Shown: piece by piece, positions 1 through 64,000 of the stretch | How the letters are laid out: every line of letters starts with the position of its first letter | Position numbering within the stretch: position 1 is the first letter of the stretch | Assembly (NCBI GenBank): GCA_038245295.1 | Contig: JBBRSP010000017.1 | Location: forward strand, 1-64,000 | Length of the DNA: 64,000 bases | Direction: 5' to 3' | DNA from: Candidatus Binatia bacterium | GTDB lineage: Bacteria > Desulfobacterota > Binatia > HRBIN30 | Notes under the pieces: generated by a model | Database searches by the model: none | Seen by the model: the letters and a program-made list of their open reading frames with translations, nothing else | Told to the model about the DNA's origin: nothing | Made by a program: the position numbers and the translations under genes

Positions 1-8
1 ACATTTTG

Positions 9-60
9 TCCGCTCGCCCTGAGCCCGTCGAAGGGTGAGCCTATGTTTTGAGACAGCCTC
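9..60. repeat. REP-like intergenic repeat (TCCGCTCGCCCTGAG...GTCGAAGGGTGAGC family), copy 1
   Basis: 45 of 52 nt identical to 61355-61406 by manual alignment; partial relatives near 53668-53742 and 61287-61320. Confidence 0.75.
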
Positions 61-219
61 TTCAGCCTGCGGCGCGTGAGCCCAATGCTTCCGAACAGCC
101 GCGAAATACGTCGCCGAACTTATGAAACCGAGTACTAAGCCGCCGCGTCGGCGGGGACACAGATTCGCGACTCAAAAAGTCGGTTTGGCGGCCGCCTGAG
201 TCGGGCGGGATCCACAGGC

Positions 220-1155
220 CTAACGGAACGCCGGCATCACCTTCTCGGCGAACAGCTGCAACGTTTCCGGTGAATGGAGATCGCCGAACAGGGTCGTGAA
301 GTAGGTCACGCCCTGGCGGTTACGCGCTTGGATGCGCTCGATCAACTGATCCGGAGTACCGATCAAGCCGGTCTTGTCCAAATCGAAGACCCGGCCGACG
401 GTGGCGCGTGCGAAGGCCAACTTCGTCTGCAGCTCTTTCTCGTCGGCGCCGAGTACCATGACGCATTGCTCGGAGACTTCAATCTCATCCGGATCCCGCC
501 CGACATCGTCACAATGCTTTTTCAGGACGTCCAGTTTGTGCTGCAATTCGTGGGCGACGTTGTTGGGGCAATTCCAGATATTGGCGTGCTCCGCGATGAC
601 GCGCAGCATTCGCTTCTCGCCGGCACCGCCGATCAGGATCGGTGGATGCGGCTTCTGCACCGGTTTCGGGTTGTTCACGCTTTCTTCGATGGCGTAGTAC
701 TTACCCTGGAACGTCGCCTGCGGCTCGAGCCACATACGTTTGATGATGACCAGCGCCTCTTCCAGTTGCTCGATGCGAACGCGAATCCCCGGAAAGGGGA
801 AGCCGTAGGCGCGATATTCTTCGTCCATCCATCCGGCCCCAATGCCGAGAATGAAACGTCCGTTGCTGACATGATCCAGGCTGCTCGCCATCTTCGCCAG
901 CAGGGCAGGGTTACGATAGGAGTTGCACATCACCAGCGTGCCGATCTTGATGCGCTCAGTGATGGCCGCGGTCGCCGCCATCAGCGTCCACGCTTCCAGA
1001 TGATCGAGATCAATCATGCCTCGGCTCCAAAAGTGGTCGACGACCAGATAGGAGTCGTAACCGAGGCGATCGGCCAGGAGGACGCGTTCTTTGATGGCCG
1101 AGTAGGTGGCGCCAACCTGCGGAGCGAACAGCCCGAAGCGAACATTTCGTTTCAT
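220..1155 (-). CDS. LLM-class (probably F420-dependent) oxidoreductase
   Basis: Luciferase-like motifs DHF, RNPALLAKMASSLDHVSNGRFILGIGAGW, PKPVQKPHPPILIGG. Confidence 0.9.
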   Translation of the reverse strand: MKRNVRFGLFAPQVGATYSAIKERVLLADRLGYDSYLVVDHFWSRGMIDLDHLEAWTLMAATAAITERIKIGTLVMCNSYRNPALLAKMASSLDHVSNGRFILGIGAGWMDEEYRAYGFPFPGIRVRIEQLEEALVIIKRMWLEPQATFQGKYYAIEESVNNPKPVQKPHPPILIGGAGEKRMLRVIAEHANIWNCPNNVAHELQHKLDVLKKHCDDVGRDPDEIEVSEQCVMVLGADEKELQTKLAFARATVGRVFDLDKTGLIGTPDQLIERIQARNRQGVTYFTTLFGDLHSPETLQLFAEKVMPAFR

Positions 1156-1217
1156 AGGGCGCGAACCTTACTACAGCGTGAAGAACGGTTAAACGGCAAA
1201 CACCAACCCCTCGCGTG

Positions 1218-1253
1218 GGGTAGACTGAGAGTTCTAGAACTGGAATTCTACCC
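1218..1253. promoter_or_regulatory. 36-bp imperfect palindrome, probable TetR-type operator
   Basis: GGGTAGA-N5-AGTTCTAGAACT-N5-TCTACCC between divergent genes, 3 nt before the ATG of a TetR-like remnant. Confidence 0.6.
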
Positions 1254-1256
1254 TGC

Positions 1257-1526
1257 ATGTCTGGAACTGCAGATGAGTTGGCTCTCGCCCGGCGGGTCGG
1301 ACGAAGTGCCTTGCGCGAGCAGACACGGGCCCGGCTGCTCGACTTTGGTCGTCGCGCCTTCGCTCGTAAGGGCTTGGCAGCGGCCAATCTGAAAGACGAC
1401 ATTCTCACCCCGGGTGGGGTTTCGGCGAGCTCGTCCGATCATCTGTTTGGCGACAAGACGGAGCTCTTCCTGGTTGTCATCGAAGAACACATTGTCGCCG
1501 GCGCGACCGCCGAACAGCTACGTTGA
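1257..1526 (+). pseudogene. Truncated TetR-family regulator (N-terminal HTH only)
   Basis: REQTRARLLDFGRRAFARKG...GVSASSSDHLFGDKTELF resembles a TetR HTH with a decayed recognition helix; only 89 aa, no ligand-binding domain. Confidence 0.6.
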
Positions 1527-1542
1527 ACGGGAGGAGAGTAGG

Positions 1543-2805
1543 ATGCAGTTTGGAATTTTCTACGAGCACCAGATCCCACGGCCATGGACGAACGGCGCCG
1601 AGCACAAGCTCATCAAGGACGCCCTCGATCAAGTCGAGCTCGCCGACCGGCTCGGCATCGACTACGCGTGGGAAGTCGAACACCATTTTCTCGAGGAGTA
1701 CTCCCACTCCTCGGCGCCGGAAGTGTTTCTGGCCGCTTGTAGTCAACGCACCAAGAACATTCGCCTCGGTCATGGCATCGTGCAGATGCCGCCACGCTTC
1801 AATCATCCCGCCCGTGTCGCCGAACGCATCGCCATGCTCGATCTGGTCAGCGACGGCCGTGTCGAATGGGGTACGGGCGAGGCCAGTGCCCGCCTCGAGC
1901 TCGAAGGGTTCAACATCAACTACATGGAGAAGCGCGACATGTGGCTCGAGACCACACGCGAGACGGCCAAGATGTTGGCCATGGAACCTTACCCGGGCTT
2001 CAAGGGTAAATACTTCTCGATGCCGCATCGCAACATCGTGCCCAAGCCGCTGCAGCGACCACACCCGCCGATGTGGGTGGCATGTTCGAATCGCGATACC
2101 ATCCGACTCGCCGCCAGGTGCGGCCTCGGCGCTCTCACCTTTGCCTTCGTTGATCCGCAGGAGGCCAAGTATTGGGTCGAAGAGTACTACCAGATCTTCA
2201 AAAACGAGTGTGAGCCGATTGGCCGCACCGTGAACCCCAACATCGCCATGGTCACCGGCTTCATGTGCCACGAGGATAGCGACACGGCTGTGGCGCGCGG
2301 CCTCGAGGGCTTTCGGTTTTTCGGTTACGCGCTGACGCACTACTACATCACCGGCACCCACTACCCCGGTCGCTTCAACGTCTGGGAGGACTTCAAGAAG
2401 AACTCCAACCCGTCGGCGTGGGGCGGACCCACCGGCGGCATCGGCAATCCGGAGGAAGTGCGTATCAACCTGGAGAAGTACGAGGACATGGGTGTCGACC
2501 AGGTGATCTTCATTCAACAAGGCGGCAACAATCGCCACGAAGACATCTGCGAATCGCTCGAGCTCTTCTCCAAGCGGGTGCAGCCAGGGTTCAAAGAACG
2601 CCACGCGGCACGCGCCAAACAAAAGGCGATCGAGCTGGCGCCGTATATTGAGAAGGCGATGGCGAAGATTCCGCCGCTGCCGGAAATGACCGAGGTGCCG
2701 CCGGTCGACGCGTATCCGGTGGTGATCCAGAAGATGGGTGAGCAGGTTACCGAGCAGACGGTAGGACAGAAGCTCGCTCGCTCCGTGCAAGGAGCGACGT
2801 CCTAG
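1543..2805 (+). CDS. LLM-class flavin-dependent oxidoreductase
   Basis: MQFGIFYEHQ start with GGAGGAG RBS; VEHHFLEEYSHSSAPEVFL, HPARVAERIAMLDLVSDGRVEWGTG. Confidence 0.9.
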   Translation: MQFGIFYEHQIPRPWTNGAEHKLIKDALDQVELADRLGIDYAWEVEHHFLEEYSHSSAPEVFLAACSQRTKNIRLGHGIVQMPPRFNHPARVAERIAMLDLVSDGRVEWGTGEASARLELEGFNINYMEKRDMWLETTRETAKMLAMEPYPGFKGKYFSMPHRNIVPKPLQRPHPPMWVACSNRDTIRLAARCGLGALTFAFVDPQEAKYWVEEYYQIFKNECEPIGRTVNPNIAMVTGFMCHEDSDTAVARGLEGFRFFGYALTHYYITGTHYPGRFNVWEDFKKNSNPSAWGGPTGGIGNPEEVRINLEKYEDMGVDQVIFIQQGGNNRHEDICESLELFSKRVQPGFKERHAARAKQKAIELAPYIEKAMAKIPPLPEMTEVPPVDAYPVVIQKMGEQVTEQTVGQKLARSVQGATS

Positions 2806-2817
2806 TACCGCCCGGGA

Positions 2818-3996
2818 TCACGGCAGCCGACGGCCGACGTTGAGCTTCTGCCGTGCGGCGATGCGAGCCAGGCCCTCGCGGGCCTGGGCCGAAACGTCGG
2901 GGCTGTGAGGCAAGCCGAGGGCCTCGAGAAAATGGTGGTACGCCGCCGTCGGCTGACTGAGCAAGTCGAGTTGCACGAGCCCGGCTCCCAGGTGTGCCGC
3001 GGCGGCGCTGGGATCGTCGGGATGGTCGCGGATGTGGCGCCGGTAAACAGTCAGTGCCGCCGAAGCATCACCGGCGTCGCGTAGCGCATCGGCCAGTCGC
3101 AGTGTGGTCTCGGCGTCGGCGGAGTTCGTCCCGGATGGTTGCTGAAAGTAGGCGACGGCGGCGGCGCGGGTTTCTCCGCTGTCGAGGGCCGAGCGAATCA
3201 AGTCGGCCGGAGAACCCGCGGCGAGCGCCACGGTGCGGAATGTTGCCGGCGCCGCAAGCGTTCGACGATCGAACAACCAGCCTCCCGCCAGGCCGGCAAA
3301 GAAGCCGCCGATGTGTGCGCCGAAGGCGACGCCCGTTCCATTCGACCCGCCGCTCACGAGAAGCGGCAAGAGGTTGTCGATGACCAGGAAGAAGCCCAGA
3401 ACCAAACGCGCCGGCACCTCGATCACGCGCATGAAGAACGGTACGAAAAGCATCAGCAGCCGCACCCGATTGCGCGGAAACCAGACGAAGTAAAACCCGA
3501 GGACTCCGGAGATGGCTCCCGAAGCCCCAACGAGCGGCAGCGCCGAGGTCGAAAACAGCGCCGCATGAAAGAGCGTCGCCGCTACGCCGCTGCCGAGATA
3601 GGCGAGCAGATAGCGCAACGGGCCGAGCCGGTACTCGACGTTGTCGCCGTAGATCCACAAGAACAGCATGTTGCCAGACAGGTGCAAGAAGCCACCGTGC
3701 AAGAACAGAGAGAGGAACAGGGCCTCGAGGTTCGGCGCGACAGGACGGAAGCCGTGTCGAAAGAGGAAGAGGTCGTAGGCGCTCAAGTGCGCCAACTCAG
3801 CTTGCACCGCGCGCTCGCTGGCGTGCTGACGCACAACGTCGACATACGCGCTTACGGCTGGGTCCGACGGATCGGCCGGCGTGACGCTTTGAGGGACCGT
3901 GATCAACACGTAGAACAGCACGTTGACCGCAATCAGCAGGTACGTGATGAATGGGATGCCCTTGGGGTTGGGCGAATCACTGAGAGGGAAAATCAA
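2818..3996 (-). CDS. Rhomboid-family intramembrane serine protease with C-terminal TPR-like region
   Basis: FLHGGFLHLSGNMLFL, GASGAISG (catalytic Ser), AHIGGF (catalytic His); TTG start at LIFPLSD inferred. Confidence 0.88.
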   Translation of the reverse strand: MIFPLSDSPNPKGIPFITYLLIAVNVLFYVLITVPQSVTPADPSDPAVSAYVDVVRQHASERAVQAELAHLSAYDLFLFRHGFRPVAPNLEALFLSLFLHGGFLHLSGNMLFLWIYGDNVEYRLGPLRYLLAYLGSGVAATLFHAALFSTSALPLVGASGAISGVLGFYFVWFPRNRVRLLMLFVPFFMRVIEVPARLVLGFFLVIDNLLPLLVSGGSNGTGVAFGAHIGGFFAGLAGGWLFDRRTLAAPATFRTVALAAGSPADLIRSALDSGETRAAAVAYFQQPSGTNSADAETTLRLADALRDAGDASAALTVYRRHIRDHPDDPSAAAAHLGAGLVQLDLLSQPTAAYHHFLEALGLPHSPDVSAQAREGLARIAARQKLNVGRRLP

Positions 3997-4052
3997 CCTG
4001 GCCTCGGGGCGTCTGCATTGACTGCACGGCGCTCTTAGCACATTGCAGGGCA

Positions 4053-5471
4053 ATGCAAATCAAGCCTGTTCTCAGGCATCTCGTCGTTGGCTTGTGGGCG
4101 GCGCTTGCCCTGTCGAGTACGGCCGCGGCAACCGATTGGAACGCCGCTAGTGTCGAGGCTCTCGACAAGCTGCAGTCGTATCTGCGCGTCGATACCAGCA
4201 ACCCTCCGGGGAATGAGACGCCCGCCGCCGAGCTGCTGCAAAGTTGGCTCAGCAGCGAAGGGATCGAAACCAAGCTCTACGATCCGATGGGTAATCCGCA
4301 GCGTCAGGCGTTGGTCGCCCGCCTACCCGGGAAGAGCGGCAAGACGCTTGTTCTGATGAGTCACTCGGATGTCGTGCCCGCCGTTGTTGCCGATTGGAAG
4401 CACCCGCCGTTCGCCGCCGAGGTGCACGATGGTGTGCTGTACGGTCGTGGCGCTCTCGACACCAAGGGGCTCGGCATCCTGCAGGTGATGACTCTGCTTC
4501 TCATGCACCGCGGCGGCTTCGTGCCGGACGACACGATCGTGCTGTTGATCGAACCGGACGAAGAGGTTGATGGCGGCGGCATCCACGGCATGTTGAAGCA
4601 ACATGCCGCCGTGTTCGGCGATGTGCGGATGGTTCTCAATGAAGGCGGGCAGGGCACGATCGGATTGCTCAAGCCGGAGCAGGTGATCTTCTTCGTGCAA
4701 ACCGCCGAGAAGGGTGCGGCGTGGATGAAGCTCAAGGTGCATGGCGACGCCGGCCACGGTTCCGTACCCCTGAGGAACAACGCGGTCGTCGCCATGGCGC
4801 GCGCCCTGGACAAAGTCAGCCGCTACGAAACGCCGCTACGTCCGCCCGCAACGGTTCTGCGCCTCTTCCAGGGCCTGGCGGAACAGGCGTCGTTTCCGGA
4901 TTCGTTCGTTATGAACCATCTCGACAGCGCCATCGTCCGCGGTCTCGCCGGCGGCAAACTGACCGAGCGCCCGATGGTCAACGCGCTGCTGCGGACGACC
5001 ATCTCCCTCACCGGCATGAAGGGCGGCTACAAAACCAACGTGATTCCGTCCGATGTCGAGGCCACCCTCGACTGCCGTGTCGTGCCTGGTGACAGCAGCG
5101 CGGCACTGCGTGCCGAGCTGACCCGGGTGATTGACGACCCGCGGGTACAAATCGAGATGCTCAACGACGGTACGCCGTCGGAATCACCGGTGGATGACGA
5201 CTTGATGAACGCTATCCGTGCCGCCGTCGCTCCTCAGTTCCCCGGCGCCGTCGTCGCCCCGTTCATGTCGAGCGGTGGCACCGACTCGGCGCCATTTCGC
5301 GAGCTCGGCACGAAAGCCTACGGCTTCAACCCGCTGGTTGCCACCGAGGCGGAGATGTCGACGATGCACGGCATCGATGAACGAATTGGCGTCGAGCGCC
5401 TGCGCCAGGCGCTGCAAATACACTACGAAACGATCGCTTCCCTGGTCCGGCATGCAAAGGAGAACCGATGA
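4053..5471 (+). CDS. Secreted M20/M25/M40-family metallopeptidase
   Basis: Signal peptide; SHSDVVP, GRGALDTKG, DEEV, NEGG, HGIDERI metal-binding motifs. Confidence 0.9.
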   Translation: MQIKPVLRHLVVGLWAALALSSTAAATDWNAASVEALDKLQSYLRVDTSNPPGNETPAAELLQSWLSSEGIETKLYDPMGNPQRQALVARLPGKSGKTLVLMSHSDVVPAVVADWKHPPFAAEVHDGVLYGRGALDTKGLGILQVMTLLLMHRGGFVPDDTIVLLIEPDEEVDGGGIHGMLKQHAAVFGDVRMVLNEGGQGTIGLLKPEQVIFFVQTAEKGAAWMKLKVHGDAGHGSVPLRNNAVVAMARALDKVSRYETPLRPPATVLRLFQGLAEQASFPDSFVMNHLDSAIVRGLAGGKLTERPMVNALLRTTISLTGMKGGYKTNVIPSDVEATLDCRVVPGDSSAALRAELTRVIDDPRVQIEMLNDGTPSESPVDDDLMNAIRAAVAPQFPGAVVAPFMSSGGTDSAPFRELGTKAYGFNPLVATEAEMSTMHGIDERIGVERLRQALQIHYETIASLVRHAKENR

Positions 5472-5866
5472 CTCGCTCTGTCCTGATTGGAATCTGCCTG
5501 GTGCTCGCAACCCTGACGTCGGTCGCCGCCGCCTCGCGTCGCCACTCGAGGATGCCGGTTCAAATCAAGATGGATACCTTCATCGGGCCGTTGCCGGCCG
5601 GCGTTCGCTCCGAGGGAACGTGGCGGATCAAGGTTCGCCACACGGTGTACGACATGCAGATCGTCAAGCTAACCGTTCTCACCGGCGACACCAGCGCATC
5701 GAGCATTCTCGAGGCTGTGCGCCCAACAAAATCGGCGAGCTTCACCGTTGTCGGTCAAGATGCCACGCTCGATAAGATTGCCAACGCCAAGCCCGCAGAA
5801 CCGCACGCCATCACGGCGCATCTGCGGCTCGACGCGCGCACGCTGATGGTCTCACAGGTCGAGTAA
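5468..5866 (+). CDS. Hypothetical exported protein
   Basis: ATGA overlap with upstream gene, signal-peptide-like N-terminus, 132 aa. Confidence 0.65.
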   Translation: MTRSVLIGICLVLATLTSVAAASRRHSRMPVQIKMDTFIGPLPAGVRSEGTWRIKVRHTVYDMQIVKLTVLTGDTSASSILEAVRPTKSASFTVVGQDATLDKIANAKPAEPHAITAHLRLDARTLMVSQVE

Positions 5867-5868
5867 TG

Positions 5869-5910
5869 GGCTCGGACCGTTCCGACGCATCCGTCGGATC
5901 GGTCCGAGCC
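5869..5910. terminator. Hairpin between convergent genes
   Basis: GGCTCGGACCG..TCCGACG-CATC-CGTCGGA..CGGTCCGAGCC inverted repeat. Confidence 0.6.
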
Positions 5911-5919
5911 ATGCCGATC

Positions 5920-6741
5920 TTACTTTCCCGAGAAAGTCGGCTCGCGTCGCTGCAAGAACGACGCGACGCCTTCGCGGAAATCCTCGGTGGGGAAACAGGC
6001 GACCATCTCGCGGTCGGCGCGGGTGATCGATTCGCCCAGGTCCAGTGTCTGGTCCTCGAAGAGCTGACGCTTCATGATGCGCACCGAGCGCGGCGAGGCC
6101 CAGGTAGCGATTTCCGCAGCCATGTCACGCGCCGTGCTCAGGAGGGCATCGTGCGGTACGACGCGGTTCACCAGCCTCATCTGCAATGCTTCTTCGGCGC
6201 TGACGAAACGGCCCGAGTAGAGCAGCTCGGCGGCGTTCGACAGGCCAATCAACCGCGGTAGCAGCCAAGCCGCGCCGTGCTCGGCAATCAGCCCGCGGCG
6301 GGCGAAAATCGTCGAGAAGCGGGCGCGATCGGAGGCGATGCGGATGTCGTAGTACAGCATGTACGAGAGCCCGAGGCCGGCGGCCGGTCCGTTGACGGCG
6401 GCAATGACCGGCTTGTCGAGGCCGAGCGGGTAGCTGTATTCGCCGCGGAAGCTCGCCGGGATGCTGGGATCGAACTCGACGTGCAAGGCGCCGGCGTTGC
6501 CGAGGTTGGCTTCGCCTTTCTGGATGCCCTGCAACATGTCCATGTCGGCGCCAGCGCAGTACCCTTTACCGGCGCCGGTGACGATGATGACGCGCACCGC
6601 GGGATCCTGGTTGGCGGTCCACATCGCGTGGCGCACCTCGTAACCCATGTGCATCGTCCAGGCGTTCAACTTCTCCGGGCGGCTCAGGGTGATCGTGGCG
6701 ATCGAGTCGCTGACTTCGTACACAATTTGTTCGTATGACAT
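5920..6741 (-). CDS. Enoyl-CoA hydratase/isomerase family protein
   Basis: ATITLSRPEKLNA, YCAGADM, KPVIAAVNGPAAG, DFREGVASFLQRREPTF. Confidence 0.92.
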   Translation of the reverse strand: MSYEQIVYEVSDSIATITLSRPEKLNAWTMHMGYEVRHAMWTANQDPAVRVIIVTGAGKGYCAGADMDMLQGIQKGEANLGNAGALHVEFDPSIPASFRGEYSYPLGLDKPVIAAVNGPAAGLGLSYMLYYDIRIASDRARFSTIFARRGLIAEHGAAWLLPRLIGLSNAAELLYSGRFVSAEEALQMRLVNRVVPHDALLSTARDMAAEIATWASPRSVRIMKRQLFEDQTLDLGESITRADREMVACFPTEDFREGVASFLQRREPTFSGK

Positions 6742-6851
6742 GCGCCCGAGGGCCTACCGTGGAACCAACACAAGAGCAATGTGGCTCGCATCGTCGGCGT
6801 CGGAGAATCGCCTTGATCTCGGCGCATCATTTAGGGAAGTAGTTGATCCAG

Positions 6852-7595
6852 ATGATGCATCTCCTGTTGGCTCCGTTCGATGACTATCTGGCCGCCCTGA
6901 ACGCGTCGCTACGTCGTCGCACCGCATCTGCGGTTGCGTTGATCGTTGTGGGGGTGGTGGTCAGTTGGTGGATCTATGTTCCCATCCACGAGTTGCTGCA
7001 TGCCTGGGGCTGCATGGCGGCGGGCGGTTCGGTGACGCGGCTCGAGATCGCTCCGATCTATGGCGCCGCATGGTTGCAGCAGTTCTTCCCCTATATTTCC
7101 GTCGGCTCCGAATACGCCGGCCAGCTCACCGGCTTCGATACGCACGGTAGCGACCTCATCTATCTGATCACCGACGCGACCCCCTTCGTGCTGACGATCT
7201 TCTTCGGCGTGCCGTTGTTGCGCTGGAGTGGTCACAGTGCGCGCCGTCATGTCGTCCGCTGCCTGACCTTCGGAGTGGCCCTACCGGTGGCGTTCGCCCC
7301 GTTCATCTCGCTGACCGGCGACTACTATGAAATGGGCTCGATCATCGTCTCGCGGCTAGCTGGCGCGTGGCAGTCTCACACGAGCGCCCTGCGATGGCGC
7401 GGTGATGATCTGTTCAAGGTGATCCGCTCGCTACGACACGTCTATACGGCGGACGACGTTCTCGGCGTCGCCGCCAGCATTTGGCTCGGCCTCTTCCTCG
7501 CCTCGCTCACCTATGGAATCGGTAGCTTCGTCGGCGATGCGATTGCCCGCCGCTCTCGTTATCGTCCCGACACCGACGCGGCGCTCACGTCGTAG
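6852..7595 (+). CDS. Hypothetical membrane protein with HExxH motif (possible zinc metalloprotease)
   Basis: Several hydrophobic segments; IHELLHAWG. Confidence 0.65.
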   Translation: MMHLLLAPFDDYLAALNASLRRRTASAVALIVVGVVVSWWIYVPIHELLHAWGCMAAGGSVTRLEIAPIYGAAWLQQFFPYISVGSEYAGQLTGFDTHGSDLIYLITDATPFVLTIFFGVPLLRWSGHSARRHVVRCLTFGVALPVAFAPFISLTGDYYEMGSIIVSRLAGAWQSHTSALRWRGDDLFKVIRSLRHVYTADDVLGVAASIWLGLFLASLTYGIGSFVGDAIARRSRYRPDTDAALTS

Positions 7596-8290
7596 CGGCC
7601 ACGCCCGTCGCGCCCGCTTTGCCATCGGGCAACAAGCGGCTCATGAGCTTCTCTTTGATGATCTCTACCAGTCCCAGGTACGTGGTGACGACGGCAACCA
7701 GAAATACGAAGACCGAGCCCGGCAACGGCGCCATTCCGAGGCGTGCGCCCAACCCGGTATAGGGAAGGGTTGCACCAATGATCACGACGACGATGGCCGT
7801 GACCGTCAGGGGCATGCTCGGACGATTGCTCCAGGCACGCCCGCGGGTTCGGATGATGAACAACACGAGGACCTGCGTGACGAGCGATTCGACGAACCAG
7901 CCGGTTTGAAAGGCCGTCTCACCACAACCGAAGCCTTTGAGGAGAACGGCAAAGGTCGGAAAATCGAAGATCGAGCTCAGCGGACCAATGATCAGCATGA
8001 ACCGGCGAATGCCGTTGCTATCCAGTCGCGTCTCGAGGAGCACGATGTCGGCGGCCTCACGTGCCACGTCGACCGCTCCGGCAACGGCGATACCGACGTC
8101 AAAGAAGGCGCATCGTCGATGCCGTCTCCCATGAATCCAACGACGTGGTTGCGATGCTTGAGCGCCAGAACGACGCGGTGCTTCTGGGCCGGCGACATGC
8201 GCGCGAACACTGTTGCTTGCTCAGCGATGTGCGCCAGCGCATCCGGGTCGAGCTTTTCCAGCTCGTCGCCCAGGACAATCCCGCTCGATG
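7585..8290 (-). pseudogene. mgtA: Fragmented Mg2+-transporting P-type ATPase (MgtA-like) remnant
   Basis: VFARMSPAQKHRVV...VGFMGDGIDDAPSL in one frame, DVGIAV...AREAADIVLLE and IRRFMLIIGPLSSIFDF...FQTGWFVES in another; frameshift, internal deletion and no N-terminal half. Confidence 0.8.
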
Positions 8291-8455
8291 GCCGACAGCA
8301 GAGCCGTGATGTCGAGTGTCGCATTTGGCGCCGTTCCGGGTGGGCCACGAGAATCGACGGGCATGTCCGACAGGATCGTGTCACTCGTCGCTCGGCGTGG
8401 ATACCCCGCGCCGCGAGTTCAGCCATCGCAATCGGAGGCGTGTGTTGGAATGCGT

Positions 8456-9439
8456 TCACCAGCCGCGCAGGTCAACACTCCACACGTCGAGGAGTGAGTC
8501 CCCGTCCACGACATAGATCCGCTCGTGATAGGCGACCGTCGGATCCACGTGTGCCGGACGCACACGCACGCGGTCGCCGACCCGCACGGGGTGTTCGGGC
8601 ACGAACGTGACGTGCTCATCCGAGCAGAACAGAACCGTCGCGTCGGCGATCGTCGGATTTCCATGGTCCATTCCCAGAGCCTTGAGGCCGCAGTCGGCCA
8701 CGGCGTAGGAGGGGGATACCGAAATCACCGTCGCCAGAACCCAGAGTGCTTGTTGAAACGGGATATCGAGTTTCCCGTAGGCCGTGTCCATCAGTGCGTA
8801 CGAGCCGGCCTGGATCTCATTCGCCCAGCGATTGCAATTGTAGGTGCCGGTGCCGCCAGCCGAGATGATCTCGCCACCCGTCAGTGCGTGGGCTTGAAGC
8901 AAAACCATCATGGCTTGTTCGCACAGCGATTCGCGGGTACCGCGGTTGTCCAGGCCGACGACATGGCCCTCGTAGCCCATGACGCCGCGTACGCTCATCG
9001 CGTGCTGACGCGCCAGGTCGGCGAGACGGCCGGCATCCTCGGCGGCGCAGCCGCAGCGTGGCAGGCCAACGTTCACGTCGATCAGTACCTCGCGAATGCC
9101 GTCGCGGGCTGCGGCCAGAACGGTGGCGTCGGAGTCGACGGCCACAGTGACGCGCGCGTCGAGACGTGCCAATCGCGAGGCGTCGAGAACTTCGTTTGCC
9201 AGCAGCAGATCGTGGCCGAGGCCGGCGCGTGCCATACCCTCTACTTCGCGAATCGTCGCGCAGGTGAAGCTCTGGTGTCCGACGGCTGCCTGACGTCGGG
9301 CCAGGGCCGTGCATTTGTGGGCTTTGACGTGTGGACGCAGCCGCGCTCCGGGAAGCGCGGCTGCCATCGTCGTCAGGTTGTGTTGCAGCGCCTGAGCTTC
9401 AACCAGCAGCGCCGGAGTCTGCAAGTGATCGAGGCGCAT
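8456..9439 (-). CDS. PLP-dependent alanine-racemase-fold enzyme (D-threonine aldolase/DSD1-like)
   Basis: TPALLV, RPHVKAHK (PLP Lys), GVMGYEGH, GGTGT, SDEH, PAHVDPT. Confidence 0.88.
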   Translation of the reverse strand: MRLDHLQTPALLVEAQALQHNLTTMAAALPGARLRPHVKAHKCTALARRQAAVGHQSFTCATIREVEGMARAGLGHDLLLANEVLDASRLARLDARVTVAVDSDATVLAAARDGIREVLIDVNVGLPRCGCAAEDAGRLADLARQHAMSVRGVMGYEGHVVGLDNRGTRESLCEQAMMVLLQAHALTGGEIISAGGTGTYNCNRWANEIQAGSYALMDTAYGKLDIPFQQALWVLATVISVSPSYAVADCGLKALGMDHGNPTIADATVLFCSDEHVTFVPEHPVRVGDRVRVRPAHVDPTVAYHERIYVVDGDSLLDVWSVDLRGW

Positions 9440-9445
9440 ATTGGC

Positions 9446-11419
9446 TCACATCACGCGGATCGGCAGAACGATGCTCTGCACGCCGGCGAATTGCAGGCGG
9501 CGTTGCAGGGTCTGTGCCGCCTGGTTGTGCAGGATGCGGGTCAGCGCGGTCTCTTGTTGGAAGACGAGCTTTCCGGTGAACACCACGGCGCGCGGGAACT
9601 CACCTCCCAGGCCCGTACACATCGAGGTGAGATCCTCGATCGTGTCGGTGCCGAGGCAGTAGCGGTAGTCGGCCGCGAATCCCTGGCTCTGTGCGAATGC
9701 GGTGTAGCGCTTCAGTGTCTCGACAGTCGCTGCTTCGAGGTTGGCGAGCTCTTCCACTCCCTTGAAGCGGCTCGAATCGATGACTCCCATCGACACGAAA
9801 ACAAATTGCCGGAATTGCGATCCGAAGAGTTGCGGGACCTGCAGGAACGAGTGCATCCCGAGTCCATTGTATCCGGTTACCAACATGATTGCCGTCGGCG
9901 CCGCAGGATCAAGCGGTGATGGATCCTGCGGCGACTCGACGGCCGGAATCGCCTGCAGAATGTTGTCGAGCCGGTGCAGCGAGCCGCTGGCATAGTCGTA
10001 ATGTCCGCGGATCCACCAGCACAGGACGACCAACGCCGAGGTGATGAGAACGGTAACCCATCCACCTTCGCTGAACTTCAACGACACGGTGACCATGAGG
10101 ATGCCGGTGGTCAAAAGGAGGCCGATGCCATTGATCACCAAGCCGTGCTTCCAGTTGCTCTCCCGGCCGCGCACCTGCCACCAGTGTACGCACATTCCGA
10201 GCTGCGACAGGGAGAAGGTGAGGAACACGTTGATGCTGTACAAGACGATCAGCAGGCCGACGCGTCCACCGCTGTAGAGCAGAACCGCGAGGGCCGCCGC
10301 TCCCATCATCAGGGTGCCGTTCTGCGTCACCAGGCGGTCGCTCAGTTGATAGAAACGGTGTGGCACCCAGGAGTCGACCGCCATGCTGGCGAGGACGCGT
10401 GGGCCGTCGAGGAATCCGGTCTGTGCCGCGACGAACAACAGAGCGCCGGCCGAGAGCAGGGCGACGAACAGGAAAGCCTGGCCGAATGGTATTGAACCGA
10501 CTGTCCACTGTCCCATCAACTGATCGATGAGCACGGCGTTCAGCGTCCGCCCCGGCTGGGGATGGACGTCGAGCAGCATGTAGCCAACCAGGATGCCGCC
10601 GGCGGTGAAGGCCAGCGACGTTGCCATGTAGAGCATCGTGCGCTTGCCGGTTGCGGCGCGCGGCTCGCGCAGAATGGGCAGGCCGTTGCTGACTGCCTCG
10701 ATGCCGGTATAGGTGCCGGCACCCATGCTGTAGGAATGGAGAAAGATCCCGAGCAGGACGAAGAAGCCTTGCGCCCGAACACCTTCGCCGGTTTGGGTCG
10801 CCGTGTTCGCCAGCAATGTTGGGACGGTCGTTGCGTGGCTGAACAGTGCCACGATGATCACGATGGCGTGGGTTGCGAGGAAGCAGAGGAAGATGGGCAC
10901 CAGGAAGGTTACGGACTCGCGCACGCCGCGCAGGTTCAGCAAGATGAGCATCACCGTGCCGGCGATTGCCGCCGCCAGCTTGTAGTGCTGCATATGGATC
11001 GGCAAGAAGCTGAAGATCGCGTCGGCGCCGCTGGCGATCGATATGGCGATGGTCAGAACGTAGTCGACCACCAGGGCGCAGCCGGAAACAAGACCAGCAC
11101 GGGCGCCGAGAAGCTTGCTGGCGACGAGATAACCACCGCCGCCGGTCGGAAACAGCTCGATGATCTGTGAGTAACTCACCGAGATGATCAATACGGTGAG
11201 CGCCGTTGCCAGGACTAGATAAGGCGCCAGGAAGCGATCGGCGCCAAGCGCCAGGAAGGCTTCTTCCGGACCGTAACACGCGGAGCTCAGACCGTCGGCG
11301 ACGAGGCCGACCCAGGCAAGGAATGCGACCAGGGAAACTTGATGAAATACGTGTGGGTCGAGCGGGTTCTTCGGCGCACCGATAACCCATCGTTTCAACC
11401 GCGCCGCCTGCGCCGTCAT
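9446..11419 (-). CDS. APC-family permease (KimA-like K+/amino-acid transporter)
   Basis: ADGLSSACYGPEE, GGGGYLVAS, LVVDYVLTIAISIASG, TGIEAVSNG; about 12 TM segments plus a cytoplasmic C-terminal domain. Confidence 0.85.
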   Translation of the reverse strand: MTAQAARLKRWVIGAPKNPLDPHVFHQVSLVAFLAWVGLVADGLSSACYGPEEAFLALGADRFLAPYLVLATALTVLIISVSYSQIIELFPTGGGGYLVASKLLGARAGLVSGCALVVDYVLTIAISIASGADAIFSFLPIHMQHYKLAAAIAGTVMLILLNLRGVRESVTFLVPIFLCFLATHAIVIIVALFSHATTVPTLLANTATQTGEGVRAQGFFVLLGIFLHSYSMGAGTYTGIEAVSNGLPILREPRAATGKRTMLYMATSLAFTAGGILVGYMLLDVHPQPGRTLNAVLIDQLMGQWTVGSIPFGQAFLFVALLSAGALLFVAAQTGFLDGPRVLASMAVDSWVPHRFYQLSDRLVTQNGTLMMGAAALAVLLYSGGRVGLLIVLYSINVFLTFSLSQLGMCVHWWQVRGRESNWKHGLVINGIGLLLTTGILMVTVSLKFSEGGWVTVLITSALVVLCWWIRGHYDYASGSLHRLDNILQAIPAVESPQDPSPLDPAAPTAIMLVTGYNGLGMHSFLQVPQLFGSQFRQFVFVSMGVIDSSRFKGVEELANLEAATVETLKRYTAFAQSQGFAADYRYCLGTDTIEDLTSMCTGLGGEFPRAVVFTGKLVFQQETALTRILHNQAAQTLQRRLQFAGVQSIVLPIRVM

Positions 11420-11552
11420 GTCAAAGCTCCTTGTTCATAGGTGCTGGATTGGTCGGAAACGACCGGCAGGAAAGATCAATGGAAGACCCTGATGCTGCGT
11501 GTTCTCTGCGCCTTCGCGTCTCTGCGTGAGCTTCTGTGGAGTGCCATGAAGG

Positions 11553-12632
11553 CTACAGCGTTCCTTTGTCGGCGCTCTCCCTGGCCCGCCAGAAGAGCAT
11601 CTCGGCGCTCGCCTCGAAGTTGCGGAAGCGCTCGTCTTTCGTCTGGCCGACGTGGAAGCGATAATAGATCTGTTGCAGCACGATGGCGATCTTGAAGATG
11701 CCGAAGACGTAGTAGTAGGGGACGTGGGTCACATCGATGCCGTGACGCTTGCCGTAGCGTTCGACCGCTTGCTGGCGCGTCATGAAGCCCGGCACGTTCG
11801 ACGGCATGCCGACCATTTGAGTTCCGGGCGGCGCTTCACTGGCTTCGATCCATGCCGAGAGCAGCGTGCCGAGATCGGCAAACGGGTCGCCGATCGTGCA
11901 CATGTCCCAATCGAACACGGCGACGCAGCGTCCCGGATCGTTGGTATCGAGCATCATGTTGTCGAGGCGCCAATCATTGTGCAGTAGCGTCGCTTGCGGC
12001 GACGGGGGCAGATGATCGTGCAACCATTTGTGCATGTCGATGGCGATCTGCAGCTCTTTGGTCTTGGCACGTTCGAAGCGTCCCATCCAACCATCGATCT
12101 GGCGTGTCATGAAGCCTTCGGGCTTGCCCATCTTGTCGAGGCCGACGGAAGCCGGATCAACGGCGTGTAGATCGGCGAGCGCGTCGACCACCACTTCGCT
12201 CATCTTGCGGTTGGCGACCGGATCGTCGCCGCCGCCGTAGTGGGCCGGAATGGTGCGGCGCACGACGGTGCCGACGCGGCGCTCCATGACGAAGAATGGC
12301 GTGCCGATCAGGCTCGTGTCCTCGCAGAACACATAAGCGCGCGGTGCCAGCGGGTAACCTTTGTAGAGCACCGACAGGCAACGGAACTCGCGCCCCATAT
12401 CGTGTGCGCCAGGCGCGACAGGCCCAAGCGGCGGGCGCCGCAAGACATACTCCGTATCGCCGTAGCGCAGCAGATAGGTGAGGTTGGCGTGGCCGCCGGA
12501 GAACTGCACGACTTCCAACGCGCGATCGGCATGCGGCAACTTGTCGCGCAGGTAGTCGGCAACTTTCGCCTGATCGAAATTTTCGTCGGCGCGAATCGGA
12601 ATGATATCCGGCTGGTCGATGGTGTCCGCCAT
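11553..12632 (-). CDS. Phosphotransferase family protein (APH/ACAD10-like kinase)
   Basis: GGHANLTY, LRRPPLG, HNDWRLDN, FDWDM. Confidence 0.9.
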   Translation of the reverse strand: MADTIDQPDIIPIRADENFDQAKVADYLRDKLPHADRALEVVQFSGGHANLTYLLRYGDTEYVLRRPPLGPVAPGAHDMGREFRCLSVLYKGYPLAPRAYVFCEDTSLIGTPFFVMERRVGTVVRRTIPAHYGGGDDPVANRKMSEVVVDALADLHAVDPASVGLDKMGKPEGFMTRQIDGWMGRFERAKTKELQIAIDMHKWLHDHLPPSPQATLLHNDWRLDNMMLDTNDPGRCVAVFDWDMCTIGDPFADLGTLLSAWIEASEAPPGTQMVGMPSNVPGFMTRQQAVERYGKRHGIDVTHVPYYYVFGIFKIAIVLQQIYYRFHVGQTKDERFRNFEASAEMLFWRARESADKGTL

Positions 12633-12799
12633 GGCCGCCGAACCCTTGCCCTTTACCGATTGAGATTCAAGGACCCTTGACCGCAAACCTATCTAATCGC
12701 TGCAAGTAGGCAAGGCGAAGTTTCCCGGCCACGCTCGGTGCGGCCCTCTGCACCTTGCTTGCACCGCGTGATACATCTGCGTCGGAACGAGGAGAGGGA

Positions 12800-15700
12800 A
12801 TGCGGGGTCTTGCTAGAGTGTTGAGTCGAGTCTTGGCGGCCGTCACGATTGGGGCGTTGGTGTCGCCCGGCATCGCTGGGGCGTTTGTTACGTTCGAGAG
12901 CGGTCAAGTGCGGCCGTTGGCGCTCACCCCCGATGGGCAGACGTTACTTGCCGTCAACACGCCCGATGCGCGCCTCGAGGTATTCGCCGTCAACGGTGGC
13001 AACCTCACGGCGATTGCGTCGGTGCCGGTCGGACTCGAACCCGTCGCCGTCGCGGCTCGCAACAACTCCGAGGTCTGGGTCGTCAATCTGTTGTCCGACA
13101 GCATCAGCATCATTGACCTCGCCGCCACGCCGCCGCACGTCGTGCGCACGCTCCTCGTCGGCGACGAGCCGCGTGATGTGGTCTTTGCTGGGCCCACCGA
13201 TGACGCCGGCCACTTCACACGCGCCTTCATCACAACAGCCCGCCTCGGCCAGAATCTCCCAGCCGGCGTACCCTTCAATCTTACCACCCCCGGCACGCCA
13301 CGGGCCCTGCTGTACGAATTCAATACGACCAACCTCGGCACCGATCTCGGCGGCACTCCCGAGGCCATCCTCGAGCTGTTTGGCGATACGCCTCGCGCGC
13401 TGGCTGTCTCACCCGACGGGCAGTCGGTCTACGCCGCGGTGTTCCAGTCCGGCAATCGCACCACGACCGCCGTCGAAGGAGCGGTGTGCGATGGCGGCGC
13501 CGGCGCGCCCGCGTGTATGGGCGACGGCGTGCAGGTTGCCGGCGGCCTCAGCAACGGGATGATGCCGGGCGGACTTCCGGCTCCCAACGCCAACCTCGAC
13601 GGCGTCCACGCTCCCGAAGTTGGCTTGATCGTCAAACAGAACGCGACCAGTGGCATCTGGGAAGATGAGCTCGGACGCAATTGGAACAACGCCGTGCGCT
13701 TCGATCTGCCGGACCTCGACGTCTTTCGCATCGACGCTGTGGCCAATCCGCCGCATCAGGTCGATGCGTTTCCGCATGTCGGTACGATCCTGTTCAATAT
13801 GGTGGTCAACCCGGCGAACCAGAAACTGTACGTCAGCAACACCGAAGCACGCAACGAAGTCCGCTTCGAAGGCGCCGGTGATCATTCGACGACCGTGCGC
13901 GGCGATCTGCACGAAGCACGCATCACGGTGATCGATGGCAGTGCAGTCGAGCCGCGCCACCTGAACAAACACATCGCCGCCTTGCCGCTGGGCTATCGCA
14001 CCAAGCCGATGCCGGCGACGGTCAAGGACGCCTCCCTCTCGACACCGCTCGATATGGCGATCAGCAGTGACGGGACGCTGTATGTCTCGGCGTTCGGTTC
14101 GAGCAAGGTGGGTATCTTCAAGACAAGCGAGATCGACAGCGATTCGTTCACTCCAAGCGCGACGCAGCAGATCGAAGTGAGCGGCGGCGGACCAACCGGC
14201 CTGGCTCTGGATGAGGCCAACCACCGTCTATACGTGCTGACTCGGTTCGATGACGCCATCAAGGTGATCGATACGTCGAGACGCCAGGAAGTGGCGCAAC
14301 GTCGTCTGCACAATCCCGAGCCGGCGCGTGTGCTTGACGGTCGCCGCTTCCTTTATGATGCGCGCGCCACGTCGAGTAACGGCGAGGCATCGTGCGCAAC
14401 CTGCCACGTCTTTGCCGATTTCGACAGCTTGGCCTGGGATCTCGGCGACCCGGAAGGCGTCGTCAAACCGAACTTCAATCCTCTCGGCCCAACCGGAGCC
14501 AACGTTGCATTTCATCCGATGAAGGGTCCGATGACGACGCAGACCTTGCGCGGTATGCAGCACCAGGGGCCGATGCACTGGCGTGGTGACCGTACCGGCG
14601 CCGAGTCCGTCGGCGATGAGCGGGCGCGCGATCCCGAGCTTGCCTTCGAGGCATTCAACGTCGCCTTCGACTCGCTGCTCGGGCGCGACGAGGGCAAGAT
14701 TGCCGACGCCGACATGAAAGCCTTCGCGCAGTTCGCCCTGGAGATCATGCCGCCACCGAATCCGGTGCGCTCGTTGGACAACCAACTGACGGCGGCACAG
14801 GCGCGTGGTCGAACGACCTACTTCGGTCCGATCACCGACAAAGCGGCGAATTGCCGCAACTGCCACAGCTTGAATGCGTCGCTCGGATTCCTCGGCAGCA
14901 GCGGCACGACGACCTTCGACAACGAGACGCAGGAGTTCAAAGTTCCGCAGCTCAAGAACGCCTACCAGAAGGTTGGCATGTTCGGCACACCGAACACGCT
15001 CTTCTCGGATGTCCGGCCTGCCGATGCGCGGCACCAGGGTCCTCAGATCCGCGGCTTCGGGTTCTTGCACGATGGCAGCATGGCGACCATCTTCGACTTC
15101 CTCCACTCGCGTATCTTCACACTGACAGACGACGAGCGGCGTGATCTGGAGCAATATGTCCATGCCTTCGATACGACCTTCGCGCCGATTGTCGGCCAGC
15201 AGATCACTCTGACGGCCTCCAGCCCGGCAAGTGTCGGGGCGCGCATCGGCCTGCTCATCATGCGTGCCCGCACCACTTTCGCGCTGATTGATCAACCCGG
15301 AGCCAAAGAGTGCGACCTGGTCGCGAAGGTGGCGCTCGGGTCGGTGGAGCGTGGCTATCTGCTGAATCCAACGACGGGCGGATTCCGCAGCGATCGTGCC
15401 GCCGAGTCGGAGCTCAGCGATAGCCAACTGCGTGCACTTGCCGGTGTCGACGGGCAGGAGGTGACTTATACATGCGTGCCGCCGGGAGAGGGTGTGCGGC
15501 TCGCCCTTGATCGGGATCTCGACGGCTTGTTTGACGCGGATGAGGCCGACGCCGGTACAAATCCTGCCGACCCGAATGATCCGGTCCGGCCAACCCCGAC
15601 ACCGAGCCCAACGCCAACCCCGACTCCACAACCGCTGGATTGTGTCGGCGACTGCAACAAGGACGGGCGCGTGACTGTCGACGAGATCGTCCGCGGAGCC

Positions 15701-15826
15701 AACATCATCCTTGGCAATCGTTCGCTCGACTTCTGCCCGAGCCTCGATCTCGACGGTGATGAGCGTGTCGACGTCACCGACCTGATCAAAGCGATCAACG
15801 CGGCGGTTGAGGGTTGCCACCAATGA
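12800..15826 (+). CDS. Large secreted YVTN beta-propeller / di-heme cytochrome c protein with PT linker and dockerin-like C-terminus
   Basis: Signal peptide; propeller repeats ([25 protein letters not shown]); CATCH and CRNCH heme motifs; [39 protein letters not shown]. Confidence 0.85.
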
Positions 15827-15899
15827 TCATTCCATTTCGTGCCCGTGCCCGACTCCGTCGGGCGGCAACGTATACAGACCCGGGCAAGGGCAAGGGTTA

Positions 15900-16883
15900 A
15901 TGGTCCCGTTTTCCATCTTGGATCTGGCTCCCATCACCCAGGGCAGCGATGCGGCGACGGCGTTGCATCAGAGCCGCGATCTGGCGCAGCACGCCGAACG
16001 TTGGGGGTTCCGGCGCTTCTGGCTTGCCGAGCATCACAGTATGCCGGGCATTGCCAGTGCGGCGACTGCCGTTGTCATCGGTTACGTCGCCGAGGGAACC
16101 TCAACGATCCGTGTCGGTGCCGGCGGCATCATGTTGCCCAATCATGCGCCGTTGGTGATCGCGGAACAGTTCGGAACGCTCGCGTCGCTGTATCCGGGTC
16201 GCATTGACCTTGGCCTTGGCCGCGCGCCTGGTTCCGATCACGTCACCGCGGCGGCGTTGCGGCGCACCCTGAACTCGGACCCCGAGCAGTTCCCTCAGGA
16301 TGTCCTCGAGCTGATGTCCTACTTCCTGCCCGCCGAGCCTGGTCAAGCCGTACGTGCGGTGCCCGGCGCCGGCGTCGATGTACCGTTGTGGATTCTCGGC
16401 TCAAGCCTCTTTGGTGCCCAGGTCGCCGCGGCCTTCGGCCTGCCATTCGCCTTTGCCTCGCACTTCGCGCCGGCGCAGATGGAGCAGGCCCTCGACCTGT
16501 ATCGCAGTCGCTTTCGCGCTTCGGCGCAGGTGAAGAGTCCATACGTAATGCTCGGCTTCAATGTGTTTGCGGCGGACACCGACGCCGAGGCGCGTCTCCT
16601 GGCGACCTCGATGCAACAATCCTTCGTCGCGTTACGCAGCGGCCGGCCAATCCCGTTGCCGCCGCCGCGCGAGGATTACGATCGTCAGCTGGGCGTTGCC
16701 GAGCGCGCCATCCTGCAAAGTGTGCAGGCTTGCTCGGCGATTGGGTCGCCGGCAACCGTGCGCCAGTCGCTTGCCAACTTCATCGCGCGCACCGGTGCCG
16801 ACGAGCTCATGATTGCCTCACACGTTTATGATCACCGGGCCCGACTGCGATCGTTTGAGATTGCCGCGCAGGCTAGGCTTTGA
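15900..16883 (+). CDS. LLM luciferase-family oxidoreductase (YhbW-like)
   Basis: [46 protein letters not shown]. Confidence 0.92.
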
Positions 16884-17400
16884 TCGACGCCTTCATCGCA
16901 TAGATGCGCTTGAGCTTGATTTGCAGCAGCACGGTCTGGCGCGCCTTGCCCGTGGCGCCCGGGCGTGTGTCGCGAAGGGAGTTGGGGACTTCGCTTGCCG
17001 TACCGTAAACGATCGCCGCGGCGCCGTTGGCTGCCCAGGTCGTAAACGACACGTTGGGGTTCTGGCGAATGTCGCGTAGTCGCACGGCGTCGGTATAGAT
17101 CGACGTGCGCAGTATGCCGTTGACGAACTCGGCATGGACCGGCGCCGAGTGCGGCTGTCTGCCCGGGCCGACGGTGGACATCGCTTTCAACCGTGCTTCG
17201 TTCCACATCATCACGAACTCACGCGCGTCGGGTTGCCGCTGCGGTTGCTCGAAGGTGTTGCGAATTGCCTGGCCGGATCTTGGCAGGCTGGCATCGAGCA
17301 CGCGCTGAATCTCGACAAAACACTCGGGTGGCCAGGTGCTCGGATCGCGTTCTTCGGGTGGCGCGCCGGCACGTGTTCCCGGCGCTGGTTTGTCACTCAT
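16873..17400 (-). CDS. Pyridoxamine 5'-phosphate oxidase-like (split-barrel) protein
   Basis: [15 protein letters not shown]...[22 protein letters not shown]. Confidence 0.7.
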
Positions 17401-17755
17401 TCCGTATTCCCTCTTGTTGCTGGGTTGCTGTTGGCGTGTTGTCACGGATCCATGCGAGATACCTCTCGGAGCCGTCAACGACCTCGACGGCGATGACCTC
17501 CGGGACATCATACGAGTGCAAGGCGCGTACGCGGAGCTCGAGAGCGGCGAACTTCGCACGTCGCGTCTTGATGATCAGCAGGTGCTCCCTGTCTTGCTGC
17601 ACCTTGCCCTGCCAACGGTAGATCGAGTGGATATTGGCGACGATGTTCACGCACGCAGCCAGTTGCTCGGCTACCAATGCCTCGGCCAGGCGAGTCGCCT
17701 CGGGCTCGGAAGCTGCGGTGACGAAGACGACAATCGCCTGGTCGCCGGCATCCAT
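17393..17755 (-). CDS. cutA: Divalent-cation tolerance protein CutA
   Basis: LVAEQLAACVN, SIYRWQG, LHSYDVPEVI. Confidence 0.93.
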   Translation of the reverse strand: MDAGDQAIVVFVTAASEPEATRLAEALVAEQLAACVNIVANIHSIYRWQGKVQQDREHLLIIKTRRAKFAALELRVRALHSYDVPEVIAVEVVDGSERYLAWIRDNTPTATQQQEGIRNE

Positions 17756-18825
17756 TAGCGCACCGCGCCTTCTCGCAGTTGTCGCCATTCGCTCATCAAG
17801 GCGCGGTAATCGATCTGCAAGGCGGCGGGCGGCTCGGCGGTGACGACCGGCTTGTGGCGCCAACGCTGCGCCAAGGCTCGTAGGCGTTTCTTGGCGCGCT
17901 GCCAGAAAGACGGCCGGGGGATCACGACGACGGGTGGCGCCGGCAGAAGCGCTGCGGCCATCAGCGATTCCCTGAGCACTTCGAGGCGGGGCTCGTCGAG
18001 TCGGACACGTCGCCGCAGGTCGTTCAAGGAGTTGGCCAGACGCGCCGGCGTATACGCCGACGCCTCGATAAGCTTTTGCGCCACGGCGGCGACGGCCGGC
18101 TCATCGAGAATTGATTCACTGAAAAGACATACCGCCGTCTGGAAGTAGTCGAAGGCGGGCACCAGCCGATCGCTGAAGCGGGCAAATTCGGTTGGCGCGG
18201 TGCGTCGCTCCAGGTTGATGTAGATGCGACGTACCGAGTCGACATGCTCGAGCTGCGCCGCCAGCTCACACGCTTCGCCCACGAGCTCTTCATCCACCTC
18301 CGCGGTGGTGAGGATTTCGCGCAGTTCATCGATCGACACGCGCCCGTTGATGACGTCGGCGTAGAGGGAGTAGATGACCGGATCGGACTCCCAATCATCG
18401 CCGAACATGATTTCTTCGCAGTCTGGAGGGAAGCTGGCGCGCTGCTTCAGCAGCTCGGTCAATTTGTAGCCGATCTGTTCGCGCAGATTGCGGAACTTGC
18501 CACGGCGAATGTTGCGCAGTTGGTTCTTGAAGATGATGCCGTCGACCTGCACGCCGTCGAGGGCGAGTTTGTCGCGGATGGCCTTGCCGATCTGCGGCGG
18601 GCTGGCGGAGATGAAGTAGATGCCGACCACCCGGCCCTGCGCCTCGGCGACGCGTCGCAAGCCGTGGATGAGCGGAATGACACCCGGGATCGTTACTTTG
18701 TCCTCCGGCTTCTCGAAGGGAATGCGCACCAACTCGCGGAGCGACTCGAACTCGGTCTGCAGGTACGTCTTGTCGAGATCCCAGCGGAAGACGATCGGCG
18801 TATGCGATTGCGTCAGGTTCTCCAT
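17755..18825 (-). CDS. HAD-fold phosphatase (App1/LNS2-like, possible phosphatidate phosphatase)
   Basis: RWDLDKTY (DxDxT), FISASP, K motif, FGDDWESD. Confidence 0.65.
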   Translation of the reverse strand: MENLTQSHTPIVFRWDLDKTYLQTEFESLRELVRIPFEKPEDKVTIPGVIPLIHGLRRVAEAQGRVVGIYFISASPPQIGKAIRDKLALDGVQVDGIIFKNQLRNIRRGKFRNLREQIGYKLTELLKQRASFPPDCEEIMFGDDWESDPVIYSLYADVINGRVSIDELREILTTAEVDEELVGEACELAAQLEHVDSVRRIYINLERRTAPTEFARFSDRLVPAFDYFQTAVCLFSESILDEPAVAAVAQKLIEASAYTPARLANSLNDLRRRVRLDEPRLEVLRESLMAAALLPAPPVVVIPRPSFWQRAKKRLRALAQRWRHKPVVTAEPPAALQIDYRALMSEWRQLREGAVR

Positions 18826-18826
18826 C

Positions 18827-19840
18827 TCACACCTGCTGCAGCGAGGCGGCGATTTCCGTCGTGACGCCATCACGCACAGCCTTGGCGGCGACCTTGATGC
18901 CGTTGGCAACCGCTTTGGCGGTCGACCGTCCGTGCGCCTTGATCAATAGATGCTCGAAGCCAAGAATCGGCGCGCCGCCATAGGCGGCATAGTCGGTGAG
19001 ATCGCGCAGTTTGCCGAAGCCGCTTTCGAGGGCGCGCAGGCCGAGCTTCCAACGCCAGTTCTCTTTGGCCGCCGTGTCGGCGAGGTCGACAATGAGCTCG
19101 GCAAGGCCTTCGAGCATCTTCAAGACAACGTTACCCAGCAGTCCTTCGCAGACGATTACGTCGGCCTTGCCCTTGGCAAGGTCGTGCCCCTCGATGTTGC
19201 CGATGAAGTGGATACCGCTGGCGCTGGATAAACGGTGGTGCGCTTCCACCAGGGCCTCGCCGCCTTTGCTCGGCTCGGCGCCCATGTTGAGCAGGGCGAC
19301 ACGCGGGTTGCCGACCTTGGAGACGCGACTTGCATAGGCGCTGCCCATCAAAGCGAATTGCACGAGCTCGGTTGCTTCGCAGCGAATCGTCGCGCCGACG
19401 TCGAGGAGGAGCGCCAGTTGGTCCTGGCCGGTGTATTCCGTCTGACGCGGATAGACACTCGCCAATGCGGCACGGCGCACACCCGGCAACTTGCGAAAGT
19501 GTTCGGCGCAGGCCAGGACCGCGGCCCCGGTGTTGCCGGCCGTCACCACGGCATCGGCCTGACCGCTGGCAACCAACGTGGTGGCTTCAAGGATCGAGGC
19601 CTTCGGTTTGGCGGTGATCGCCGCCTTCGGCTCTTCGGCCATGTCGATCCACTCGGGGGTGTGGTGCAGATGAATGCGCGCCGGATGGTATGAGATTGCG
19701 TGGAGGAGAGGTTGCAGGCGGGCTTCGTCGCCCACCAGGATCGTGTCGATATCGGTCTCGAGCGAGATCTGCGCGACGGCTCGAACAGTCTCTTCTGGGG
19801 CGAAGTCGCCGCCCATGGCGTCCACGGCAATCGTTGGCAC
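18827..19840 (-). CDS. plsX: Phosphate acyltransferase PlsX
   Basis: IAVDAMGGDFAP, AGNTGA, LLDVGA, FIGNIEG, YGGAPILG, IKAHGRS. Confidence 0.95.
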   Translation of the reverse strand: MPTIAVDAMGGDFAPEETVRAVAQISLETDIDTILVGDEARLQPLLHAISYHPARIHLHHTPEWIDMAEEPKAAITAKPKASILEATTLVASGQADAVVTAGNTGAAVLACAEHFRKLPGVRRAALASVYPRQTEYTGQDQLALLLDVGATIRCEATELVQFALMGSAYASRVSKVGNPRVALLNMGAEPSKGGEALVEAHHRLSSASGIHFIGNIEGHDLAKGKADVIVCEGLLGNVVLKMLEGLAELIVDLADTAAKENWRWKLGLRALESGFGKLRDLTDYAAYGGAPILGFEHLLIKAHGRSTAKAVANGIKVAAKAVRDGVTTEIAASLQQV

Positions 19841-19849
19841 TGCTGGCTC

Positions 19850-20098
19850 CTAGAATCCGAGGATCAATCGACGCCGCAAGCGGCCGGCGGTGACCCGATA
19901 CTTGAACGCTTTGCGACCGTTGACGAACAATACGGGGATCTCGGTGCCGAATTGCTCTTCGAGGCCGCGGTCTTGCGAGATATCGATCTCGTCGAGGCGA
20001 TAGTCGTGCCGCGTCGCTACAGGGAGCACGATTTGCTTCATTTCGTCGCAAAGGTGACATCCCGGGCGACTATAGATCGTCATCGTTCGTTGGCTCAT
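19850..20098 (-). CDS. Glutaredoxin-like protein (DUF836 type)
   Basis: YSRPGCHLCD, EIDI, IPVL. Confidence 0.88.
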   Translation of the reverse strand: MSQRTMTIYSRPGCHLCDEMKQIVLPVATRHDYRLDEIDISQDRGLEEQFGTEIPVLFVNGRKAFKYRVTAGRLRRRLILGF

Positions 20099-20153
20099 GC
20101 CTCAGTTCCAAGGGACCAAGATGACCGAAATGAGGCCCGAGGCCAACCCTCGG

Positions 20154-20182
20154 TTGACAAGTAAAACACCTTCTTCTAGTAC
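20154..20182 (+). promoter_or_regulatory. Housekeeping sigma70 promoter of rplU
   Basis: TTGACA-N17-TAGTAC about 30 nt upstream of the rplU start. Confidence 0.75.
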
Positions 20183-20211
20183 CGACCGCTCGCTCATTAG
20201 GAAGATATCAC

Positions 20212-20532
20212 ATGGAATACGCAGTCATTCGAACAGGCGGTAAGCAATACCGCGTCGCCCCGGGTGAAATTGTCCGGGTCGAAAAGTTGGACGCCGAGCC
20301 TGGCTCGGACGTCTCTTTTAATGAAGTGCTGATGACCGCCGCGGGCGGGTCCATCCAGGTCGGCCGTCCGACCGTGGCCGGGGCCAGCGTTACCGCGCGT
20401 GTTCTTCAGCAAGATCGCGCCAAGAAGATTCTCGTCTTCAAGAAAAAGCGGCGCAAGAACTACCGTCGCCACCAGGGCCACCGACAGTACTTCACGGATG
20501 TCCAGGTGACGGCGATCCAGGTCGGAGCCTAA
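20212..20532 (+). CDS. rplU: 50S ribosomal protein L21
   Basis: [30 protein letters not shown]. Confidence 0.98.
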
Positions 20533-20535
20533 GCC

Positions 20536-20790
20536 ATGGCACACAAAAAAGGGCAGGGAAGCACCAAGAACGGGCGCGATAGCGCCGGCAAGCGCCGCGG
20601 CGTCAAGATGTACGCCGGCCAGGTCGCCAGGGCCGGAAACATTCTCGTCCGCCAACTCGGCACGCTGATTCGTCCTGGCAAGAACGTCGGTATGGGGCGT
20701 GACTTCACCCTGTTCGCCAAGATCGACGGCGTGATCCGCTACGAACGCGTCGGCAAGGACCGCAAGCAGGTTCACGTCTTCCCGGCCTGA
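20536..20790 (+). CDS. rpmA: 50S ribosomal protein L27
   Basis: [31 protein letters not shown]. Confidence 0.98.
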
Positions 20791-20820
20791 GCCCGACGAT
20801 CAACAACAGTCGATTTCTTC

Positions 20821-20856
20821 AAAGCGCCGCGATGACCTCGCGGCGCTTTGCATTTC
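20821..20856 (+). terminator. Intrinsic terminator-like hairpin between rpmA and obgE
   Basis: AAAGCGCCGCGA-TGACC-TCGCGGCGCTTT followed by GCATTTT. Confidence 0.7.
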
Positions 20857-20889
20857 TGCCTCATCTCCCTTAGCTTCGCACGTGCGCTT

Positions 20890-21951
20890 ATGAGATTCAT
20901 CGATGAAGCAGAAGTTCTAGTCTCCGCCGGCGACGGTGGGCAGGGCTGCGTGAGCTTCTGTCGCGAAAAATATCGGCCGCATGGCGGCCCGGATGGCGGC
21001 GACGGCGGCAATGGCGGTGACGTCGTGTTTGTCGCCGATGCCAGTCTGACGACCCTTCTCGACTTCAAATACCAGCCTCACGTTCGCGCCAAACGCGGCG
21101 AGCATGGGCGTGGCAAACAGCAATACGGCAAAGGTGGCGAGGACGAGATCGTCCGCGTCCCCTGCGGCACGCTGGTCTACGATATTGACAACGGTATCCG
21201 CCTCTTCGACCTGAATCGGCCCGGCATGCAAGTCGTCCTTGCGCATGGCGGCAAGGGCGGGCAGGGCAACATGAAGTTCACCACCTCGACGAATCAGGCG
21301 CCGCGTCATGCACAGCCAGGCCTGCCGGGGGAGCACCGCCATATCCGCCTCGAACTCCACTTGATGGCGGATGTCGGTATCGTCGGCTTCCCGAACGCCG
21401 GTAAGTCGTCGCTCATCAGCCGTGTTTCCGCCGCCAAGCCGAAGGTGGCCGACTATCCGTTTACGACGCTTGTGCCGCACCTTGGTGTCGTGCGCGTCGG
21501 CGACACGGGCAGCTTCGTGCTGGCCGACATCCCCGGCCTTATCGAAGGGGCGCACGAAGGCCACGGCCTTGGCCTGCGCTTCTTGCGGCACGTGTCGCGC
21601 ACCTCGGTGCTGATCCACTTGATTGACGTCAGCGGGCTGAGCGGCCGCGATCCGGTGGCCGATTACGATACGATCAATCACGAGCTTGCCTGTTTCGATG
21701 CCCACCTGGCGACGAAGCCACAGATCGTGGTGGGAAACAAACTCGACCTTACCGGTGCGCGTGAGTGTTTCGAAGACGCCCAGGCGCGGCTTGCCAAACG
21801 TGGCATCGAGATGCGCGGCATCTCGGCTGCCAGCGGTGAAGGTGTCGACGAGTTGATCGGTGAAGTGGCGCGTCTGTTGAAAGACGTGCGGCGCGCCGAG
21901 GCGGCCGAGGCGGCGGTCAGCGCAACGGAGTCCTACGACGCCCGGTCATGA
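20890..21951 (+). CDS. obgE: GTPase ObgE/CgtA
   Basis: FIDEA, GGPDGGDGGNGG, GFPNAGKS, DYPFTTL, DIPGLIEGA, NKLD; synteny with rplU-rpmA. Confidence 0.97.
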   Translation: MRFIDEAEVLVSAGDGGQGCVSFCREKYRPHGGPDGGDGGNGGDVVFVADASLTTLLDFKYQPHVRAKRGEHGRGKQQYGKGGEDEIVRVPCGTLVYDIDNGIRLFDLNRPGMQVVLAHGGKGGQGNMKFTTSTNQAPRHAQPGLPGEHRHIRLELHLMADVGIVGFPNAGKSSLISRVSAAKPKVADYPFTTLVPHLGVVRVGDTGSFVLADIPGLIEGAHEGHGLGLRFLRHVSRTSVLIHLIDVSGLSGRDPVADYDTINHELACFDAHLATKPQIVVGNKLDLTGARECFEDAQARLAKRGIEMRGISAASGEGVDELIGEVARLLKDVRRAEAAEAAVSATESYDARS

Positions 21952-23093
21952 AATCGCAACTGCCGCACAAGCAGCGTCTGTTCCGAAAAATTCGCCGCGC
22001 CGTCGTCAAGATCGGCAGCAGTCTGCTGTCTGGTCCAACCGGCATCCAGCGCGCCCGTCTACGCGCCCTCGTCAGTGAAATGAGCGCCCTGCACGAGCAG
22101 GGCATCCAAGTCATGGTCGTCACCTCGGGGGCGGTCGCCGCCGGCATGGCGCGTCTCGGCATGAAGCAAAAGCCCAAGTCAGTGCCCGAACGCCAGGCCG
22201 CCGCGGCAGTCGGGCAGATCGACTTGATGGCTCTCTACGAGGAATACTTTGCGGCCTTTGGCATCACCGTGGCGCAAATCCTTCTGACCCACGACGATCT
22301 CGCCAACCGGCGCCGCTACTTGAACGCGCGCCACACGTTGGAGACCCTGTTCGCTGCCGGCGTCGTGCCGGTGGCCAACGAGAATGACACGGTGGTGACC
22401 GACGAGTTGCGCAACTTCGGCGACAACGACAATCTGTCGGCGCTGATCGCCGGCCTGGTCGACGCCGACGCGCTCGTCCTCCTCAGCGACGTCGAAGGAG
22501 TTTTCACCAAGAACCCACATCTGCACCCGGACGCCGAGCTCGTGGAGGTTCTCGATCCAAGTGATCCCAAGAGCGAGCTGTCGTTCGAAGGGAAGAGCGC
22601 CGTGGGCACGGGTGGTATGGCGTCGAAGTTTGCCGCCGCCAAGAAGGCGGCGCTTGCCGGCGTGCCGACGGTCATCGCCGACGGACGCAATGATGGTGTG
22701 TTGCCGCGTTTGTTCGATGCGAAACAATCTGTCGGGACCCTGATCGTTCCCGAGGCGGATCGCCTGACGAGTCGTAAGCATTGGATTGCCTTCACTCTGA
22801 AGCCGTCCGGAGTGCTCGTCGTCGACCGCGGTGCCGCCGACGCGGTGCTGGAACGCGGCCGCAGCCTGCTCCCCAAGGGCCTGCGCGAAGTTCAGGGACG
22901 ATTCGATGGCGGCGAGTGCGTGCGCTGCGTCGACCCCGACGGCAAAGAGTTTGCCCGCGGCCTGGTGAACTACAGCAGTGATGAGCTCGGCAAGATCAAA
23001 GGCCTGCATTCGACGAAGATAGAAGCGGCCCTCGGTTACAAGCTGAGCGACGAGATCATCCATCGCAACGACCTCGTACTGTTGGAGTCGTAG
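21948..23093 (+). CDS. proB: Glutamate 5-kinase
   Basis: VVKIGSS, SGAVAAG, NENDTV, FGDNDNLSA, GTGGM; PUA domain. Confidence 0.97.
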   Translation: MKSQLPHKQRLFRKIRRAVVKIGSSLLSGPTGIQRARLRALVSEMSALHEQGIQVMVVTSGAVAAGMARLGMKQKPKSVPERQAAAAVGQIDLMALYEEYFAAFGITVAQILLTHDDLANRRRYLNARHTLETLFAAGVVPVANENDTVVTDELRNFGDNDNLSALIAGLVDADALVLLSDVEGVFTKNPHLHPDAELVEVLDPSDPKSELSFEGKSAVGTGGMASKFAAAKKAALAGVPTVIADGRNDGVLPRLFDAKQSVGTLIVPEADRLTSRKHWIAFTLKPSGVLVVDRGAADAVLERGRSLLPKGLREVQGRFDGGECVRCVDPDGKEFARGLVNYSSDELGKIKGLHSTKIEAALGYKLSDEIIHRNDLVLLES

Positions 23094-23318
23094 GTGGGCA
23101 TGCTGCCCGCGGGCTGAAGGGGCCGGCTAACAATTTGCGGAGCCGGCTCACCCTGAGCCGGTGCTTGGTTGAAATCAAAAACACAGTGGTTTTGCGCTGA
23201 GCTCGTCATCAGGCACGGGCAACGAGGGCGAGGGATCTGGACGGAATGTTGCGTTGCATCTGGCCCGGTCACGCCGTATCGTCGCGTCCATCACGGGGAC
23301 CTGAGGGCGATCTACAGA

Positions 23319-24650
23319 ATGGACAGGTTCGACAGAACGACCGATGCGAGGCCAATCCGCTGCGAAGGCGGCCGCCGAAGGCTGGCTCAACCTGAACGCC
23401 GCCGGCGTGCGCCGGTTAGAACCTCGCTGGCGCCCGTTCTGGCACTGCTGGTGACGCTGTTCGTGGGCGGGGTACGGGCTCAAGAGGTCATCAACCTAAA
23501 CGTCGGCACGCCGGTGCTCGACGATCTCGGCCTCGACACGCTCGGCCGTTTGTACCGCGTAACTCCGGGAGCCGGGCATCACCTGATTGTCACGATCGAG
23601 AAGGTCACCGACTTCGCGTCTCAAATGGACCTCAAGTTCAAGGCCGCTCCGACGGAAGCGGACCACGACGATCGCGACGGCGGCAGCGCTGATCTCACCG
23701 ACCAGGCCGTCGAAGTCGTGCTCACCAAGACCGGTAGCTACTTCATTCTGGTCACCGGCGACGCGCATGGTCGCTACACAATCGCCGCACAAACCGAAGA
23801 CACGCTGCCGGTTCTCGCGCCTGGTGCCTCGCTGTCCGACGATCTCGTGCGCCAGGGCGGTGAGCGATACTACAGCCTTTCGCCTGGCGGTGCGCAGCAT
23901 CTGTTCGTGACGCTCGACAAAGCCGAACCGTTCGCGTCGCGTACGGATCTGCGGTTCAAGTTCCTGCCGGAAACAAACTCGAGTGATGCTTCATCGGGCG
24001 GTGATCGTGCCACCGGCGGCCAGGCCGTCGAGATTCGCAGTACCAAAGCTGGTACCTACTTCGTGCGTGTCAGCGCCACCTGCTGCGACCGCGGCGGTGC
24101 CTACACGCTGACCGCGAATACGCTGGCGACCCTACCTCTTCTGATGAACGGCGTGCCTCTCGTCGACGACGCGCCGGCTCAGGGCGCCGAGCGCTATTAC
24201 CGCATGACGTCGGTTGCCGGCGCAGCCTTGCGCCTGACGATGGATAAGCTGTCGCGCTTCGCCTCCCAACTCGACATCCGCTTCGGTACGTTGCCCAACG
24301 ACGTCGATCGTGACGGCAGCGACGGCGGCGACCGCGATCAGAGTGATCAGTCGGTGCTCATCTCGCCGACCAAGGCCGGCGACTACTTCGCGCGTGTGAA
24401 GGCGACGTGTTGTGACAATGGCGGCAGGTTTCGTTTGACGGTCGCGTCTTCCGAGCCGCCCGCCTGTGCCGGCGATTGCAATGGGGATGGCGAGGTTACC
24501 GTCGACGAGCTGTTGCTGCTGGTCAACATCAGTCTCGACGCTGCGGCGGTCACCCAATGCCGCGCCGGTGACGCCAACGGCGATGGGGCCATCGCCGTCA
24601 ATGAGATCATTGCCGCCGTGAACCGTGGGTTGGCGGGTTGTGGACCTTAG
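23319..24650 (+). CDS. Secreted protein with three PPC-like beta-sandwich repeats and dockerin-like C-terminus
   Basis: Three repeats (RYYR..., FASQ.D.rF, TKAG.YF); CAGDCNGDGEVTVDELL; start uncertain. Confidence 0.7.
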   Translation: MDRFDRTTDARPIRCEGGRRRLAQPERRRRAPVRTSLAPVLALLVTLFVGGVRAQEVINLNVGTPVLDDLGLDTLGRLYRVTPGAGHHLIVTIEKVTDFASQMDLKFKAAPTEADHDDRDGGSADLTDQAVEVVLTKTGSYFILVTGDAHGRYTIAAQTEDTLPVLAPGASLSDDLVRQGGERYYSLSPGGAQHLFVTLDKAEPFASRTDLRFKFLPETNSSDASSGGDRATGGQAVEIRSTKAGTYFVRVSATCCDRGGAYTLTANTLATLPLLMNGVPLVDDAPAQGAERYYRMTSVAGAALRLTMDKLSRFASQLDIRFGTLPNDVDRDGSDGGDRDQSDQSVLISPTKAGDYFARVKATCCDNGGRFRLTVASSEPPACAGDCNGDGEVTVDELLLLVNISLDAAAVTQCRAGDANGDGAIAVNEIIAAVNRGLAGCGP

Positions 24651-24708
24651 GCGGGCGGCGCCTCGACTGCACTCCTGCGAGGGATGGGAAGAATGGGTTC
24701 CATGACTC

Positions 24709-25500
24709 TCATTTGCGGGCTGCCTTGCGGAACTCGGGTGGTCGCTTCTCGAGAAACGCGGTGCGGCCTTCCTGCGCCTCGGCGGTGCCGTAGTAGAGCT
24801 CGAGGGCGCTGAATCCCATTTCGGTGATGCCGTGGATGTGATCGGTGTCGGCGTTGAACGATACTTTGGCTAGCTTCAATGCCGTTGGGCTCATGGCCAG
24901 CAGGTCGCGGCACCACTGCTCGACTTCGCTTCTTAGCTCGGCCGCCGGGACCACTTTGTTGACCAGTCCCATTTCGAGAGCTTGCTGCGCCGAGTATTGC
25001 CGGCACAGGAACCAGATCTCTCGCGCTTTCTTCTCGCCGACAATACGGGACAGATAGGCCGTGCCGAATCCCGGGTCGACACTGCCGACGCGCGGGCCGA
25101 CCTGTCCGAAAACGGCAGTATCGGCGGCGATGCTGAGGTCGCAAACGACGTGCAAGACGTGGCCGCCGCCGATCGCAAACCCATTCACCATGGCGATGAC
25201 CGGCTTTGGAATGCTGCGAATCACGCCGTGTAAGCCGGCGACGTCGAGGCCAATCCCGGTGCCGCCGCTGTACCCCTTGTCGCCGCGATCACGCTGATCG
25301 CCCCCCGAGCAAAATGCTTTGTCGCCGGCGCCGGTGAGTACGACCACACCGACGTCGTTGTCGGCCCAGGCGTCCTTGAAGGCGGCGATCAGCTCATCGA
25401 CGGTGCGGGCTCGGAAGGCGTTGCGGACTTGCGGTCGGTTGATGGTGATCCAGGCGACGCCATCGGACTTGTCGAGCAGGATATCGCTGTAGTCGGCCAT
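24709..25500 (-). CDS. menB: Crotonase, 1,4-dihydroxy-2-naphthoyl-CoA synthase (MenB)/BadI-like
   Basis: [52 protein letters not shown]. Confidence 0.75.
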
Positions 25501-25583
25501 GATGTTTCCCTCCACGTGGCGCTGCTTATCGTCGTTTGCCGCTTGCGAGACAACCGCACCCAATTTAGAGACGCGATGACTCT

Positions 25584-26870
25584 ATGCCGCACGCCAATTC
25601 ATCGACGCCAACGCAGCTGCCGTCGTACCGCGACTTCGTCGACGATGCCTTGTTCCATCCACGCTGGGGTTACTACAGCACCGGGCAGGTGCGCTTCGGC
25701 GATGGTGGTCACTACGACACGTTTCCGATCGCCTTGTCGCCGCACTTCGGCCGCATGGTGGCGCGCCTGGCGTATCGCACCTGGCGGCGCCTAGGGCAGC
25801 CGCGGCGCTTTGAGATCTGTGAGCTGGGGGCAGGCAATGGCCAGTTATGCCAGGACACATTACTGGCCATCGACCTCGCGCCACGCCGTGGCGCCTGGAC
25901 GCAGTTCGCGCGCGCCTGTCGTTACCGCATCGTTGAACGCAGCCCGGCGTTGATCGCCCGCCAACGGCAGGCGCTCGGCCCGCTGGCCAACAGGGTCGAC
26001 TGGCTCGAAGCCGATCTCGCGCAGGCTCCGGCGCATGTGGCGGGTATGGCCGCGTGTGGCCTGATCATCGCGAATGAGGTGCTCGATTGCCTGGCGCATC
26101 AGAAGGTCGTTCCTGCCGGCGACGGGCCGCCACGCGTCGCCTTCGTCGAGGCGCGGAAGGGCGGGGAGGGAAAACCGCTGACCCGCGAGCAGCTCAATCG
26201 CGCCATGGCGGCGGGCGGGCGTGCGGACCTGCAGTTGCAGGAAGTCCTGCGGCCGATGGTGGAGATGCCGGATGTCGACGGGTTTGTTCGCCGACACTAT
26301 CCGGAGCTGATCACTCCCTGGCACGGCAAAGTGAAGCCCTACTTCGCCTGTCCGGCGTATGGCGAGCTGATGCGCAACACGGGGGCGCTCTATAAACGCG
26401 CCGAGGCGATCTGGATCGACTATGGCGACCTGCGTGACTTCCACCTGCGTGCCTCGGCGAAGCTCAAGGAGTTTGCCGGGCCACCACGCTCGGGTGCGTC
26501 GGTTTACGACGATCCCGGACGTGACGACATCACCTTCATGGTCGACTTCTCGGCCGTAGCGGAGGAAGCAGAGGCCGCTGGTTGGCGTGTTGTCAACTAT
26601 GGCGGCCAGCGCGAACTGTCGCGGCGCAGTGGCATACGCCTGGATGAACGCGCTGCGGCGGAGATCCTCGACTATCGCATGGTGCGGTGGATGTTGGCTG
26701 TCGTCGGCGTCGGTGCCGAGAAGGAGTGGCGACAATCGAGTCTTACCTGGGACAAGAAGGCGGCACGTGGCGGCCGGGTACGCGACGACGTGCGGCGGAC
26801 GATCGATGAGTTCCTCGGGCGTCGTCAATCGTTCTTTCGCGTCGTCGTCCTGCGCCGTGGCAAGGCATGA
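25584..26870 (+). CDS. SAM-dependent methyltransferase, MidA/NDUFAF7 family
   Basis: LFHPRWGYY, ELGAGNGQL, IIANEVLD, IDYG, DITFMVDF. Confidence 0.85.
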   Translation: MPHANSSTPTQLPSYRDFVDDALFHPRWGYYSTGQVRFGDGGHYDTFPIALSPHFGRMVARLAYRTWRRLGQPRRFEICELGAGNGQLCQDTLLAIDLAPRRGAWTQFARACRYRIVERSPALIARQRQALGPLANRVDWLEADLAQAPAHVAGMAACGLIIANEVLDCLAHQKVVPAGDGPPRVAFVEARKGGEGKPLTREQLNRAMAAGGRADLQLQEVLRPMVEMPDVDGFVRRHYPELITPWHGKVKPYFACPAYGELMRNTGALYKRAEAIWIDYGDLRDFHLRASAKLKEFAGPPRSGASVYDDPGRDDITFMVDFSAVAEEAEAAGWRVVNYGGQRELSRRSGIRLDERAAAEILDYRMVRWMLAVVGVGAEKEWRQSSLTWDKKAARGGRVRDDVRRTIDEFLGRRQSFFRVVVLRRGKA

Positions 26871-27064
26871 CGGCGCGCTCGTTGAGGTTGCGATTGAGAG
26901 CCCGGGCTCGTCGCCCTCAACTTCCTCGCCACATCACGATCATTCGCTGGGTATCTACCGGTCCCCAGAAGGCGTAGTCTGCAGGCTGCACTCGTGCCGG
27001 CTCCAGGTGGCCGCTGTCCCTTCCTCGAGCGGAAGGGCCCCAAGGTCGTCCGAGGAAGCTGCTT

Positions 27065-27742
27065 ATGCCCGACTACGAAGTTGAGACAGCCACACACCAC
27101 ATCGGGGCGGATGACTATCAGATTCGTTCGCTGATTGATCGCCAACAGTTCTCGGACCCAGACGGCAGCGCCGAGCGCGCCGGCATCTGTTCGGCGTCGT
27201 GGCCTTTGTTTGGGATCGTCTGGCCGGCGGGGCTGGCCCTGGCGCAGGAGATGAGCGGTTTTGCCATCGCCGGCAAGAGTATCCTCGAGGTTGGCTGCGG
27301 CATCGGTCTCAGTAGTCTTGTGTTGCAGCGCCGTGGCGCCAATATCACCACCTGCGACTATCATCCCCTGGCCAAAGAGTTCCTGCGCCGCAACACCGAT
27401 CTGAACGGCTTGCTGCCGATTCGCTTCTTCAACGCCCCGTGGGCCGGACCGAACCCGGAGCTCGGTCGGTTCGACCTGATCATCGGTAGCGATCTTCTCT
27501 ACGAGCGCGATCATGCGGGCCTGCTCGCCGGCTTCCTCGCCTGCCATGCCAATCCGGTGGCGCAGATTGTCGTGGCCGATCCCGGCAGAACATACTGCAA
27601 TCAGTTTGGCGCGCGTCTCGAGGAACAAGGTTATGCGCGCACGGAAAGACGATTAAGCATGAACCTCGATGCGGCCTCGCGGCGTGGTCGCATGATGAGC
27701 TTCATCCGCGGGCCATTGCCGCCGCCGACCACTCGGTCATGA
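27065..27742 (+). CDS. Class I SAM-dependent methyltransferase (family-16, protein methyltransferase-like)
   Basis: WPLFGIVWPAG, ILEVGCGIGL, FDLIIGSDLLYE, DPGR. Confidence 0.85.
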   Translation: MPDYEVETATHHIGADDYQIRSLIDRQQFSDPDGSAERAGICSASWPLFGIVWPAGLALAQEMSGFAIAGKSILEVGCGIGLSSLVLQRRGANITTCDYHPLAKEFLRRNTDLNGLLPIRFFNAPWAGPNPELGRFDLIIGSDLLYERDHAGLLAGFLACHANPVAQIVVADPGRTYCNQFGARLEEQGYARTERRLSMNLDAASRRGRMMSFIRGPLPPPTTRS

Positions 27743-27775
27743 GCCTGTGTCAGCGCGCTTGATTGGTGCGGACGG

Positions 27776-27803
27776 TTGCACTCTGCCAGAAGCGAGCTAA
27801 GGT
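27776..27803 (+). promoter_or_regulatory. Putative sigma70 promoter of the RRM gene (about 200-nt leader)
   Basis: TTGCAC-N16-TAAGGT. Confidence 0.4.
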
Positions 27804-28008
27804 CGTGCTCGTACTGATTGTCCGGCGCGAGGGCCGCCCTCGCTTTTCAAGCCCACGAGAACTCCCGCACCCCACAATTCAGGCAGACACAGCCACGGCA
27901 ATGGACAGTAGTCCATGAGGCGCACCCGGTCCGGTGCGTCGGAGCCGTGACGATCTGGGCTCAACATCAACTTGACCGCTTCGGCGGTCGCAAACTAGGG
28001 AGTGTATC

Positions 28009-28299
28009 ATGGGTAAGAAGCTGTATATCGGTAATTTGGCCTTCGGCGTGAACGATCGGGACCTTCAGGACCTCTTTTCTCAGGCCGGCGTGTGTGAGTC
28101 GACCGCGGTCATCACTGACCGCGAGACCGGCCAGTCACGCGGCTTTGGTTTTGTGGAGATGGGCTCAAACGACGAAGCCCAGAAGGCGATTGCTCAGTTC
28201 AACGGCCACGAGCTCAGCGGTCGCGCCATCAAGGTCAACGAAGCGAAAGAGCGTGAAAAGGGCGGTGGCGGTGGTGGCGGCGGCGGTCGTCGCTACTAG
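28009..28299 (+). CDS. RRM RNA-binding protein with Gly-rich tail
   Basis: KLYIGNL (RNP2), RGFGFVEM (RNP1), GGGGGGGGRRY. Confidence 0.95.
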   Translation: MGKKLYIGNLAFGVNDRDLQDLFSQAGVCESTAVITDRETGQSRGFGFVEMGSNDEAQKAIAQFNGHELSGRAIKVNEAKEREKGGGGGGGGGRRY

Positions 28300-28324
28300 T
28301 CTGCCTCGGTCCTAATTGTCGAGC

Positions 28325-28353
28325 GGAGAGGGTCGGCTTTGCCGGCCCTCTCC
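28325..28353 (+). terminator. Hairpin after the RRM gene
   Basis: GGAGAGGGTCGGC-TTT-GCCGGCCCTCTCC; no U-tract. Confidence 0.5.
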
Positions 28354-28381
28354 CGCATCCGCCACAGGCGTGGATGGGACG

Positions 28382-31300
28382 ATGAAACGCCGCGAATCTC
28401 GGCCAACCAAACCGAGGCAACGCAAGACCTACGCGAGCCTTGCCGGCCGCGGCGTAAAATCGAGCGCCGTCGCCGTCCGCCCATGCCAACTGCCGATCGT
28501 CGGCCTTGGCGCCTCCGCCGGTGGCCTCGACGCTTTCAAAAAGCTCTTCAGCTCATTGCCCGACGACTCCGGTGCGGCGTTCATTCTGATCCAGCACCTC
28601 GACCCGACGCGCAAGAGCCTCACCGCCGATCTAGTCGGTAGGTCCACGCACATGCGGGTCGTCGAGGCGGAGGATGGAATGCCGGTCGAGGCAAACCATG
28701 TCTACGTCATCCCTCCCAATGAGTATCTGAGTATCTCCGGTCACTCCCTGCATCTGAGCCCGCCCACCGAGCCCCGCAGCCTGCGCATGGCGATCGATTT
28801 CTTTCTGCGTTCGTTGGCCGAATCACAACAGGAAAACGCGGTTGGTGTGATCTTGTCGGGTAGCGGCACGGACGGCACCCTCGGCTTGAGAGAGATCAAG
28901 GCCGCCGGCGGGATGACGATGGTGCAAGACCCGCAGACCGCTCAGCACGACGGCATGCCGCGCAGCGCCATTGCCACCGGTTGTGTTGACTACATAGTCC
29001 CCCTCGAACGTATGGCCGAGACGCTGGTCGCCTACCTGTACCGCAGAGCCCGCGTCACGACGCCCGAGTCCGTATCCGAAGCGAACGACCCGATGATGCG
29101 GGTAATCGGGTTGCTGCAGGTGCATACCAAGTTCGACTTCAGCGGTTACAAGAAGGGCACGCTGCGGCGCCGACTGCAACATCGCATGAGCCTGCAGCAC
29201 ATCGAGCAGATGTCCGTCTACCTCGACCTTCTGCGCGCTGACCCAGCCGAGGCGACAGCCTTGTTCAAAGAGCTACTCATCAATGTCACCAGCTTCTTCC
29301 GCGACCCGGCTGCCTGGCAGCTGCTCCAGGAGCAAGTCATTCGTCGTCTGGTCGCGGCGAAGGATGACGGCGGCGTTCTGCGCGTCTGGGTACCGGCTTG
29401 CGCCACTGGCGAGGAAGCCTACTCGCTCGCCATAGTGCTGACCGACGAGATCCACGCCTCGGGCAAGAACCTGCGTTTGCAAGTGTTCGCGTCCGATGTC
29501 GATACGGAAGCGCTAAACAGCGCACGCGCCGGCGTTTATCCGGAGGGCATCGCGGCGCATGTCAGCACAGAGCGATTGGCGCGCTACTTCCTCAAGGATG
29601 AGCATACCTACCGCGTCACCAAGGACCTGCGCGACAGCGTCGTCTTCGCCCAGCAGAGCCTGGTCAGCGACCCGCCGTTCTCCAAACTCGATCTAGTGAG
29701 TTGCCGAAATCTGTTCATCTACCTCGAGACCAAGATACAGGAGCGACTCCTACCGTTGTTGCACTTCGCACTCCTGGATGGCGGCTACCTGTTCCTCGGC
29801 AGTGCCGAGGGTGTCGGGACGCAACAGGATTTGTTCGCGGCGGTCTCCGCCAAGTGGCGAATCTATCGGCGTGTCGGTCCGACGCGCCACGAGCGTTTGC
29901 AGTTCCCGGTCTCACCGACCAGCATGCCCATCGTGCGAGGTAAAATGCCGATCGGCGCCGCACCTGGTCGTGTCGCGACGCTGGCGCAGCATCTACTCCT
30001 GCAGCGCTACGCGCGGGCGTGTGTGATCATCAACCGTATCGGTGAGATTCTCTATTTCCACGGCCGCACGGACGACTATCTGGCGCAGCCCGATGGAGTG
30101 CCGACGCAGGATTTGCTGGCGATGGCGCGCAACGGATTGCGCGCCAAACTTCGCTCTGCGGTGCAGGCTGCGATGCGCGACAACCAAGCGGTTGTGGTTA
30201 CCGAAGTGCCGGTTCGTCGCCATGGGAAGTTTCCGCGCGTCAAAATTTTCGTCGAGCCGCTCACTGGTATGACCGAGGCCGAGCCTCTCTGGTTGGTGTC
30301 ACTGGAGGACGAAGCGGAATCTGCGACGCCGAATCCGCCAAGCCCGGCCAGCGCTGCCGCCAATCGTACCGACGCCGCCCTCGTCCACCAGCTCGAGTAC
30401 GAGCTCAAGGCCAGCAAGGAAGACTTGCAACAGACGATCGAAGAGCTGCGGGCATCGAACGAAGAGCTCATGTCGGTGAACGAGGAGCTGCAATCGAGCA
30501 ACGAGGAGCTCGAAACATCCAAGGAAGAGCTGCAATCAGTCAATGAAGAGCTGGGCACCGCGAATGCGCAGCTGGAGAGCAAGATCAGCGAGCTCCAGGC
30601 CACGAATAACGATCTCGACAACCTGTTGACCAGCACCAACATCGCGACCCTCTTCCTGGATCGGCAGTTGTGTATCCGACGTTTCACGCCCGCGGCGACA
30701 CAGCTGTTCCGTTTGATCCCCGCCGATATCGGTCGACCGATCGGTGATATCGCGCTGCGATTTACCGACCCGGAGCTGCTGTCCGATGCGGCGTCGGTCT
30801 TGAAAAAGGCCGGTGTTCCGAATCGCGAAGTTCAGGCGCAGGACGGTCGTTGGTACGTCCGTCAGGTCCTGCCGTATGTCACGCGTGACGGTCCCCCGGA
30901 AGGTGTAGTGGTCACGCTCTCCGATGTCGCGGCCGAGGCACTGCTGGAAGCACGTCTCTACGCCGAGGCTATCGTCGATACGGTCCGTGAACCGCTGCTT
31001 GTGCTGAACCCGGACTTGCACGTGATGTCCGCCAACCGCTCCTTCTATGCGACCTTTAGAACTTCCGCGATGGAGACGGTTGGCCGCCTGCTGTTTGATC
31101 TGGGAGATGGGTCTTGGGACATTCCACAGCTGCGCTCGCTGTTGGGTGAGGTGTTGCCGAAGCAGCATGTGATGAACGACTTCGAGGTGCAGCACAAGAG
31201 TGCCGCGGGCATGCGCACTATGCTGCTGAACGCGCGTGTGGTGTTGCGCGTCGCCGCGCGGCCCGATTTGATTCTGCTCGCCATCGAAGACGTTACCGAG

Positions 31301-32110
31301 CGCAAGCAGGTCCAAGAGGCCCTGATGGAGGGCGAAGCGCGCAAACACGGCGAGGAACAAGTGCGGCAACGGCAGGTGGATCTTGCCCACGCGCTGCGCA
31401 TCAGCACGATTGGGGAGCTCGCCAGTGGCCTGGCCCATGAGCTCACCCAGCCGCTGTCGGCGATCGCCAACGGCGTCGAGGCCTGCATTCGTTACGTCCG
31501 CTCCGGCAAGGCGAAACCCGGCGATCTGCTGGCGCTGCTCGACGATGCCTCGGCGGAAGCGCTGCGGGCCGGCGAGATCGTCCAGCATCTGCGAGTGTTC
31601 ATTGAAAAGGGGACGCCGCAGTTCGAGTCGACCGACCTCTGTGCGATCGTTCGCAGTATCCCACGCGTGTTGCGCCGTGAGCTGCAGCAGGAGGAGATCA
31701 CGCTCCACGTCGGTGTGCCGTCGCGACCGATGCCGATTCATGCCGACGCTATTCAGATTGAGCAAATCCTCGTGAATCTGATACAGAACGCCATCGATGC
31801 GATCCGCGAAGCTCCGCACGGCGCCAAGGAGATCGACCTCCGGATTCGCGGCGTCAAAGGCATGGCGGAAGTGACGGTGCAGGATAGCGGAGCGGGGGTG
31901 TCGAAAGCGGCCTCGGAACGAATGTTCGAGGCCTTCTTCAGCACCAAGCCGGAGGGACTGGGGATGGGGCTGGCGATCAGTCGTTCCATTATCGAAGCGC
32001 ATTCCGGCCGCATCTGGATGGAGCTTCCCGCCGGCGACTTTCCCGGAACCGTCGTCCGTTTCACGCTGCCGCTCGAAGCTCCGAGGTCCCGAAAGCGAGT
32101 ATCAGCATGA
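28382..32110 (+). CDS. CheB-CheR-coiled coil-PAS-PAS histidine kinase (FixL-like kinase core)
   Basis: GASAGG/IQHL/GTDG (CheB); INVTSFFRD, VPACATGEEAYS, SCRNL (CheR); NEELQS heptads; AHELTQPL, NLIQNAIDA, STKPEGLGMGL. Confidence 0.93.
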   Translation: MKRRESRPTKPRQRKTYASLAGRGVKSSAVAVRPCQLPIVGLGASAGGLDAFKKLFSSLPDDSGAAFILIQHLDPTRKSLTADLVGRSTHMRVVEAEDGMPVEANHVYVIPPNEYLSISGHSLHLSPPTEPRSLRMAIDFFLRSLAESQQENAVGVILSGSGTDGTLGLREIKAAGGMTMVQDPQTAQHDGMPRSAIATGCVDYIVPLERMAETLVAYLYRRARVTTPESVSEANDPMMRVIGLLQVHTKFDFSGYKKGTLRRRLQHRMSLQHIEQMSVYLDLLRADPAEATALFKELLINVTSFFRDPAAWQLLQEQVIRRLVAAKDDGGVLRVWVPACATGEEAYSLAIVLTDEIHASGKNLRLQVFASDVDTEALNSARAGVYPEGIAAHVSTERLARYFLKDEHTYRVTKDLRDSVVFAQQSLVSDPPFSKLDLVSCRNLFIYLETKIQERLLPLLHFALLDGGYLFLGSAEGVGTQQDLFAAVSAKWRIYRRVGPTRHERLQFPVSPTSMPIVRGKMPIGAAPGRVATLAQHLLLQRYARACVIINRIGEILYFHGRTDDYLAQPDGVPTQDLLAMARNGLRAKLRSAVQAAMRDNQAVVVTEVPVRRHGKFPRVKIFVEPLTGMTEAEPLWLVSLEDEAESATPNPPSPASAAANRTDAALVHQLEYELKASKEDLQQTIEELRASNEELMSVNEELQSSNEELETSKEELQSVNEELGTANAQLESKISELQATNNDLDNLLTSTNIATLFLDRQLCIRRFTPAATQLFRLIPADIGRPIGDIALRFTDPELLSDAASVLKKAGVPNREVQAQDGRWYVRQVLPYVTRDGPPEGVVVTLSDVAAEALLEARLYAEAIVDTVREPLLVLNPDLHVMSANRSFYATFRTSAMETVGRLLFDLGDGSWDIPQLRSLLGEVLPKQHVMNDFEVQHKSAAGMRTMLLNARVVLRVAARPDLILLAIEDVTERKQVQEALMEGEARKHGEEQVRQRQVDLAHALRISTIGELASGLAHELTQPLSAIANGVEACIRYVRSGKAKPGDLLALLDDASAEALRAGEIVQHLRVFIEKGTPQFESTDLCAIVRSIPRVLRRELQQEEITLHVGVPSRPMPIHADAIQIEQILVNLIQNAIDAIREAPHGAKEIDLRIRGVKGMAEVTVQDSGAGVSKAASERMFEAFFSTKPEGLGMGLAISRSIIEAHSGRIWMELPAGDFPGTVVRFTLPLEAPRSRKRVSA

Positions 32111-32730
32111 CAGCCGCGCCGACGGTCTTTGTAGTCGATGATAATGCCGCGGTGCGCGAATCTCTGCATGCACTGCTGCAATCCGTCGGAGTCGCCGCCC
32201 GGACGTTTGCTTCGGGTGAAGAGTTTCTCGCGGCCTACAGCCCGGAGCGGCCCGGGTGTCTGGTGTTGGACGTGCGCCTGCGGCACGCCAACGGACTCGA
32301 CCTGCAGGACGAGCTACGTCGGCGCCATGCCACGCTACCGATCCTCGTGCTTACGGGCCACGGCAATGTGCCGACCTCGGTGCGGGCGATGAAGGCCGGC
32401 GCGATGGACTTTCTGCAAAAGCCCGTGCCTCCGAATGTGCTGTTGGAACGCATTCAAGCGGCGCTCGAAGCGGACCGGCAGGCACGCGAGGCAGCCGCCG
32501 AGCGCCGTTCGGTGAGCGACTGCATCGCCGATCTGACGCCGCGCGAACGCCAGGTGATGGATTGCCTCGTCGCCGGTGAAACGTCGAAGGAGATTGCCGC
32601 GACCCTGAAGATGAGTGTGCGTACCGTCGAGGGCCACCGCCGCCGTGTGCTTTCGAAGTTGCATGTCTCGTCGGCGTCGCAGTTGGTTGCGGTGGTGCTG
32701 AGCGGGCACGGTATTACTCCACAAGCTTAG
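32107..32730 (+). CDS. FixJ-family response regulator (REC + LuxR HTH)
   Basis: VVDD, LVLDVRL, LTGHG, FLQKP, LTPRERQV, SVRTVEGHR; ATGA overlap with the kinase. Confidence 0.93.
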   Translation: MTAAPTVFVVDDNAAVRESLHALLQSVGVAARTFASGEEFLAAYSPERPGCLVLDVRLRHANGLDLQDELRRRHATLPILVLTGHGNVPTSVRAMKAGAMDFLQKPVPPNVLLERIQAALEADRQAREAAAERRSVSDCIADLTPRERQVMDCLVAGETSKEIAATLKMSVRTVEGHRRRVLSKLHVSSASQLVAVVLSGHGITPQA

Positions 32731-32773
32731 CGTCCCAGGGGCTAGCTGGAGCTTCCATCGACGATTGATACCG

Positions 32774-32830
32774 CGTAGAACTAAATGCGTGGGTTTACGA
32801 CCTACCGCGCCCGGCGCCTAGCGATAGAAG
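32774..32830 (+). promoter_or_regulatory. Tandem-box promoter, site 1 (radical SAM gene)
   Basis: CGTAGAACTAAA-TG-CGTGGGTTTACG-ACCTAC then TAGAAG 25 nt after box 2. Confidence 0.6.
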
Positions 32831-32924
32831 GTCGAACCCTTGCACTCGGGGTGAGTGCGGCCAGCTCGACCTTTCAAAGCCAGCGCGCCGCCGCTGTAGC
32901 TGACGCGTGCGAGAGGAGTGCTCA

Positions 32925-34538
32925 ATGCTCGTGTTCCTGATCCATATCCGTGACCCACAATTCTACGCCCTGCCGGCGGCGACTCGCGCCGCCAATGGCA
33001 ATATCCGCGTCATGGGCTTTCCGCCGATCGGCATCATGTCGTTGTCGGCGGTGCTCAAGCGGGCTGGGCATGAGTGTGTCATGTTCGATCAGGCAAACCC
33101 CGATACTCCCGACGACACGATCATTGATGCAATCCGCCGGCAGCAGCCCGGTCTGGTCGGCCTGAGCTTCTTGAGCACTACAAGTTACCCCTACGCCAAG
33201 TTGCTGGCGCGGCGCATCCGCGCCGTTGATCCCGACGTGCCGTTGGCGTTCGGCGGCGTCTTCGCCACACTCAATGCCGAGCTCGTCAAGACGCAGTGTC
33301 CCGAAGTCAACTTCGTCTGCCGCGGTGACGGCGAGCAATTGATTCTCGACCTGGTGGACCGGATAGACGCACCGGAAACCGTCGCCGGGCTTACCTGGGC
33401 GAAAGACGGCAAGGTGATCCAGAACCCCAATCGGATGATGGACCGCCATCTCGATCAGTGGCCATTTCCCGATCGCGAAAGCCTGAAGCTCGACTTCATC
33501 GAGTCGATGCCTCTCGATGTGCCCGCGGTCCTGTCCATGGAGCGATTCACGACGATGCAAACATCGCGCGGTTGTCCATGGCCGTGTGTGTTTTGCGACA
33601 TACCGATCTTCAACGAGGGCAAATGGCGCTCGCGCAGTGCCCAACACGTGGTCGATGAGTTCAAAGAGCTACAGCGATTGGGCTACGGCGCCGTGTACTT
33701 CGTCGATGATCACTTCCTGCTGCAACCCAAACGCATCGAAGCCATCTGCAACGGGATCAATGAGGCTGGCGTAACGATTCAGTGGGGCTGTGAAGGCCGT
33801 GTCGATTCGACGGCGCAACATCTTTTTCCGGCGATGGTAAAAGCGCATTGCCGCACCATCATGTTCGGTGTCGAGAGCGGCAGTCAGACGGTGCTGGACC
33901 GACTGAAGAAAGAACAAACGTTGGCGGAGGTCGAGAACGCGGTCACCAACGCGAAACGCGCCGGCATCGAGATCGTCCACGGCTTCTTCGTCGTCGGTAC
34001 ACCGGGCGAAACGGTCGAGGACATGCGTGCGACGTTTGATTTTGCCGCCAAGCTGCGACTCGACACCTTTGCGTTCAACCGTTTGTGTGTCTACCGCGGC
34101 ACGCCGCTGTGGCACGAGTACCTGACGCGCGGTTTGGTGAACGACGCGGACGATTGGTTCAAGTACTTCAAGTGTTCGGAAATCGATCCCACGTGTTTGT
34201 CCGGTGAGGTCATCAATAACGAACGCAACGCCGGCTTCCGACGACTGTTCCGTTACAAGGTGACACACTATCCGATGCAGACGCTGCGCTTGCTGCGGCG
34301 CTTCATGCGCCACATGCCGGTGCGCGATGTGTTGTACCTGCTCTTCAAGCCCTTCTTCGGCAGCAAACAGGGGCCGACCAAGAACGAAGTCTTGTCGCGC
34401 GCTGTCGAGCATCCGCTCGTCAAGGATGCCGCGGCAAACCTTACTCAGGTATCCGATGACCTGCTCCAGCGGGTCGTCGAAGAGTCGCGCGCCGAGCGAC
34501 GGCGCATCCTCCAGGAGTCTCCCTCCAGCCAGCCGTGA
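32925..34538 (+). CDS. B12-binding-domain radical SAM protein
   Basis: FPPIG, GGVFAT, RGDGE, TSRGCPWPCVFC (CxxxCxxC), FGVESGS. Confidence 0.9.
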   Translation: MLVFLIHIRDPQFYALPAATRAANGNIRVMGFPPIGIMSLSAVLKRAGHECVMFDQANPDTPDDTIIDAIRRQQPGLVGLSFLSTTSYPYAKLLARRIRAVDPDVPLAFGGVFATLNAELVKTQCPEVNFVCRGDGEQLILDLVDRIDAPETVAGLTWAKDGKVIQNPNRMMDRHLDQWPFPDRESLKLDFIESMPLDVPAVLSMERFTTMQTSRGCPWPCVFCDIPIFNEGKWRSRSAQHVVDEFKELQRLGYGAVYFVDDHFLLQPKRIEAICNGINEAGVTIQWGCEGRVDSTAQHLFPAMVKAHCRTIMFGVESGSQTVLDRLKKEQTLAEVENAVTNAKRAGIEIVHGFFVVGTPGETVEDMRATFDFAAKLRLDTFAFNRLCVYRGTPLWHEYLTRGLVNDADDWFKYFKCSEIDPTCLSGEVINNERNAGFRRLFRYKVTHYPMQTLRLLRRFMRHMPVRDVLYLLFKPFFGSKQGPTKNEVLSRAVEHPLVKDAAANLTQVSDDLLQRVVEESRAERRRILQESPSSQP

Positions 34539-34670
34539 CCTGCCCAGATTCGCGACCGGCGCAAGCCCCAGAATTTGCTCGAGGCGCCATTTTGAGGGCT
34601 GACCTCCCTGCCGTTTGCGGTACATTCTCCAACGAGGAGACCGGGCGCATGATAGGCGCCGCTACGCCCG

Positions 34671-34728
34671 CGTAGGACCACGCGCGTAGTTGCCCGAGCT
34701 TACGACCCTGTCGCACCTCCTGTACCAG
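34671..34728 (+). promoter_or_regulatory. Tandem-box promoter, site 2 (FecR/DUF6600 gene)
   Basis: CGTAGGACCACG-CG-CGTAGTTGCCCG-AGCTTA then TACCAG 26 nt after box 2. Confidence 0.75.
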
Positions 34729-34773
34729 AGGAGTAGCAGGTGCCGCGCCTCGACGCGGCCTGGAGGTTCGTTG

Positions 34774-37074
34774 ATGATTCCGAAACGTATTGTATCTGTC
34801 TTTGCGGGACTTCTGATGGTCTCTGCCACCCTCGGTGGCGCTTTGCCGGCATTGGCTCAGGGCCGATCTGGCGGCGGGGGGACGCCGCCGCGTCTAGCCT
34901 TCCTGGATGGCGACGTGTCGTTCTGGCGCACCGGTGCCGAGGAGTGGACGCAAGCCCAATTGAACACACCGATTGCGGCCGGCGATTCCCTCTTCGCCGG
35001 TGACAACGCCAATTTTGAGCTCGAGGTCGGTCCACGTGCCTTTGTGCGCGCCGGCGCCGCCACGGAAATCGACCTCACGGCGCTCGAGCCGGACTACTTG
35101 CAACTGCGTATCCCCGGCGGACACGCGGCCCTCGATCTGAAAAGTCTGCCGCGCGGTACGACGATCGAAGTCGATTCACCGAATGCCGCGTTTACGATCA
35201 ACCGCCCGGGGTATTACCGTGTCGACATCGACGAGACCCGAACGGTATTCAGCGCTCGCCGCGGCGGTGCAGCGATGGTTGCCCCGGCGGCGTCGGACTC
35301 GCTGTCGGTCGGCGACAATCAACAGGTCATTCTCGATGGTACGGACAATGTACAGGTCAATCTCACTGCGGCGCCCGCTCCGGATGAATGGGATCGCTGG
35401 AATTACGACCGCAGCGGGCAGCTGGTTGAAGTACCCCGCAGCGCTGCCTACGTGCCGCCCACGGTTGCCGGTGTCGACGACCTCGACCGCTACGGCGAGT
35501 GGCGCGCGCAGCCGCGCTACGGCCACGTCTGGGTACCGCGCGATGTGCAGCCCGACTGGGCTCCCTACAGCACCGGCCGCTGGGTCTATGACCCGTATTA
35601 CGAGTGGACGTGGGTCGACGACTCACCTTGGGGCTGGGCTCCGTATCACTACGGGCGTTGGGTGCATCTCGATGGGTATTGGGGCTGGGCGCCCGGGCCG
35701 ATTGTGGCGCGACCGGTATATGCGCCGGCCCTCGTTGCGTTCTTCGGTTCGCCGGGCCTCGGCGTCTCGGTGAGCATCGGCCTACCGTTCGTCAGCTGGT
35801 GTGCTCTCGGCTTCGGTGAACCGATCATTCCGTGGTGGGGGAGAAGAGGGTTTGTTGGGCAGCCCTACTGGGGTGGTTGGGGTGGCCCGCGCGTCGTCAA
35901 TAATGTCGTCATCAACAACACGCGCATCGTCAATGTTACGAACATCAACCACTATGAGAATGTGAATGTCCGTAATGCCGTCTCGGGCGTCGATCGCAAT
36001 CAATTCGGTCGCGGCCGCGGCGATCACATCCGCTTGGATCCGCAGCGTGTGCAGAACCTGCGCCCGGTGCGCGGCGATCTCGGTGTCCGGCCGGTTGCGT
36101 CGAGCCTTGTCGCCCGGGAGGAACGTGGTCGACGCCCTCCGGAACAACTGCAGGCACGCCGGGTGGTAACCACCAGACCGGCGCCGGATCCGATGAATCG
36201 ATTGCGAACCAAGGGTTTTGCCCCGACGGCGAGTCCGTCGCGACCTGAACCACGCATGGCGCATACCCTGCGCCAGCCGCGCGATCCGGGCGCGCAGCCG
36301 CAAGGCGGTAATCCACCGCAGCGCCGCGGTGCCGTTCCTCAGCAGAGGCAGGCGCCTGGGGTGTCAGGACAACCACAGCCTGCCGGCGGCGAGGCCGCCC
36401 ACCCGGGTCGTCCGGAAAGGCCAGGCCGGCCGATACGTCAGGAACACACGCAACCCGGTGCTCGCGGTGAAGTGGCGCCGCCGCCGGTGCCCGGTGCCCG
36501 TCCGCGACCAAATGCGATGCACCCCGGTGTAGCGCCGCAGCCGGGTTCCCGCGAACAAGCGCAACCCCCCGTACACGATCAGGTACGCCCGCGGGAGAAT
36601 CGAGTCGCGCCGCCACCGCCGAACGAGCCACGCGCCGTCCCACGGCCGCCGGCCCACCAGGCTGATCGACAACACGAACCGGCAGCGCCACACGCCCAGC
36701 CGGCCGCACAACCGCCACCGCCGCACTCGCAGCCGGCGGCCCGGGAACCACAAGCGCCGATGCATCAGCCTGCCGCACCGCCCCCCGCGGCGCCCAGACC
36801 TCCGGCACAGCAGCCGTCGCGCCCACACGAGGAGCGGGTCGCACCACCGCCGCAAATGCATCAGCAAGCTCCGGTGCGGCAGGAGCGCGCCGCGCCGCCG
36901 CCGCAGGCGCCGCCACGGCAGGAGCGCGCCATGCCGCCGGTTCAACAGCAACAGCAACCGCGGCCGGCCCCGCCGCCGGTTCAACAGCAACAGCAACGGC
37001 AACCGCGGCCGGCTCCGCAGAATGCGCCACCGCATGCTGCACCGGCTGCCGGCGGCGACCGGCCGCCCGGGTAA
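34774..37074 (+). CDS. Secreted FecR-domain / DUF6600-like protein with Pro/Gln-rich tail
   Basis: Signal peptide; RLAFLDGDVS FecR-like region; WAPYSTGRW...PWGWAPYHYGRW; long P/Q-rich C-terminus. Confidence 0.8.
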   Translation: MIPKRIVSVFAGLLMVSATLGGALPALAQGRSGGGGTPPRLAFLDGDVSFWRTGAEEWTQAQLNTPIAAGDSLFAGDNANFELEVGPRAFVRAGAATEIDLTALEPDYLQLRIPGGHAALDLKSLPRGTTIEVDSPNAAFTINRPGYYRVDIDETRTVFSARRGGAAMVAPAASDSLSVGDNQQVILDGTDNVQVNLTAAPAPDEWDRWNYDRSGQLVEVPRSAAYVPPTVAGVDDLDRYGEWRAQPRYGHVWVPRDVQPDWAPYSTGRWVYDPYYEWTWVDDSPWGWAPYHYGRWVHLDGYWGWAPGPIVARPVYAPALVAFFGSPGLGVSVSIGLPFVSWCALGFGEPIIPWWGRRGFVGQPYWGGWGGPRVVNNVVINNTRIVNVTNINHYENVNVRNAVSGVDRNQFGRGRGDHIRLDPQRVQNLRPVRGDLGVRPVASSLVAREERGRRPPEQLQARRVVTTRPAPDPMNRLRTKGFAPTASPSRPEPRMAHTLRQPRDPGAQPQGGNPPQRRGAVPQQRQAPGVSGQPQPAGGEAAHPGRPERPGRPIRQEHTQPGARGEVAPPPVPGARPRPNAMHPGVAPQPGSREQAQPPVHDQVRPRENRVAPPPPNEPRAVPRPPAHQADRQHEPAAPHAQPAAQPPPPHSQPAAREPQAPMHQPAAPPPAAPRPPAQQPSRPHEERVAPPPQMHQQAPVRQERAAPPPQAPPRQERAMPPVQQQQQPRPAPPPVQQQQQRQPRPAPQNAPPHAAPAAGGDRPPG

Positions 37075-37285
37075 TATTCAACTGTCTACCCGTGCCGATC
37101 ACCAGAGTGCGAGCTCGGCGTGCCGCTTGAATCCCAAAGGAGATCAGTGTTGAAAACGCCCCAACTCTTGTCCGTGCGCGAAGATGTTCCCAGTGCCGAA
37201 TGTTGTCACCCTGACATGTCATCCCGGCGAAGGAGTGAGCGTGTCGATTTACTCGGAAACCATATTTGAAACCGAGCAGACCTAT

Positions 37286-37368
37286 CCGTCATACCGGCGA
37301 AAGCCGGTATCTCGCCAGCTTTCGAGGCTTCCAGCAGGGGGAGATCCCGGTTTTCACCGGGATGACGG
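37286..37368. repeat. CGTC-type REP doublet (REPIN-like), copy 1
   Basis: CCGTCATACCGGCGAAAGCCGGTATC...GATCCCGG...CCGGGATGACGG; reverse complement of 57095-57176 with 3 mismatches. Confidence 0.85.
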
Positions 37369-37414
37369 AGGTAGGGCTGGTTGCCCTGAGTTGGTTCCGG
37401 CCAACGGCCGGGCT

Positions 37415-38203
37415 GTGAGGAATTCCGTTGTTCGCGTTTTACTGCGGGTTGTCGGTCTGGCCATCGTCGCGACTGTTGTCGTGGCTCGTGTCGCTGCAGC
37501 GGGCGACGCCGGAGTACCGATCAAACTTTCGTGGACAGAGGGTGACGTCGCCGGGATCTCGTCAATCTTGTCGCCGACCAGCGACAAACCGATTGGCCAT
37601 GTCGAATACCATCAGCAACGCCACGGCGATGTGATCGAGGCGGTGCGTATCGCCCATTTCAACGACGGCTCGAGTGACGAGGATCACGCCGAGGCGCGCG
37701 TCGGCGAGACACTCCGCTCTTTGCGCGGTCGCTCGATCATTCGCAACACGAAGGGTGTTGCCACCTCCGACATTACAATCGACGTTGCGGGCGGGCATAT
37801 TTCCGGATTCTCCGGTCTCGGCAAGGACAGGGTCGCTTACGACGAGCACGTCGAATTGCCCGAGGGCACCTATTGGGGACCGCTGATCTTCATGGTGATC
37901 AAATCGTTCGATGCCAACGCCGTCGACAACCGCCTCGTCTTCCGGACGGTTATCGCGACGCCGAAGCCGCGTGTCATCGATATGGAGCTGTTGAAGAAGA
38001 ACGAGACGACCGTGCGTCACGCGGGCACCGGCATCAAGGCGGTGCAGTTCGTCCTGCGGCCTACGGTGAATTGGTTGGTCGATCCTATCATTCGGATGTT
38101 CGCGCCCGACACGAACTTCTTCGTGAAGGCTGGTGAGCCACCCGCTCTGGTGCGTTTCGCTGGGCCGCGCAACTTTGCCGGCCAGAAAATTCGCATTGAA
38201 TAA
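37415..38203 (+). CDS. Hypothetical exported protein
   Basis: Signal-like VRNSVVRVLLRVVGLAIVATVVVARVAAA; the longer ORF start reads through a REP. Confidence 0.65.
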   Translation: MRNSVVRVLLRVVGLAIVATVVVARVAAAGDAGVPIKLSWTEGDVAGISSILSPTSDKPIGHVEYHQQRHGDVIEAVRIAHFNDGSSDEDHAEARVGETLRSLRGRSIIRNTKGVATSDITIDVAGGHISGFSGLGKDRVAYDEHVELPEGTYWGPLIFMVIKSFDANAVDNRLVFRTVIATPKPRVIDMELLKKNETTVRHAGTGIKAVQFVLRPTVNWLVDPIIRMFAPDTNFFVKAGEPPALVRFAGPRNFAGQKIRIE

Positions 38204-38228
38204 GCCGTCGGATGTCCCGCCGAGCCTA

Positions 38229-38300
38229 CGTAGAAGTACGCGCGTAGGAGCGCGTACGTAGTAGTCCGATCTTACGTCGCCGCCGGATGTTCCGTAAGAA
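38229..38300 (+). promoter_or_regulatory. Tandem-box promoter, site 3 (three boxes)
   Basis: CGTAGAAGTACG-CG-CGTAGGAGCGCG-TA-CGTAGTAGTCCG-ATC-TTACGT-N17-TAAGAA. Confidence 0.8.
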
Positions 38301-38306
38301 GTTGCC

Positions 38307-38684
38307 ATGGCGATGGAAGCAAACCCCGAACTAGCGCGTGTCTCTACTGGAATGAGGCAACTCGATATCCTCTTGCCGTCGCAACATTTCGGTCCGCACC
38401 GCAAGCAGTCACCTGAGCAGCGCCTGATGATCGCTGTGCTGCACGACGCGATCGACTGCATCGAGAAGTTTCGATTTTCTGATGATCCGCAGGGCCGCCG
38501 CATCTTTCACGAAACCAAGCAGTGGCTGGTGTCGAGCGAAACCGACTGGCCATACTCGTTTGAGTGTATCTGCGCCGTGCTCGATCTTGATTCGGATGCG
38601 GTGCGCCAACGCTTGCGGGTAACCCCCGTGCGACACCCGGTGCTGCGGGCTACGCAGGAAGCCCAGCGTATGACAGGAACCTAG
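38307..38684 (+). CDS. Hypothetical small helical protein
   Basis: 125 aa, PEQRLMIAVLHDAI...W...WPYSFECICAVLDLD; directly downstream of site 3. Confidence 0.75.
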   Translation: MAMEANPELARVSTGMRQLDILLPSQHFGPHRKQSPEQRLMIAVLHDAIDCIEKFRFSDDPQGRRIFHETKQWLVSSETDWPYSFECICAVLDLDSDAVRQRLRVTPVRHPVLRATQEAQRMTGT

Positions 38685-38843
38685 TCGTAAACATCAATGT
38701 TGTAGGGCTCTGTGCGTCGCAAGACCGCACCTCTACACGCCTGGCCCCGGCGCTTGCCTCCTGGCCCACCTTGGTTGCTGTCGCCGGGGCCCCCTCAACC
38801 AACGTAAAGAATTGGTCGTGAGACATTTCCCTGGAGGAACTCT

Positions 38844-39164
38844 ATGAGTACTTGGAATCGCTTTGCCACTCTGTCGGTCGCAGTCCTGTTGTCGTCGCTT
38901 GTCGGATGCGCCTCGACGGCCAAACACGAAGGTACCGGTGAGTACATCGACGACACGGTCCTGACGACCAAAGTGAAGGCGGAAGTGTTGGCCGAAGACT
39001 CTCTGAAGTCGAGCGAGATCAACGTCGAGAGCTTCAAGGGTGTTGTTCAATTGAGCGGCTTTGTCTCTTCACAGGCGGACATCAACAAGGCCGTAGAGAT
39101 TGCGCGCCACGTGAAGGGTGTGAAGTCAGTCAAGAATGACATGCGTGTAAAGGGCCAGCAGTAA
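38844..39164 (+). CDS. BON-domain lipoprotein (OsmY-like)
   Basis: LVGC lipobox; GEYIDDTVLTTKVKA, INVESFKGVVQLSGFV, GVKSVKND; GGAGG RBS. Confidence 0.92.
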   Translation: MSTWNRFATLSVAVLLSSLVGCASTAKHEGTGEYIDDTVLTTKVKAEVLAEDSLKSSEINVESFKGVVQLSGFVSSQADINKAVEIARHVKGVKSVKNDMRVKGQQ

Positions 39165-39171
39165 AGTGGTT

Positions 39172-39206
39172 GGTGGCTGATCGCCGAGCCGGGGCAATCA
39201 GCCACC
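39172..39206 (+). terminator. Hairpin after the BON gene
   Basis: GGTGGCTGAT...ATCAGCCACC. Confidence 0.5.
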
Positions 39207-39238
39207 CAGCCTATGTACTCTTTGACGTGAGTTGAAAC

Positions 39239-39859
39239 GTGGCTGCGCCTACCGTCTTTGTCGTAGACGACAACATAGGCGTGCGCAGGTCGGTGCGGGC
39301 GTTGTTGGAGTCCGCGGGACTGAACGTCGAGACATACGGCGAGGCGGACGAGTTTCGCGCCTCATTCGACCCGCAACGATCCGGTTGCCTGTTGCTTGAT
39401 GTCCGCTTACGAGACAGTTGCGGTCTCGACCTGCAAGACGAGCTGCGGGCGCGCAAGGCGTCGCTTCCGGTCATCGTAATGACCGGTCACGGCAACGTGG
39501 CGATTTCGGTGCGAGCCCTCAAGGCTGGCGCCTTCGACTTTCTGCAGAAGCCGGTGCCGCCGAATATGCTGCTTGAGCGCATCCGTGCGGCAATCGAATA
39601 CGATCGCAACACGCGAACCTCCAGCAGTCAACGTGCCCCTGTCATGAGTGATCTGGCGGGGCTGACACCCCGCGAGGGCGAAGTCATGGAACTACTGGTC
39701 GCGGGTAAGCCATCCAAGGAAATCGCCGAGACCCTGCATGTCAGCGTGCGCACGATCGAAGGGCATCGACGTATGGTGTTGGCCAAGATGAACGTGTCCT
39801 CGGCGGCACAACTCGTCCGCACGGTGCTGAGTGTTCGGGACGCGGCACTGCGGCTCTAG
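39239..39859 (+). CDS. FixJ-family response regulator, paralog 2
   Basis: APTVFVVDDN, LLLDVRL, FLQKPVPPN, SVRTIEGHRR; closely similar to 32107-32730. Confidence 0.92.
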   Translation: MAAPTVFVVDDNIGVRRSVRALLESAGLNVETYGEADEFRASFDPQRSGCLLLDVRLRDSCGLDLQDELRARKASLPVIVMTGHGNVAISVRALKAGAFDFLQKPVPPNMLLERIRAAIEYDRNTRTSSSQRAPVMSDLAGLTPREGEVMELLVAGKPSKEIAETLHVSVRTIEGHRRMVLAKMNVSSAAQLVRTVLSVRDAALRL

Positions 39860-40758
39860 GTCTCACGTTGCAGGGGTGGCGGCTCTTGCGCAGCCTTTGT
39901 CGAAGCCATGAAGTCGACCAACACTTTGATAAACCGCTCAGGAGCTTCGCAGTGCGGGTAGTGGCCTATATCTTCGAAGATTTCGAGGCGACTGCCGGGA
40001 ATGGCCTCGTGGGCGGTGATGGCATGGCTGACTGGAATGAACGGATCCTGCGCTCCCCAGATGATCAACGTCGGCACGTGGGCGGCCCGGTACAGTCGAC
40101 TAAGAGCACTCACCGCCTGCCCACCCACATCGACTACCTCGCGCAGACTGCGGAAAAACGCTCGTCGGCTGTCGCGGTCGGCGAGCGACGTATAGCTGCG
40201 CCAAATCTCTTCCTTGGCAGGGGTCGACGGGATGCCGAGGCGACCGAGCCATGTCGCGATGACGTCGCCCGCCTGGCGCACGGGCATGGCGCCGAACACC
40301 GGGAACACCGACTCAAAACCAGGAAGCGTCAACATCCTCAGGTAACGGGTCAACTCGCGTCCCAGCCCGCCGCTGCCGACCAGCACCAGACGCTCGCAGC
40401 GCTCGGGGAACTGATAGGCCAGCTGCATCACGACACCGCCGCCGAGCGACTGGCCTACAAACGTCGCCCGTGTGTAACCGAGCGCCTCCAACAGGTCGCG
40501 CAGCATATTGGCGTGCGAGCCGAGCGAGTAGTCGCCGGGCGGTTTGTCCGACTCGCCTTGGCCGAGAAGATCGGGGGCAAGCACGGTGAAGCGCTCGGCC
40601 AACTCAGGCATGACATAGCGCCACGTCACCGAGCTCCCAGCCATGCCGTGCACCAGGAGCAGCAACGGTCCTGTGCCGGCGATGCGGTAAACGATCGTGT
40701 TGCCGTTGAGTGTTACTTGGCGTGGTCTGATATGTGCCCAACTCGTTGCGACAGACAT
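39856..40758 (-). CDS. Alpha/beta hydrolase
   Basis: LVHGMAG, PDLLGQGES, GQSLGG, IWGAQD, GHYPH. Confidence 0.9.
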   Translation of the reverse strand: MSVATSWAHIRPRQVTLNGNTIVYRIAGTGPLLLLVHGMAGSSVTWRYVMPELAERFTVLAPDLLGQGESDKPPGDYSLGSHANMLRDLLEALGYTRATFVGQSLGGGVVMQLAYQFPERCERLVLVGSGGLGRELTRYLRMLTLPGFESVFPVFGAMPVRQAGDVIATWLGRLGIPSTPAKEEIWRSYTSLADRDSRRAFFRSLREVVDVGGQAVSALSRLYRAAHVPTLIIWGAQDPFIPVSHAITAHEAIPGSRLEIFEDIGHYPHCEAPERFIKVLVDFMASTKAAQEPPPLQRET

Positions 40759-40974
40759 AGTAGTCGGATCCTCTTGTTGCGGGACACGCCGGCCGGACAT
40801 ACACGCGAATCGCGCGTTGCCGAGTCGCCCCTGGTCGTCGTGATCGTAGTCAATGCGGCCGTCTCTAGCGAGGTGGCCGCGATGAATTCCTATTCGAGCG
40901 AAGCGACGCAGTCGCGTGCATTGGCAATGAGAATCAGCGGCAATGAGCGGGCTTCTCAACAATTCGCGTCGGCG

Positions 40975-40991
40975 TCGGCATGAGGGTTGCA
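40975..40991 (+). promoter_or_regulatory. Putative sigma54 (-24/-12) promoter of csbD-DUF1328
   Basis: TCGGCATGAGGGTTGCA has exact GG-N10-GC spacing, 30 nt before the csbD ATG. Confidence 0.65.
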
Positions 40992-41020
40992 CAAGCCAAT
41001 GTCAGTAGGGAGGAGACATC

Positions 41021-41188
41021 ATGACAAGTGGAAAAGCGGATGAACTGAAGGGGCGTGTCAAGGAAGCCGCGGGCGCTCTGCTGGGCGACAAAGAGCTCAA
41101 GCAGGAGGGCAAGGCCGACCAGACTGTGGGCAAAGTGAAGCAATCGGTTGAGAAGATGATTGATAAGGTAAAGGACGCGCTCGATTGA
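41021..41188 (+). CDS. CsbD-family stress protein (55 aa, absent from ORF track)
   Basis: MTSGKADELKGRVKEAAGALLGDKELKQEGKADQTVGKVKQ; GGAGGAG RBS. Confidence 0.92.
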   Translation: MTSGKADELKGRVKEAAGALLGDKELKQEGKADQTVGKVKQSVEKMIDKVKDALD

Positions 41189-41222
41189 AATGAGCTGACG
41201 CTCACCTGCCGAGGAGAATCTC

Positions 41223-41393
41223 ATGTTGCACTACGCTGTAGTCTTTTTCGTCATCGCGCTGATCGCCTCGGTGCTTGGCTTCCGCGGCATAGCCGGGATG
41301 TCGGCGCAGATTGGTTGGATCTTCGCGGTCATCGCCATCGTCTTCTTGGTTGTCGCCTTACTCGGCAGTCGCGGACCGATTGGAATTCCCTAA
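41223..41393 (+). CDS. DUF1328 (YtjA/UPF0391) small membrane protein (56 aa, absent from ORF track)
   Basis: MLHYAVVFFVIALIASVLGFRGIAGMSAQIGWIF; GAGGAG RBS. Confidence 0.9.
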   Translation: MLHYAVVFFVIALIASVLGFRGIAGMSAQIGWIFAVIAIVFLVVALLGSRGPIGIP

Positions 41394-41447
41394 GCAGAGT
41401 GTGCCTTCGATGGCTTTGCACGTAGCTTCGACGATCACGCATTCAGC

Positions 41448-41532
41448 ACGCCGCAGGCTGAAGCCTGCGCCTACCATGCTGGATACACCGGCGGATTGGA
41501 AACCGGTAGGCGCAGGCTTCAGCCTGCGGCGT
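41448..41532. repeat. GTAG-type REP inverted doublet (REPIN)
   Basis: Perfect 28-bp inverted repeat GGTAGGCGCAGGCTTCAGCCTGCGGCGT; relatives at 53795-53867 and 61243-61260. Confidence 0.85.
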
Positions 41533-41654
41533 GGTCGCGAAGGTAATCTGCAAAGCCGCCTTCGAGCACACGGCACGGCATTGTGCCGTTAAGCGCGGTA
41601 GTGAGGCATCATAAAATGAACCCAGCCTTCTGGCAGAACTCGGAGACCACGCTC

Positions 41655-41882
41655 ATGACGAAAACAAGGATGATCACAAGGGCACATCGGATAGCGGCAC
41701 CGGCGGCGGCAACACTGCTTCTCGCCGCGACTCTCGGCCTCACCGGCTGTCCGCAGAAGCAGGGGCCGGCTGAGAAGGCCGGAGCGGCGCTTGATCGCGC
41801 CAAAGACAAAGTAGCCGACACGTTGGACCCGAAGGGTCCTGGGGAGAAAGCCGGTCGCGCCATCGACCGAGCAACGGAGTGA
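41655..41882 (+). CDS. Small lipoprotein (GPAEKAG repeats)
   Basis: LTGC lipobox; GPAEKAGAALD / GPGEKAGRAID duplication. Confidence 0.8.
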   Translation: MTKTRMITRAHRIAAPAAATLLLAATLGLTGCPQKQGPAEKAGAALDRAKDKVADTLDPKGPGEKAGRAIDRATE

Positions 41883-41896
41883 AAGGAGAGATGACC

Positions 41897-42085
41897 ATGG
41901 CAACTGGGAAGGTGAAGAAGCTGAAGGGCCGCGTAAAGGAAGCCGCCGGTGCGTTAACCGGTGACAAGAAGCTGAAGCACGAGGGAATCGCCGATCAGGT
42001 TGTCGGCAGCATCAAGCAGATGGTGCAGGACCTGATTGAGATGGTCGAAAACGCAATCGACTGGGTCAAAGGTCTGGTGGCGTAG
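41897..42085 (+). CDS. CsbD-family stress protein
   Basis: LKGRVKEAAGALTGDKKLKHEGIADQVVG; AAGGAG RBS. Confidence 0.88.
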   Translation: MATGKVKKLKGRVKEAAGALTGDKKLKHEGIADQVVGSIKQMVQDLIEMVENAIDWVKGLVA

Positions 42086-42177
42086 GGCTGATTGGCGCGG
42101 CGGCGCGGCACCACGCCGTCGCACGCCGCGCCCGTTGCTCGACGCGACGCCTGTGCCTCGGGCGCAAGGAGATCATC

Positions 42178-42327
42178 ATGTCTCTGCTTGTCTTGATCAT
42201 ACTGTTGATCCTGGTCTTCGGAGGTCTGCCGACCTGGGGTTACCATCAATACGGTTACGCCCCATCGGGATTGCTCAGCGTCGTGCTGTTCATCCTGCTC
42301 ATCCTGTTCTTGACGGGGCGACTGTAG
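42178..42327 (+). CDS. DUF3309 small membrane protein (49 aa, absent from ORF track)
   Basis: LILVFGGLPTWGYHQYGYAPSG...LTGRL; AAGGAG RBS. Confidence 0.9.
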   Translation: MSLLVLIILLILVFGGLPTWGYHQYGYAPSGLLSVVLFILLILFLTGRL

Positions 42328-42351
42328 CTGACGCCTCGTGAGCGACGTACG

Positions 42352-44187
42352 GTGGGGGTGCGGCGGCGGTCATTCATGGCCGACATCTGGTCGCTGTCGC
42401 GACCGTACTGGGTGTCGGAGGAAAAGTGGGTGGCGCGGAGCCTGCTGGCGCTCGTCGTCGGTCTATCGTTGAGCTCGATCTACATCAGCGTGCTCATCAA
42501 CCACTGGAACGCCGCCTTCTACAACGCGCTGCAAGAGTTCGATGCCAGAGAGTTCTTTCGCCAGCTGTTGGTGTTCGTCGTTTTGACCGCGGCGAACGTC
42601 GTCTGTGCCGTCTACCAGGTGTATCTCAGCTCTATTCTGCAGATCCGTTGGCGCCGCTGGCTGACCGAATCCTTTCTCGCCGGCTGGCTCGATCACCAGG
42701 CGTATTACCGCGCCGGCCTCGGTAGCGCCGCCTTCGAAAATCCCGACCAGCGCATCAGCGAGGATCTCGGACTGTTCGTGGTCTACACGGCGAGTATGAC
42801 ACTTGGGTTGATGACCTCGGCTCTGACCCTGGTTTCTTTCATTGCCATCCTTTGGGGCCTTTCCGGCTCGCTGGTTGTGCGCTTCGGAGCGCTGGGCGCC
42901 GTGACGGTCCCGGGGTACATGGTGTGGGCGGCGCTGCTGTATGCGTCTGCCGGCACCTGGCTGGCGCTCCGTATCGGCGCGCCTCTGGTACGCCTCAACT
43001 TCGATCTGCAGCACTATGAGGCGGATTTCCGGCTGAGCATGGCGCGCGTGCAGGAGAATGCCGAGAGTGTCGCCGTGACGGGCGGCGAGGGCAACGAACG
43101 TGTTCGCTTCCGCGAACGCTTTGCGCACATCATCCGCAACTATTGGGCGATCATGCGCCGCCAAAAGGGCTTGAGCGCGTTTACGTGGATCTATGGTCAA
43201 CTGGCGATAGTCTTCCCGCTACTCGTCGCCGCACCGCGCTACTTTGCGCACGAGATCCTTCTCGGCGGACTGATGCAGACCGCGCAGGCCTTCGGACAAG
43301 TGCAGAACGGCTTGAGTTTTATCGTCAATAGCTATCCGGACATCGCGCGCTGGCGGGCCGCCGTCGACCGGGTCATCGACTTCCAACGCGTCCTGCTCGC
43401 CGCCACCCCCGTCGCACCGGGAGCGCGCGGCATCACCATCGTTCGCGGCCCGGGCTCGGGGCTGCGGGTCGGCGGACTCGACGTCGATCTGCCCAGCGGC
43501 GAGCCACTCCTGCGCGGCCTGCGCTTCGATGTGCCACGCGGCGGTTCTCTGCTGATCATGGGGCCTGCCGGCACGGGCAAAACGACCCTTCTCCGCGCCA
43601 TTGCCGGTATTTGGCCGTACGGCAACGGCAGGATCGAGATGCCGGAGGCAGCGCTCGCCGTGGTCATGCCCGAATCGCCCTATCTTCCTGTCGGCTCGCT
43701 GCGGCGGGCTCTGCGTTATCCCGAGATCGACCCCCGGCGGGTTCGCAACGGTGTGCATTGGGATGCTGCTCAGATCGACGCGACGGCACGCGCCGGCCTG
43801 CCGGAGGCGGAAGTGACCGCCGTTGATGCGGCGGCGGCGGCGGTTGATGCCGGTGATCTGCCGAGCGACGCGGACCTGCTGCGGGCTCTCGATCTCTGCG
43901 GGTTGTCGCACCTGACGGGGCGGTTGGATGAAGAACAGAACTGGTCGCAGCGTTTATCCACCAATGAACAAAAGCGGGTGGTGTTCGCGCACCTCCTGGT
44001 GCAGCGGCCTGATCTCATCTTTCTCGACGAAACGGTTTCGGGTCTCGACGACGAAGCGACGACCGAGCTGTATTGTACCCTGCGTGCGGAGCTTCCCAAC
44101 GCCGTGATCGTCACGGTTGGGCACAAAGGCGCATTGGAGGCGTTGCATACGCAGCACTTCGATCTGCAGCGCGCACCGCATGGCTAG
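42352..44187 (+). CDS. ABC-D-type fused permease/ATPase (YddA/BclA-like) with degenerate NBD motifs
   Basis: PYWVSEEK, WNAAFYNALQ, NPDQRISED, EADFR, GPAGTGKT, IFLDE. Confidence 0.85.
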   Translation: MGVRRRSFMADIWSLSRPYWVSEEKWVARSLLALVVGLSLSSIYISVLINHWNAAFYNALQEFDAREFFRQLLVFVVLTAANVVCAVYQVYLSSILQIRWRRWLTESFLAGWLDHQAYYRAGLGSAAFENPDQRISEDLGLFVVYTASMTLGLMTSALTLVSFIAILWGLSGSLVVRFGALGAVTVPGYMVWAALLYASAGTWLALRIGAPLVRLNFDLQHYEADFRLSMARVQENAESVAVTGGEGNERVRFRERFAHIIRNYWAIMRRQKGLSAFTWIYGQLAIVFPLLVAAPRYFAHEILLGGLMQTAQAFGQVQNGLSFIVNSYPDIARWRAAVDRVIDFQRVLLAATPVAPGARGITIVRGPGSGLRVGGLDVDLPSGEPLLRGLRFDVPRGGSLLIMGPAGTGKTTLLRAIAGIWPYGNGRIEMPEAALAVVMPESPYLPVGSLRRALRYPEIDPRRVRNGVHWDAAQIDATARAGLPEAEVTAVDAAAAAVDAGDLPSDADLLRALDLCGLSHLTGRLDEEQNWSQRLSTNEQKRVVFAHLLVQRPDLIFLDETVSGLDDEATTELYCTLRAELPNAVIVTVGHKGALEALHTQHFDLQRAPHG

Positions 44188-44238
44188 ATCAATCTACCCT
44201 GTTTGCTGCAAGGCGACTCATTCCTCCGGGAGGTACTC

Positions 44239-44931
44239 ATGCCACAGACGCCCCACCTCGAACGTCACTTTACCGGGTCGGCGATCGTCCGAGACATTGT
44301 CATTGGCATGTCCGACGGACTGACCGTGCCCTTTGCTCTCGCCGCGGGGCTCTCGGGCGCCGTCGACAACACGAGCATCATCCTGACCGCCGGCCTTGCC
44401 GAGATTGCGGCCGGCTCCATTGCCATGGGGTTGGGCGGTTATCTGGCGGCGCGCAGTGACGCTGAGCACTACCAGGCCGAGCGTGGGCGCGAAGAATCCG
44501 AAGTGCGGGAGAAGGCCACCGTGGAACTGGACGAAGTGGCGGAGGCCTTTCGGGCCTATGGCTTCACGACGGAGGAGATCAAGCCTGTGGTCGACGCGTT
44601 TTGTAAACGGCCGACGGCGTGGGTTGATTTTATGATGCGATTCGAGCTCGGGCTGGAGAAGCCGGATCCGCGGCGGGCCCTGGCTAGTGCGGTTACCATC
44701 GCCGGCGCCTACATCGTCGGTGGATTCATCCCGTTGGCGCCATACCTTGCGCTACCGGCAAGGCAAGCTCTTGGCGGCTCGGTCGCTGTGACCCTCGTGG
44801 CCCTGGCGATCTTTGGATACGTGAAAGGACACTTCACCGGTGCATCGCCGCTGCGTAGCTCGGTGCAAACGGTAGTGATCGGCGGCCTAGCAGCGGCGGT
44901 TGCGTTTGCCATCGCGCGGGCAATTTCATGA
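44239..44931 (+). CDS. VIT1/CCC1-family Fe/Mn transporter
   Basis: RDIVIGMSDGLTVPFALAAG, AEIAAGSIAMGLGGYLA, FMMRFELGL. Confidence 0.92.
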   Translation: MPQTPHLERHFTGSAIVRDIVIGMSDGLTVPFALAAGLSGAVDNTSIILTAGLAEIAAGSIAMGLGGYLAARSDAEHYQAERGREESEVREKATVELDEVAEAFRAYGFTTEEIKPVVDAFCKRPTAWVDFMMRFELGLEKPDPRRALASAVTIAGAYIVGGFIPLAPYLALPARQALGGSVAVTLVALAIFGYVKGHFTGASPLRSSVQTVVIGGLAAAVAFAIARAIS

Positions 44932-44958
44932 CTCCGCCGAATCGCGTTGTGGAAGCGC

Positions 44959-46053
44959 TTAGATGGTGGGCGTCGAGGGCGGGGCCTGCTTCGGTAGATC
45001 AATCGTGAAGACACATCCCTTGCCAGGCATGTCGATGACACGAAGCTCGCCGGCGATCGCCCGCACCGCCTTCACGCAAATGGAGAGACCGAGGCCCAGG
45101 CCCGTTCGATCAGTACCGCGCTGAGTGAATGGTTGCAGCAGCGTCTCTGCGTGCCCTGGGGGGAGCCCGCCGCACTCGTCTTCAACTTCAAGGAGCACCC
45201 GGGTCGGGGTTGTGCGCGTCCTGAGCAGAACCGTTCCAGCTGGATGGGTAAACTTCATGGCGTTCTGCACCAGGTTGGCCAGAGCCGCACAGAGGATCTG
45301 TCTGTCCGCCTCGACGATCGCGCTACGATCGTCGCACGAAACAACGAACCGCAAGCCGCGCTGCCTGGCCACCAGGGCGGCGCCGATCTCGACCTCTCTC
45401 AGAATCTTCCAGGCAGGAACGTGCTCGAGATTTTGCATCGCCGCGTCGAGGCGCACTTCCGCCATCGACCGATCGATGAGCGCCAGTAGGCTGAGCAAGC
45501 TGCGTTCGTGCATGGCGCCGGTACTACCACCGGGGGCCACAACACCGTCGCGGATGCTGGCGAACGACAGGATGGCGACGTTGAGCAGGTTGCGCATCTC
45601 GTGGGCGAGCACGCCGAGCCGCTCCGTGCCCTCGTTGTTGATCGCGCGTTCGCGCTGACGGCCGAACTCCGTCACGGCCGCGGCGATGGCGTCGTCGAGG
45701 CAGAGATTGAGTGTTCGGAAGTCTTCGGCGGCGATTCCGGCGTCCTTCTCAACGGCGAGACTGGTAATCGATTGACAGAGGTGGCCGTACTCGCGAACGA
45801 CCTGCTCGATAGTCACCCCATGATCAAAGAGTAGGTGGCCATGCAGCGCGGCACTGTCACTGATCGCCTCGTGGTCGGGGGCTTGGAGCGGTGTCGCCCT
45901 ATGCAAGGCGACGCAGAGCTGTTCGACAAACAGGGGTAGTCCAGTGGTCGGCTCTGGCTCCGTCACAACCGGGGTCTCTCCCGTCGAGACGCGAGAGCGG
46001 GCGCGATCGAGAACCTGATCGCGGTGCTCCCAGATAAAATCGCAAAGTAACAC
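44959..46053 (-). CDS. Cytoplasmic sensor histidine kinase with helical (RsbRD-N-like) N-terminus
   Basis: HGHLL...VVREYG N-domain; LAHEMRNLL, NLVQNAMKFT, VEDECGG, GLGLGL. Confidence 0.85.
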   Translation of the reverse strand: MLLCDFIWEHRDQVLDRARSRVSTGETPVVTEPEPTTGLPLFVEQLCVALHRATPLQAPDHEAISDSAALHGHLLFDHGVTIEQVVREYGHLCQSITSLAVEKDAGIAAEDFRTLNLCLDDAIAAAVTEFGRQRERAINNEGTERLGVLAHEMRNLLNVAILSFASIRDGVVAPGGSTGAMHERSLLSLLALIDRSMAEVRLDAAMQNLEHVPAWKILREVEIGAALVARQRGLRFVVSCDDRSAIVEADRQILCAALANLVQNAMKFTHPAGTVLLRTRTTPTRVLLEVEDECGGLPPGHAETLLQPFTQRGTDRTGLGLGLSICVKAVRAIAGELRVIDMPGKGCVFTIDLPKQAPPSTPTI

Positions 46054-46198
46054 CTTGTGAAAATAAGCCGTTTAGCCGGCCGAAGCAATGCGCTGTTTCG
46101 AAGCGACGTGTGCGAGGATCGGCGCGACAGAGTTGCGCGCCCCGAACTCCGATTGCCGGCGGAGCGCAGTGCTCCGCCGCAATGGGATGTTACCTGAC

Positions 46199-47596
46199 CT
46201 ACTCTCTTTGTGCTGCGCTACGCCGTAGCGCGACGATCATGGCGACTGTCAGGAAACCTATGAGCGCCAACCCGGCGCCTGAGGTCGGTGACGCGATCAA
46301 CGGGACCGGCGCCGCTGTCAGGGTTGGCGTGGTGCTCTGCGTGCTGCTTGGCGATGGCGTCGGCGTTGCGGTTGCCGCGGCCGTGCTTGCTGTAGGCGTC
46401 TGCGTGGCCGAAGGTGTAACGGTCCCTGTCCGGGTCCCTGTCAGCGTCACTGTTTGTGTCGCTGTTTGTGTCGCCGTCGGCGTCGGCGATGCCGTCGCGC
46501 TGCTGGTCGTGGTTGCCGTGGCCAGAGCGATGACCAACGTCGATGTCGGTGTCCCCGTGATCGTTGCCGTCGGCGTCATGGTGGGTGTGTTCGAACCAGT
46601 CTGCGTTGGTGTAGTGGTCGGTGTCTGGCTCGGCGTAGCGCTTGGCGTTTGCGTCGCCGTGTTGGTCGGCGTGGGTGTTGTGGTGAGCGTTGAGGTCTGT
46701 GTCGGCGTGTTGCTTACCGTGGCGGATGGTGTCTGAGTCCCGGTGCTGGTCGGGGTTTGCGTTGCCGTATTTGATGGCGTGTCTGTAGCCGTGCTGGTCG
46801 GCGTTGCGGTGGGCGTGTCGGTCGACGTTTGTGTCGGAGTATGACTCGCCGTACCCGTCGGCGTCTGTGTCGATGTGTCGGTAGGTGTTGGAGTCGCCAG
46901 TGCGCTACAACCGCCAACAGTGTTCGTGCCAGCCAGCGTAACGGCACCAGTCGGTGTAGTCAGAGCTCGACCTTGCAACATTGCGCCGACGCCGAGATCG
47001 ACGCCCGCCTGCGCGACGACCGTTCCGACGAAGTTGACCCCGTTGAGAGTTGCCGCACTCGTAACCTGCCAGAATACACTGCAGGCATCGGCGCCATTGA
47101 TCAGGGTTACCGTCGATAGGACGTTGGCGGTGAGTGAGCTGCCGACCTGGAAGATGTAGGTTCCGGCCCCATCTAAAGTGAGATTTCCCGTCGATGCCAA
47201 ATCGGCGGTTGACGAAAAACAATAGACGCCAGGGCCGACCGTAACGCCGTTGAGCTGGGCTGCCAAAGAGGTGCAAGATCCGGCTGTGGCCAACGATGTG
47301 TACAACGCCCCCGTCGATGTCTGCGCCGCGATCGCGGCTCCGTCGTTGTTGTGCACGGCAAACGGTGGAACCACCGTCGCCGCGGCGGGAAAGCCCGTAA
47401 TCGACGTGCCCGGTGACACGCCGACATCTCCGGTAATGGTTGAGCCAGTGCCGGCGGCGGTGACACTCGAGCCACCCAGCACCGCGAAGCTCTGAGCTGA
47501 CCCCAGTGATTGCGCGGTTGCCGAACAGGCATGGGCAAGAGCTGCCAACCCAACGAGCGCCGAGATACGTCGATTTCTACCGAAAAGTCTATTCAT
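46199..47596 (-). CDS. Ice-binding (DUF3494) family surface protein with Thr/Pro stalk and C-terminal TM sorting signal
   Basis: LGSAQSFAVLGGSSVT, GDVGVSPGTSITGFP, PGVYC, IFQVGSSLT, VFWQVTSAATL, GRAL; TPT repeats; VPLIASPTSGAGLALIG...LRR. Confidence 0.88.
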   Translation of the reverse strand: MNRLFGRNRRISALVGLAALAHACSATAQSLGSAQSFAVLGGSSVTAAGTGSTITGDVGVSPGTSITGFPAAATVVPPFAVHNNDGAAIAAQTSTGALYTSLATAGSCTSLAAQLNGVTVGPGVYCFSSTADLASTGNLTLDGAGTYIFQVGSSLTANVLSTVTLINGADACSVFWQVTSAATLNGVNFVGTVVAQAGVDLGVGAMLQGRALTTPTGAVTLAGTNTVGGCSALATPTPTDTSTQTPTGTASHTPTQTSTDTPTATPTSTATDTPSNTATQTPTSTGTQTPSATVSNTPTQTSTLTTTPTPTNTATQTPSATPSQTPTTTPTQTGSNTPTMTPTATITGTPTSTLVIALATATTTSSATASPTPTATQTATQTVTLTGTRTGTVTPSATQTPTASTAAATATPTPSPSSTQSTTPTLTAAPVPLIASPTSGAGLALIGFLTVAMIVALRRSAAQRE

Positions 47597-47690
47597 AACG
47601 GATCCCCTAACTCGTGGTTTTAGCCTTGCATTTACCACCGCCCGATGGTGCGGACAAGGCACGTTGCCAACTCCATGACCCCGACTAGAC

Positions 47691-47747
47691 GCTTTATCAC
47701 GAACGCCCAAAAGCACGACCCAGGAGAACTGCGCGCGTAGTTCTACG
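47691..47747 (-). promoter_or_regulatory. Tandem-box promoter, site 4a (ice-binding gene)
   Basis: Minus strand CGTAGAACTACG-CG-CGCAGTTCTCCT then TAAAGC 25 nt after box 2. Confidence 0.65.
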
Positions 47748-47770
47748 TGCATCCGCGATGACGAGGGATG

Positions 47771-47842
47771 CGTGTTTCCACGCGCGCAAAAACACGCGCG
47801 TAGTTGTCCGAGCTAACGGTGGCAGGATGCCGCGGGTAGAAA
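47771..47842 (+). promoter_or_regulatory. Tandem-box promoter, site 4b (three boxes)
   Basis: CGTGTTTCCACG-CG-CGCAAAAACACG-CG-CGTAGTTGTCCG-AGCTAA then TAGAAA 26 nt after the last box. Confidence 0.75.
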
Positions 47843-47848
47843 TCATAT

Positions 47849-49450
47849 GTGGAAATTTCAAACCTGGTACGAACAATGGAATCTCGCTTCGCCTCGCATA
47901 CGATGCGCTGGGCGGTGCTGAACGCAGCGTTGATCAGGGTGCTCCCTCTCTTATTGCTCCCTTTGGGTATGCAAGCATTGTGGACGTCGGCGGCCGAAGC
48001 GCAGTTCGACATGAGCCGCGGTCAACGAGCCGCCGATGGCACCGTCTACGAAGTGATCGCGGTGCCCGACACAATGCTCTCTTCCGGCATCGACTTCATG
48101 CGCGTGACCACGGTTGCCGGAAGCGTCAACGGACTCAGTGCCTGCTCCAATGGCGGATCCGGACCGGGCCAGGAGACGTCGGCTCTCAGCGGCGCCGATC
48201 CGCTGGTGCCGCAGAACCTGCATGCTTACACGTCGATCACCCGCACCGGGATCCTGACCCCCAACACCTTGGCCACTGTGACCTTCGATCCGACCAATGG
48301 TGGCCGCTTGATCATCGGCACGGGCGGCGGGGCGATCACCGTCTGTCGAGACCCTGCCGACTGCAGTGCCGCTTCGAATGTCGCCTCGACGTTCTTGCTG
48401 TCGCAAAGTGGCGGTGGTGTGCCGAGCGCGTGTATCGCCACTGGTGCTGCGGCGCCGTGCGCCGGTAGCGACCCGCTGCAAACGCTCGCTTTCGGCTTGC
48501 CGACTTCCGGGTTTCCGCCCAACTGCACCGCGGTGCCGACGACGGTGACTCATATTTGTGACCCGACACCCGCCGACGGTTTCAGTATTGGTCGCGGCCA
48601 ATTTATCGTCTTCGTCTACAATCACAGCCTGGGTCGTTCCGGCTTCACCAGCGCGGCGGCCGGATTCGGGGTCGAGCGCGATGCCGGTCCGCTGTGTGGC
48701 GCAAATCAAGTTGTGACCGCGGACGGCCAGGCGCTGAGCGCGCCGCCACCGCTGGCCCCTTCCCTGACACCTACCGCGACGGCGACGCCGACACCGACCC
48801 CGGTCCCGACGCTGGTTCCAACAGCGCTCGCGACCCTACCGCCGACGGCAACCGCTACGATCACACCGACGCCGACGATCACCCCAACCGCGACAGCGAC
48901 CGCACTGCCGGAGATCTGTACCGACGGAATCGACAACGACGGCGACGGCCTGGTCGATTGCGACGACGTCCTCGATTGCCACTGCCAGCCAATCATCCGC
49001 GACCCGGCCCATCTGTGTCCGGCGGCCCATCAGCAACTCTTCCGCTACACGCTGCATGCGCGCGCCTATCCGACGAGCGCGATCAACAGCATCGAAACAG
49101 ATGGTCTAACCGTGGCCTTGCAATACCACGCCTCAGCGCCTTGGTTCCGTGTCCACCTTCCGGCCAGCGCCCTGCGCATCACGACGGCGGCGCACAACGG
49201 CGTCAAGTATCGCTTCGTCGATACGTCGCCTGGACCCGGCATCAAGAAGTGGTCAGTGCGCAAGATCTACAAGTACGGCCAGCTCCAGTATCTCATCAAC
49301 GGCCATGGTTTGGTGCCGGCGCCTCCGACCGCAGGGCGGTACGATATCCTACAGCAGATTACGCTCGGCGATGTCCCGTTTGTGTCGACGCAGACGTGGC
49401 AGCGCAACGGTCGCTGCCTGGTGCTGACGGATCAAAAGCTTCCGAAGTAG
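47849..49450 (+). CDS. Secreted Cys-rich protein with PT linker and Ca-binding EICTDGIDNDGDGLVDC motif
   Basis: Signal-like segment ending AEA-Q; paired Cys; TPTATATPTP; DNDGDG motif; start uncertain. Confidence 0.7.
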   Translation: MEISNLVRTMESRFASHTMRWAVLNAALIRVLPLLLLPLGMQALWTSAAEAQFDMSRGQRAADGTVYEVIAVPDTMLSSGIDFMRVTTVAGSVNGLSACSNGGSGPGQETSALSGADPLVPQNLHAYTSITRTGILTPNTLATVTFDPTNGGRLIIGTGGGAITVCRDPADCSAASNVASTFLLSQSGGGVPSACIATGAAAPCAGSDPLQTLAFGLPTSGFPPNCTAVPTTVTHICDPTPADGFSIGRGQFIVFVYNHSLGRSGFTSAAAGFGVERDAGPLCGANQVVTADGQALSAPPPLAPSLTPTATATPTPTPVPTLVPTALATLPPTATATITPTPTITPTATATALPEICTDGIDNDGDGLVDCDDVLDCHCQPIIRDPAHLCPAAHQQLFRYTLHARAYPTSAINSIETDGLTVALQYHASAPWFRVHLPASALRITTAAHNGVKYRFVDTSPGPGIKKWSVRKIYKYGQLQYLINGHGLVPAPPTAGRYDILQQITLGDVPFVSTQTWQRNGRCLVLTDQKLPK

Positions 49451-49474
49451 CCACCAGCGAGAGAGATGTGCATA

Positions 49475-50530
49475 GTGAAAGCACTCGTTTATAAAGGCCC
49501 TGGCGAAAAAGCCTGGCAAGACGTCCCGGCGCCGCGCCTGCAACATCCTACCGACGTGATCGTTCGCATTGATACGACGACGATCTGCGGCAGCGATCTG
49601 CATATCCTGAAGGGCGACGTGCCGGCGGTGAAAGTCGGCCGAGTCCTCGGCCATGAGGGCGTTGGGGTGATCACCGAAGTCGGTAGCTCGGTGACCACGT
49701 TGGCGGTCGGCGACAACGTCATCCTCTCGTGCATCAAGTCGTGCGGCCGCTGCAAGTTCTGCAAACAAGGCATCTTCGCCCACTGCCTAGGCGACGAGGG
49801 TGCCGTCGGCATAGGCTGGGTGTTCGGCCACCTCATCGACGGCACGCAGGCCGAGTTTGTGCGTGTGCCGTATGCCGAGAACTCCGTTTACAAGGTCCCG
49901 GCCGGCGTCACCAACCAGCAAGGCGTATTGCTCAGCGATATCCTGCCGACCGGTTTCGAGATTGGCGTTCAATATGGCCAGACCAAGCCTGGTGATGTAG
50001 TCGCGGTGATTGGTGCCGGCCCGGTGGGTCTGGCGGTGATCATGACCGCCGGTTTGTATGGCGCTGCGAAAATCATCTCCGTCGACCTCGACGCCAACCG
50101 GCTCGAGCAGGCCCGGAAGTTTGGCGCCACCGACGCCGTCAACTCCGGCGATGCGGACTGGAAGCAGAAGGTCATGGCTTTGACGGACGGTTGGGGAGTC
50201 GACGTGGCTGTCGAAGCGGTCGGCATTCCGGCAACCTTCGAGATGGCGACGCAGATCGTGCGACCCGGTGGTCATGTGGCCAACGTCGGGGTGCATGGCC
50301 AACCGGTGTCTTTACGCCTCCAGGATCTGTGGATTCACAACATCACCATCAGCATGGGTTTGGTGAACACCAACACGACGCCCATGCCTCTCAAGCTCGT
50401 CGCCGAGGGCAAGCTCAAGGTCGATCAGTTCGCCAGTCATCACTTCAAGCTGCACGACATGATGGCCGCCTACGACACGTTTAGTCGGGCCGCCGAGACC
50501 AAAGCCCTCAAGGTGATCATCGAACGCTAG
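49475..50530 (+). CDS. Zn-dependent alcohol dehydrogenase (FDH-like MDR)
   Basis: ICGSDLH, GHEGVG, CGRCKFC...C, SDILPTG, GAGPVG. Confidence 0.93.
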   Translation: MKALVYKGPGEKAWQDVPAPRLQHPTDVIVRIDTTTICGSDLHILKGDVPAVKVGRVLGHEGVGVITEVGSSVTTLAVGDNVILSCIKSCGRCKFCKQGIFAHCLGDEGAVGIGWVFGHLIDGTQAEFVRVPYAENSVYKVPAGVTNQQGVLLSDILPTGFEIGVQYGQTKPGDVVAVIGAGPVGLAVIMTAGLYGAAKIISVDLDANRLEQARKFGATDAVNSGDADWKQKVMALTDGWGVDVAVEAVGIPATFEMATQIVRPGGHVANVGVHGQPVSLRLQDLWIHNITISMGLVNTNTTPMPLKLVAEGKLKVDQFASHHFKLHDMMAAYDTFSRAAETKALKVIIER

Positions 50531-50648
50531 CCCAGGCGCTTACCGCGGGCAGTCCGCCGGGTTGCGGTTCTCGGGGGTGAATGCTTCTGCGCCTGCTCCT
50601 GTGCCCACAAACCAAGAGAACCTGCGACCCGCAAAGCGAGCGGGCCGG

Positions 50649-51950
50649 ATGAGTAAGCAGGCGAAGCCTTTACCGCCGGATGCGACGAGCGTCCCGGCGC
50701 GCGTCGAACAGTTCTTTGCTGATCTGGGTCCAGGGCTTGTCACCGGCGCTGCCGACGATGATCCGTCCGGCATCTCTACCTATTCGGTAACCGGCGCCTC
50801 GTTTGGCTACGCGACGCTGTGGATTGCCTTGTTCTCGTTTCCGCTGATGGTCTCGGTGCAGCTCATGTGCGCCCGGCTAGGGATGGTTACGGGGCGGGGG
50901 CTCGCCGGGGTTGTGCGCAAGCGGTACTCGCGTTGGGTGCTCTGGGGTGCCTGTCTGCTGCTGATTGTTGCCAATGTCATCAACATCGGCGCCGATCTTG
51001 GTGGAATGGCCGAAGCGACGGAGTTGGTGACCGGTATCGATCGGCGAATCCTGATGCCGCTTTACGGCGGGTTCATCATTTCGCTGCTGTTCTTCTCTTC
51101 GTACCGGCAAATCGCCCGCGTCTTCAAATGGTTGACGCTGGTACTGTTCGCCTATGTCGGGTCGGGGATTCTAGCCAATCCGGCATGGGGGACGGCGTTG
51201 CGCGCTACCTTCATCCCGCACATGGAGTGGTCGGCGCGTTACTTTTCGGTTCTCGTCGGTGTGCTCGGTACGACAATCTCACCCTACCTGTTCTTCTGGC
51301 AGGCATCGGTCGAAGTCGAGGAAGAGCGCGCCATGGGGCGGCGCACCCTGAGGGAGCGACAGGGGGCAACCGACGTCGAGCTGCGCACCTCGTTCATCGA
51401 CGTGGTCACAGGAATGTTCTTCTCGAACTTCATTATGTACTTCATCATCCTCACCACGGCGGCGACGTTGCACGCCAACGGCCAAACGCAAATCACCACG
51501 GCGCGCGAGGCGGCCGAGGCGCTACGTCCACTGGCCGGACCAGCCGCCTATTGGCTGTTTACGCTCGGGCTCCTGGGTACCGGAATGCTCGGTGTGCCGG
51601 TGCTGGCGGGCTCGTGCGCCTATACGATCGGTGAAGCGTTCGGGTGGCACGGCTCGCTCGAAGATAGGCCGAACGGCGCGCGCCGATTCTACGCGGTGGT
51701 CGCGGCAGCCATTGTGTTCGGCCTGTTGCTCGACGTGATCGGCATCAATGCCGTCAGCATGCTGTTCTGGTCGGCCGTGGTAAACGGTGTGCTGGCACCG
51801 CCACTGATCGTTTTGGTCCTGTTGCTGACCAGCGATCAGACTATCATGGGGAAACGCACCAACCCGCCGCTGCTGCGTTGGACCGGCTGGATCACTGCCA
51901 TCACCATGACCGGGGCGGCCGTGGCTATGCTGGTGACCGCGCTGCTGTGA
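50649..51950 (+). CDS. NRAMP-family divalent metal transporter (DDPSG subtype)
   Basis: LGPGLVTGAADDDPSGISTYS, GTTISPYLFFWQ. Confidence 0.88.
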   Translation: MSKQAKPLPPDATSVPARVEQFFADLGPGLVTGAADDDPSGISTYSVTGASFGYATLWIALFSFPLMVSVQLMCARLGMVTGRGLAGVVRKRYSRWVLWGACLLLIVANVINIGADLGGMAEATELVTGIDRRILMPLYGGFIISLLFFSSYRQIARVFKWLTLVLFAYVGSGILANPAWGTALRATFIPHMEWSARYFSVLVGVLGTTISPYLFFWQASVEVEEERAMGRRTLRERQGATDVELRTSFIDVVTGMFFSNFIMYFIILTTAATLHANGQTQITTAREAAEALRPLAGPAAYWLFTLGLLGTGMLGVPVLAGSCAYTIGEAFGWHGSLEDRPNGARRFYAVVAAAIVFGLLLDVIGINAVSMLFWSAVVNGVLAPPLIVLVLLLTSDQTIMGKRTNPPLLRWTGWITAITMTGAAVAMLVTALL

Positions 51951-51979
51951 ACGCCCTCGCCGCGAGGCCAGGCTTCTTG

Positions 51980-52037
51980 CGTAGAACTACCTGCGTAATT
52001 CCCCGACCTTTAATCGGCGTTGCGGCGCTTGTATCAA
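51980..52037 (+). promoter_or_regulatory. Tandem-box promoter, site 5 (hybrid kinase)
   Basis: CGTAGAACTACC-TG-CGTAATTCCCCG-ACCTTT then TATCAA 26 nt after box 2. Confidence 0.72.
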
Positions 52038-52045
52038 CTATGTCG

Positions 52046-53629
52046 ATGACTGATACGCCCACCGCAGCGCAGATCTTGGCTGACTATCGCAATACACAGG
52101 CAGCGCTGGCGGCGTCGGAGTTGCGTTACCGGCGGCTATTTGAAACCGCTCAGGATGGCATCCTCATCATCGACGCGACCACCGGATGCGTCATCGACGC
52201 CAACCCGTTCATGACGAAGCTCCTGAACTACCCGCTCCAACACTTTCTCGGCAAGGAATTGTGGGAGCTCGGCTTGTTTGCCGATGCAGCAAGCTGCCGA
52301 GAAAACTTCGAGACCCTCCTGCGCGATGGCTACGTCCGCTACGAGCACCTGCCGCTGAGCCGCGAGTCTGGTTCACCCATCGCAGTGGAGTTCGTCAGCA
52401 ACGTGTACCAGGTGGCCGATGCGAAGATCATCCAGTGCAACATCCGCGACATCAGCGCCCGGCGTGTCACCGAGGAGCAGGAACACAACCATTTGACCGC
52501 CCTCGCCGAGCTCGATCGGCGCAAGAACGAGTTCCTCACCATGTTGTCGCACGAGCTGCGCAACCCTCTAGCGCCGATCTTGAACGCGGTGCATCTACTC
52601 GCCACCCAAGGCGGCGAAACACCGGTCCAGAAGCAAGCGCGGCAGATCATTGAACGGCAGGTGGGGCAGCTCAAGCGGCTGGTCGATGACCTCCTGGAGG
52701 TATCGCGTCTCAACACCGGGCGGCTCGAGCTGCGACGCGAGAATATCAGCCTCAACGCGGTTGTCAGTCTCGCCGCCGAGACGGTGCGCCCGTTGATGGA
52801 GGCGCGGCAGCATAAGTTCACCGTTTCCGTCCCCGAGCGCGAACTGTGGGTGAATGCCGATGCCGTTCGGCTGCAACAGGTTTTGCTCAACCTTCTCATG
52901 AACGCCTACAAGTACACCGACGTCGGCGGCCAGATCAGCGTAACCCTCGATGGTGCATCCGATGAAGGCGTCGTGCGAGTGCGCGATACCGGTCGTGGCA
53001 TCTCCGCCGAGCTACTACCGCGCATCTTCGATCTCTTTGCACAGGCCGAGCAGACGCTTGATCGCGCCGAGGGGGGACTTGGTGTCGGCCTGACCGTCGT
53101 ACGCCGGTTGATGGAGCTACACGGTGGCACGGCGACGGTGACGAGCACGCCGGGGCAGGGCAGCGAGTTCGTCGTGCGTATGCCGCTAACGGTGCTTTCG
53201 GCCCCGGGGCCAGAACTCTTTCCGCCAGTCGTCGTCGAGCCGGCGTTCCGCAGTGTCCGCGTCCTGGTCGTCGATGACAATGTCGACGCAGCAGAATGTC
53301 TAGCTCTCCTTTTGCGCATCGCGGGCCATGAGGTCAGCGTCGCCGCTACGGGGCCGACAGCCTTGTCGTCGGCGATCGAGGCGAAGCCGGAAATGGTGTT
53401 CCTTGATATTGGCTTGCCGGGGATGGATGGTTTCGAGGTGGCCGAGCGGATTCGCGCCGAACCAACGCTGTCCCGGACGGTCCTTGCCGCCCTGAGCGGC
53501 TACGGTCAGCCGGAGGATCGCCAGCGCGCGCGCACCGCCGGCTTCAATCACTATCTGGTAAAACCGGTACCCTTCGCGGAGATCGAACAGCTTGTCGAGA
53601 CGGTCGGGCGCGCCGGAGCGGCCGCCTGA
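52046..53629 (+). CDS. PAS-domain hybrid histidine kinase (PAS-HisKA-HATPase-REC)
   Basis: SELRYRRLFETAQDG PAS, LSHELRNPL, GGLGVGL, VLVVDDN, FLDIGLP; start at 52040 or 52046. Confidence 0.9.
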   Translation: MTDTPTAAQILADYRNTQAALAASELRYRRLFETAQDGILIIDATTGCVIDANPFMTKLLNYPLQHFLGKELWELGLFADAASCRENFETLLRDGYVRYEHLPLSRESGSPIAVEFVSNVYQVADAKIIQCNIRDISARRVTEEQEHNHLTALAELDRRKNEFLTMLSHELRNPLAPILNAVHLLATQGGETPVQKQARQIIERQVGQLKRLVDDLLEVSRLNTGRLELRRENISLNAVVSLAAETVRPLMEARQHKFTVSVPERELWVNADAVRLQQVLLNLLMNAYKYTDVGGQISVTLDGASDEGVVRVRDTGRGISAELLPRIFDLFAQAEQTLDRAEGGLGVGLTVVRRLMELHGGTATVTSTPGQGSEFVVRMPLTVLSAPGPELFPPVVVEPAFRSVRVLVVDDNVDAAECLALLLRIAGHEVSVAATGPTALSSAIEAKPEMVFLDIGLPGMDGFEVAERIRAEPTLSRTVLAALSGYGQPEDRQRARTAGFNHYLVKPVPFAEIEQLVETVGRAGAAA

Positions 53630-53634
53630 CGCCG

Positions 53635-53867
53635 AGTACCTTGGTTCGCAAACTCGGCCACGTATCGCGCTCGTGCTGAGCCTGTTCTAGGGGCGGTTCG
53701 GGAACCGCCCGCTTCTGTCTGAGCTTATCGAAGGATGAACGGCGAGCCTAAGTACTATTCGGCGCAGGTACGGTGACGTACCCGCAACCGCCCTCCGCAG
53801 TCTAAAGCCTGCGCCTACCCGTCCGCTTCAGGGTGCGCACTCAGTCTGGTAGGCGCAGGCTTTAGCC
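53635..53867. repeat. Mosaic of REP-like elements between convergent genes
   Basis: CTAGGGGCGGTTCGGGAACCGCCC hairpin, CTGAGCTTATCGAAGGA unit, GTAGGCGCAGGCTTTAG inverted pair, two AGTAC...ACGTA units. Confidence 0.7.
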
Positions 53868-53869
53868 GT

Positions 53870-54037
53870 TTAGTCGACGGCGTCCTTGATCTTGTCGATC
53901 ACCTTCTCGGCATGTTGCTTCACTTTGCCGATGGACTGATCGACACGTCCTTCGTGCTTCAGCTTAGCATCGCCGGTGAGGGCGCCGGCCGCTTCTTTTA
54001 CACGTCCCTTGAGCTCATCAATTTTTCCACTGGTCAT
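53870..54037 (-). CDS. CsbD-family stress protein (55 aa, absent from ORF track)
   Basis: MTSGKIDELKGRVKEAAGALTGDAKLKHEGRVDQSIGKVKQ; AAGGAG RBS. Confidence 0.92.
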   Translation of the reverse strand: MTSGKIDELKGRVKEAAGALTGDAKLKHEGRVDQSIGKVKQHAEKVIDKIKDAVD

Positions 54038-54082
54038 GTGCGTTACTCCTTTGTTTGCGTTGTGACGTTACGTTCAAAAACC

Positions 54083-54154
54083 ACTCTAAGGTGGGCCATC
54101 CATGCGGCAAGATCGGATTACCACGCGCGTAGTTTCACGCGGCGTGGATATCCG
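54083..54154 (-). promoter_or_regulatory. Tandem-box promoter, site 6 (csbD)
   Basis: Minus strand CGTGAAACTACG-CG-CGTGGTAATCCG-ATC-TTGCCG-N16-TAGAGT; possible third box at 54143-54154. Confidence 0.75.
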
Positions 54155-54162
54155 CAGTTGCA

Positions 54163-55881
54163 CTAGTGCCGCACGCGCCCTTTCAGGATGTTGTGTTCGA
54201 TGGTCGGGATGAGGTCCTGGAGGATTACGTCCTCGTAACGTCCCGACGTCGGGTTCGTCAGATCAGGCACCTGCGATTCTGACACCCGGTGGTTCACGTA
54301 GAACGAGCCCTTGCGTCCGCCGGCGCCAGGAAGGACAACGACGAACATGTTCTGCATCTGCTTCGACACCATCAGTGGGTCGAGCATGTCGCCGAGGCGC
54401 TCGTAGTCGTTTGGCGACTGGCCATAACCGGGCAGGATATACAGTACAGGAAAGCTCCTTGTCGTATGGAAGTATGCCGGTGGGCGATAGATCAGCACCG
54501 CCTCGTTCGGGGTCGCACCGCTCCCCAGACGCAGTGAGGGGGCGGCGATCATCGACTTCATGATATCACCGCGCGGATCGAGGTCGGTGATATCGATGTC
54601 GCCGGGCCCGTGAAATCCGTCGGCGAAGCTTGAGTCGACGTACGCGAACAGCGTCAAGAGACGCTGCCAGACGACCAACTGGCCGCAGACGTTGCCGTGT
54701 AACAACTGGTCGGTTGTATCATCGGCTTCCGGCACGCCGACGTGACCGCCGGTGTACTGAACCATCAGGAATTGCTGTGACAGGGTGGGGAACTGCGTGC
54801 AGTTGCCGGGAAAGTCACCGAGGCTGTCGACGGTAAGTCCTTTGGAACGCAGCAGCGCCACGAAGTTCTCATAGTGACGTCCGAAGCCGAATTGGTCCTC
54901 GCTGCCGACATCCATGTAGATGCGCTGCGTCGCGATGTCGGTTGCCGAGCGCGCCGCGGTGCGCGTCAGCGGATCCTCGGCCAGCCAGTTGGCGCGATCG
55001 GGATCGTAGTCGAATTGGCCGTTGCCCTCGCCGAAGTCGCTGGTTCCGGCAACGCCGTCGAGGCCGACATCCTGAAACGTCTCGCCCAATTCCGGCTCGT
55101 AGACGAGATTGTCGTTGGTGTCGGTAAACGGCTCGGAGAAGTTGACGACGATACCTTCACCGACATCGTAGACACCGTCGCTGTCCAAGTCAGCCAGCTT
55201 GCGCCCACCGACATCCACCGCGGTGGCGCCGCTGACGATCATCGGGAGTGACCCGACGGCAAGCAGGGCAACGTCGGCCGACTGGGTCGGTGTCTCGCTG
55301 ATTTGGCGAGCCCCGTCCTGGTTGGCATCGCCGCCATCGAGAAACTGCATCGGGTTGGCCGACAGGGTGAAGGTCCCAAAGGCGTCGTCCCGCAGCAGAT
55401 GTGCCGGCTGCGAGTCCATCGCCAGATATTGACGCGTCGGATCGGTATGGTGCAGGACCGGATTGCCGAAGGCGATGACCAGATCCTTATTCATTGCCAG
55501 TCGCAGATCACGCCCGGGATAGGGGGCCTGATGGTCGAAGGTGAAGTCGTCGCCGACGTTGAGCGGGCGCGTTGTTTGCGCCTTCACTTCGAGGTTGTCG
55601 TGGACAACGTCGCGCAGCAGTTGCCGCATGTCGACAGGGCCGCCGAGCGAGGCAATCGTGCTGAAGGTGTCGGCGTGTTTGGTGCCGAGGTTCATGGCGC
55701 CAAAGGCGCCCATCGAAACGCCACTGATGGCGCGGTACTGGCGCTCGATTGTCAGGGACCCGCCGGGAGTCGGGCTCGGCCCGACATCAGGCCCGCTGCC
55801 CCCATGCCCCCCACACGCGGCGAGGGCGGTAAGGGTAAGAGGGAGAACGCGGCTCAGGAAACTCTTGGTTAGGGATAACAT
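54163..55881 (-). CDS. Lipoprotein esterase (Fes/antigen-85-like alpha/beta fold, permuted domain order) with Ca-binding loops
   Basis: LAAC lipobox; RAISGVSMG near the N-terminus; MDVGSED; GGH; YRPPAY..FPVLYILPG...DLIPTIE at the C-terminus. Confidence 0.75.
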   Translation of the reverse strand: MLSLTKSFLSRVLPLTLTALAACGGHGGSGPDVGPSPTPGGSLTIERQYRAISGVSMGAFGAMNLGTKHADTFSTIASLGGPVDMRQLLRDVVHDNLEVKAQTTRPLNVGDDFTFDHQAPYPGRDLRLAMNKDLVIAFGNPVLHHTDPTRQYLAMDSQPAHLLRDDAFGTFTLSANPMQFLDGGDANQDGARQISETPTQSADVALLAVGSLPMIVSGATAVDVGGRKLADLDSDGVYDVGEGIVVNFSEPFTDTNDNLVYEPELGETFQDVGLDGVAGTSDFGEGNGQFDYDPDRANWLAEDPLTRTAARSATDIATQRIYMDVGSEDQFGFGRHYENFVALLRSKGLTVDSLGDFPGNCTQFPTLSQQFLMVQYTGGHVGVPEADDTTDQLLHGNVCGQLVVWQRLLTLFAYVDSSFADGFHGPGDIDITDLDPRGDIMKSMIAAPSLRLGSGATPNEAVLIYRPPAYFHTTRSFPVLYILPGYGQSPNDYERLGDMLDPLMVSKQMQNMFVVVLPGAGGRKGSFYVNHRVSESQVPDLTNPTSGRYEDVILQDLIPTIEHNILKGRVRH

Positions 55882-55890
55882 AAGAAACCT

Positions 55891-56298
55891 TTACGGGCCG
55901 ACTTCGGTGAAGCCGGTAACTTCCAGCGTACTCATGAAACGACCGTCGGTGCGGTCGGGGAGCTGCGGGAAGGTGAAGTGGAAGGCAGTGCTGGCGTGCG
56001 GCGCCAGATCGTTGGCCAGCTCGAACGGTACGGCGCGACCGGGGTTGTCGGCGCTCGGGTGTAACTCATCGGTCCATAGAAACTGTTGCCGCAGCTCCAA
56101 GTGAATACCGTGCAACGTCGAGCCCGACTTGTTGATGAGTGTGCCCGATACCGAGGTGCCGGCAATCGCGACATCGCTGAGCGTCACCGTGCGTTCGGCG
56201 TCACCCGGTTGCAGCACGGTCGCCGCTAGGGTCGCGCCGGGGCGCGAGACGAGAGGTAGCCCGAGGAGGGCAACAAATAGAAAAATGCGTGGGGTCAT
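55891..56298 (-). CDS. Hypothetical exported protein
   Basis: Signal peptide, beta-rich 135 aa, downstream of sod. Confidence 0.65.
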   Translation of the reverse strand: MTPRIFLFVALLGLPLVSRPGATLAATVLQPGDAERTVTLSDVAIAGTSVSGTLINKSGSTLHGIHLELRQQFLWTDELHPSADNPGRAVPFELANDLAPHASTAFHFTFPQLPDRTDGRFMSTLEVTGFTEVGP

Positions 56299-56314
56299 GA
56301 TCGAACTCCAGTGT

Positions 56315-56929
56315 TTACAGTCCAAGATCGAGCGTGCGCACCTTCTTGAAGCGTTGCGCTACGTCTTGCCAGTTGACGATCTTCCAGAACGCCGTGACCC
56401 AGTCGGCTTTGACGTTCTTGTATTGCAGGTAATAGGCGTGCTCCCACATATCGAGAACCAGCAACGGAACGGTCCCATTGCCGATGTTGCCCTGGTGATC
56501 GTAGACCTGCTCGACGACCAGCCGCTGGCCGACCGGCTCCCAGGCCATGGCGCCCCATCCGGAACCCTGAACGTTGAGCGCCGCCTGGGTCAGCTGACTC
56601 TGCAGCCCGTCGACGGAACCAAATGATTCCTTGATGGCGGCACCCAGGTCGTCCGGAGGCGCTCCACCGCCCTTGGGGCTCATATTGAGCCAGAACAGGG
56701 AGTGCAGGACGTGGCCGGAGACGTGAAAGGCGAGATTCTTCTGCAGTTGGTTGATGGCGTCGAAGTTGTTCTGCTCACGCGCCGCGGCAAGTTTGTCGAG
56801 CGTCGCGTTGGCGCCTGTGACATATGCGGCGTGGTGTTTGGTGTGGTGCAATTCCAGGAGGGCCGCGGAGTAGTGCGGCTCCAAGGCGGCGTAGTCGTAA
56901 GGTAGATCGGGAAGGGTGTATTTCTTCAT
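56315..56929 (-). CDS. sodA: Fe/Mn superoxide dismutase
   Basis: YTLPDLPYDYAALEP, LHHTKHHAAYV, GHVLHSLFW, QGSGW, DMWEHAYY; GGAGG RBS. Confidence 0.95.
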   Translation of the reverse strand: MKKYTLPDLPYDYAALEPHYSAALLELHHTKHHAAYVTGANATLDKLAAAREQNNFDAINQLQKNLAFHVSGHVLHSLFWLNMSPKGGGAPPDDLGAAIKESFGSVDGLQSQLTQAALNVQGSGWGAMAWEPVGQRLVVEQVYDHQGNIGNGTVPLLVLDMWEHAYYLQYKNVKADWVTAFWKIVNWQDVAQRFKKVRTLDLGL

Positions 56930-57094
56930 AGGGACCTCCATCGTCCATAGGATGCGCCCTGGAAGAGGTGCCGCCAATATACGAAATGCAAGAAGTGAAT
57001 CTGCGAGCGCTCACGTAAGTGTGGAGACACGGCGCAAGAGTGTCCGGCACTGGATACCGGCTTCCGGGACCGTCGATAAACTGAAATGGAGCAA

Positions 57095-57176
57095 CGTCAT
57101 CCCGGCGAAAGCCGGGATCTCCCCCTGCTGGAAGCCTCGAAGGCTGGCGAGATACCGGCTTTCGCCGGTATGACGG
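57095..57176. repeat. CGTC-type REP doublet, copy 2
   Basis: Inverted copy of 37286-37368. Confidence 0.85.
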
Positions 57177-57258
57177 AGGTGTTTGCGCAGTTGCAAACGA
57201 TGAATCAGAGAAAATCGATAGTCTCTTCTTCAGCCTGCGCTCGCTTGTTGGTCGAGCG

Positions 57259-57408
57259 TTACAATCGACCGGTAAGCAACAGCACAACCAGCACGAGCAA
57301 GATGATCCCGCCGACGCCGGAGGGAGCATAGCCGTAGTTGTGATAACCCCAGTTCGGCAGACCGCCGAAGACCAATAGCAACAAGACGACGAGTAGAATG
57401 AGAGGCAT
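57259..57408 (-). CDS. DUF3309 small membrane protein (49 aa, absent from ORF track)
   Basis: LLVFGGLPNWGYHNYGYAPSGVGG...LTGRL; AAGGAG RBS. Confidence 0.9.
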   Translation of the reverse strand: MPLILLVVLLLLVFGGLPNWGYHNYGYAPSGVGGIILLVLVVLLLTGRL

Positions 57409-57437
57409 GGGAGTTCTCCTTTGGATGGCTCCGAGAG

Positions 57438-57725
57438 TTAGGTCCGCGGTGCTGCAGCGGTGCTTGGCGCCGTCGCATGAGTCGTCTGGGCCCGGAGGTG
57501 CTCACCTAGTTCGCTGGCTTTCTCGGCCAGGTCGTGGCGAATCTGTTGGCCTGCCTTCGGGGCGAACAGCAACGCCAAGCCGGCTCCCAGCATGATGCCG
57601 GTGCCAAAGACTCCGAACACGCCAAGCGTCGAAGCGACCCGGCTGGTCGACTTGGTCTGTAAACCGATGGCGTTTGCCAACTCTTCCTTTGATGGAAGGG
57701 CCTCGAGAAGATCTTCGAGTTTCAT
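57438..57725 (-). CDS. YtxH-domain protein
   Basis: GIMLGAGLALLFAPKAGQQIRHDL; AAGGAG RBS. Confidence 0.85.
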   Translation of the reverse strand: MKLEDLLEALPSKEELANAIGLQTKSTSRVASTLGVFGVFGTGIMLGAGLALLFAPKAGQQIRHDLAEKASELGEHLRAQTTHATAPSTAAAPRT

Positions 57726-57746
57726 GATGGCTGCTCCTTTGGGTCG

Positions 57747-58118
57747 CTAGACCCGTTCAACCGCCACGCTACGCGGCGGGGTGTTGCTGGAAGGAAAAAG
57801 TCGGGCGCTGATTTCGCGTGTTGCCAGCACGGTGGCAAATCGGGTCGCCGCACCAAGCAGGACAACGGTCAGTCGCGAGTTGAGCCCGCCGCCGAGAACG
57901 TAGCCAATGCCGAGGGCGGCACCCAATGTTACGTAGGGCCGCTGTTTAAGCTGGTGCGTCAGGGTCTGTTGCGCCGCGCTGGAAGCGTCGCGCACTGCTT
58001 CGGCGAGGGCCGTCGCGTCATGTTGGATCTCGCGCGCGTGTTGGCGCAGCGAGCGCTCGTCGACAAATTCGGCGTTTGCGGCACTCCAGGCGCCGTTAAC
58101 GTGCGTGGCGTGGGTCAT
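57747..58118 (-). CDS. DUF883/ElaB-YqjD-like tail-anchored protein
   Basis: Helical N-region then QRPYVTLGAALGIGYVLG. Confidence 0.65.
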   Translation of the reverse strand: MTHATHVNGAWSAANAEFVDERSLRQHAREIQHDATALAEAVRDASSAAQQTLTHQLKQRPYVTLGAALGIGYVLGGGLNSRLTVVLLGAATRFATVLATREISARLFPSSNTPPRSVAVERV

Positions 58119-58351
58119 CGCCGAGCCCGCCTAAGGCTGGAGACGATGCGTCCCATCACAAACCCGAAAGCGACGGCGCCCAGGATTGCGACGACGGGCC
58201 GTTGGCGAACGCCGCGGCGCGTCCGTTCCTGTAACTCCGTGAGTGTCGTGCCGACGGTGTCGATATCGGCTCCGACGGCATCAACGAGGGGCGCGATAGA
58301 TTCGTCGGCAAGGATGGTGTCGGTGGTCATCGTGGTCTCCTGTGTCTCCAT
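58115..58351 (-). CDS. DUF883-like small tail-anchored protein
   Basis: VRQRPVVAILGAVAFGFVMGRIVS; start may be the second Met (AGGAG RBS). Confidence 0.6.
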   Translation of the reverse strand: METQETTMTTDTILADESIAPLVDAVGADIDTVGTTLTELQERTRRGVRQRPVVAILGAVAFGFVMGRIVSSLRRARR

Positions 58352-58372
58352 GCAATGAAACAGTCACGCTTC

Positions 58373-58430
58373 TTTCTATCGGCATGTCAGGTAAGCAGTA
58401 AGCTCGGAGTACTACGCGCGTGCTTCTACG
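58373..58430 (-). promoter_or_regulatory. Tandem-box promoter, site 7 (DUF883-DUF883-YtxH-DUF3309 operon)
   Basis: Minus strand CGTAGAAGCACG-CG-CGTAGTACTCCG-AGC-TTACTG-N17-TAGAAA. Confidence 0.82.
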
Positions 58431-58545
58431 CGGCGACGGCGTTGCGGCGCTCATGGAGTGGTCTGTGCCGGTGTGTTGCCAGCGGGATGGGCCACGAAAT
58501 TACGTGGCTAGTGCAGCGCCGCGGTGGTCAGTATAAGTGCCCGCC

Positions 58546-59532
58546 ATGAACGCCGCGGAGAAGCCGTTGAGTCTGTCCCCGGCGCCGCTGATCGATGTCG
58601 AGGAGTTGGAAGTGCGCTACGGCACACGCGCCGCTCTGCGTGGTCTTAGTTTTACAGTGAAGGCCGGCGAGGTCGTCGGACTGCTCGGACCAAACGGCGC
58701 CGGAAAGACAACGACGTTTTCGGTCCTCGCGACGCTACGTAAGCCAGATGCGGGGCGCGTCACCGTCGCCGGCCTGTCGGTGGCCGACGCCCCCAAACAG
58801 GTGCGCCGAATGCTCGGCGTCGTTCCACAATCTCTCGCTCTGTATCCGACGTTCAGCGCCCGCGAGAATGTGGTTCTCTTCGCGCGGTTGGCGGGGTTAC
58901 GTGGCCGGGCGGTACACGTCGCCGCGACGGCGGCCCTGCAACTCGTCGGTCTCGAGGATCGCGCCGACGATCGCGTCGGGTCGTTTTCCGGCGGTATGCA
59001 ACACCGGCTTAATTTGGCCTGTGGCATCCTGCACGCGCCGCGTGTCGTACTGCTCGACGAACCTACCGTCGGCGTCGATCCGCAGTCGCGCGAGCGCATC
59101 GGCGAGGCGGTGCGCGATCAAGCCCGGCGCGGCGCCGCGGTTCTTTACAGCACTCATGATCTCGACGAGGCCGAGCGCGTTTGCGACCGCGTAGTGCTGA
59201 TCGACGAAGGACACGTGGTGAGCGACGGCACGCCGGAGGAGTTGATTCGCCGCTCGGGTGGCGTGCTGCGCCTCGAGGTCGTCACCCGCGCGCCGCTGCC
59301 CGTCGGTTGGTTTGAGGGGGTGGACGGAGTTGTTCCGATCCACGCCGCAGCGGTGGCGCCGCTATTGAGCCGGGGCCCGACTGTCCATGTCGGACTCACT
59401 GACCTGAGCAGCGCGTCGCGCGTTCTCGAGCGCGCCACGGCGTGTGGTGGGGGAGTGCTCGAGTTTCATGTCCACCAACCCAGCCTGCAGGACGTGTTCA
59501 TGGCGCTGACCGGGCGGGCGCTGCGCGATTGA
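58546..59532 (+). CDS. ABC-2 type exporter ATP-binding protein
   Basis: GPNGAGKTT, FSGGMQHRL, LLDEPTVGVD, STH. Confidence 0.92.
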   Translation: MNAAEKPLSLSPAPLIDVEELEVRYGTRAALRGLSFTVKAGEVVGLLGPNGAGKTTTFSVLATLRKPDAGRVTVAGLSVADAPKQVRRMLGVVPQSLALYPTFSARENVVLFARLAGLRGRAVHVAATAALQLVGLEDRADDRVGSFSGGMQHRLNLACGILHAPRVVLLDEPTVGVDPQSRERIGEAVRDQARRGAAVLYSTHDLDEAERVCDRVVLIDEGHVVSDGTPEELIRRSGGVLRLEVVTRAPLPVGWFEGVDGVVPIHAAAVAPLLSRGPTVHVGLTDLSSASRVLERATACGGGVLEFHVHQPSLQDVFMALTGRALRD

Positions 59533-59539
59533 GGATTGT

Positions 59540-61219
59540 ATGTCATCGCTGTTGACCCTCATCGGCAAGGACTTGCGCTTGCTCGGGCGTGACCGAGCCG
59601 CGCTGGTGTTCATTCTGCTGGCGCCGCTGATCGTAATCTGTGTGGCGGGCTTGTCTCTGGCCAACCTCTATGGCGCCGACCCGACCGGGCAAACGGCCTA
59701 CGACTTGCCCCTGTTCGATGAGGACGGCAGTCGCCTATCGCAAGAGATTCGTGAACGCCTGGCGCAGGAGCCGGCGGTGCGTCTGCGCGACGTCGGCAGC
59801 CGCGCCGAAGCGCAAGAACTGGTGCGCGACAAACAGGCCGGCTCAGCGCTCATCATTCCGCGCGGCACGGCGGCAGCGTTGACCGCCGGCGCAGGCGCCA
59901 AGATCATCCTGTTCAACGATCCGGTGAAGTATCTGGAACGCATCAATCTGCGGACTCGGATTCTCGAACTGCGTGATGCGATCAGTACGGAGCAGGGCGC
60001 CGCTGTGCGACAGGGGGCCGCGGCGGAACGAGCCAAGGCCGAAGAGAAGATTGCCGCCTTCAAGGCGGTCGTGGTGAACCAGCGCGCCAAGCTCGAGGCG
60101 GCATGGAGTGAGGCGAGACGGATTCGTGCCGCGGTCTTGGAGGCAGCCCGACGTGATGCGGTGCAGGCGCGCGGCGAGGCGACTCGCGTGATCAAGAACG
60201 AGTGGCAGCAGCACTCGGCGCGTGTGCAGAAAGATGTTCAGAGCCAGGTCGAGCAACTGCGCCAGGAGTTTCGGGCGTATGTCGAAGCCTTGGCGACGGC
60301 GCGGCAGGGCTTTGAAGCATGGCTGGAAGATCTCAAGACGCGCGCCGGCAGCCATGCCAGCGACATCCCGCCGCCGCCGTCGTTTCCGGAGTTGCCTGTG
60401 TCGCTCAAGCAGATCGTTGACGGCAGTCGGGCTCCTGTGGAACTGCGCCTGCCGGAGGTAGAGCTTGCGTTGCCGACCCCCAGAATGCCTGATCTGCCGG
60501 CGCTGCCGGACCTGCCTGAAATTGAGCTTCCGGAGATCGTTTTGCCGCCATTGCCGCCGGCGCCGTCGAGTCTCGAGATCGAAGTGGTCAGTCTCGCCGG
60601 CGTCCCAACCTACATCAATACCTTCGATCAGAACGTGCCCGGGTTCGCCGTGACCTTCCTGATGCTCGGTATGTTGCTGGGCATCTCGCTCGGACTCCTG
60701 GATGAACGTGAGTGGGGCACCATGCAGCGCGTGCGCGCGTTGCCGGTAGGGCCGTCGCAGTTCCTGTTGGCCAAACTATTGACGCGCTTCCTGGTGGGTG
60801 TGGGGCAGATGATCGTGCTGCTGACGATCGGTTGGCTCGCCTTCGGTGTGTCGCTCGGACCACAACCTGTGGCGCTGCTGTTGCCGATCGTCGGGATCGC
60901 ATATGCCGGAACGGCCTTCGGCTTGATCGTCGCAGCCGTGGCAACGAGTCGCGAGGCGGTCTTCTCGGTCGGATCGGTGGTGATGGTGACAATGTCCGCC
61001 GTCGGCGGTTGCTGGTGGCCGATCGACCTGGAACCGCGTTGGATGCGCAGTGTCGCTCTGGCCTTTCCAACGACCTGGGCGATGGATGCCTTCAACGATC
61101 TCATGATCCGGCGGCGCACCATCGATGCGGCATATCTGCCGACGGCGGTCATGCTCGCCTACGGCAGCCTCTACCTGCTGATTGGTCTGATGATCTTTCG
61201 CCGCCGCGCCGAGGGATGA
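59540..61219 (+). CDS. ABC-2 type permease with large coiled-coil/Pro-rich extracytoplasmic insertion
   Basis: KDLRLLGRDR, DQNVPGF, EREWGT..R, GGCWWP. Confidence 0.85.
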   Translation: MSSLLTLIGKDLRLLGRDRAALVFILLAPLIVICVAGLSLANLYGADPTGQTAYDLPLFDEDGSRLSQEIRERLAQEPAVRLRDVGSRAEAQELVRDKQAGSALIIPRGTAAALTAGAGAKIILFNDPVKYLERINLRTRILELRDAISTEQGAAVRQGAAAERAKAEEKIAAFKAVVVNQRAKLEAAWSEARRIRAAVLEAARRDAVQARGEATRVIKNEWQQHSARVQKDVQSQVEQLRQEFRAYVEALATARQGFEAWLEDLKTRAGSHASDIPPPPSFPELPVSLKQIVDGSRAPVELRLPEVELALPTPRMPDLPALPDLPEIELPEIVLPPLPPAPSSLEIEVVSLAGVPTYINTFDQNVPGFAVTFLMLGMLLGISLGLLDEREWGTMQRVRALPVGPSQFLLAKLLTRFLVGVGQMIVLLTIGWLAFGVSLGPQPVALLLPIVGIAYAGTAFGLIVAAVATSREAVFSVGSVVMVTMSAVGGCWWPIDLEPRWMRSVALAFPTTWAMDAFNDLMIRRRTIDAAYLPTAVMLAYGSLYLLIGLMIFRRRAEG

Positions 61220-61354
61220 GTGGATCGATTGTGCGAGTCGCGGGTAGCCGCAGGCTTTAGAGGTTGGCGCAAAACTCGCTGAGCCGGCTTCGACAGGCTC
61301 ATGGTTCGACGAGCTCACCATGGGAGGGTGTTTGGTTGATTCCGAAGGCAGTTT

Positions 61355-61406
61355 TCCGCTCGCCCTGATCTAGTCGAAGGGTGAGCGTAGGTTTTGAGAT
61401 ACCCTC
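61355..61406. repeat. REP-like intergenic repeat, copy 2
   Basis: Matches 9-60. Confidence 0.75.
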
Positions 61407-61509
61407 TTTTGCCTGCGCTGTAGGTCAATTGTGCGAGAAAGGGGGGGCCCCGGCGGCGAGAGAAGGGCGATCGTTACCCGCCGCCGGGTTGTGTGTAGAG
61501 GTGAGGCGG

Positions 61510-62523
61510 CTACTCTACTCGAAGCTCTACACGACGGTTCTGGGCGCGGCCGTCATCGGTATCGTTCGAGGCAACCGGCTTTGATTCGCCGAAACCTTCG
61601 GTCTTGATCCGATCAGCTGGCAGGCCGCGCTTTACGAGGTAATCACGAACCGCGCTAGCGCGGCGCTCGGAGAGTTTCTCATTGTACGAATCGGAGCCTT
61701 TGCTGTCGGTGTGGCCTTCGACGATTACCAGGACACCGCCTTCGGCTTTCAACGTCGCTGCCGCTTCGTCGAGAACGGGGGCAGCGTCTTTACGGATATT
61801 CGACTTGTCGAAATCAAAATGCACGCTGCGCAGCACCAGCTTCTTCTTGACGGGCGGCGCCGGGGCTGGGGCCGGAGCTTGTGCGACGACCGGAGCCGGA
61901 GCTGGACGCGGTGCTTCGGCCGGGCCGTTGAAGGCGTACTTCACACCGATACCAACCGTGGCCCACTGGGCGTCGGCCGGACCCTGGTCGTCTTGCGCCT
62001 GGTTGGACAAGGTTGTCGGGCGTGGCGACATGTAGGTTCGATTCCAGCGCCCGAAGACACCCAGGGCGACCTGAGGTGTGATGTTGAAGTCGATACCACC
62101 GCCAACGGAGAAGCCTGGCGCCGTGTGGTTCAAGCGTCCGCTGAGCCCGGTGAAGGCACCACCCTGACCGGTTGCATAAATGTCGACCATCTCACCAAGC
62201 GGCACGGAAAGGCGCGGACCAATGGTCCCGCCAAGCATGGTGGTGGTTTGGTTCTCGTGGCTGAAGCCGCGGTGATCGTTGTCCGGCAGCTGCCCCGTAA
62301 AGTGCAGTTGGCCTTGCAGGCCGAGGTAGTCGTTGAACATGTAACCCACATAAGGGTTGGCGGTCGCTCCCTCATGGACGTGGGCGCGGTAGTTCTTATT
62401 GGTCGGCAGCGACGCACCGAGGTCGATACCAACGAAAGCACCATCCGCGTGAACGGTGGTGGCGGCCCAGAGCAGCAGCGGCGGAGTTACCAGCAGGAAG
62501 CGTTTACGCAGGTTCATTGTCAT
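61510..62523 (-). CDS. OmpA-family outer membrane protein (beta-barrel + peptidoglycan-binding domain)
   Basis: Signal peptide; barrel ending GVKYAF; PA linker; VHFDFDKS, EGHTDSKGS..YNEKLSERRA, NRRVE. Confidence 0.92.
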   Translation of the reverse strand: MTMNLRKRFLLVTPPLLLWAATTVHADGAFVGIDLGASLPTNKNYRAHVHEGATANPYVGYMFNDYLGLQGQLHFTGQLPDNDHRGFSHENQTTTMLGGTIGPRLSVPLGEMVDIYATGQGGAFTGLSGRLNHTAPGFSVGGGIDFNITPQVALGVFGRWNRTYMSPRPTTLSNQAQDDQGPADAQWATVGIGVKYAFNGPAEAPRPAPAPVVAQAPAPAPAPPVKKKLVLRSVHFDFDKSNIRKDAAPVLDEAAATLKAEGGVLVIVEGHTDSKGSDSYNEKLSERRASAVRDYLVKRGLPADRIKTEGFGESKPVASNDTDDGRAQNRRVELRVE

Positions 62524-62592
62524 ATCCTCTTTTCCGTTCATGGTGGCCCGGGCACTGGCGATCGGTTGATCGGTGAGCTGACCACGAGTCCT

Positions 62593-62649
62593 GTTATAGG
62601 TTGTCGGCCCTGCTCCATAAGCTCGGAGTACTACGCGCGTGGTTCTACG
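62593..62649 (-). promoter_or_regulatory. Tandem-box promoter, site 8 (ompA)
   Basis: Minus strand CGTAGAACCACG-CG-CGTAGTACTCCG-AGC-TTATGG-N16-TATAAC; core 31/32 identical to site 7. Confidence 0.82.
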
Positions 62650-62716
62650 TGCCGGGTTGGGTCGACGCAGGGCGTTTTGGGTAGGGTGAGACGTGTGTTG
62701 GGGCGACGCGTGTCGA

Positions 62717-63535
62717 TCAGCGGCCGGTGAGCTCGCGGCGTAGGCTGCGGGTCATCAGCCGCTCGTACAAAGCGGGTGCAAGGCGACTGAGCCACATGGT
62801 CGTCTTGCCGACCGCCGTGAGCACAACGAGATCGCGGCCGCGGCTTGCCGCGTCGAACACCGCGTCGGCCACACTGGCCGGCTCTGCCAGGCTGCCGACG
62901 GTCGACTGCGGGTGTCGCGTGACGCTGCCGTCGCCATCGAGCGCCGAAGTGCTGAGGCCGGTGCGGGTGAATCCGGGACAAACCAGCAGGACATCGACGC
63001 CCGTGTCGCGCAACTCGCCGCGCAGCGAACCGAACAGGCCCATACACGCGTGTTTACTGGCGGCATAGCCGGTGCGCCCATACAGGGGTGCGATGCCCGC
63101 GATGGAGCTGACGGTGACGATCAGGCCACGGCGCCGAGCCAGGCTCGGCAGGGCGGCCTTGGTGCAGTAGAGGGGACCAAAGAAGTTGACGTTCATCACC
63201 TTGCGGTAGACGGCGGTCGCGGTGTCGACGAAGGCGCTGCGGTGGGTGATGCCGGCGTTGTTGATCAGTACGTCGATGTCGCCGAAGCGTGCGACAATTC
63301 CAGCCATAACGCCGACGCACTGCGATTCGTCGGTGATGTCGCACGGTAGCGCCAAATAGGGGACGCCGAGTTGGCGCAGCTCAGCGGCGACGGGCTCGAG
63401 CCGGTCCTCGCTGAGGTCCAAGAGTGCGACGTTGGCGCCGGCCTGGGCGAAGCGTCGACAGAGCGCCGAACCGATGCCGCCGGCGGCGCCGGTGACGACG
63501 ACAGTGCTGCCGGCAAAGGTACGTCGGCGGCCCAT
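62717..63535 (-). CDS. Short-chain dehydrogenase/reductase
   Basis: TGAAGGIG, NNAGI, YAASK. Confidence 0.92.
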   Translation of the reverse strand: MGRRRTFAGSTVVVTGAAGGIGSALCRRFAQAGANVALLDLSEDRLEPVAAELRQLGVPYLALPCDITDESQCVGVMAGIVARFGDIDVLINNAGITHRSAFVDTATAVYRKVMNVNFFGPLYCTKAALPSLARRRGLIVTVSSIAGIAPLYGRTGYAASKHACMGLFGSLRGELRDTGVDVLLVCPGFTRTGLSTSALDGDGSVTRHPQSTVGSLAEPASVADAVFDAASRGRDLVVLTAVGKTTMWLSRLAPALYERLMTRSLRRELTGR

Positions 63536-64000
63536 CAGCGATGCGCCTCCACGTACGTGTCAAACACCTCCGACGTCGTCTTACGTGGCACGAAGCCGAA
63601 CTCTTCCTTGAGGCGTCGGTTGGCGAGGACAGGGCGATATCGCAAGAAGCCAACCTGTTCCGGGCCATACCGCGTCAGGTGTAGCCGTTTGAGCAGTCCG
63701 AGCACGGCGATGACGATCGCCGGAGGCAAGGAGACGTACGGCTTGCACAAACGCTCGGCCATCTCGCGCAGCGTGATGGCCCCGTCGGCGGCCAAATTGA
63801 AGATACCGCGGCCGCCGACATGGATGCCGCGCAGGATGGCGGCGACCACATCCTGATCCCAAATGAGGACGAATGGTGTCGTGGCGCCGCCGATTCCAAG
63901 CACGTACGGATGATTGAACATGGCGGTGATCTGGTTGTCGGCGCGCGCCCCGAGGATGGTGCCGGGGCGGAATACAAGTTGCTCGAGCTCGGGATGGTTC
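63535..64000 (-). CDS. NAD-dependent epimerase/extended SDR, C-terminal part (runs off the window)
   Basis: FRPGTILG...FVLIWDQDV...GIFNLA...RLKEEFGF; frame open to the window edge. Confidence 0.7.
   Translation of the reverse strand, partial: NHPELEQLVFRPGTILGARADNQITAMFNHPYVLGIGGATTPFVLIWDQDVVAAILRGIHVGGRGIFNLAADGAITLREMAERLCKPYVSLPPAIVIAVLGLLKRLHLTRYGPEQVGFLRYRPVLANRRLKEEFGFVPRKTTSEVFDTYVEAHR

What the first reader, a model, noticed from the sequence alone, without database searches (positions are those of the whole stretch)
32774..62649. Nine copies of an unannotated tandem-box promoter define a candidate FixJ-family general-stress regulon
Seen: nine intergenic sites at 32774+, 34671+, 38229+, 47747-, 47771+, 51980+, 54139-, 58430- and 62649-. 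Each has 2-3 12-bp boxes related to the palindrome CGTAG-NN-CTACG at a 14-bp period (consensus CGTAGAAnyACG-CG-CGTAGTwnTCCG-AkCTTA). Each points toward the downstream gene, and the last box ends 25-26 bp before a TAnnnn hexamer (TATAAC, TAGAGT, TAGAAA, TAAGAA, TATCAA etc.), so it abuts a weak -35 with 16-17 bp spacing. The rplU promoter here (TTGACA-N17-TAGTAC) shows such -10 elements are plausible in this genome. I saw no full copy in the first 32 kb. Established: LuxR/NarL/FixJ regulators bind tandem inverted repeats next to -35. From memory and needing verification, an in vitro selected FixJ consensus GTAGTTTCCC resembles box 2 (GTAGTTGCCC, GTAATTCCCC). Inference: the two FixJ paralogs in the island activate these promoters, whose targets include csbD, BON/OsmY, DUF883/YtxH/DUF3309, ompA, an ice-binding protein, a B12 radical SAM enzyme and a hybrid kinase.
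Basis: partly seen in the sequence, partly recalled or inferred. Interest (0 to 1): 0.9.

Follow-up and report, generated by a model that had tools for sequence, protein, structure and literature searches.

The report
Stress-gene promoter motif of Binatia
A conserved 32-base tandem-box sequence sits at a fixed distance in front of about 25 stress-type genes in this uncultured Binatia bacterium and always travels with one clade of FixJ-like response regulators, which are therefore the likely activators that bind it; this would be a first regulatory circuit for a class of bacteria nobody has grown.

Summary
A matrix built from the nine window sites finds 25 distinct sites in the 6.63-Mb genome, 16 of them outside the window. 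Reversed and shuffled genomes give none at that score.

A logo of 100 sites from 10 genomes reads cgCGTAGAACyACG-CG-CGTAGTAnTCCG-AG-CTTACGGCG, then a 16-18 bp spacer, then TACAAg. An ATG lies 5-7 nt after that -10-like hexamer in 31 of the 88 sites that have one, implying leaderless mRNAs. About a fifth of sites carry a third in-phase box.

Targets are CsbD, BON, YtxH, DUF3309, YflT, hemerythrin-like, OmpA, kinases and a Binatia-only small protein ("SP125").

The motif is patchy across Binatia. It co-occurs with the regulator clade: 19 of 19 multi-site genomes among 61, none of 39 motif-free genomes. In a 151-genome class sample, 23 have both, 119 neither and 9 disagree. The conserved gene order is CheB/CheR-PAS kinase, regulator, motif, SP125.

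Binding, activation and stress induction are inferred only. No RNA data were found. This is a new member of a known kind (a DosR-like tandem-box regulon), not a new mechanism.

The parts
32774..32830 (+). Motif promoter 1 (weakest window copy): two boxes, -35 TACCGC, -10 TAGAAG. It lies 44 nt after the RR1 stop and points at the B12-radical SAM gene.
   Evidence: (31.1 bits)
34671..34728 (+). Motif promoter 2: two boxes, -35 TTACGA, -10 TACCAG. It points at the DUF6600 gene (ATG 34774) and the 339-aa unknown gene after it.
   Evidence: (43.0 bits)
38229..38300 (+). Motif promoter 3: three boxes, -10 TAAGAA. The predicted start at 38307 is the ATG of SP125 (leaderless). The predicted operon is SP125-BON-RR2.
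47691..47747 (-). Motif promoter 4 (weak box 2, no CTTA): points at the ice-binding-like gene. It stands back to back with promoter 5.
   Evidence: (33.2 bits)
47771..47842 (+). Motif promoter 5: three boxes, -10 TAGAAA. The predicted start at 47849 is the GTG of the 533-aa unknown ORF, which is followed by ADH and Nramp genes.
   Evidence: (40.5 bits)
51980..52037 (+). Motif promoter 6: -10 TATCAA, predicted start about 52044, ATG at 52046 (leaderless). Target is the PAS-HisKA-HATPase-REC hybrid kinase.
   Evidence: (38.6 bits)
54083..54139 (-). Motif promoter 7: -10 TAGAGT. Target is csbD (54037-53870), which has a Shine-Dalgarno-like leader.
   Evidence: (38.4 bits)
58373..58430 (-). Motif promoter 8: -10 TAGAAA. 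The predicted operon is the 78-aa and 123-aa membrane proteins, YtxH and DUF3309. It may continue into SOD.
   Evidence: (46.2 bits)
62593..62649 (-). Motif promoter 9 (best copy): -10 TATAAC. Target is the OmpA-family gene.
   Evidence: (47.6 bits)
28316..32110 (+). Sensor kinase with CheB methylesterase, CheR methyltransferase, two PAS domains, HisKA and HATPase. Its end overlaps the RR1 start. No motif lies upstream of it in this genome.
   Evidence: Orthologues of 61% identity or more in 17 of 19 motif-bearing genomes, and none above 49% elsewhere.
32107..32730 (+). RR1: FixJ-like response regulator (REC + GerE HTH) and candidate box-binding activator.
39239..39859 (+). RR2: paralogue, 64% identical to RR1, last gene of the motif-driven SP125-BON-RR2 unit. 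This predicts a positive feedback loop.
38307..38684 (+). SP125: 125-aa protein of a Binatia-only family of unknown fold. It is the most conserved motif target and is usually leaderless.
38844..39164 (+). BON-domain protein, between SP125 and RR2.

Best explanation
The repeated element is an activator-dependent promoter, and the FixJ-like response regulators RR1 and RR2 are predicted to bind its boxes and switch on a stress-type regulon.

Shown by the sequence:
- A 26-bp core holds two 12-bp palindrome-like boxes, CGTAGAACyACG and CGTAGTAnTCCG, 14 bp apart. A third weaker box lies in phase upstream in about one promoter in five.
- The core runs straight into a poor -35 (TTACGG). A 16-18 bp spacer and a -10-like TACAAg follow.
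- Many target genes start with an ATG exactly where transcription should begin.

Inferred:
- An unknown signal is sensed by the CheB/CheR-PAS histidine kinase encoded just upstream of RR1.
- The kinase phosphorylates RR1 at the conserved Asp.
- RR1~P dimers cooperatively occupy the boxes, which span about -65 to -39.
- From there they recruit RNA polymerase to an otherwise weak promoter, as DosR and FixJ do.
- RR2 lies in a box-driven operon with SP125 and a BON protein. Further kinases are also box-driven. Together these would amplify and tune the response.
- The output is a set of envelope, desiccation, osmotic and oxidative protection proteins.
For: 1. Real, non-random motif. There are 25 distinct sites at 20 bits or more in the genome, against 0 in the reversed and block-shuffled genomes. 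Sixteen were not in the training set.

2. Promoter geometry. In 100 sites from 10 genomes the information is confined to positions -1..37 and 53-58. TA lies at 52-54 in 87 of 100 sites and an ATG at 64-66 in 37 of 100. After re-aligning on the -10, the spacer is 16, 17 or 18 bp in 16, 55 and 16 of 88 sites. An ATG then lies 5-7 nt after the hexamer in 31 of 88.

3. Location. 23 of 25 own-genome sites are in non-coding-like DNA, against 71% coding-like for random positions. All face a gene.

4. Third box. An in-phase third box with 6 or more of 9 matches occurs in 21 of 100 sites, against 0 of 100 for an out-of-phase control.

5. Co-occurrence in the 61 genomes.
- All 19 genomes with 4 or more motif matches have a regulator at least 58% identical to RR1.
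- All 39 genomes without a match have at best 53% identity.
- Three genomes with 1-2 matches have none.
- Five genera hold both states: g2, g10, g18, g27 and g30.

6. Co-occurrence in the 151-genome class sample.
- Motif at E<=0.001 against regulator profile at E<=1e-70 gives 23 both, 3 motif only, 6 regulator only and 119 neither.
- With the regulator cut-off at 1e-80, chosen before the call, the counts are 22, 4, 1 and 124.

7. Physical linkage. The order kinase, regulator, motif, SP125 recurs in G023, G015, G030, G006, G051 and G009. It also recurs in other families: G146, G166 and G133 have the whole order, and G132 the regulator-motif pair. In G039 a motif precedes the kinase-regulator operon itself.

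8. Regulator identity.
- REC + GerE.
- Invariant acidic pocket, D55 and K105.
- Best family hit is FixJ.
- Best solved relatives are StyR at 8.6e-44 and FixJ at 3.9e-41.
- The clade is monophyletic against own-genome paralogues with support 100/99.
- Its recognition helix SVRTVEGHRR is conserved across families, while the motif core is too.

9. No rival regulator in the islands. Pfam finds no DNA-binding domain other than the two regulators in window 28-64 kb. No Sigma70_r2 gene lies in the islands of the 5 genomes checked.

10. Precedent.
- FixJ SELEX sites are GTAGTTTCCC and GTAMGTAG, the fixK site is TAAGTAATTTCCCTTA, and footprints span -69..-44 and -57..-31 (PMC4999443, passages).
- Tandem boxes are the hallmark of DosR promoters (PMC3177182, abstract).
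- A DosR dimer contacts sigma region 4 and alpha (PMC13486717, abstract).

11. Gene content. CsbD (two copies), YflT, BON, YtxH, DUF3309, hemerythrin-like, OmpA, LolA-like, TRL and kinases in this genome. Relatives add multi-BON, CsbD, Holin-X, DUF1328, hemerythrin and PAS kinases.
Against: - No experiment or transcript data exist. No RNA run holds this DNA, so binding, activation, the start site and stress induction are all inferred.
- Co-occurrence does not single out the regulator. The kinase and the SP125 subfamily show nearly the same pattern, because the whole island is gained and lost together.
- The half-sites are only 7 bp apart centre to centre and the boxes 14 bp apart. By my recollection LuxR/NarL-type dimers use about 9-10 bp, so the stoichiometry is unclear.
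- The -10 consensus TACAAg lacks the usual T at its last position, which occurs in 16 of 88 sites. A non-housekeeping sigma cannot be excluded.
- Discordant genomes exist. G026, G029, G125 and G167 have 1-2 motif hits without a clade regulator. G157 has a borderline regulator without a motif. G029 is a 680-contig assembly and its sites lie near contig ends.
- The similarity to FixJ sites is partial, 7 of 10 to the consensus.
- Many targets have no known function, so 'general stress' is a label taken from a subset.
Confidence: 0.7

Rival explanations
1. The boxes are read by another island-encoded factor, most plausibly the small protein SP125. The FixJ-like regulators would act on other DNA or only indirectly.
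For: - SP125 is the most conserved motif target: 18 sites in 9 of 10 genomes.
- It sits next to the regulator in the conserved core.
- Its high-scoring subfamily tracks the motif.
- Its C-terminal part is two short helices joined by a turn, with invariant residues. By eye this looks like a helix-turn-helix.
Against: - No DNA-binding family or fold was matched: Pfam and NCBIfam gave none, Foldseek gave no hit, and the best VIA Z was 5.8 on helical bundles.
- The wider family is in 61 of 61 Binatia genomes, including motif-free ones.
- In this genome 11 of 13 members lie away from such regulators, in unrelated contexts.
- Palindromic tandem boxes abutting -35 are typical of GerE-type regulators.
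Confidence: 0.1
2. The conserved -35-region CTTACGGCG and the TACAAg hexamer belong to an alternative stress sigma factor. That sigma would be the main switch, with the boxes only modulating.
For: - The -35 region is conserved well beyond TT, across positions 29-37.
- The -10 lacks the T at its last position, and TG abuts it.
- The genome has 14 Sigma70_r2 genes and no RpoS above the family cut-off.
Against: - No sigma gene lies in the islands of the 5 genomes checked.
- The motif's patchy distribution would need a sigma with the same distribution, and none was seen.
- By my recollection of the known ECF, SigB and EcfG consensus sequences, this motif does not resemble them.
- Most of the information lies in the upstream boxes.
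- The rplU promoter of this genome also has a -10 without the final T.
Confidence: 0.07
3. The boxes are operators of a repressor, either the same regulators or another protein, that keeps the genes off until stress.
For: Palindromic tandem sites close to the core promoter could also serve repression. NarL/FixJ-type regulators can repress (recalled).
Against: - The boxes end upstream of the -35 and do not overlap the spacer, the -10 or the start.
- The -35 is poor: TTACGG matches TTGACA at 2 of 6 positions. This fits a need for activation.
- The phase relative to the -10 is fixed within 1 bp.
Confidence: 0.08
4. The element is a non-regulatory repeat: a REP-like or mobile element, a terminator, or a structured RNA.
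For: It is repeated and partly palindromic. One copy lies 44 nt after a gene end (32774).
Against: - The flanks are not conserved.
- Every copy faces a gene at a fixed distance.
- There is no Rfam match in 28-64 kb.
- Folding energy is no better than shuffles, with z-scores of 0.84, -0.43 and -0.16.
- No tRNA lies in the window.
Confidence: 0.02

Closest known systems
FixJ of rhizobia at the fixK and nifA promoters (FixL-FixJ two-component system)
   Same: - Same regulator subfamily: the best NCBIfam hit is FixJ and solved FixJ 5XSO matches at 3.9e-41.
- The binding region lies just upstream of, and touching, the -35. FixJ footprints span -69..-44 and -57..-31, against about -65..-39 predicted here.
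- The site flavour is similar: GTAGT...TCC...CTTA here, against SELEX GTAGTTTCCC and the fixK site TAAGTAATTTCCCTTA (PMC4999443, passages).
   Different: - The score is below the FixJ equivalog cut-off: 202 and 182 bits against 255.
- The partner kinase is a CheB/CheR-PAS kinase, not FixL.
- There are about 25 stress-type targets here. The only conserved FixJ target named in the text I read is fixK.
- The boxes are 12-bp palindromes at a strict 14-bp period, and the organism is Binatia.
DosR/DevR dormancy regulon of Mycobacterium tuberculosis (NarL-type regulator, tandem Dev boxes)
   Same: - A response regulator of the LuxR-C superfamily runs a multi-gene stress or dormancy regulon.
- At least two tandem boxes are the architectural hallmark (PMC3177182, abstract).
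- The activator recruits polymerase through sigma region 4 and alpha (PMC13486717, abstract).
- The regulator's own gene lies in the regulon (recalled for DosR; seen here for RR2).
   Different: - A different subfamily: DevR 3C3W matches only at 8.9e-14.
- An 18-bp Dev box against the 12-bp boxes here.
- Different sensors: by my recollection, haem-GAF kinases for DosR.
- No experimental support here.
Sigma-factor-based general stress responses (SigB, RpoS, EcfG-PhyR)
   Same: Overlapping output: CsbD, YflT, BON/OsmY-like, YtxH and DUF883-like small membrane proteins, and SOD. That these are classic members of those regulons is from my recollection.
   Different: - The control element here is an upstream activator site, not a distinct -35/-10 pair.
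- No dedicated sigma lies in the islands.
- No RpoS scores above the cut-off in this genome.
StyR / TodT (FixJ-subfamily regulators of aromatic catabolism)
   Same: StyR is the closest solved full-length relative (1YIO, 8.6e-44).
   Different: By my recollection they bind 16-bp palindromes far upstream of sigma-54 or IHF-dependent promoters and control catabolic operons. Neither the motif nor the targets resemble this case.

Membership tests
FixJ/NarL-type response regulators (REC + LuxR-C/GerE HTH) | N-terminal receiver domain with a phospho-acceptor Asp and conserved Lys | tested here: met
   PF00072 matches at 4.4e-28 and 2.8e-25. D11, D12, D55 and K105 are invariant in 14 clade members.
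FixJ/NarL-type response regulators (REC + LuxR-C/GerE HTH) | C-terminal GerE/LuxR helix-turn-helix | tested here: met
   PF00196 matches at 2.1e-17 and 1.2e-17.
FixJ proper (NCBIfam NF006900 equivalog) | Score above the curated cut-off of 255 bits | tested here: not met
   202.0 bits for RR1 and 182.1 bits for RR2. They are FixJ-like, not FixJ.
FixJ proper (NCBIfam NF006900 equivalog) | Haem-PAS FixL partner kinase and fixK as target | tested here: inconclusive
   The adjacent kinase has CheB, CheR, PAS_10, PAS_4, HisKA and HATPase domains. Haem binding was not testable. No fixK-like gene is among the targets examined.
Activator-dependent promoter with tandem response-regulator boxes abutting -35 (DosR/FixJ-like architecture) | Two or more boxes in a fixed tandem register | tested here: met
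   A strict 14-bp period in 100 of 100 aligned sites. A third in-phase box in 21 of 100 sites, against 0 of 100 out of phase.
Activator-dependent promoter with tandem response-regulator boxes abutting -35 (DosR/FixJ-like architecture) | Fixed distance to a -10 element and to the transcript start | tested here: met
   TA at positions 52-54 in 87 of 100 sites and an ATG at 64-66 in 37 of 100. The spacer is 16-18 bp in 87 of 88 sites. This is sequence inference only; no start site was mapped.
Activator-dependent promoter with tandem response-regulator boxes abutting -35 (DosR/FixJ-like architecture) | Direct binding of the phosphorylated regulator and activation | not testable with these tools
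   The only support is co-occurrence and linkage.
General stress response regulon | Typical stress-protein content | tested here: met
   CsbD (two copies), YflT, BON, YtxH, DUF3309, hemerythrin-like and OmpA. A Fe/Mn SOD gene lies downstream of promoter 8 and may belong to that operon. Multi-BON, CsbD, Holin-X and DUF1328 appear in relatives.
General stress response regulon | Co-induction by several unrelated stresses | not testable with these tools
   No RNA run was listed.
Alternative-sigma promoter (ECF / SigB / RpoS type) | A dedicated sigma gene linked to, or co-distributed with, the motif | tested here: not met
   No Sigma70_r2 gene lies in the islands of G000, G023, G015, G030 or G039. 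No RpoS scores above the cut-off. Co-distribution of the distant sigma genes was not tested.
REP-like / mobile repeat or structured RNA | Conserved flanks, a stable hairpin or a known RNA family | tested here: not met
   Flank information is near zero. There is no Rfam match. Folds are no better than shuffles.

The most novel reading that the evidence does not exclude
Binatia that carry this island run their general stress response not through an alternative sigma factor but through a methylation-adapting CheB/CheR-fused kinase. That kinase feeds a duplicated FixJ-like regulator pair. The regulators read chains of 7-bp-phased half-sites and fire mostly leaderless transcripts. The Binatia-only small protein SP125, always the first gene switched on, is a new kind of feedback regulator of the circuit.
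Probability: 0.25. Interest if true: 0.7.

Novelty: new member of a known kind. Interest (0 to 1): 0.5.

Why it matters
Binatia are abundant in soils, peat and sediments but uncultured, and I found no description of their gene regulation. One search for 'Binatia' plus 'response regulator' returned one paper, on a soil resistome by its title. This is a limited search, not proof of absence.

The finding gives a clean, testable regulatory circuit for the class:
- a defined cis-element with predicted transcript starts;
- a candidate sensor kinase and regulator pair;
- a list of about 25 target promoters per genome.

It also points to many small proteins of unknown function (SP125, a Cys-rich secreted family, the 78-, 123- and 144-aa proteins) as likely stress proteins. 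The motif can be used to annotate promoters and leaderless starts in Binatia MAGs.

Mechanistically it is expected to work like DosR or FixJ, so it extends a known principle rather than overturning one.

Tried and rejected
- **Expression evidence.** The look-up of sequencing runs on window 53700-58600 listed 4 DNA-type runs and no RNA holder. No reads were laid.
- **Protein-protein test of RR against SP125.** The queue was full and nothing was folded, so nothing can be said on binding.
- **Fold of SP125.** The AF2 model has mean pLDDT 71.3. Foldseek against the PDB gave no match at E<=0.001. VIA wide gave a best Z of 5.8 on unrelated helical bundles. The ESM Atlas returned only Binatota hypothetical clusters. 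The fold and function stay open.
- **SP125 as an obligate partner of FixJ-like regulators.** Rejected. Only 2 of 13 family members in this genome lie within 3 kb of such a regulator, and the other neighbourhoods are unrelated.
- **Dedicated sigma factor in the island.** None found in 5 genomes. The sigma gene 4 kb from the C5 sites is separated from them by an opposite-strand ORF.
- **RpoS.** No hit above the cut-off. This does not show that the genome lacks a stress sigma.
- **Structured RNA, terminator or REP reading.** Rejected.
- **Motif outside Binatia.** The exact-pattern scan of species-representative genomes gave 47 stretches. I looked at seven of them. A Halioglobus-labelled hit lacks box 1 and is probably chance. 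A Polyangiaceae-labelled contig has the full motif, and I did not resolve whether it is mis-binned.
- **Paralogous regulator/SP125-like pairs.** Pairs in own contig C8 and in G023, G025 and G021 show other, GGGAA/TTCCC-rich sequences between the genes. I did not develop this.
- **Earlier notes of this scan.** They hold nothing on this motif.

Full report
**1.

Reading the nine stated positions shows the same element each time: two 12-bp boxes 14 bp apart, followed by A-G/T/C-CTTA. The copies at 38229+ and 47771+ carry one more box upstream.

I built a 32-column matrix from the nine copies and scanned the whole assembly (6.63 Mb, 129 contigs; the window is contig C17:1-64000).
- The scan gives 84 raw hits at 12 bits or more, with a clear gap in the score list.
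- There are 25 distinct sites at 20 bits or more, 9 in the window and 16 elsewhere.
- The reversed genome and a block-shuffled genome give no hit at 20 bits; their maxima are 19.9 and 18.8.

**2. It is a promoter-shaped element.**

I fetched island regions from nine relatives and found 79 more sites at 18 bits or more. A logo was made from 100 sites, 25 from this genome and 75 from relatives at 24 bits or more.
- Information is confined to positions -1 to 37: cg CGTAGAACyACG CG CGTAGTAnTCCG AG CTTACGGCG.
- A second patch lies at positions 53-58. Everything else is at background, so this is not part of a longer repeat.
- TA starts at position 52, 53 or 54 in 87 of 100 sites.
- After re-aligning on that TA, the hexamer reads T88 A88 C49 A74 A70 G39/A29, counted out of 88 sites.
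- The spacer from a -35 at positions 30-35 is 16, 17 or 18 bp in 16, 55 and 16 of the 88 sites.

An ATG begins at positions 64-66 in 37 of 100 sites, while neighbouring positions hold 0-3 each. After re-aligning on the -10-like hexamer, the first ATG lies 5-7 nt after it in 31 of the 88 sites that have one. That is where a transcript should start, so many of these mRNAs are predicted to be leaderless. In the window the predicted starts fall on three start codons:
- the ATG of the small protein gene at 38307;
- 2 nt before the ATG at 52046 of the hybrid kinase;
- the GTG at 47849.

Further support for the promoter reading:
- A third in-phase box (6 or more of 9 matches) is present in 21 of 100 sites. 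The same test 7 bp out of phase finds none.
- By a crude ORF/GC3 heuristic, 23 of 25 own-genome sites are in non-coding-like DNA, against 71% coding-like for 3000 random 32-mers. The two exceptions are frames that run on from the downstream gene.
- There is no Rfam family and no fold better than shuffles.

**3. What the promoters drive.**

In the window:
- a B12-radical SAM enzyme;
- a DUF6600 protein followed by a 339-aa unknown;
- the unit SP125, BON, RR2;
- an ice-binding-like protein;
- a 533-aa unknown followed by ADH and Nramp genes;
- a PAS hybrid kinase;
- CsbD;
- an operon of 78-aa and 123-aa membrane proteins, YtxH and DUF3309;
- an OmpA-family protein.

Pfam did not confirm DUF883 for the 78-aa or 123-aa proteins.

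Outside the window:
- YflT;
- a second CsbD followed by an apolipophorin-like helical protein;
- a lipid A acyltransferase (leaderless);
- a LolA-like protein;
- a hemerythrin-like protein;
- a TRL lipoprotein;
- a HisKA kinase;
- a DUF7933/DUF11 giant protein;
- several unknowns.

In relatives, the first ORF after a site includes multi-BON proteins, CsbD, Holin-X, DUF1328, hemerythrin, DUF1207, DUF2141, DUF6600, TRL, an esterase and REC-PAS kinases.

I clustered first ORFs across the ten genomes. The most conserved targets are:
- SP125: 18 sites in 9 genomes;
- a Cys-rich secreted protein: 8 sites in 7 genomes;
- CsbD: 7 sites in 6 genomes.

This is the flavour of a general stress, desiccation or envelope regulon. 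That label is an inference from content.

**4. Who reads the boxes.**

RR1 (32107-32730) and RR2 (39239-39859):
- are REC+GerE proteins and 64% identical to each other;
- hit the FixJ equivalog model best, but below its cut-off: 202 and 182 bits against 255;
- for RR1, the protein I searched with, match solved StyR (8.6e-44) and FixJ (3.9e-41) best.

RR1 overlaps the end of a 1264-aa kinase that carries CheB, CheR, two PAS domains, HisKA and HATPase.

The motif is patchy, which allows a phyletic test. A sequence-only profile of the 25 sites was run over this genome and 60 relatives.
- It matches 22 genomes. Nineteen have 4-59 matches and three have 1-2.
- RR1 searched over the same 61 genomes finds proteins of 58-75% identity in exactly those 19. 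Everywhere else the best is 53% or lower.
- Five genera contain both states.

In an evenly drawn sample of 151 Binatia genomes I compared the motif at E<=0.001 with the regulator profile at E<=1e-70.
- The counts are 23 both, 3 motif only, 6 regulator only and 119 neither.
- At 1e-80, a threshold I set before the call from the score of an own-genome paralogue, they are 22, 4, 1 and 124.

Kin are not independent, so I give no p-value.

Linkage is as telling as co-occurrence.
- The order kinase, regulator, motif, SP125 recurs in G023, G015, G030, G006, G051 and G009.
- The same regulator-then-motif arrangement is seen in other families of the class: G079, G146, G166, G133 and G132.
- There the recognition helix SVRTVEGHRR and the box core are both retained.
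- In G039 a motif precedes the kinase-regulator operon itself.
- A tree places all island regulators in one clade apart from two own-genome FixJ-like paralogues (support 100/99). Within it there is a kinase-linked group and a second-copy group (80/85).
- The paralogues differ in the recognition helix.

**5. Rivals.**

Because the island is inherited as a block, the kinase and the SP125 subfamily track the motif almost as well.
- Kinase orthologues occur in 17 of 19 motif-bearing genomes and none elsewhere.
- The SP125 subfamily tracks the motif too.

SP125 is an all-helical protein of unknown fold with two invariant cysteines.
- Its wider family is present in all 61 genomes, at 3-25 copies each.
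- Most copies lie in unrelated contexts.
- It remains a minor candidate for the DNA-binding or co-factor role.

No sigma gene lies in the islands of the five genomes checked. However, the unusual -10 (T at the last position in only 16 of 88 sites) and the conserved -35 region mean that a non-housekeeping sigma is not excluded.

Repression is unlikely, because the boxes stop upstream of a poor -35.

**6. Comparison with what is known.**

PMC4999443 states the following (passages read; I did not read the original papers):
[quoted passage not shown] - FixJ protects -69..-44 and -57..-31.

Box 2 plus its tail (GTAGTAnTCCGAGCTTA) shares GTAGT, TCC/CC and CTTA with these. Individual copies such as GTAATTCCCC at 51980 are closer still.

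Architecturally the nearest studied case is DosR.
- Tandem boxes are the hallmark of its promoters (PMC3177182, abstract).
- The dimer recruits polymerase through sigma region 4 and alpha (PMC13486717, abstract).

What differs here:
- the regulator subfamily;
- the CheB/CheR-fused sensor;
- the short 12-bp boxes with half-sites 7 bp apart;
- the frequency of leaderless targets;
- the host class.

**7. Distribution.**

The exact core pattern occurs in 47 stretches of the species-representative genome collection. Nearly all are from MAGs titled Candidatus Binatia, or from MAGs whose contigs are those of the Binatia relatives. Earlier notes of this scan had already called this genome Binatia. Record titles and protein names agree.

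**8. Verdict.**

- The promoter reading is strongly supported by sequence.
- The FixJ-like activator reading is well supported by comparative genomics but untested.
- The stress label is plausible.
- It is a new member of a known kind of circuit, valuable mainly as the first worked-out regulon of an uncultured class.

Noticed in passing
window 38307-38684 (+); 12 further copies in the genome, e.g. C13:62459-62779 and C8:168361-168645: SP125 family. Proteins are about 105-175 aa with no Pfam or NCBIfam hit. A profile search returned 808 homologues, and every source name among the 120 listed is 'hypothetical protein'. The family is in 61 of 61 Binatia genomes searched, at 3-25 copies each. It has two invariant Cys, an unknown helical fold and often a leaderless start.
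   Followed up: partly
window 28316-32110 (+): A histidine kinase fused to a CheB methylesterase and a CheR methyltransferase (CheB-CheR-PAS-PAS-HisKA-HATPase). It is conserved with the regulator across Binatia families. This suggests a self-methylating, adapting sensor.
   Followed up: partly
100 motif sites, positions 53-58; window 20154-20182: The -10-like hexamer of the regulon is TACAAg, with TG directly in front and a T at its last position in only 16 of 88 sites. The rplU promoter (TTGACA-N17-TAGTAC) also lacks that T. Binatia promoters may have an unusual -10.
   Followed up: partly
L001 (C3:334415-334906, -) and relatives' loci L046, L047, L058, L060, L062, L063: A secreted Cys-rich protein with three repeats of a C..G...CQ.G..(Y/H)RC.DG.W motif is a motif target in 7 of 10 genomes. 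It has no Pfam hit.
   Followed up: no
L046:15697-16206, L049:17318-17815, L056:8879-9259: A second small unknown family with CxxC...CxxC cysteines (zinc-ribbon-like by eye) follows motif sites in G023, G015 and G030.
   Followed up: no
own genome C8:168361-169436 (L116): A paralogous FixJ-like regulator and an SP125-like gene lie divergently. A different palindrome, GGGAATGCTTTCCC, sits between them. Similar GGGAA/TTCCC-rich spacers occur in G023, G025 and G021. Paralogous regulators may each have their own box.
   Followed up: partly
window 47691-47842: Two motif promoters stand back to back, with 23 bp between their outermost boxes. They drive the ice-binding-like gene and the 533-aa/ADH/Nramp unit in opposite directions.
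   Followed up: no
L102 (contig titled uncultured Polyangiaceae bacterium): A complete motif with box 1, a -10 at the right distance and an ATG lies on a 23-kb contig of a MAG labelled Polyangiaceae. This could be mis-binning or a transfer.
   Followed up: no
own genome, whole: No RpoS above the family cut-off (best 293.5 bits against 378.7, and that hit lies in a 625-aa frame, probably the housekeeping sigma). The genome has 14 Sigma70_r2 genes.
   Followed up: partly
G039:C8 (L053 5435-9978): In this relative a top-scoring motif copy lies directly upstream of the CheB/CheR kinase-regulator operon. That is direct autoregulation, which the window's own genome lacks.
   Followed up: partly
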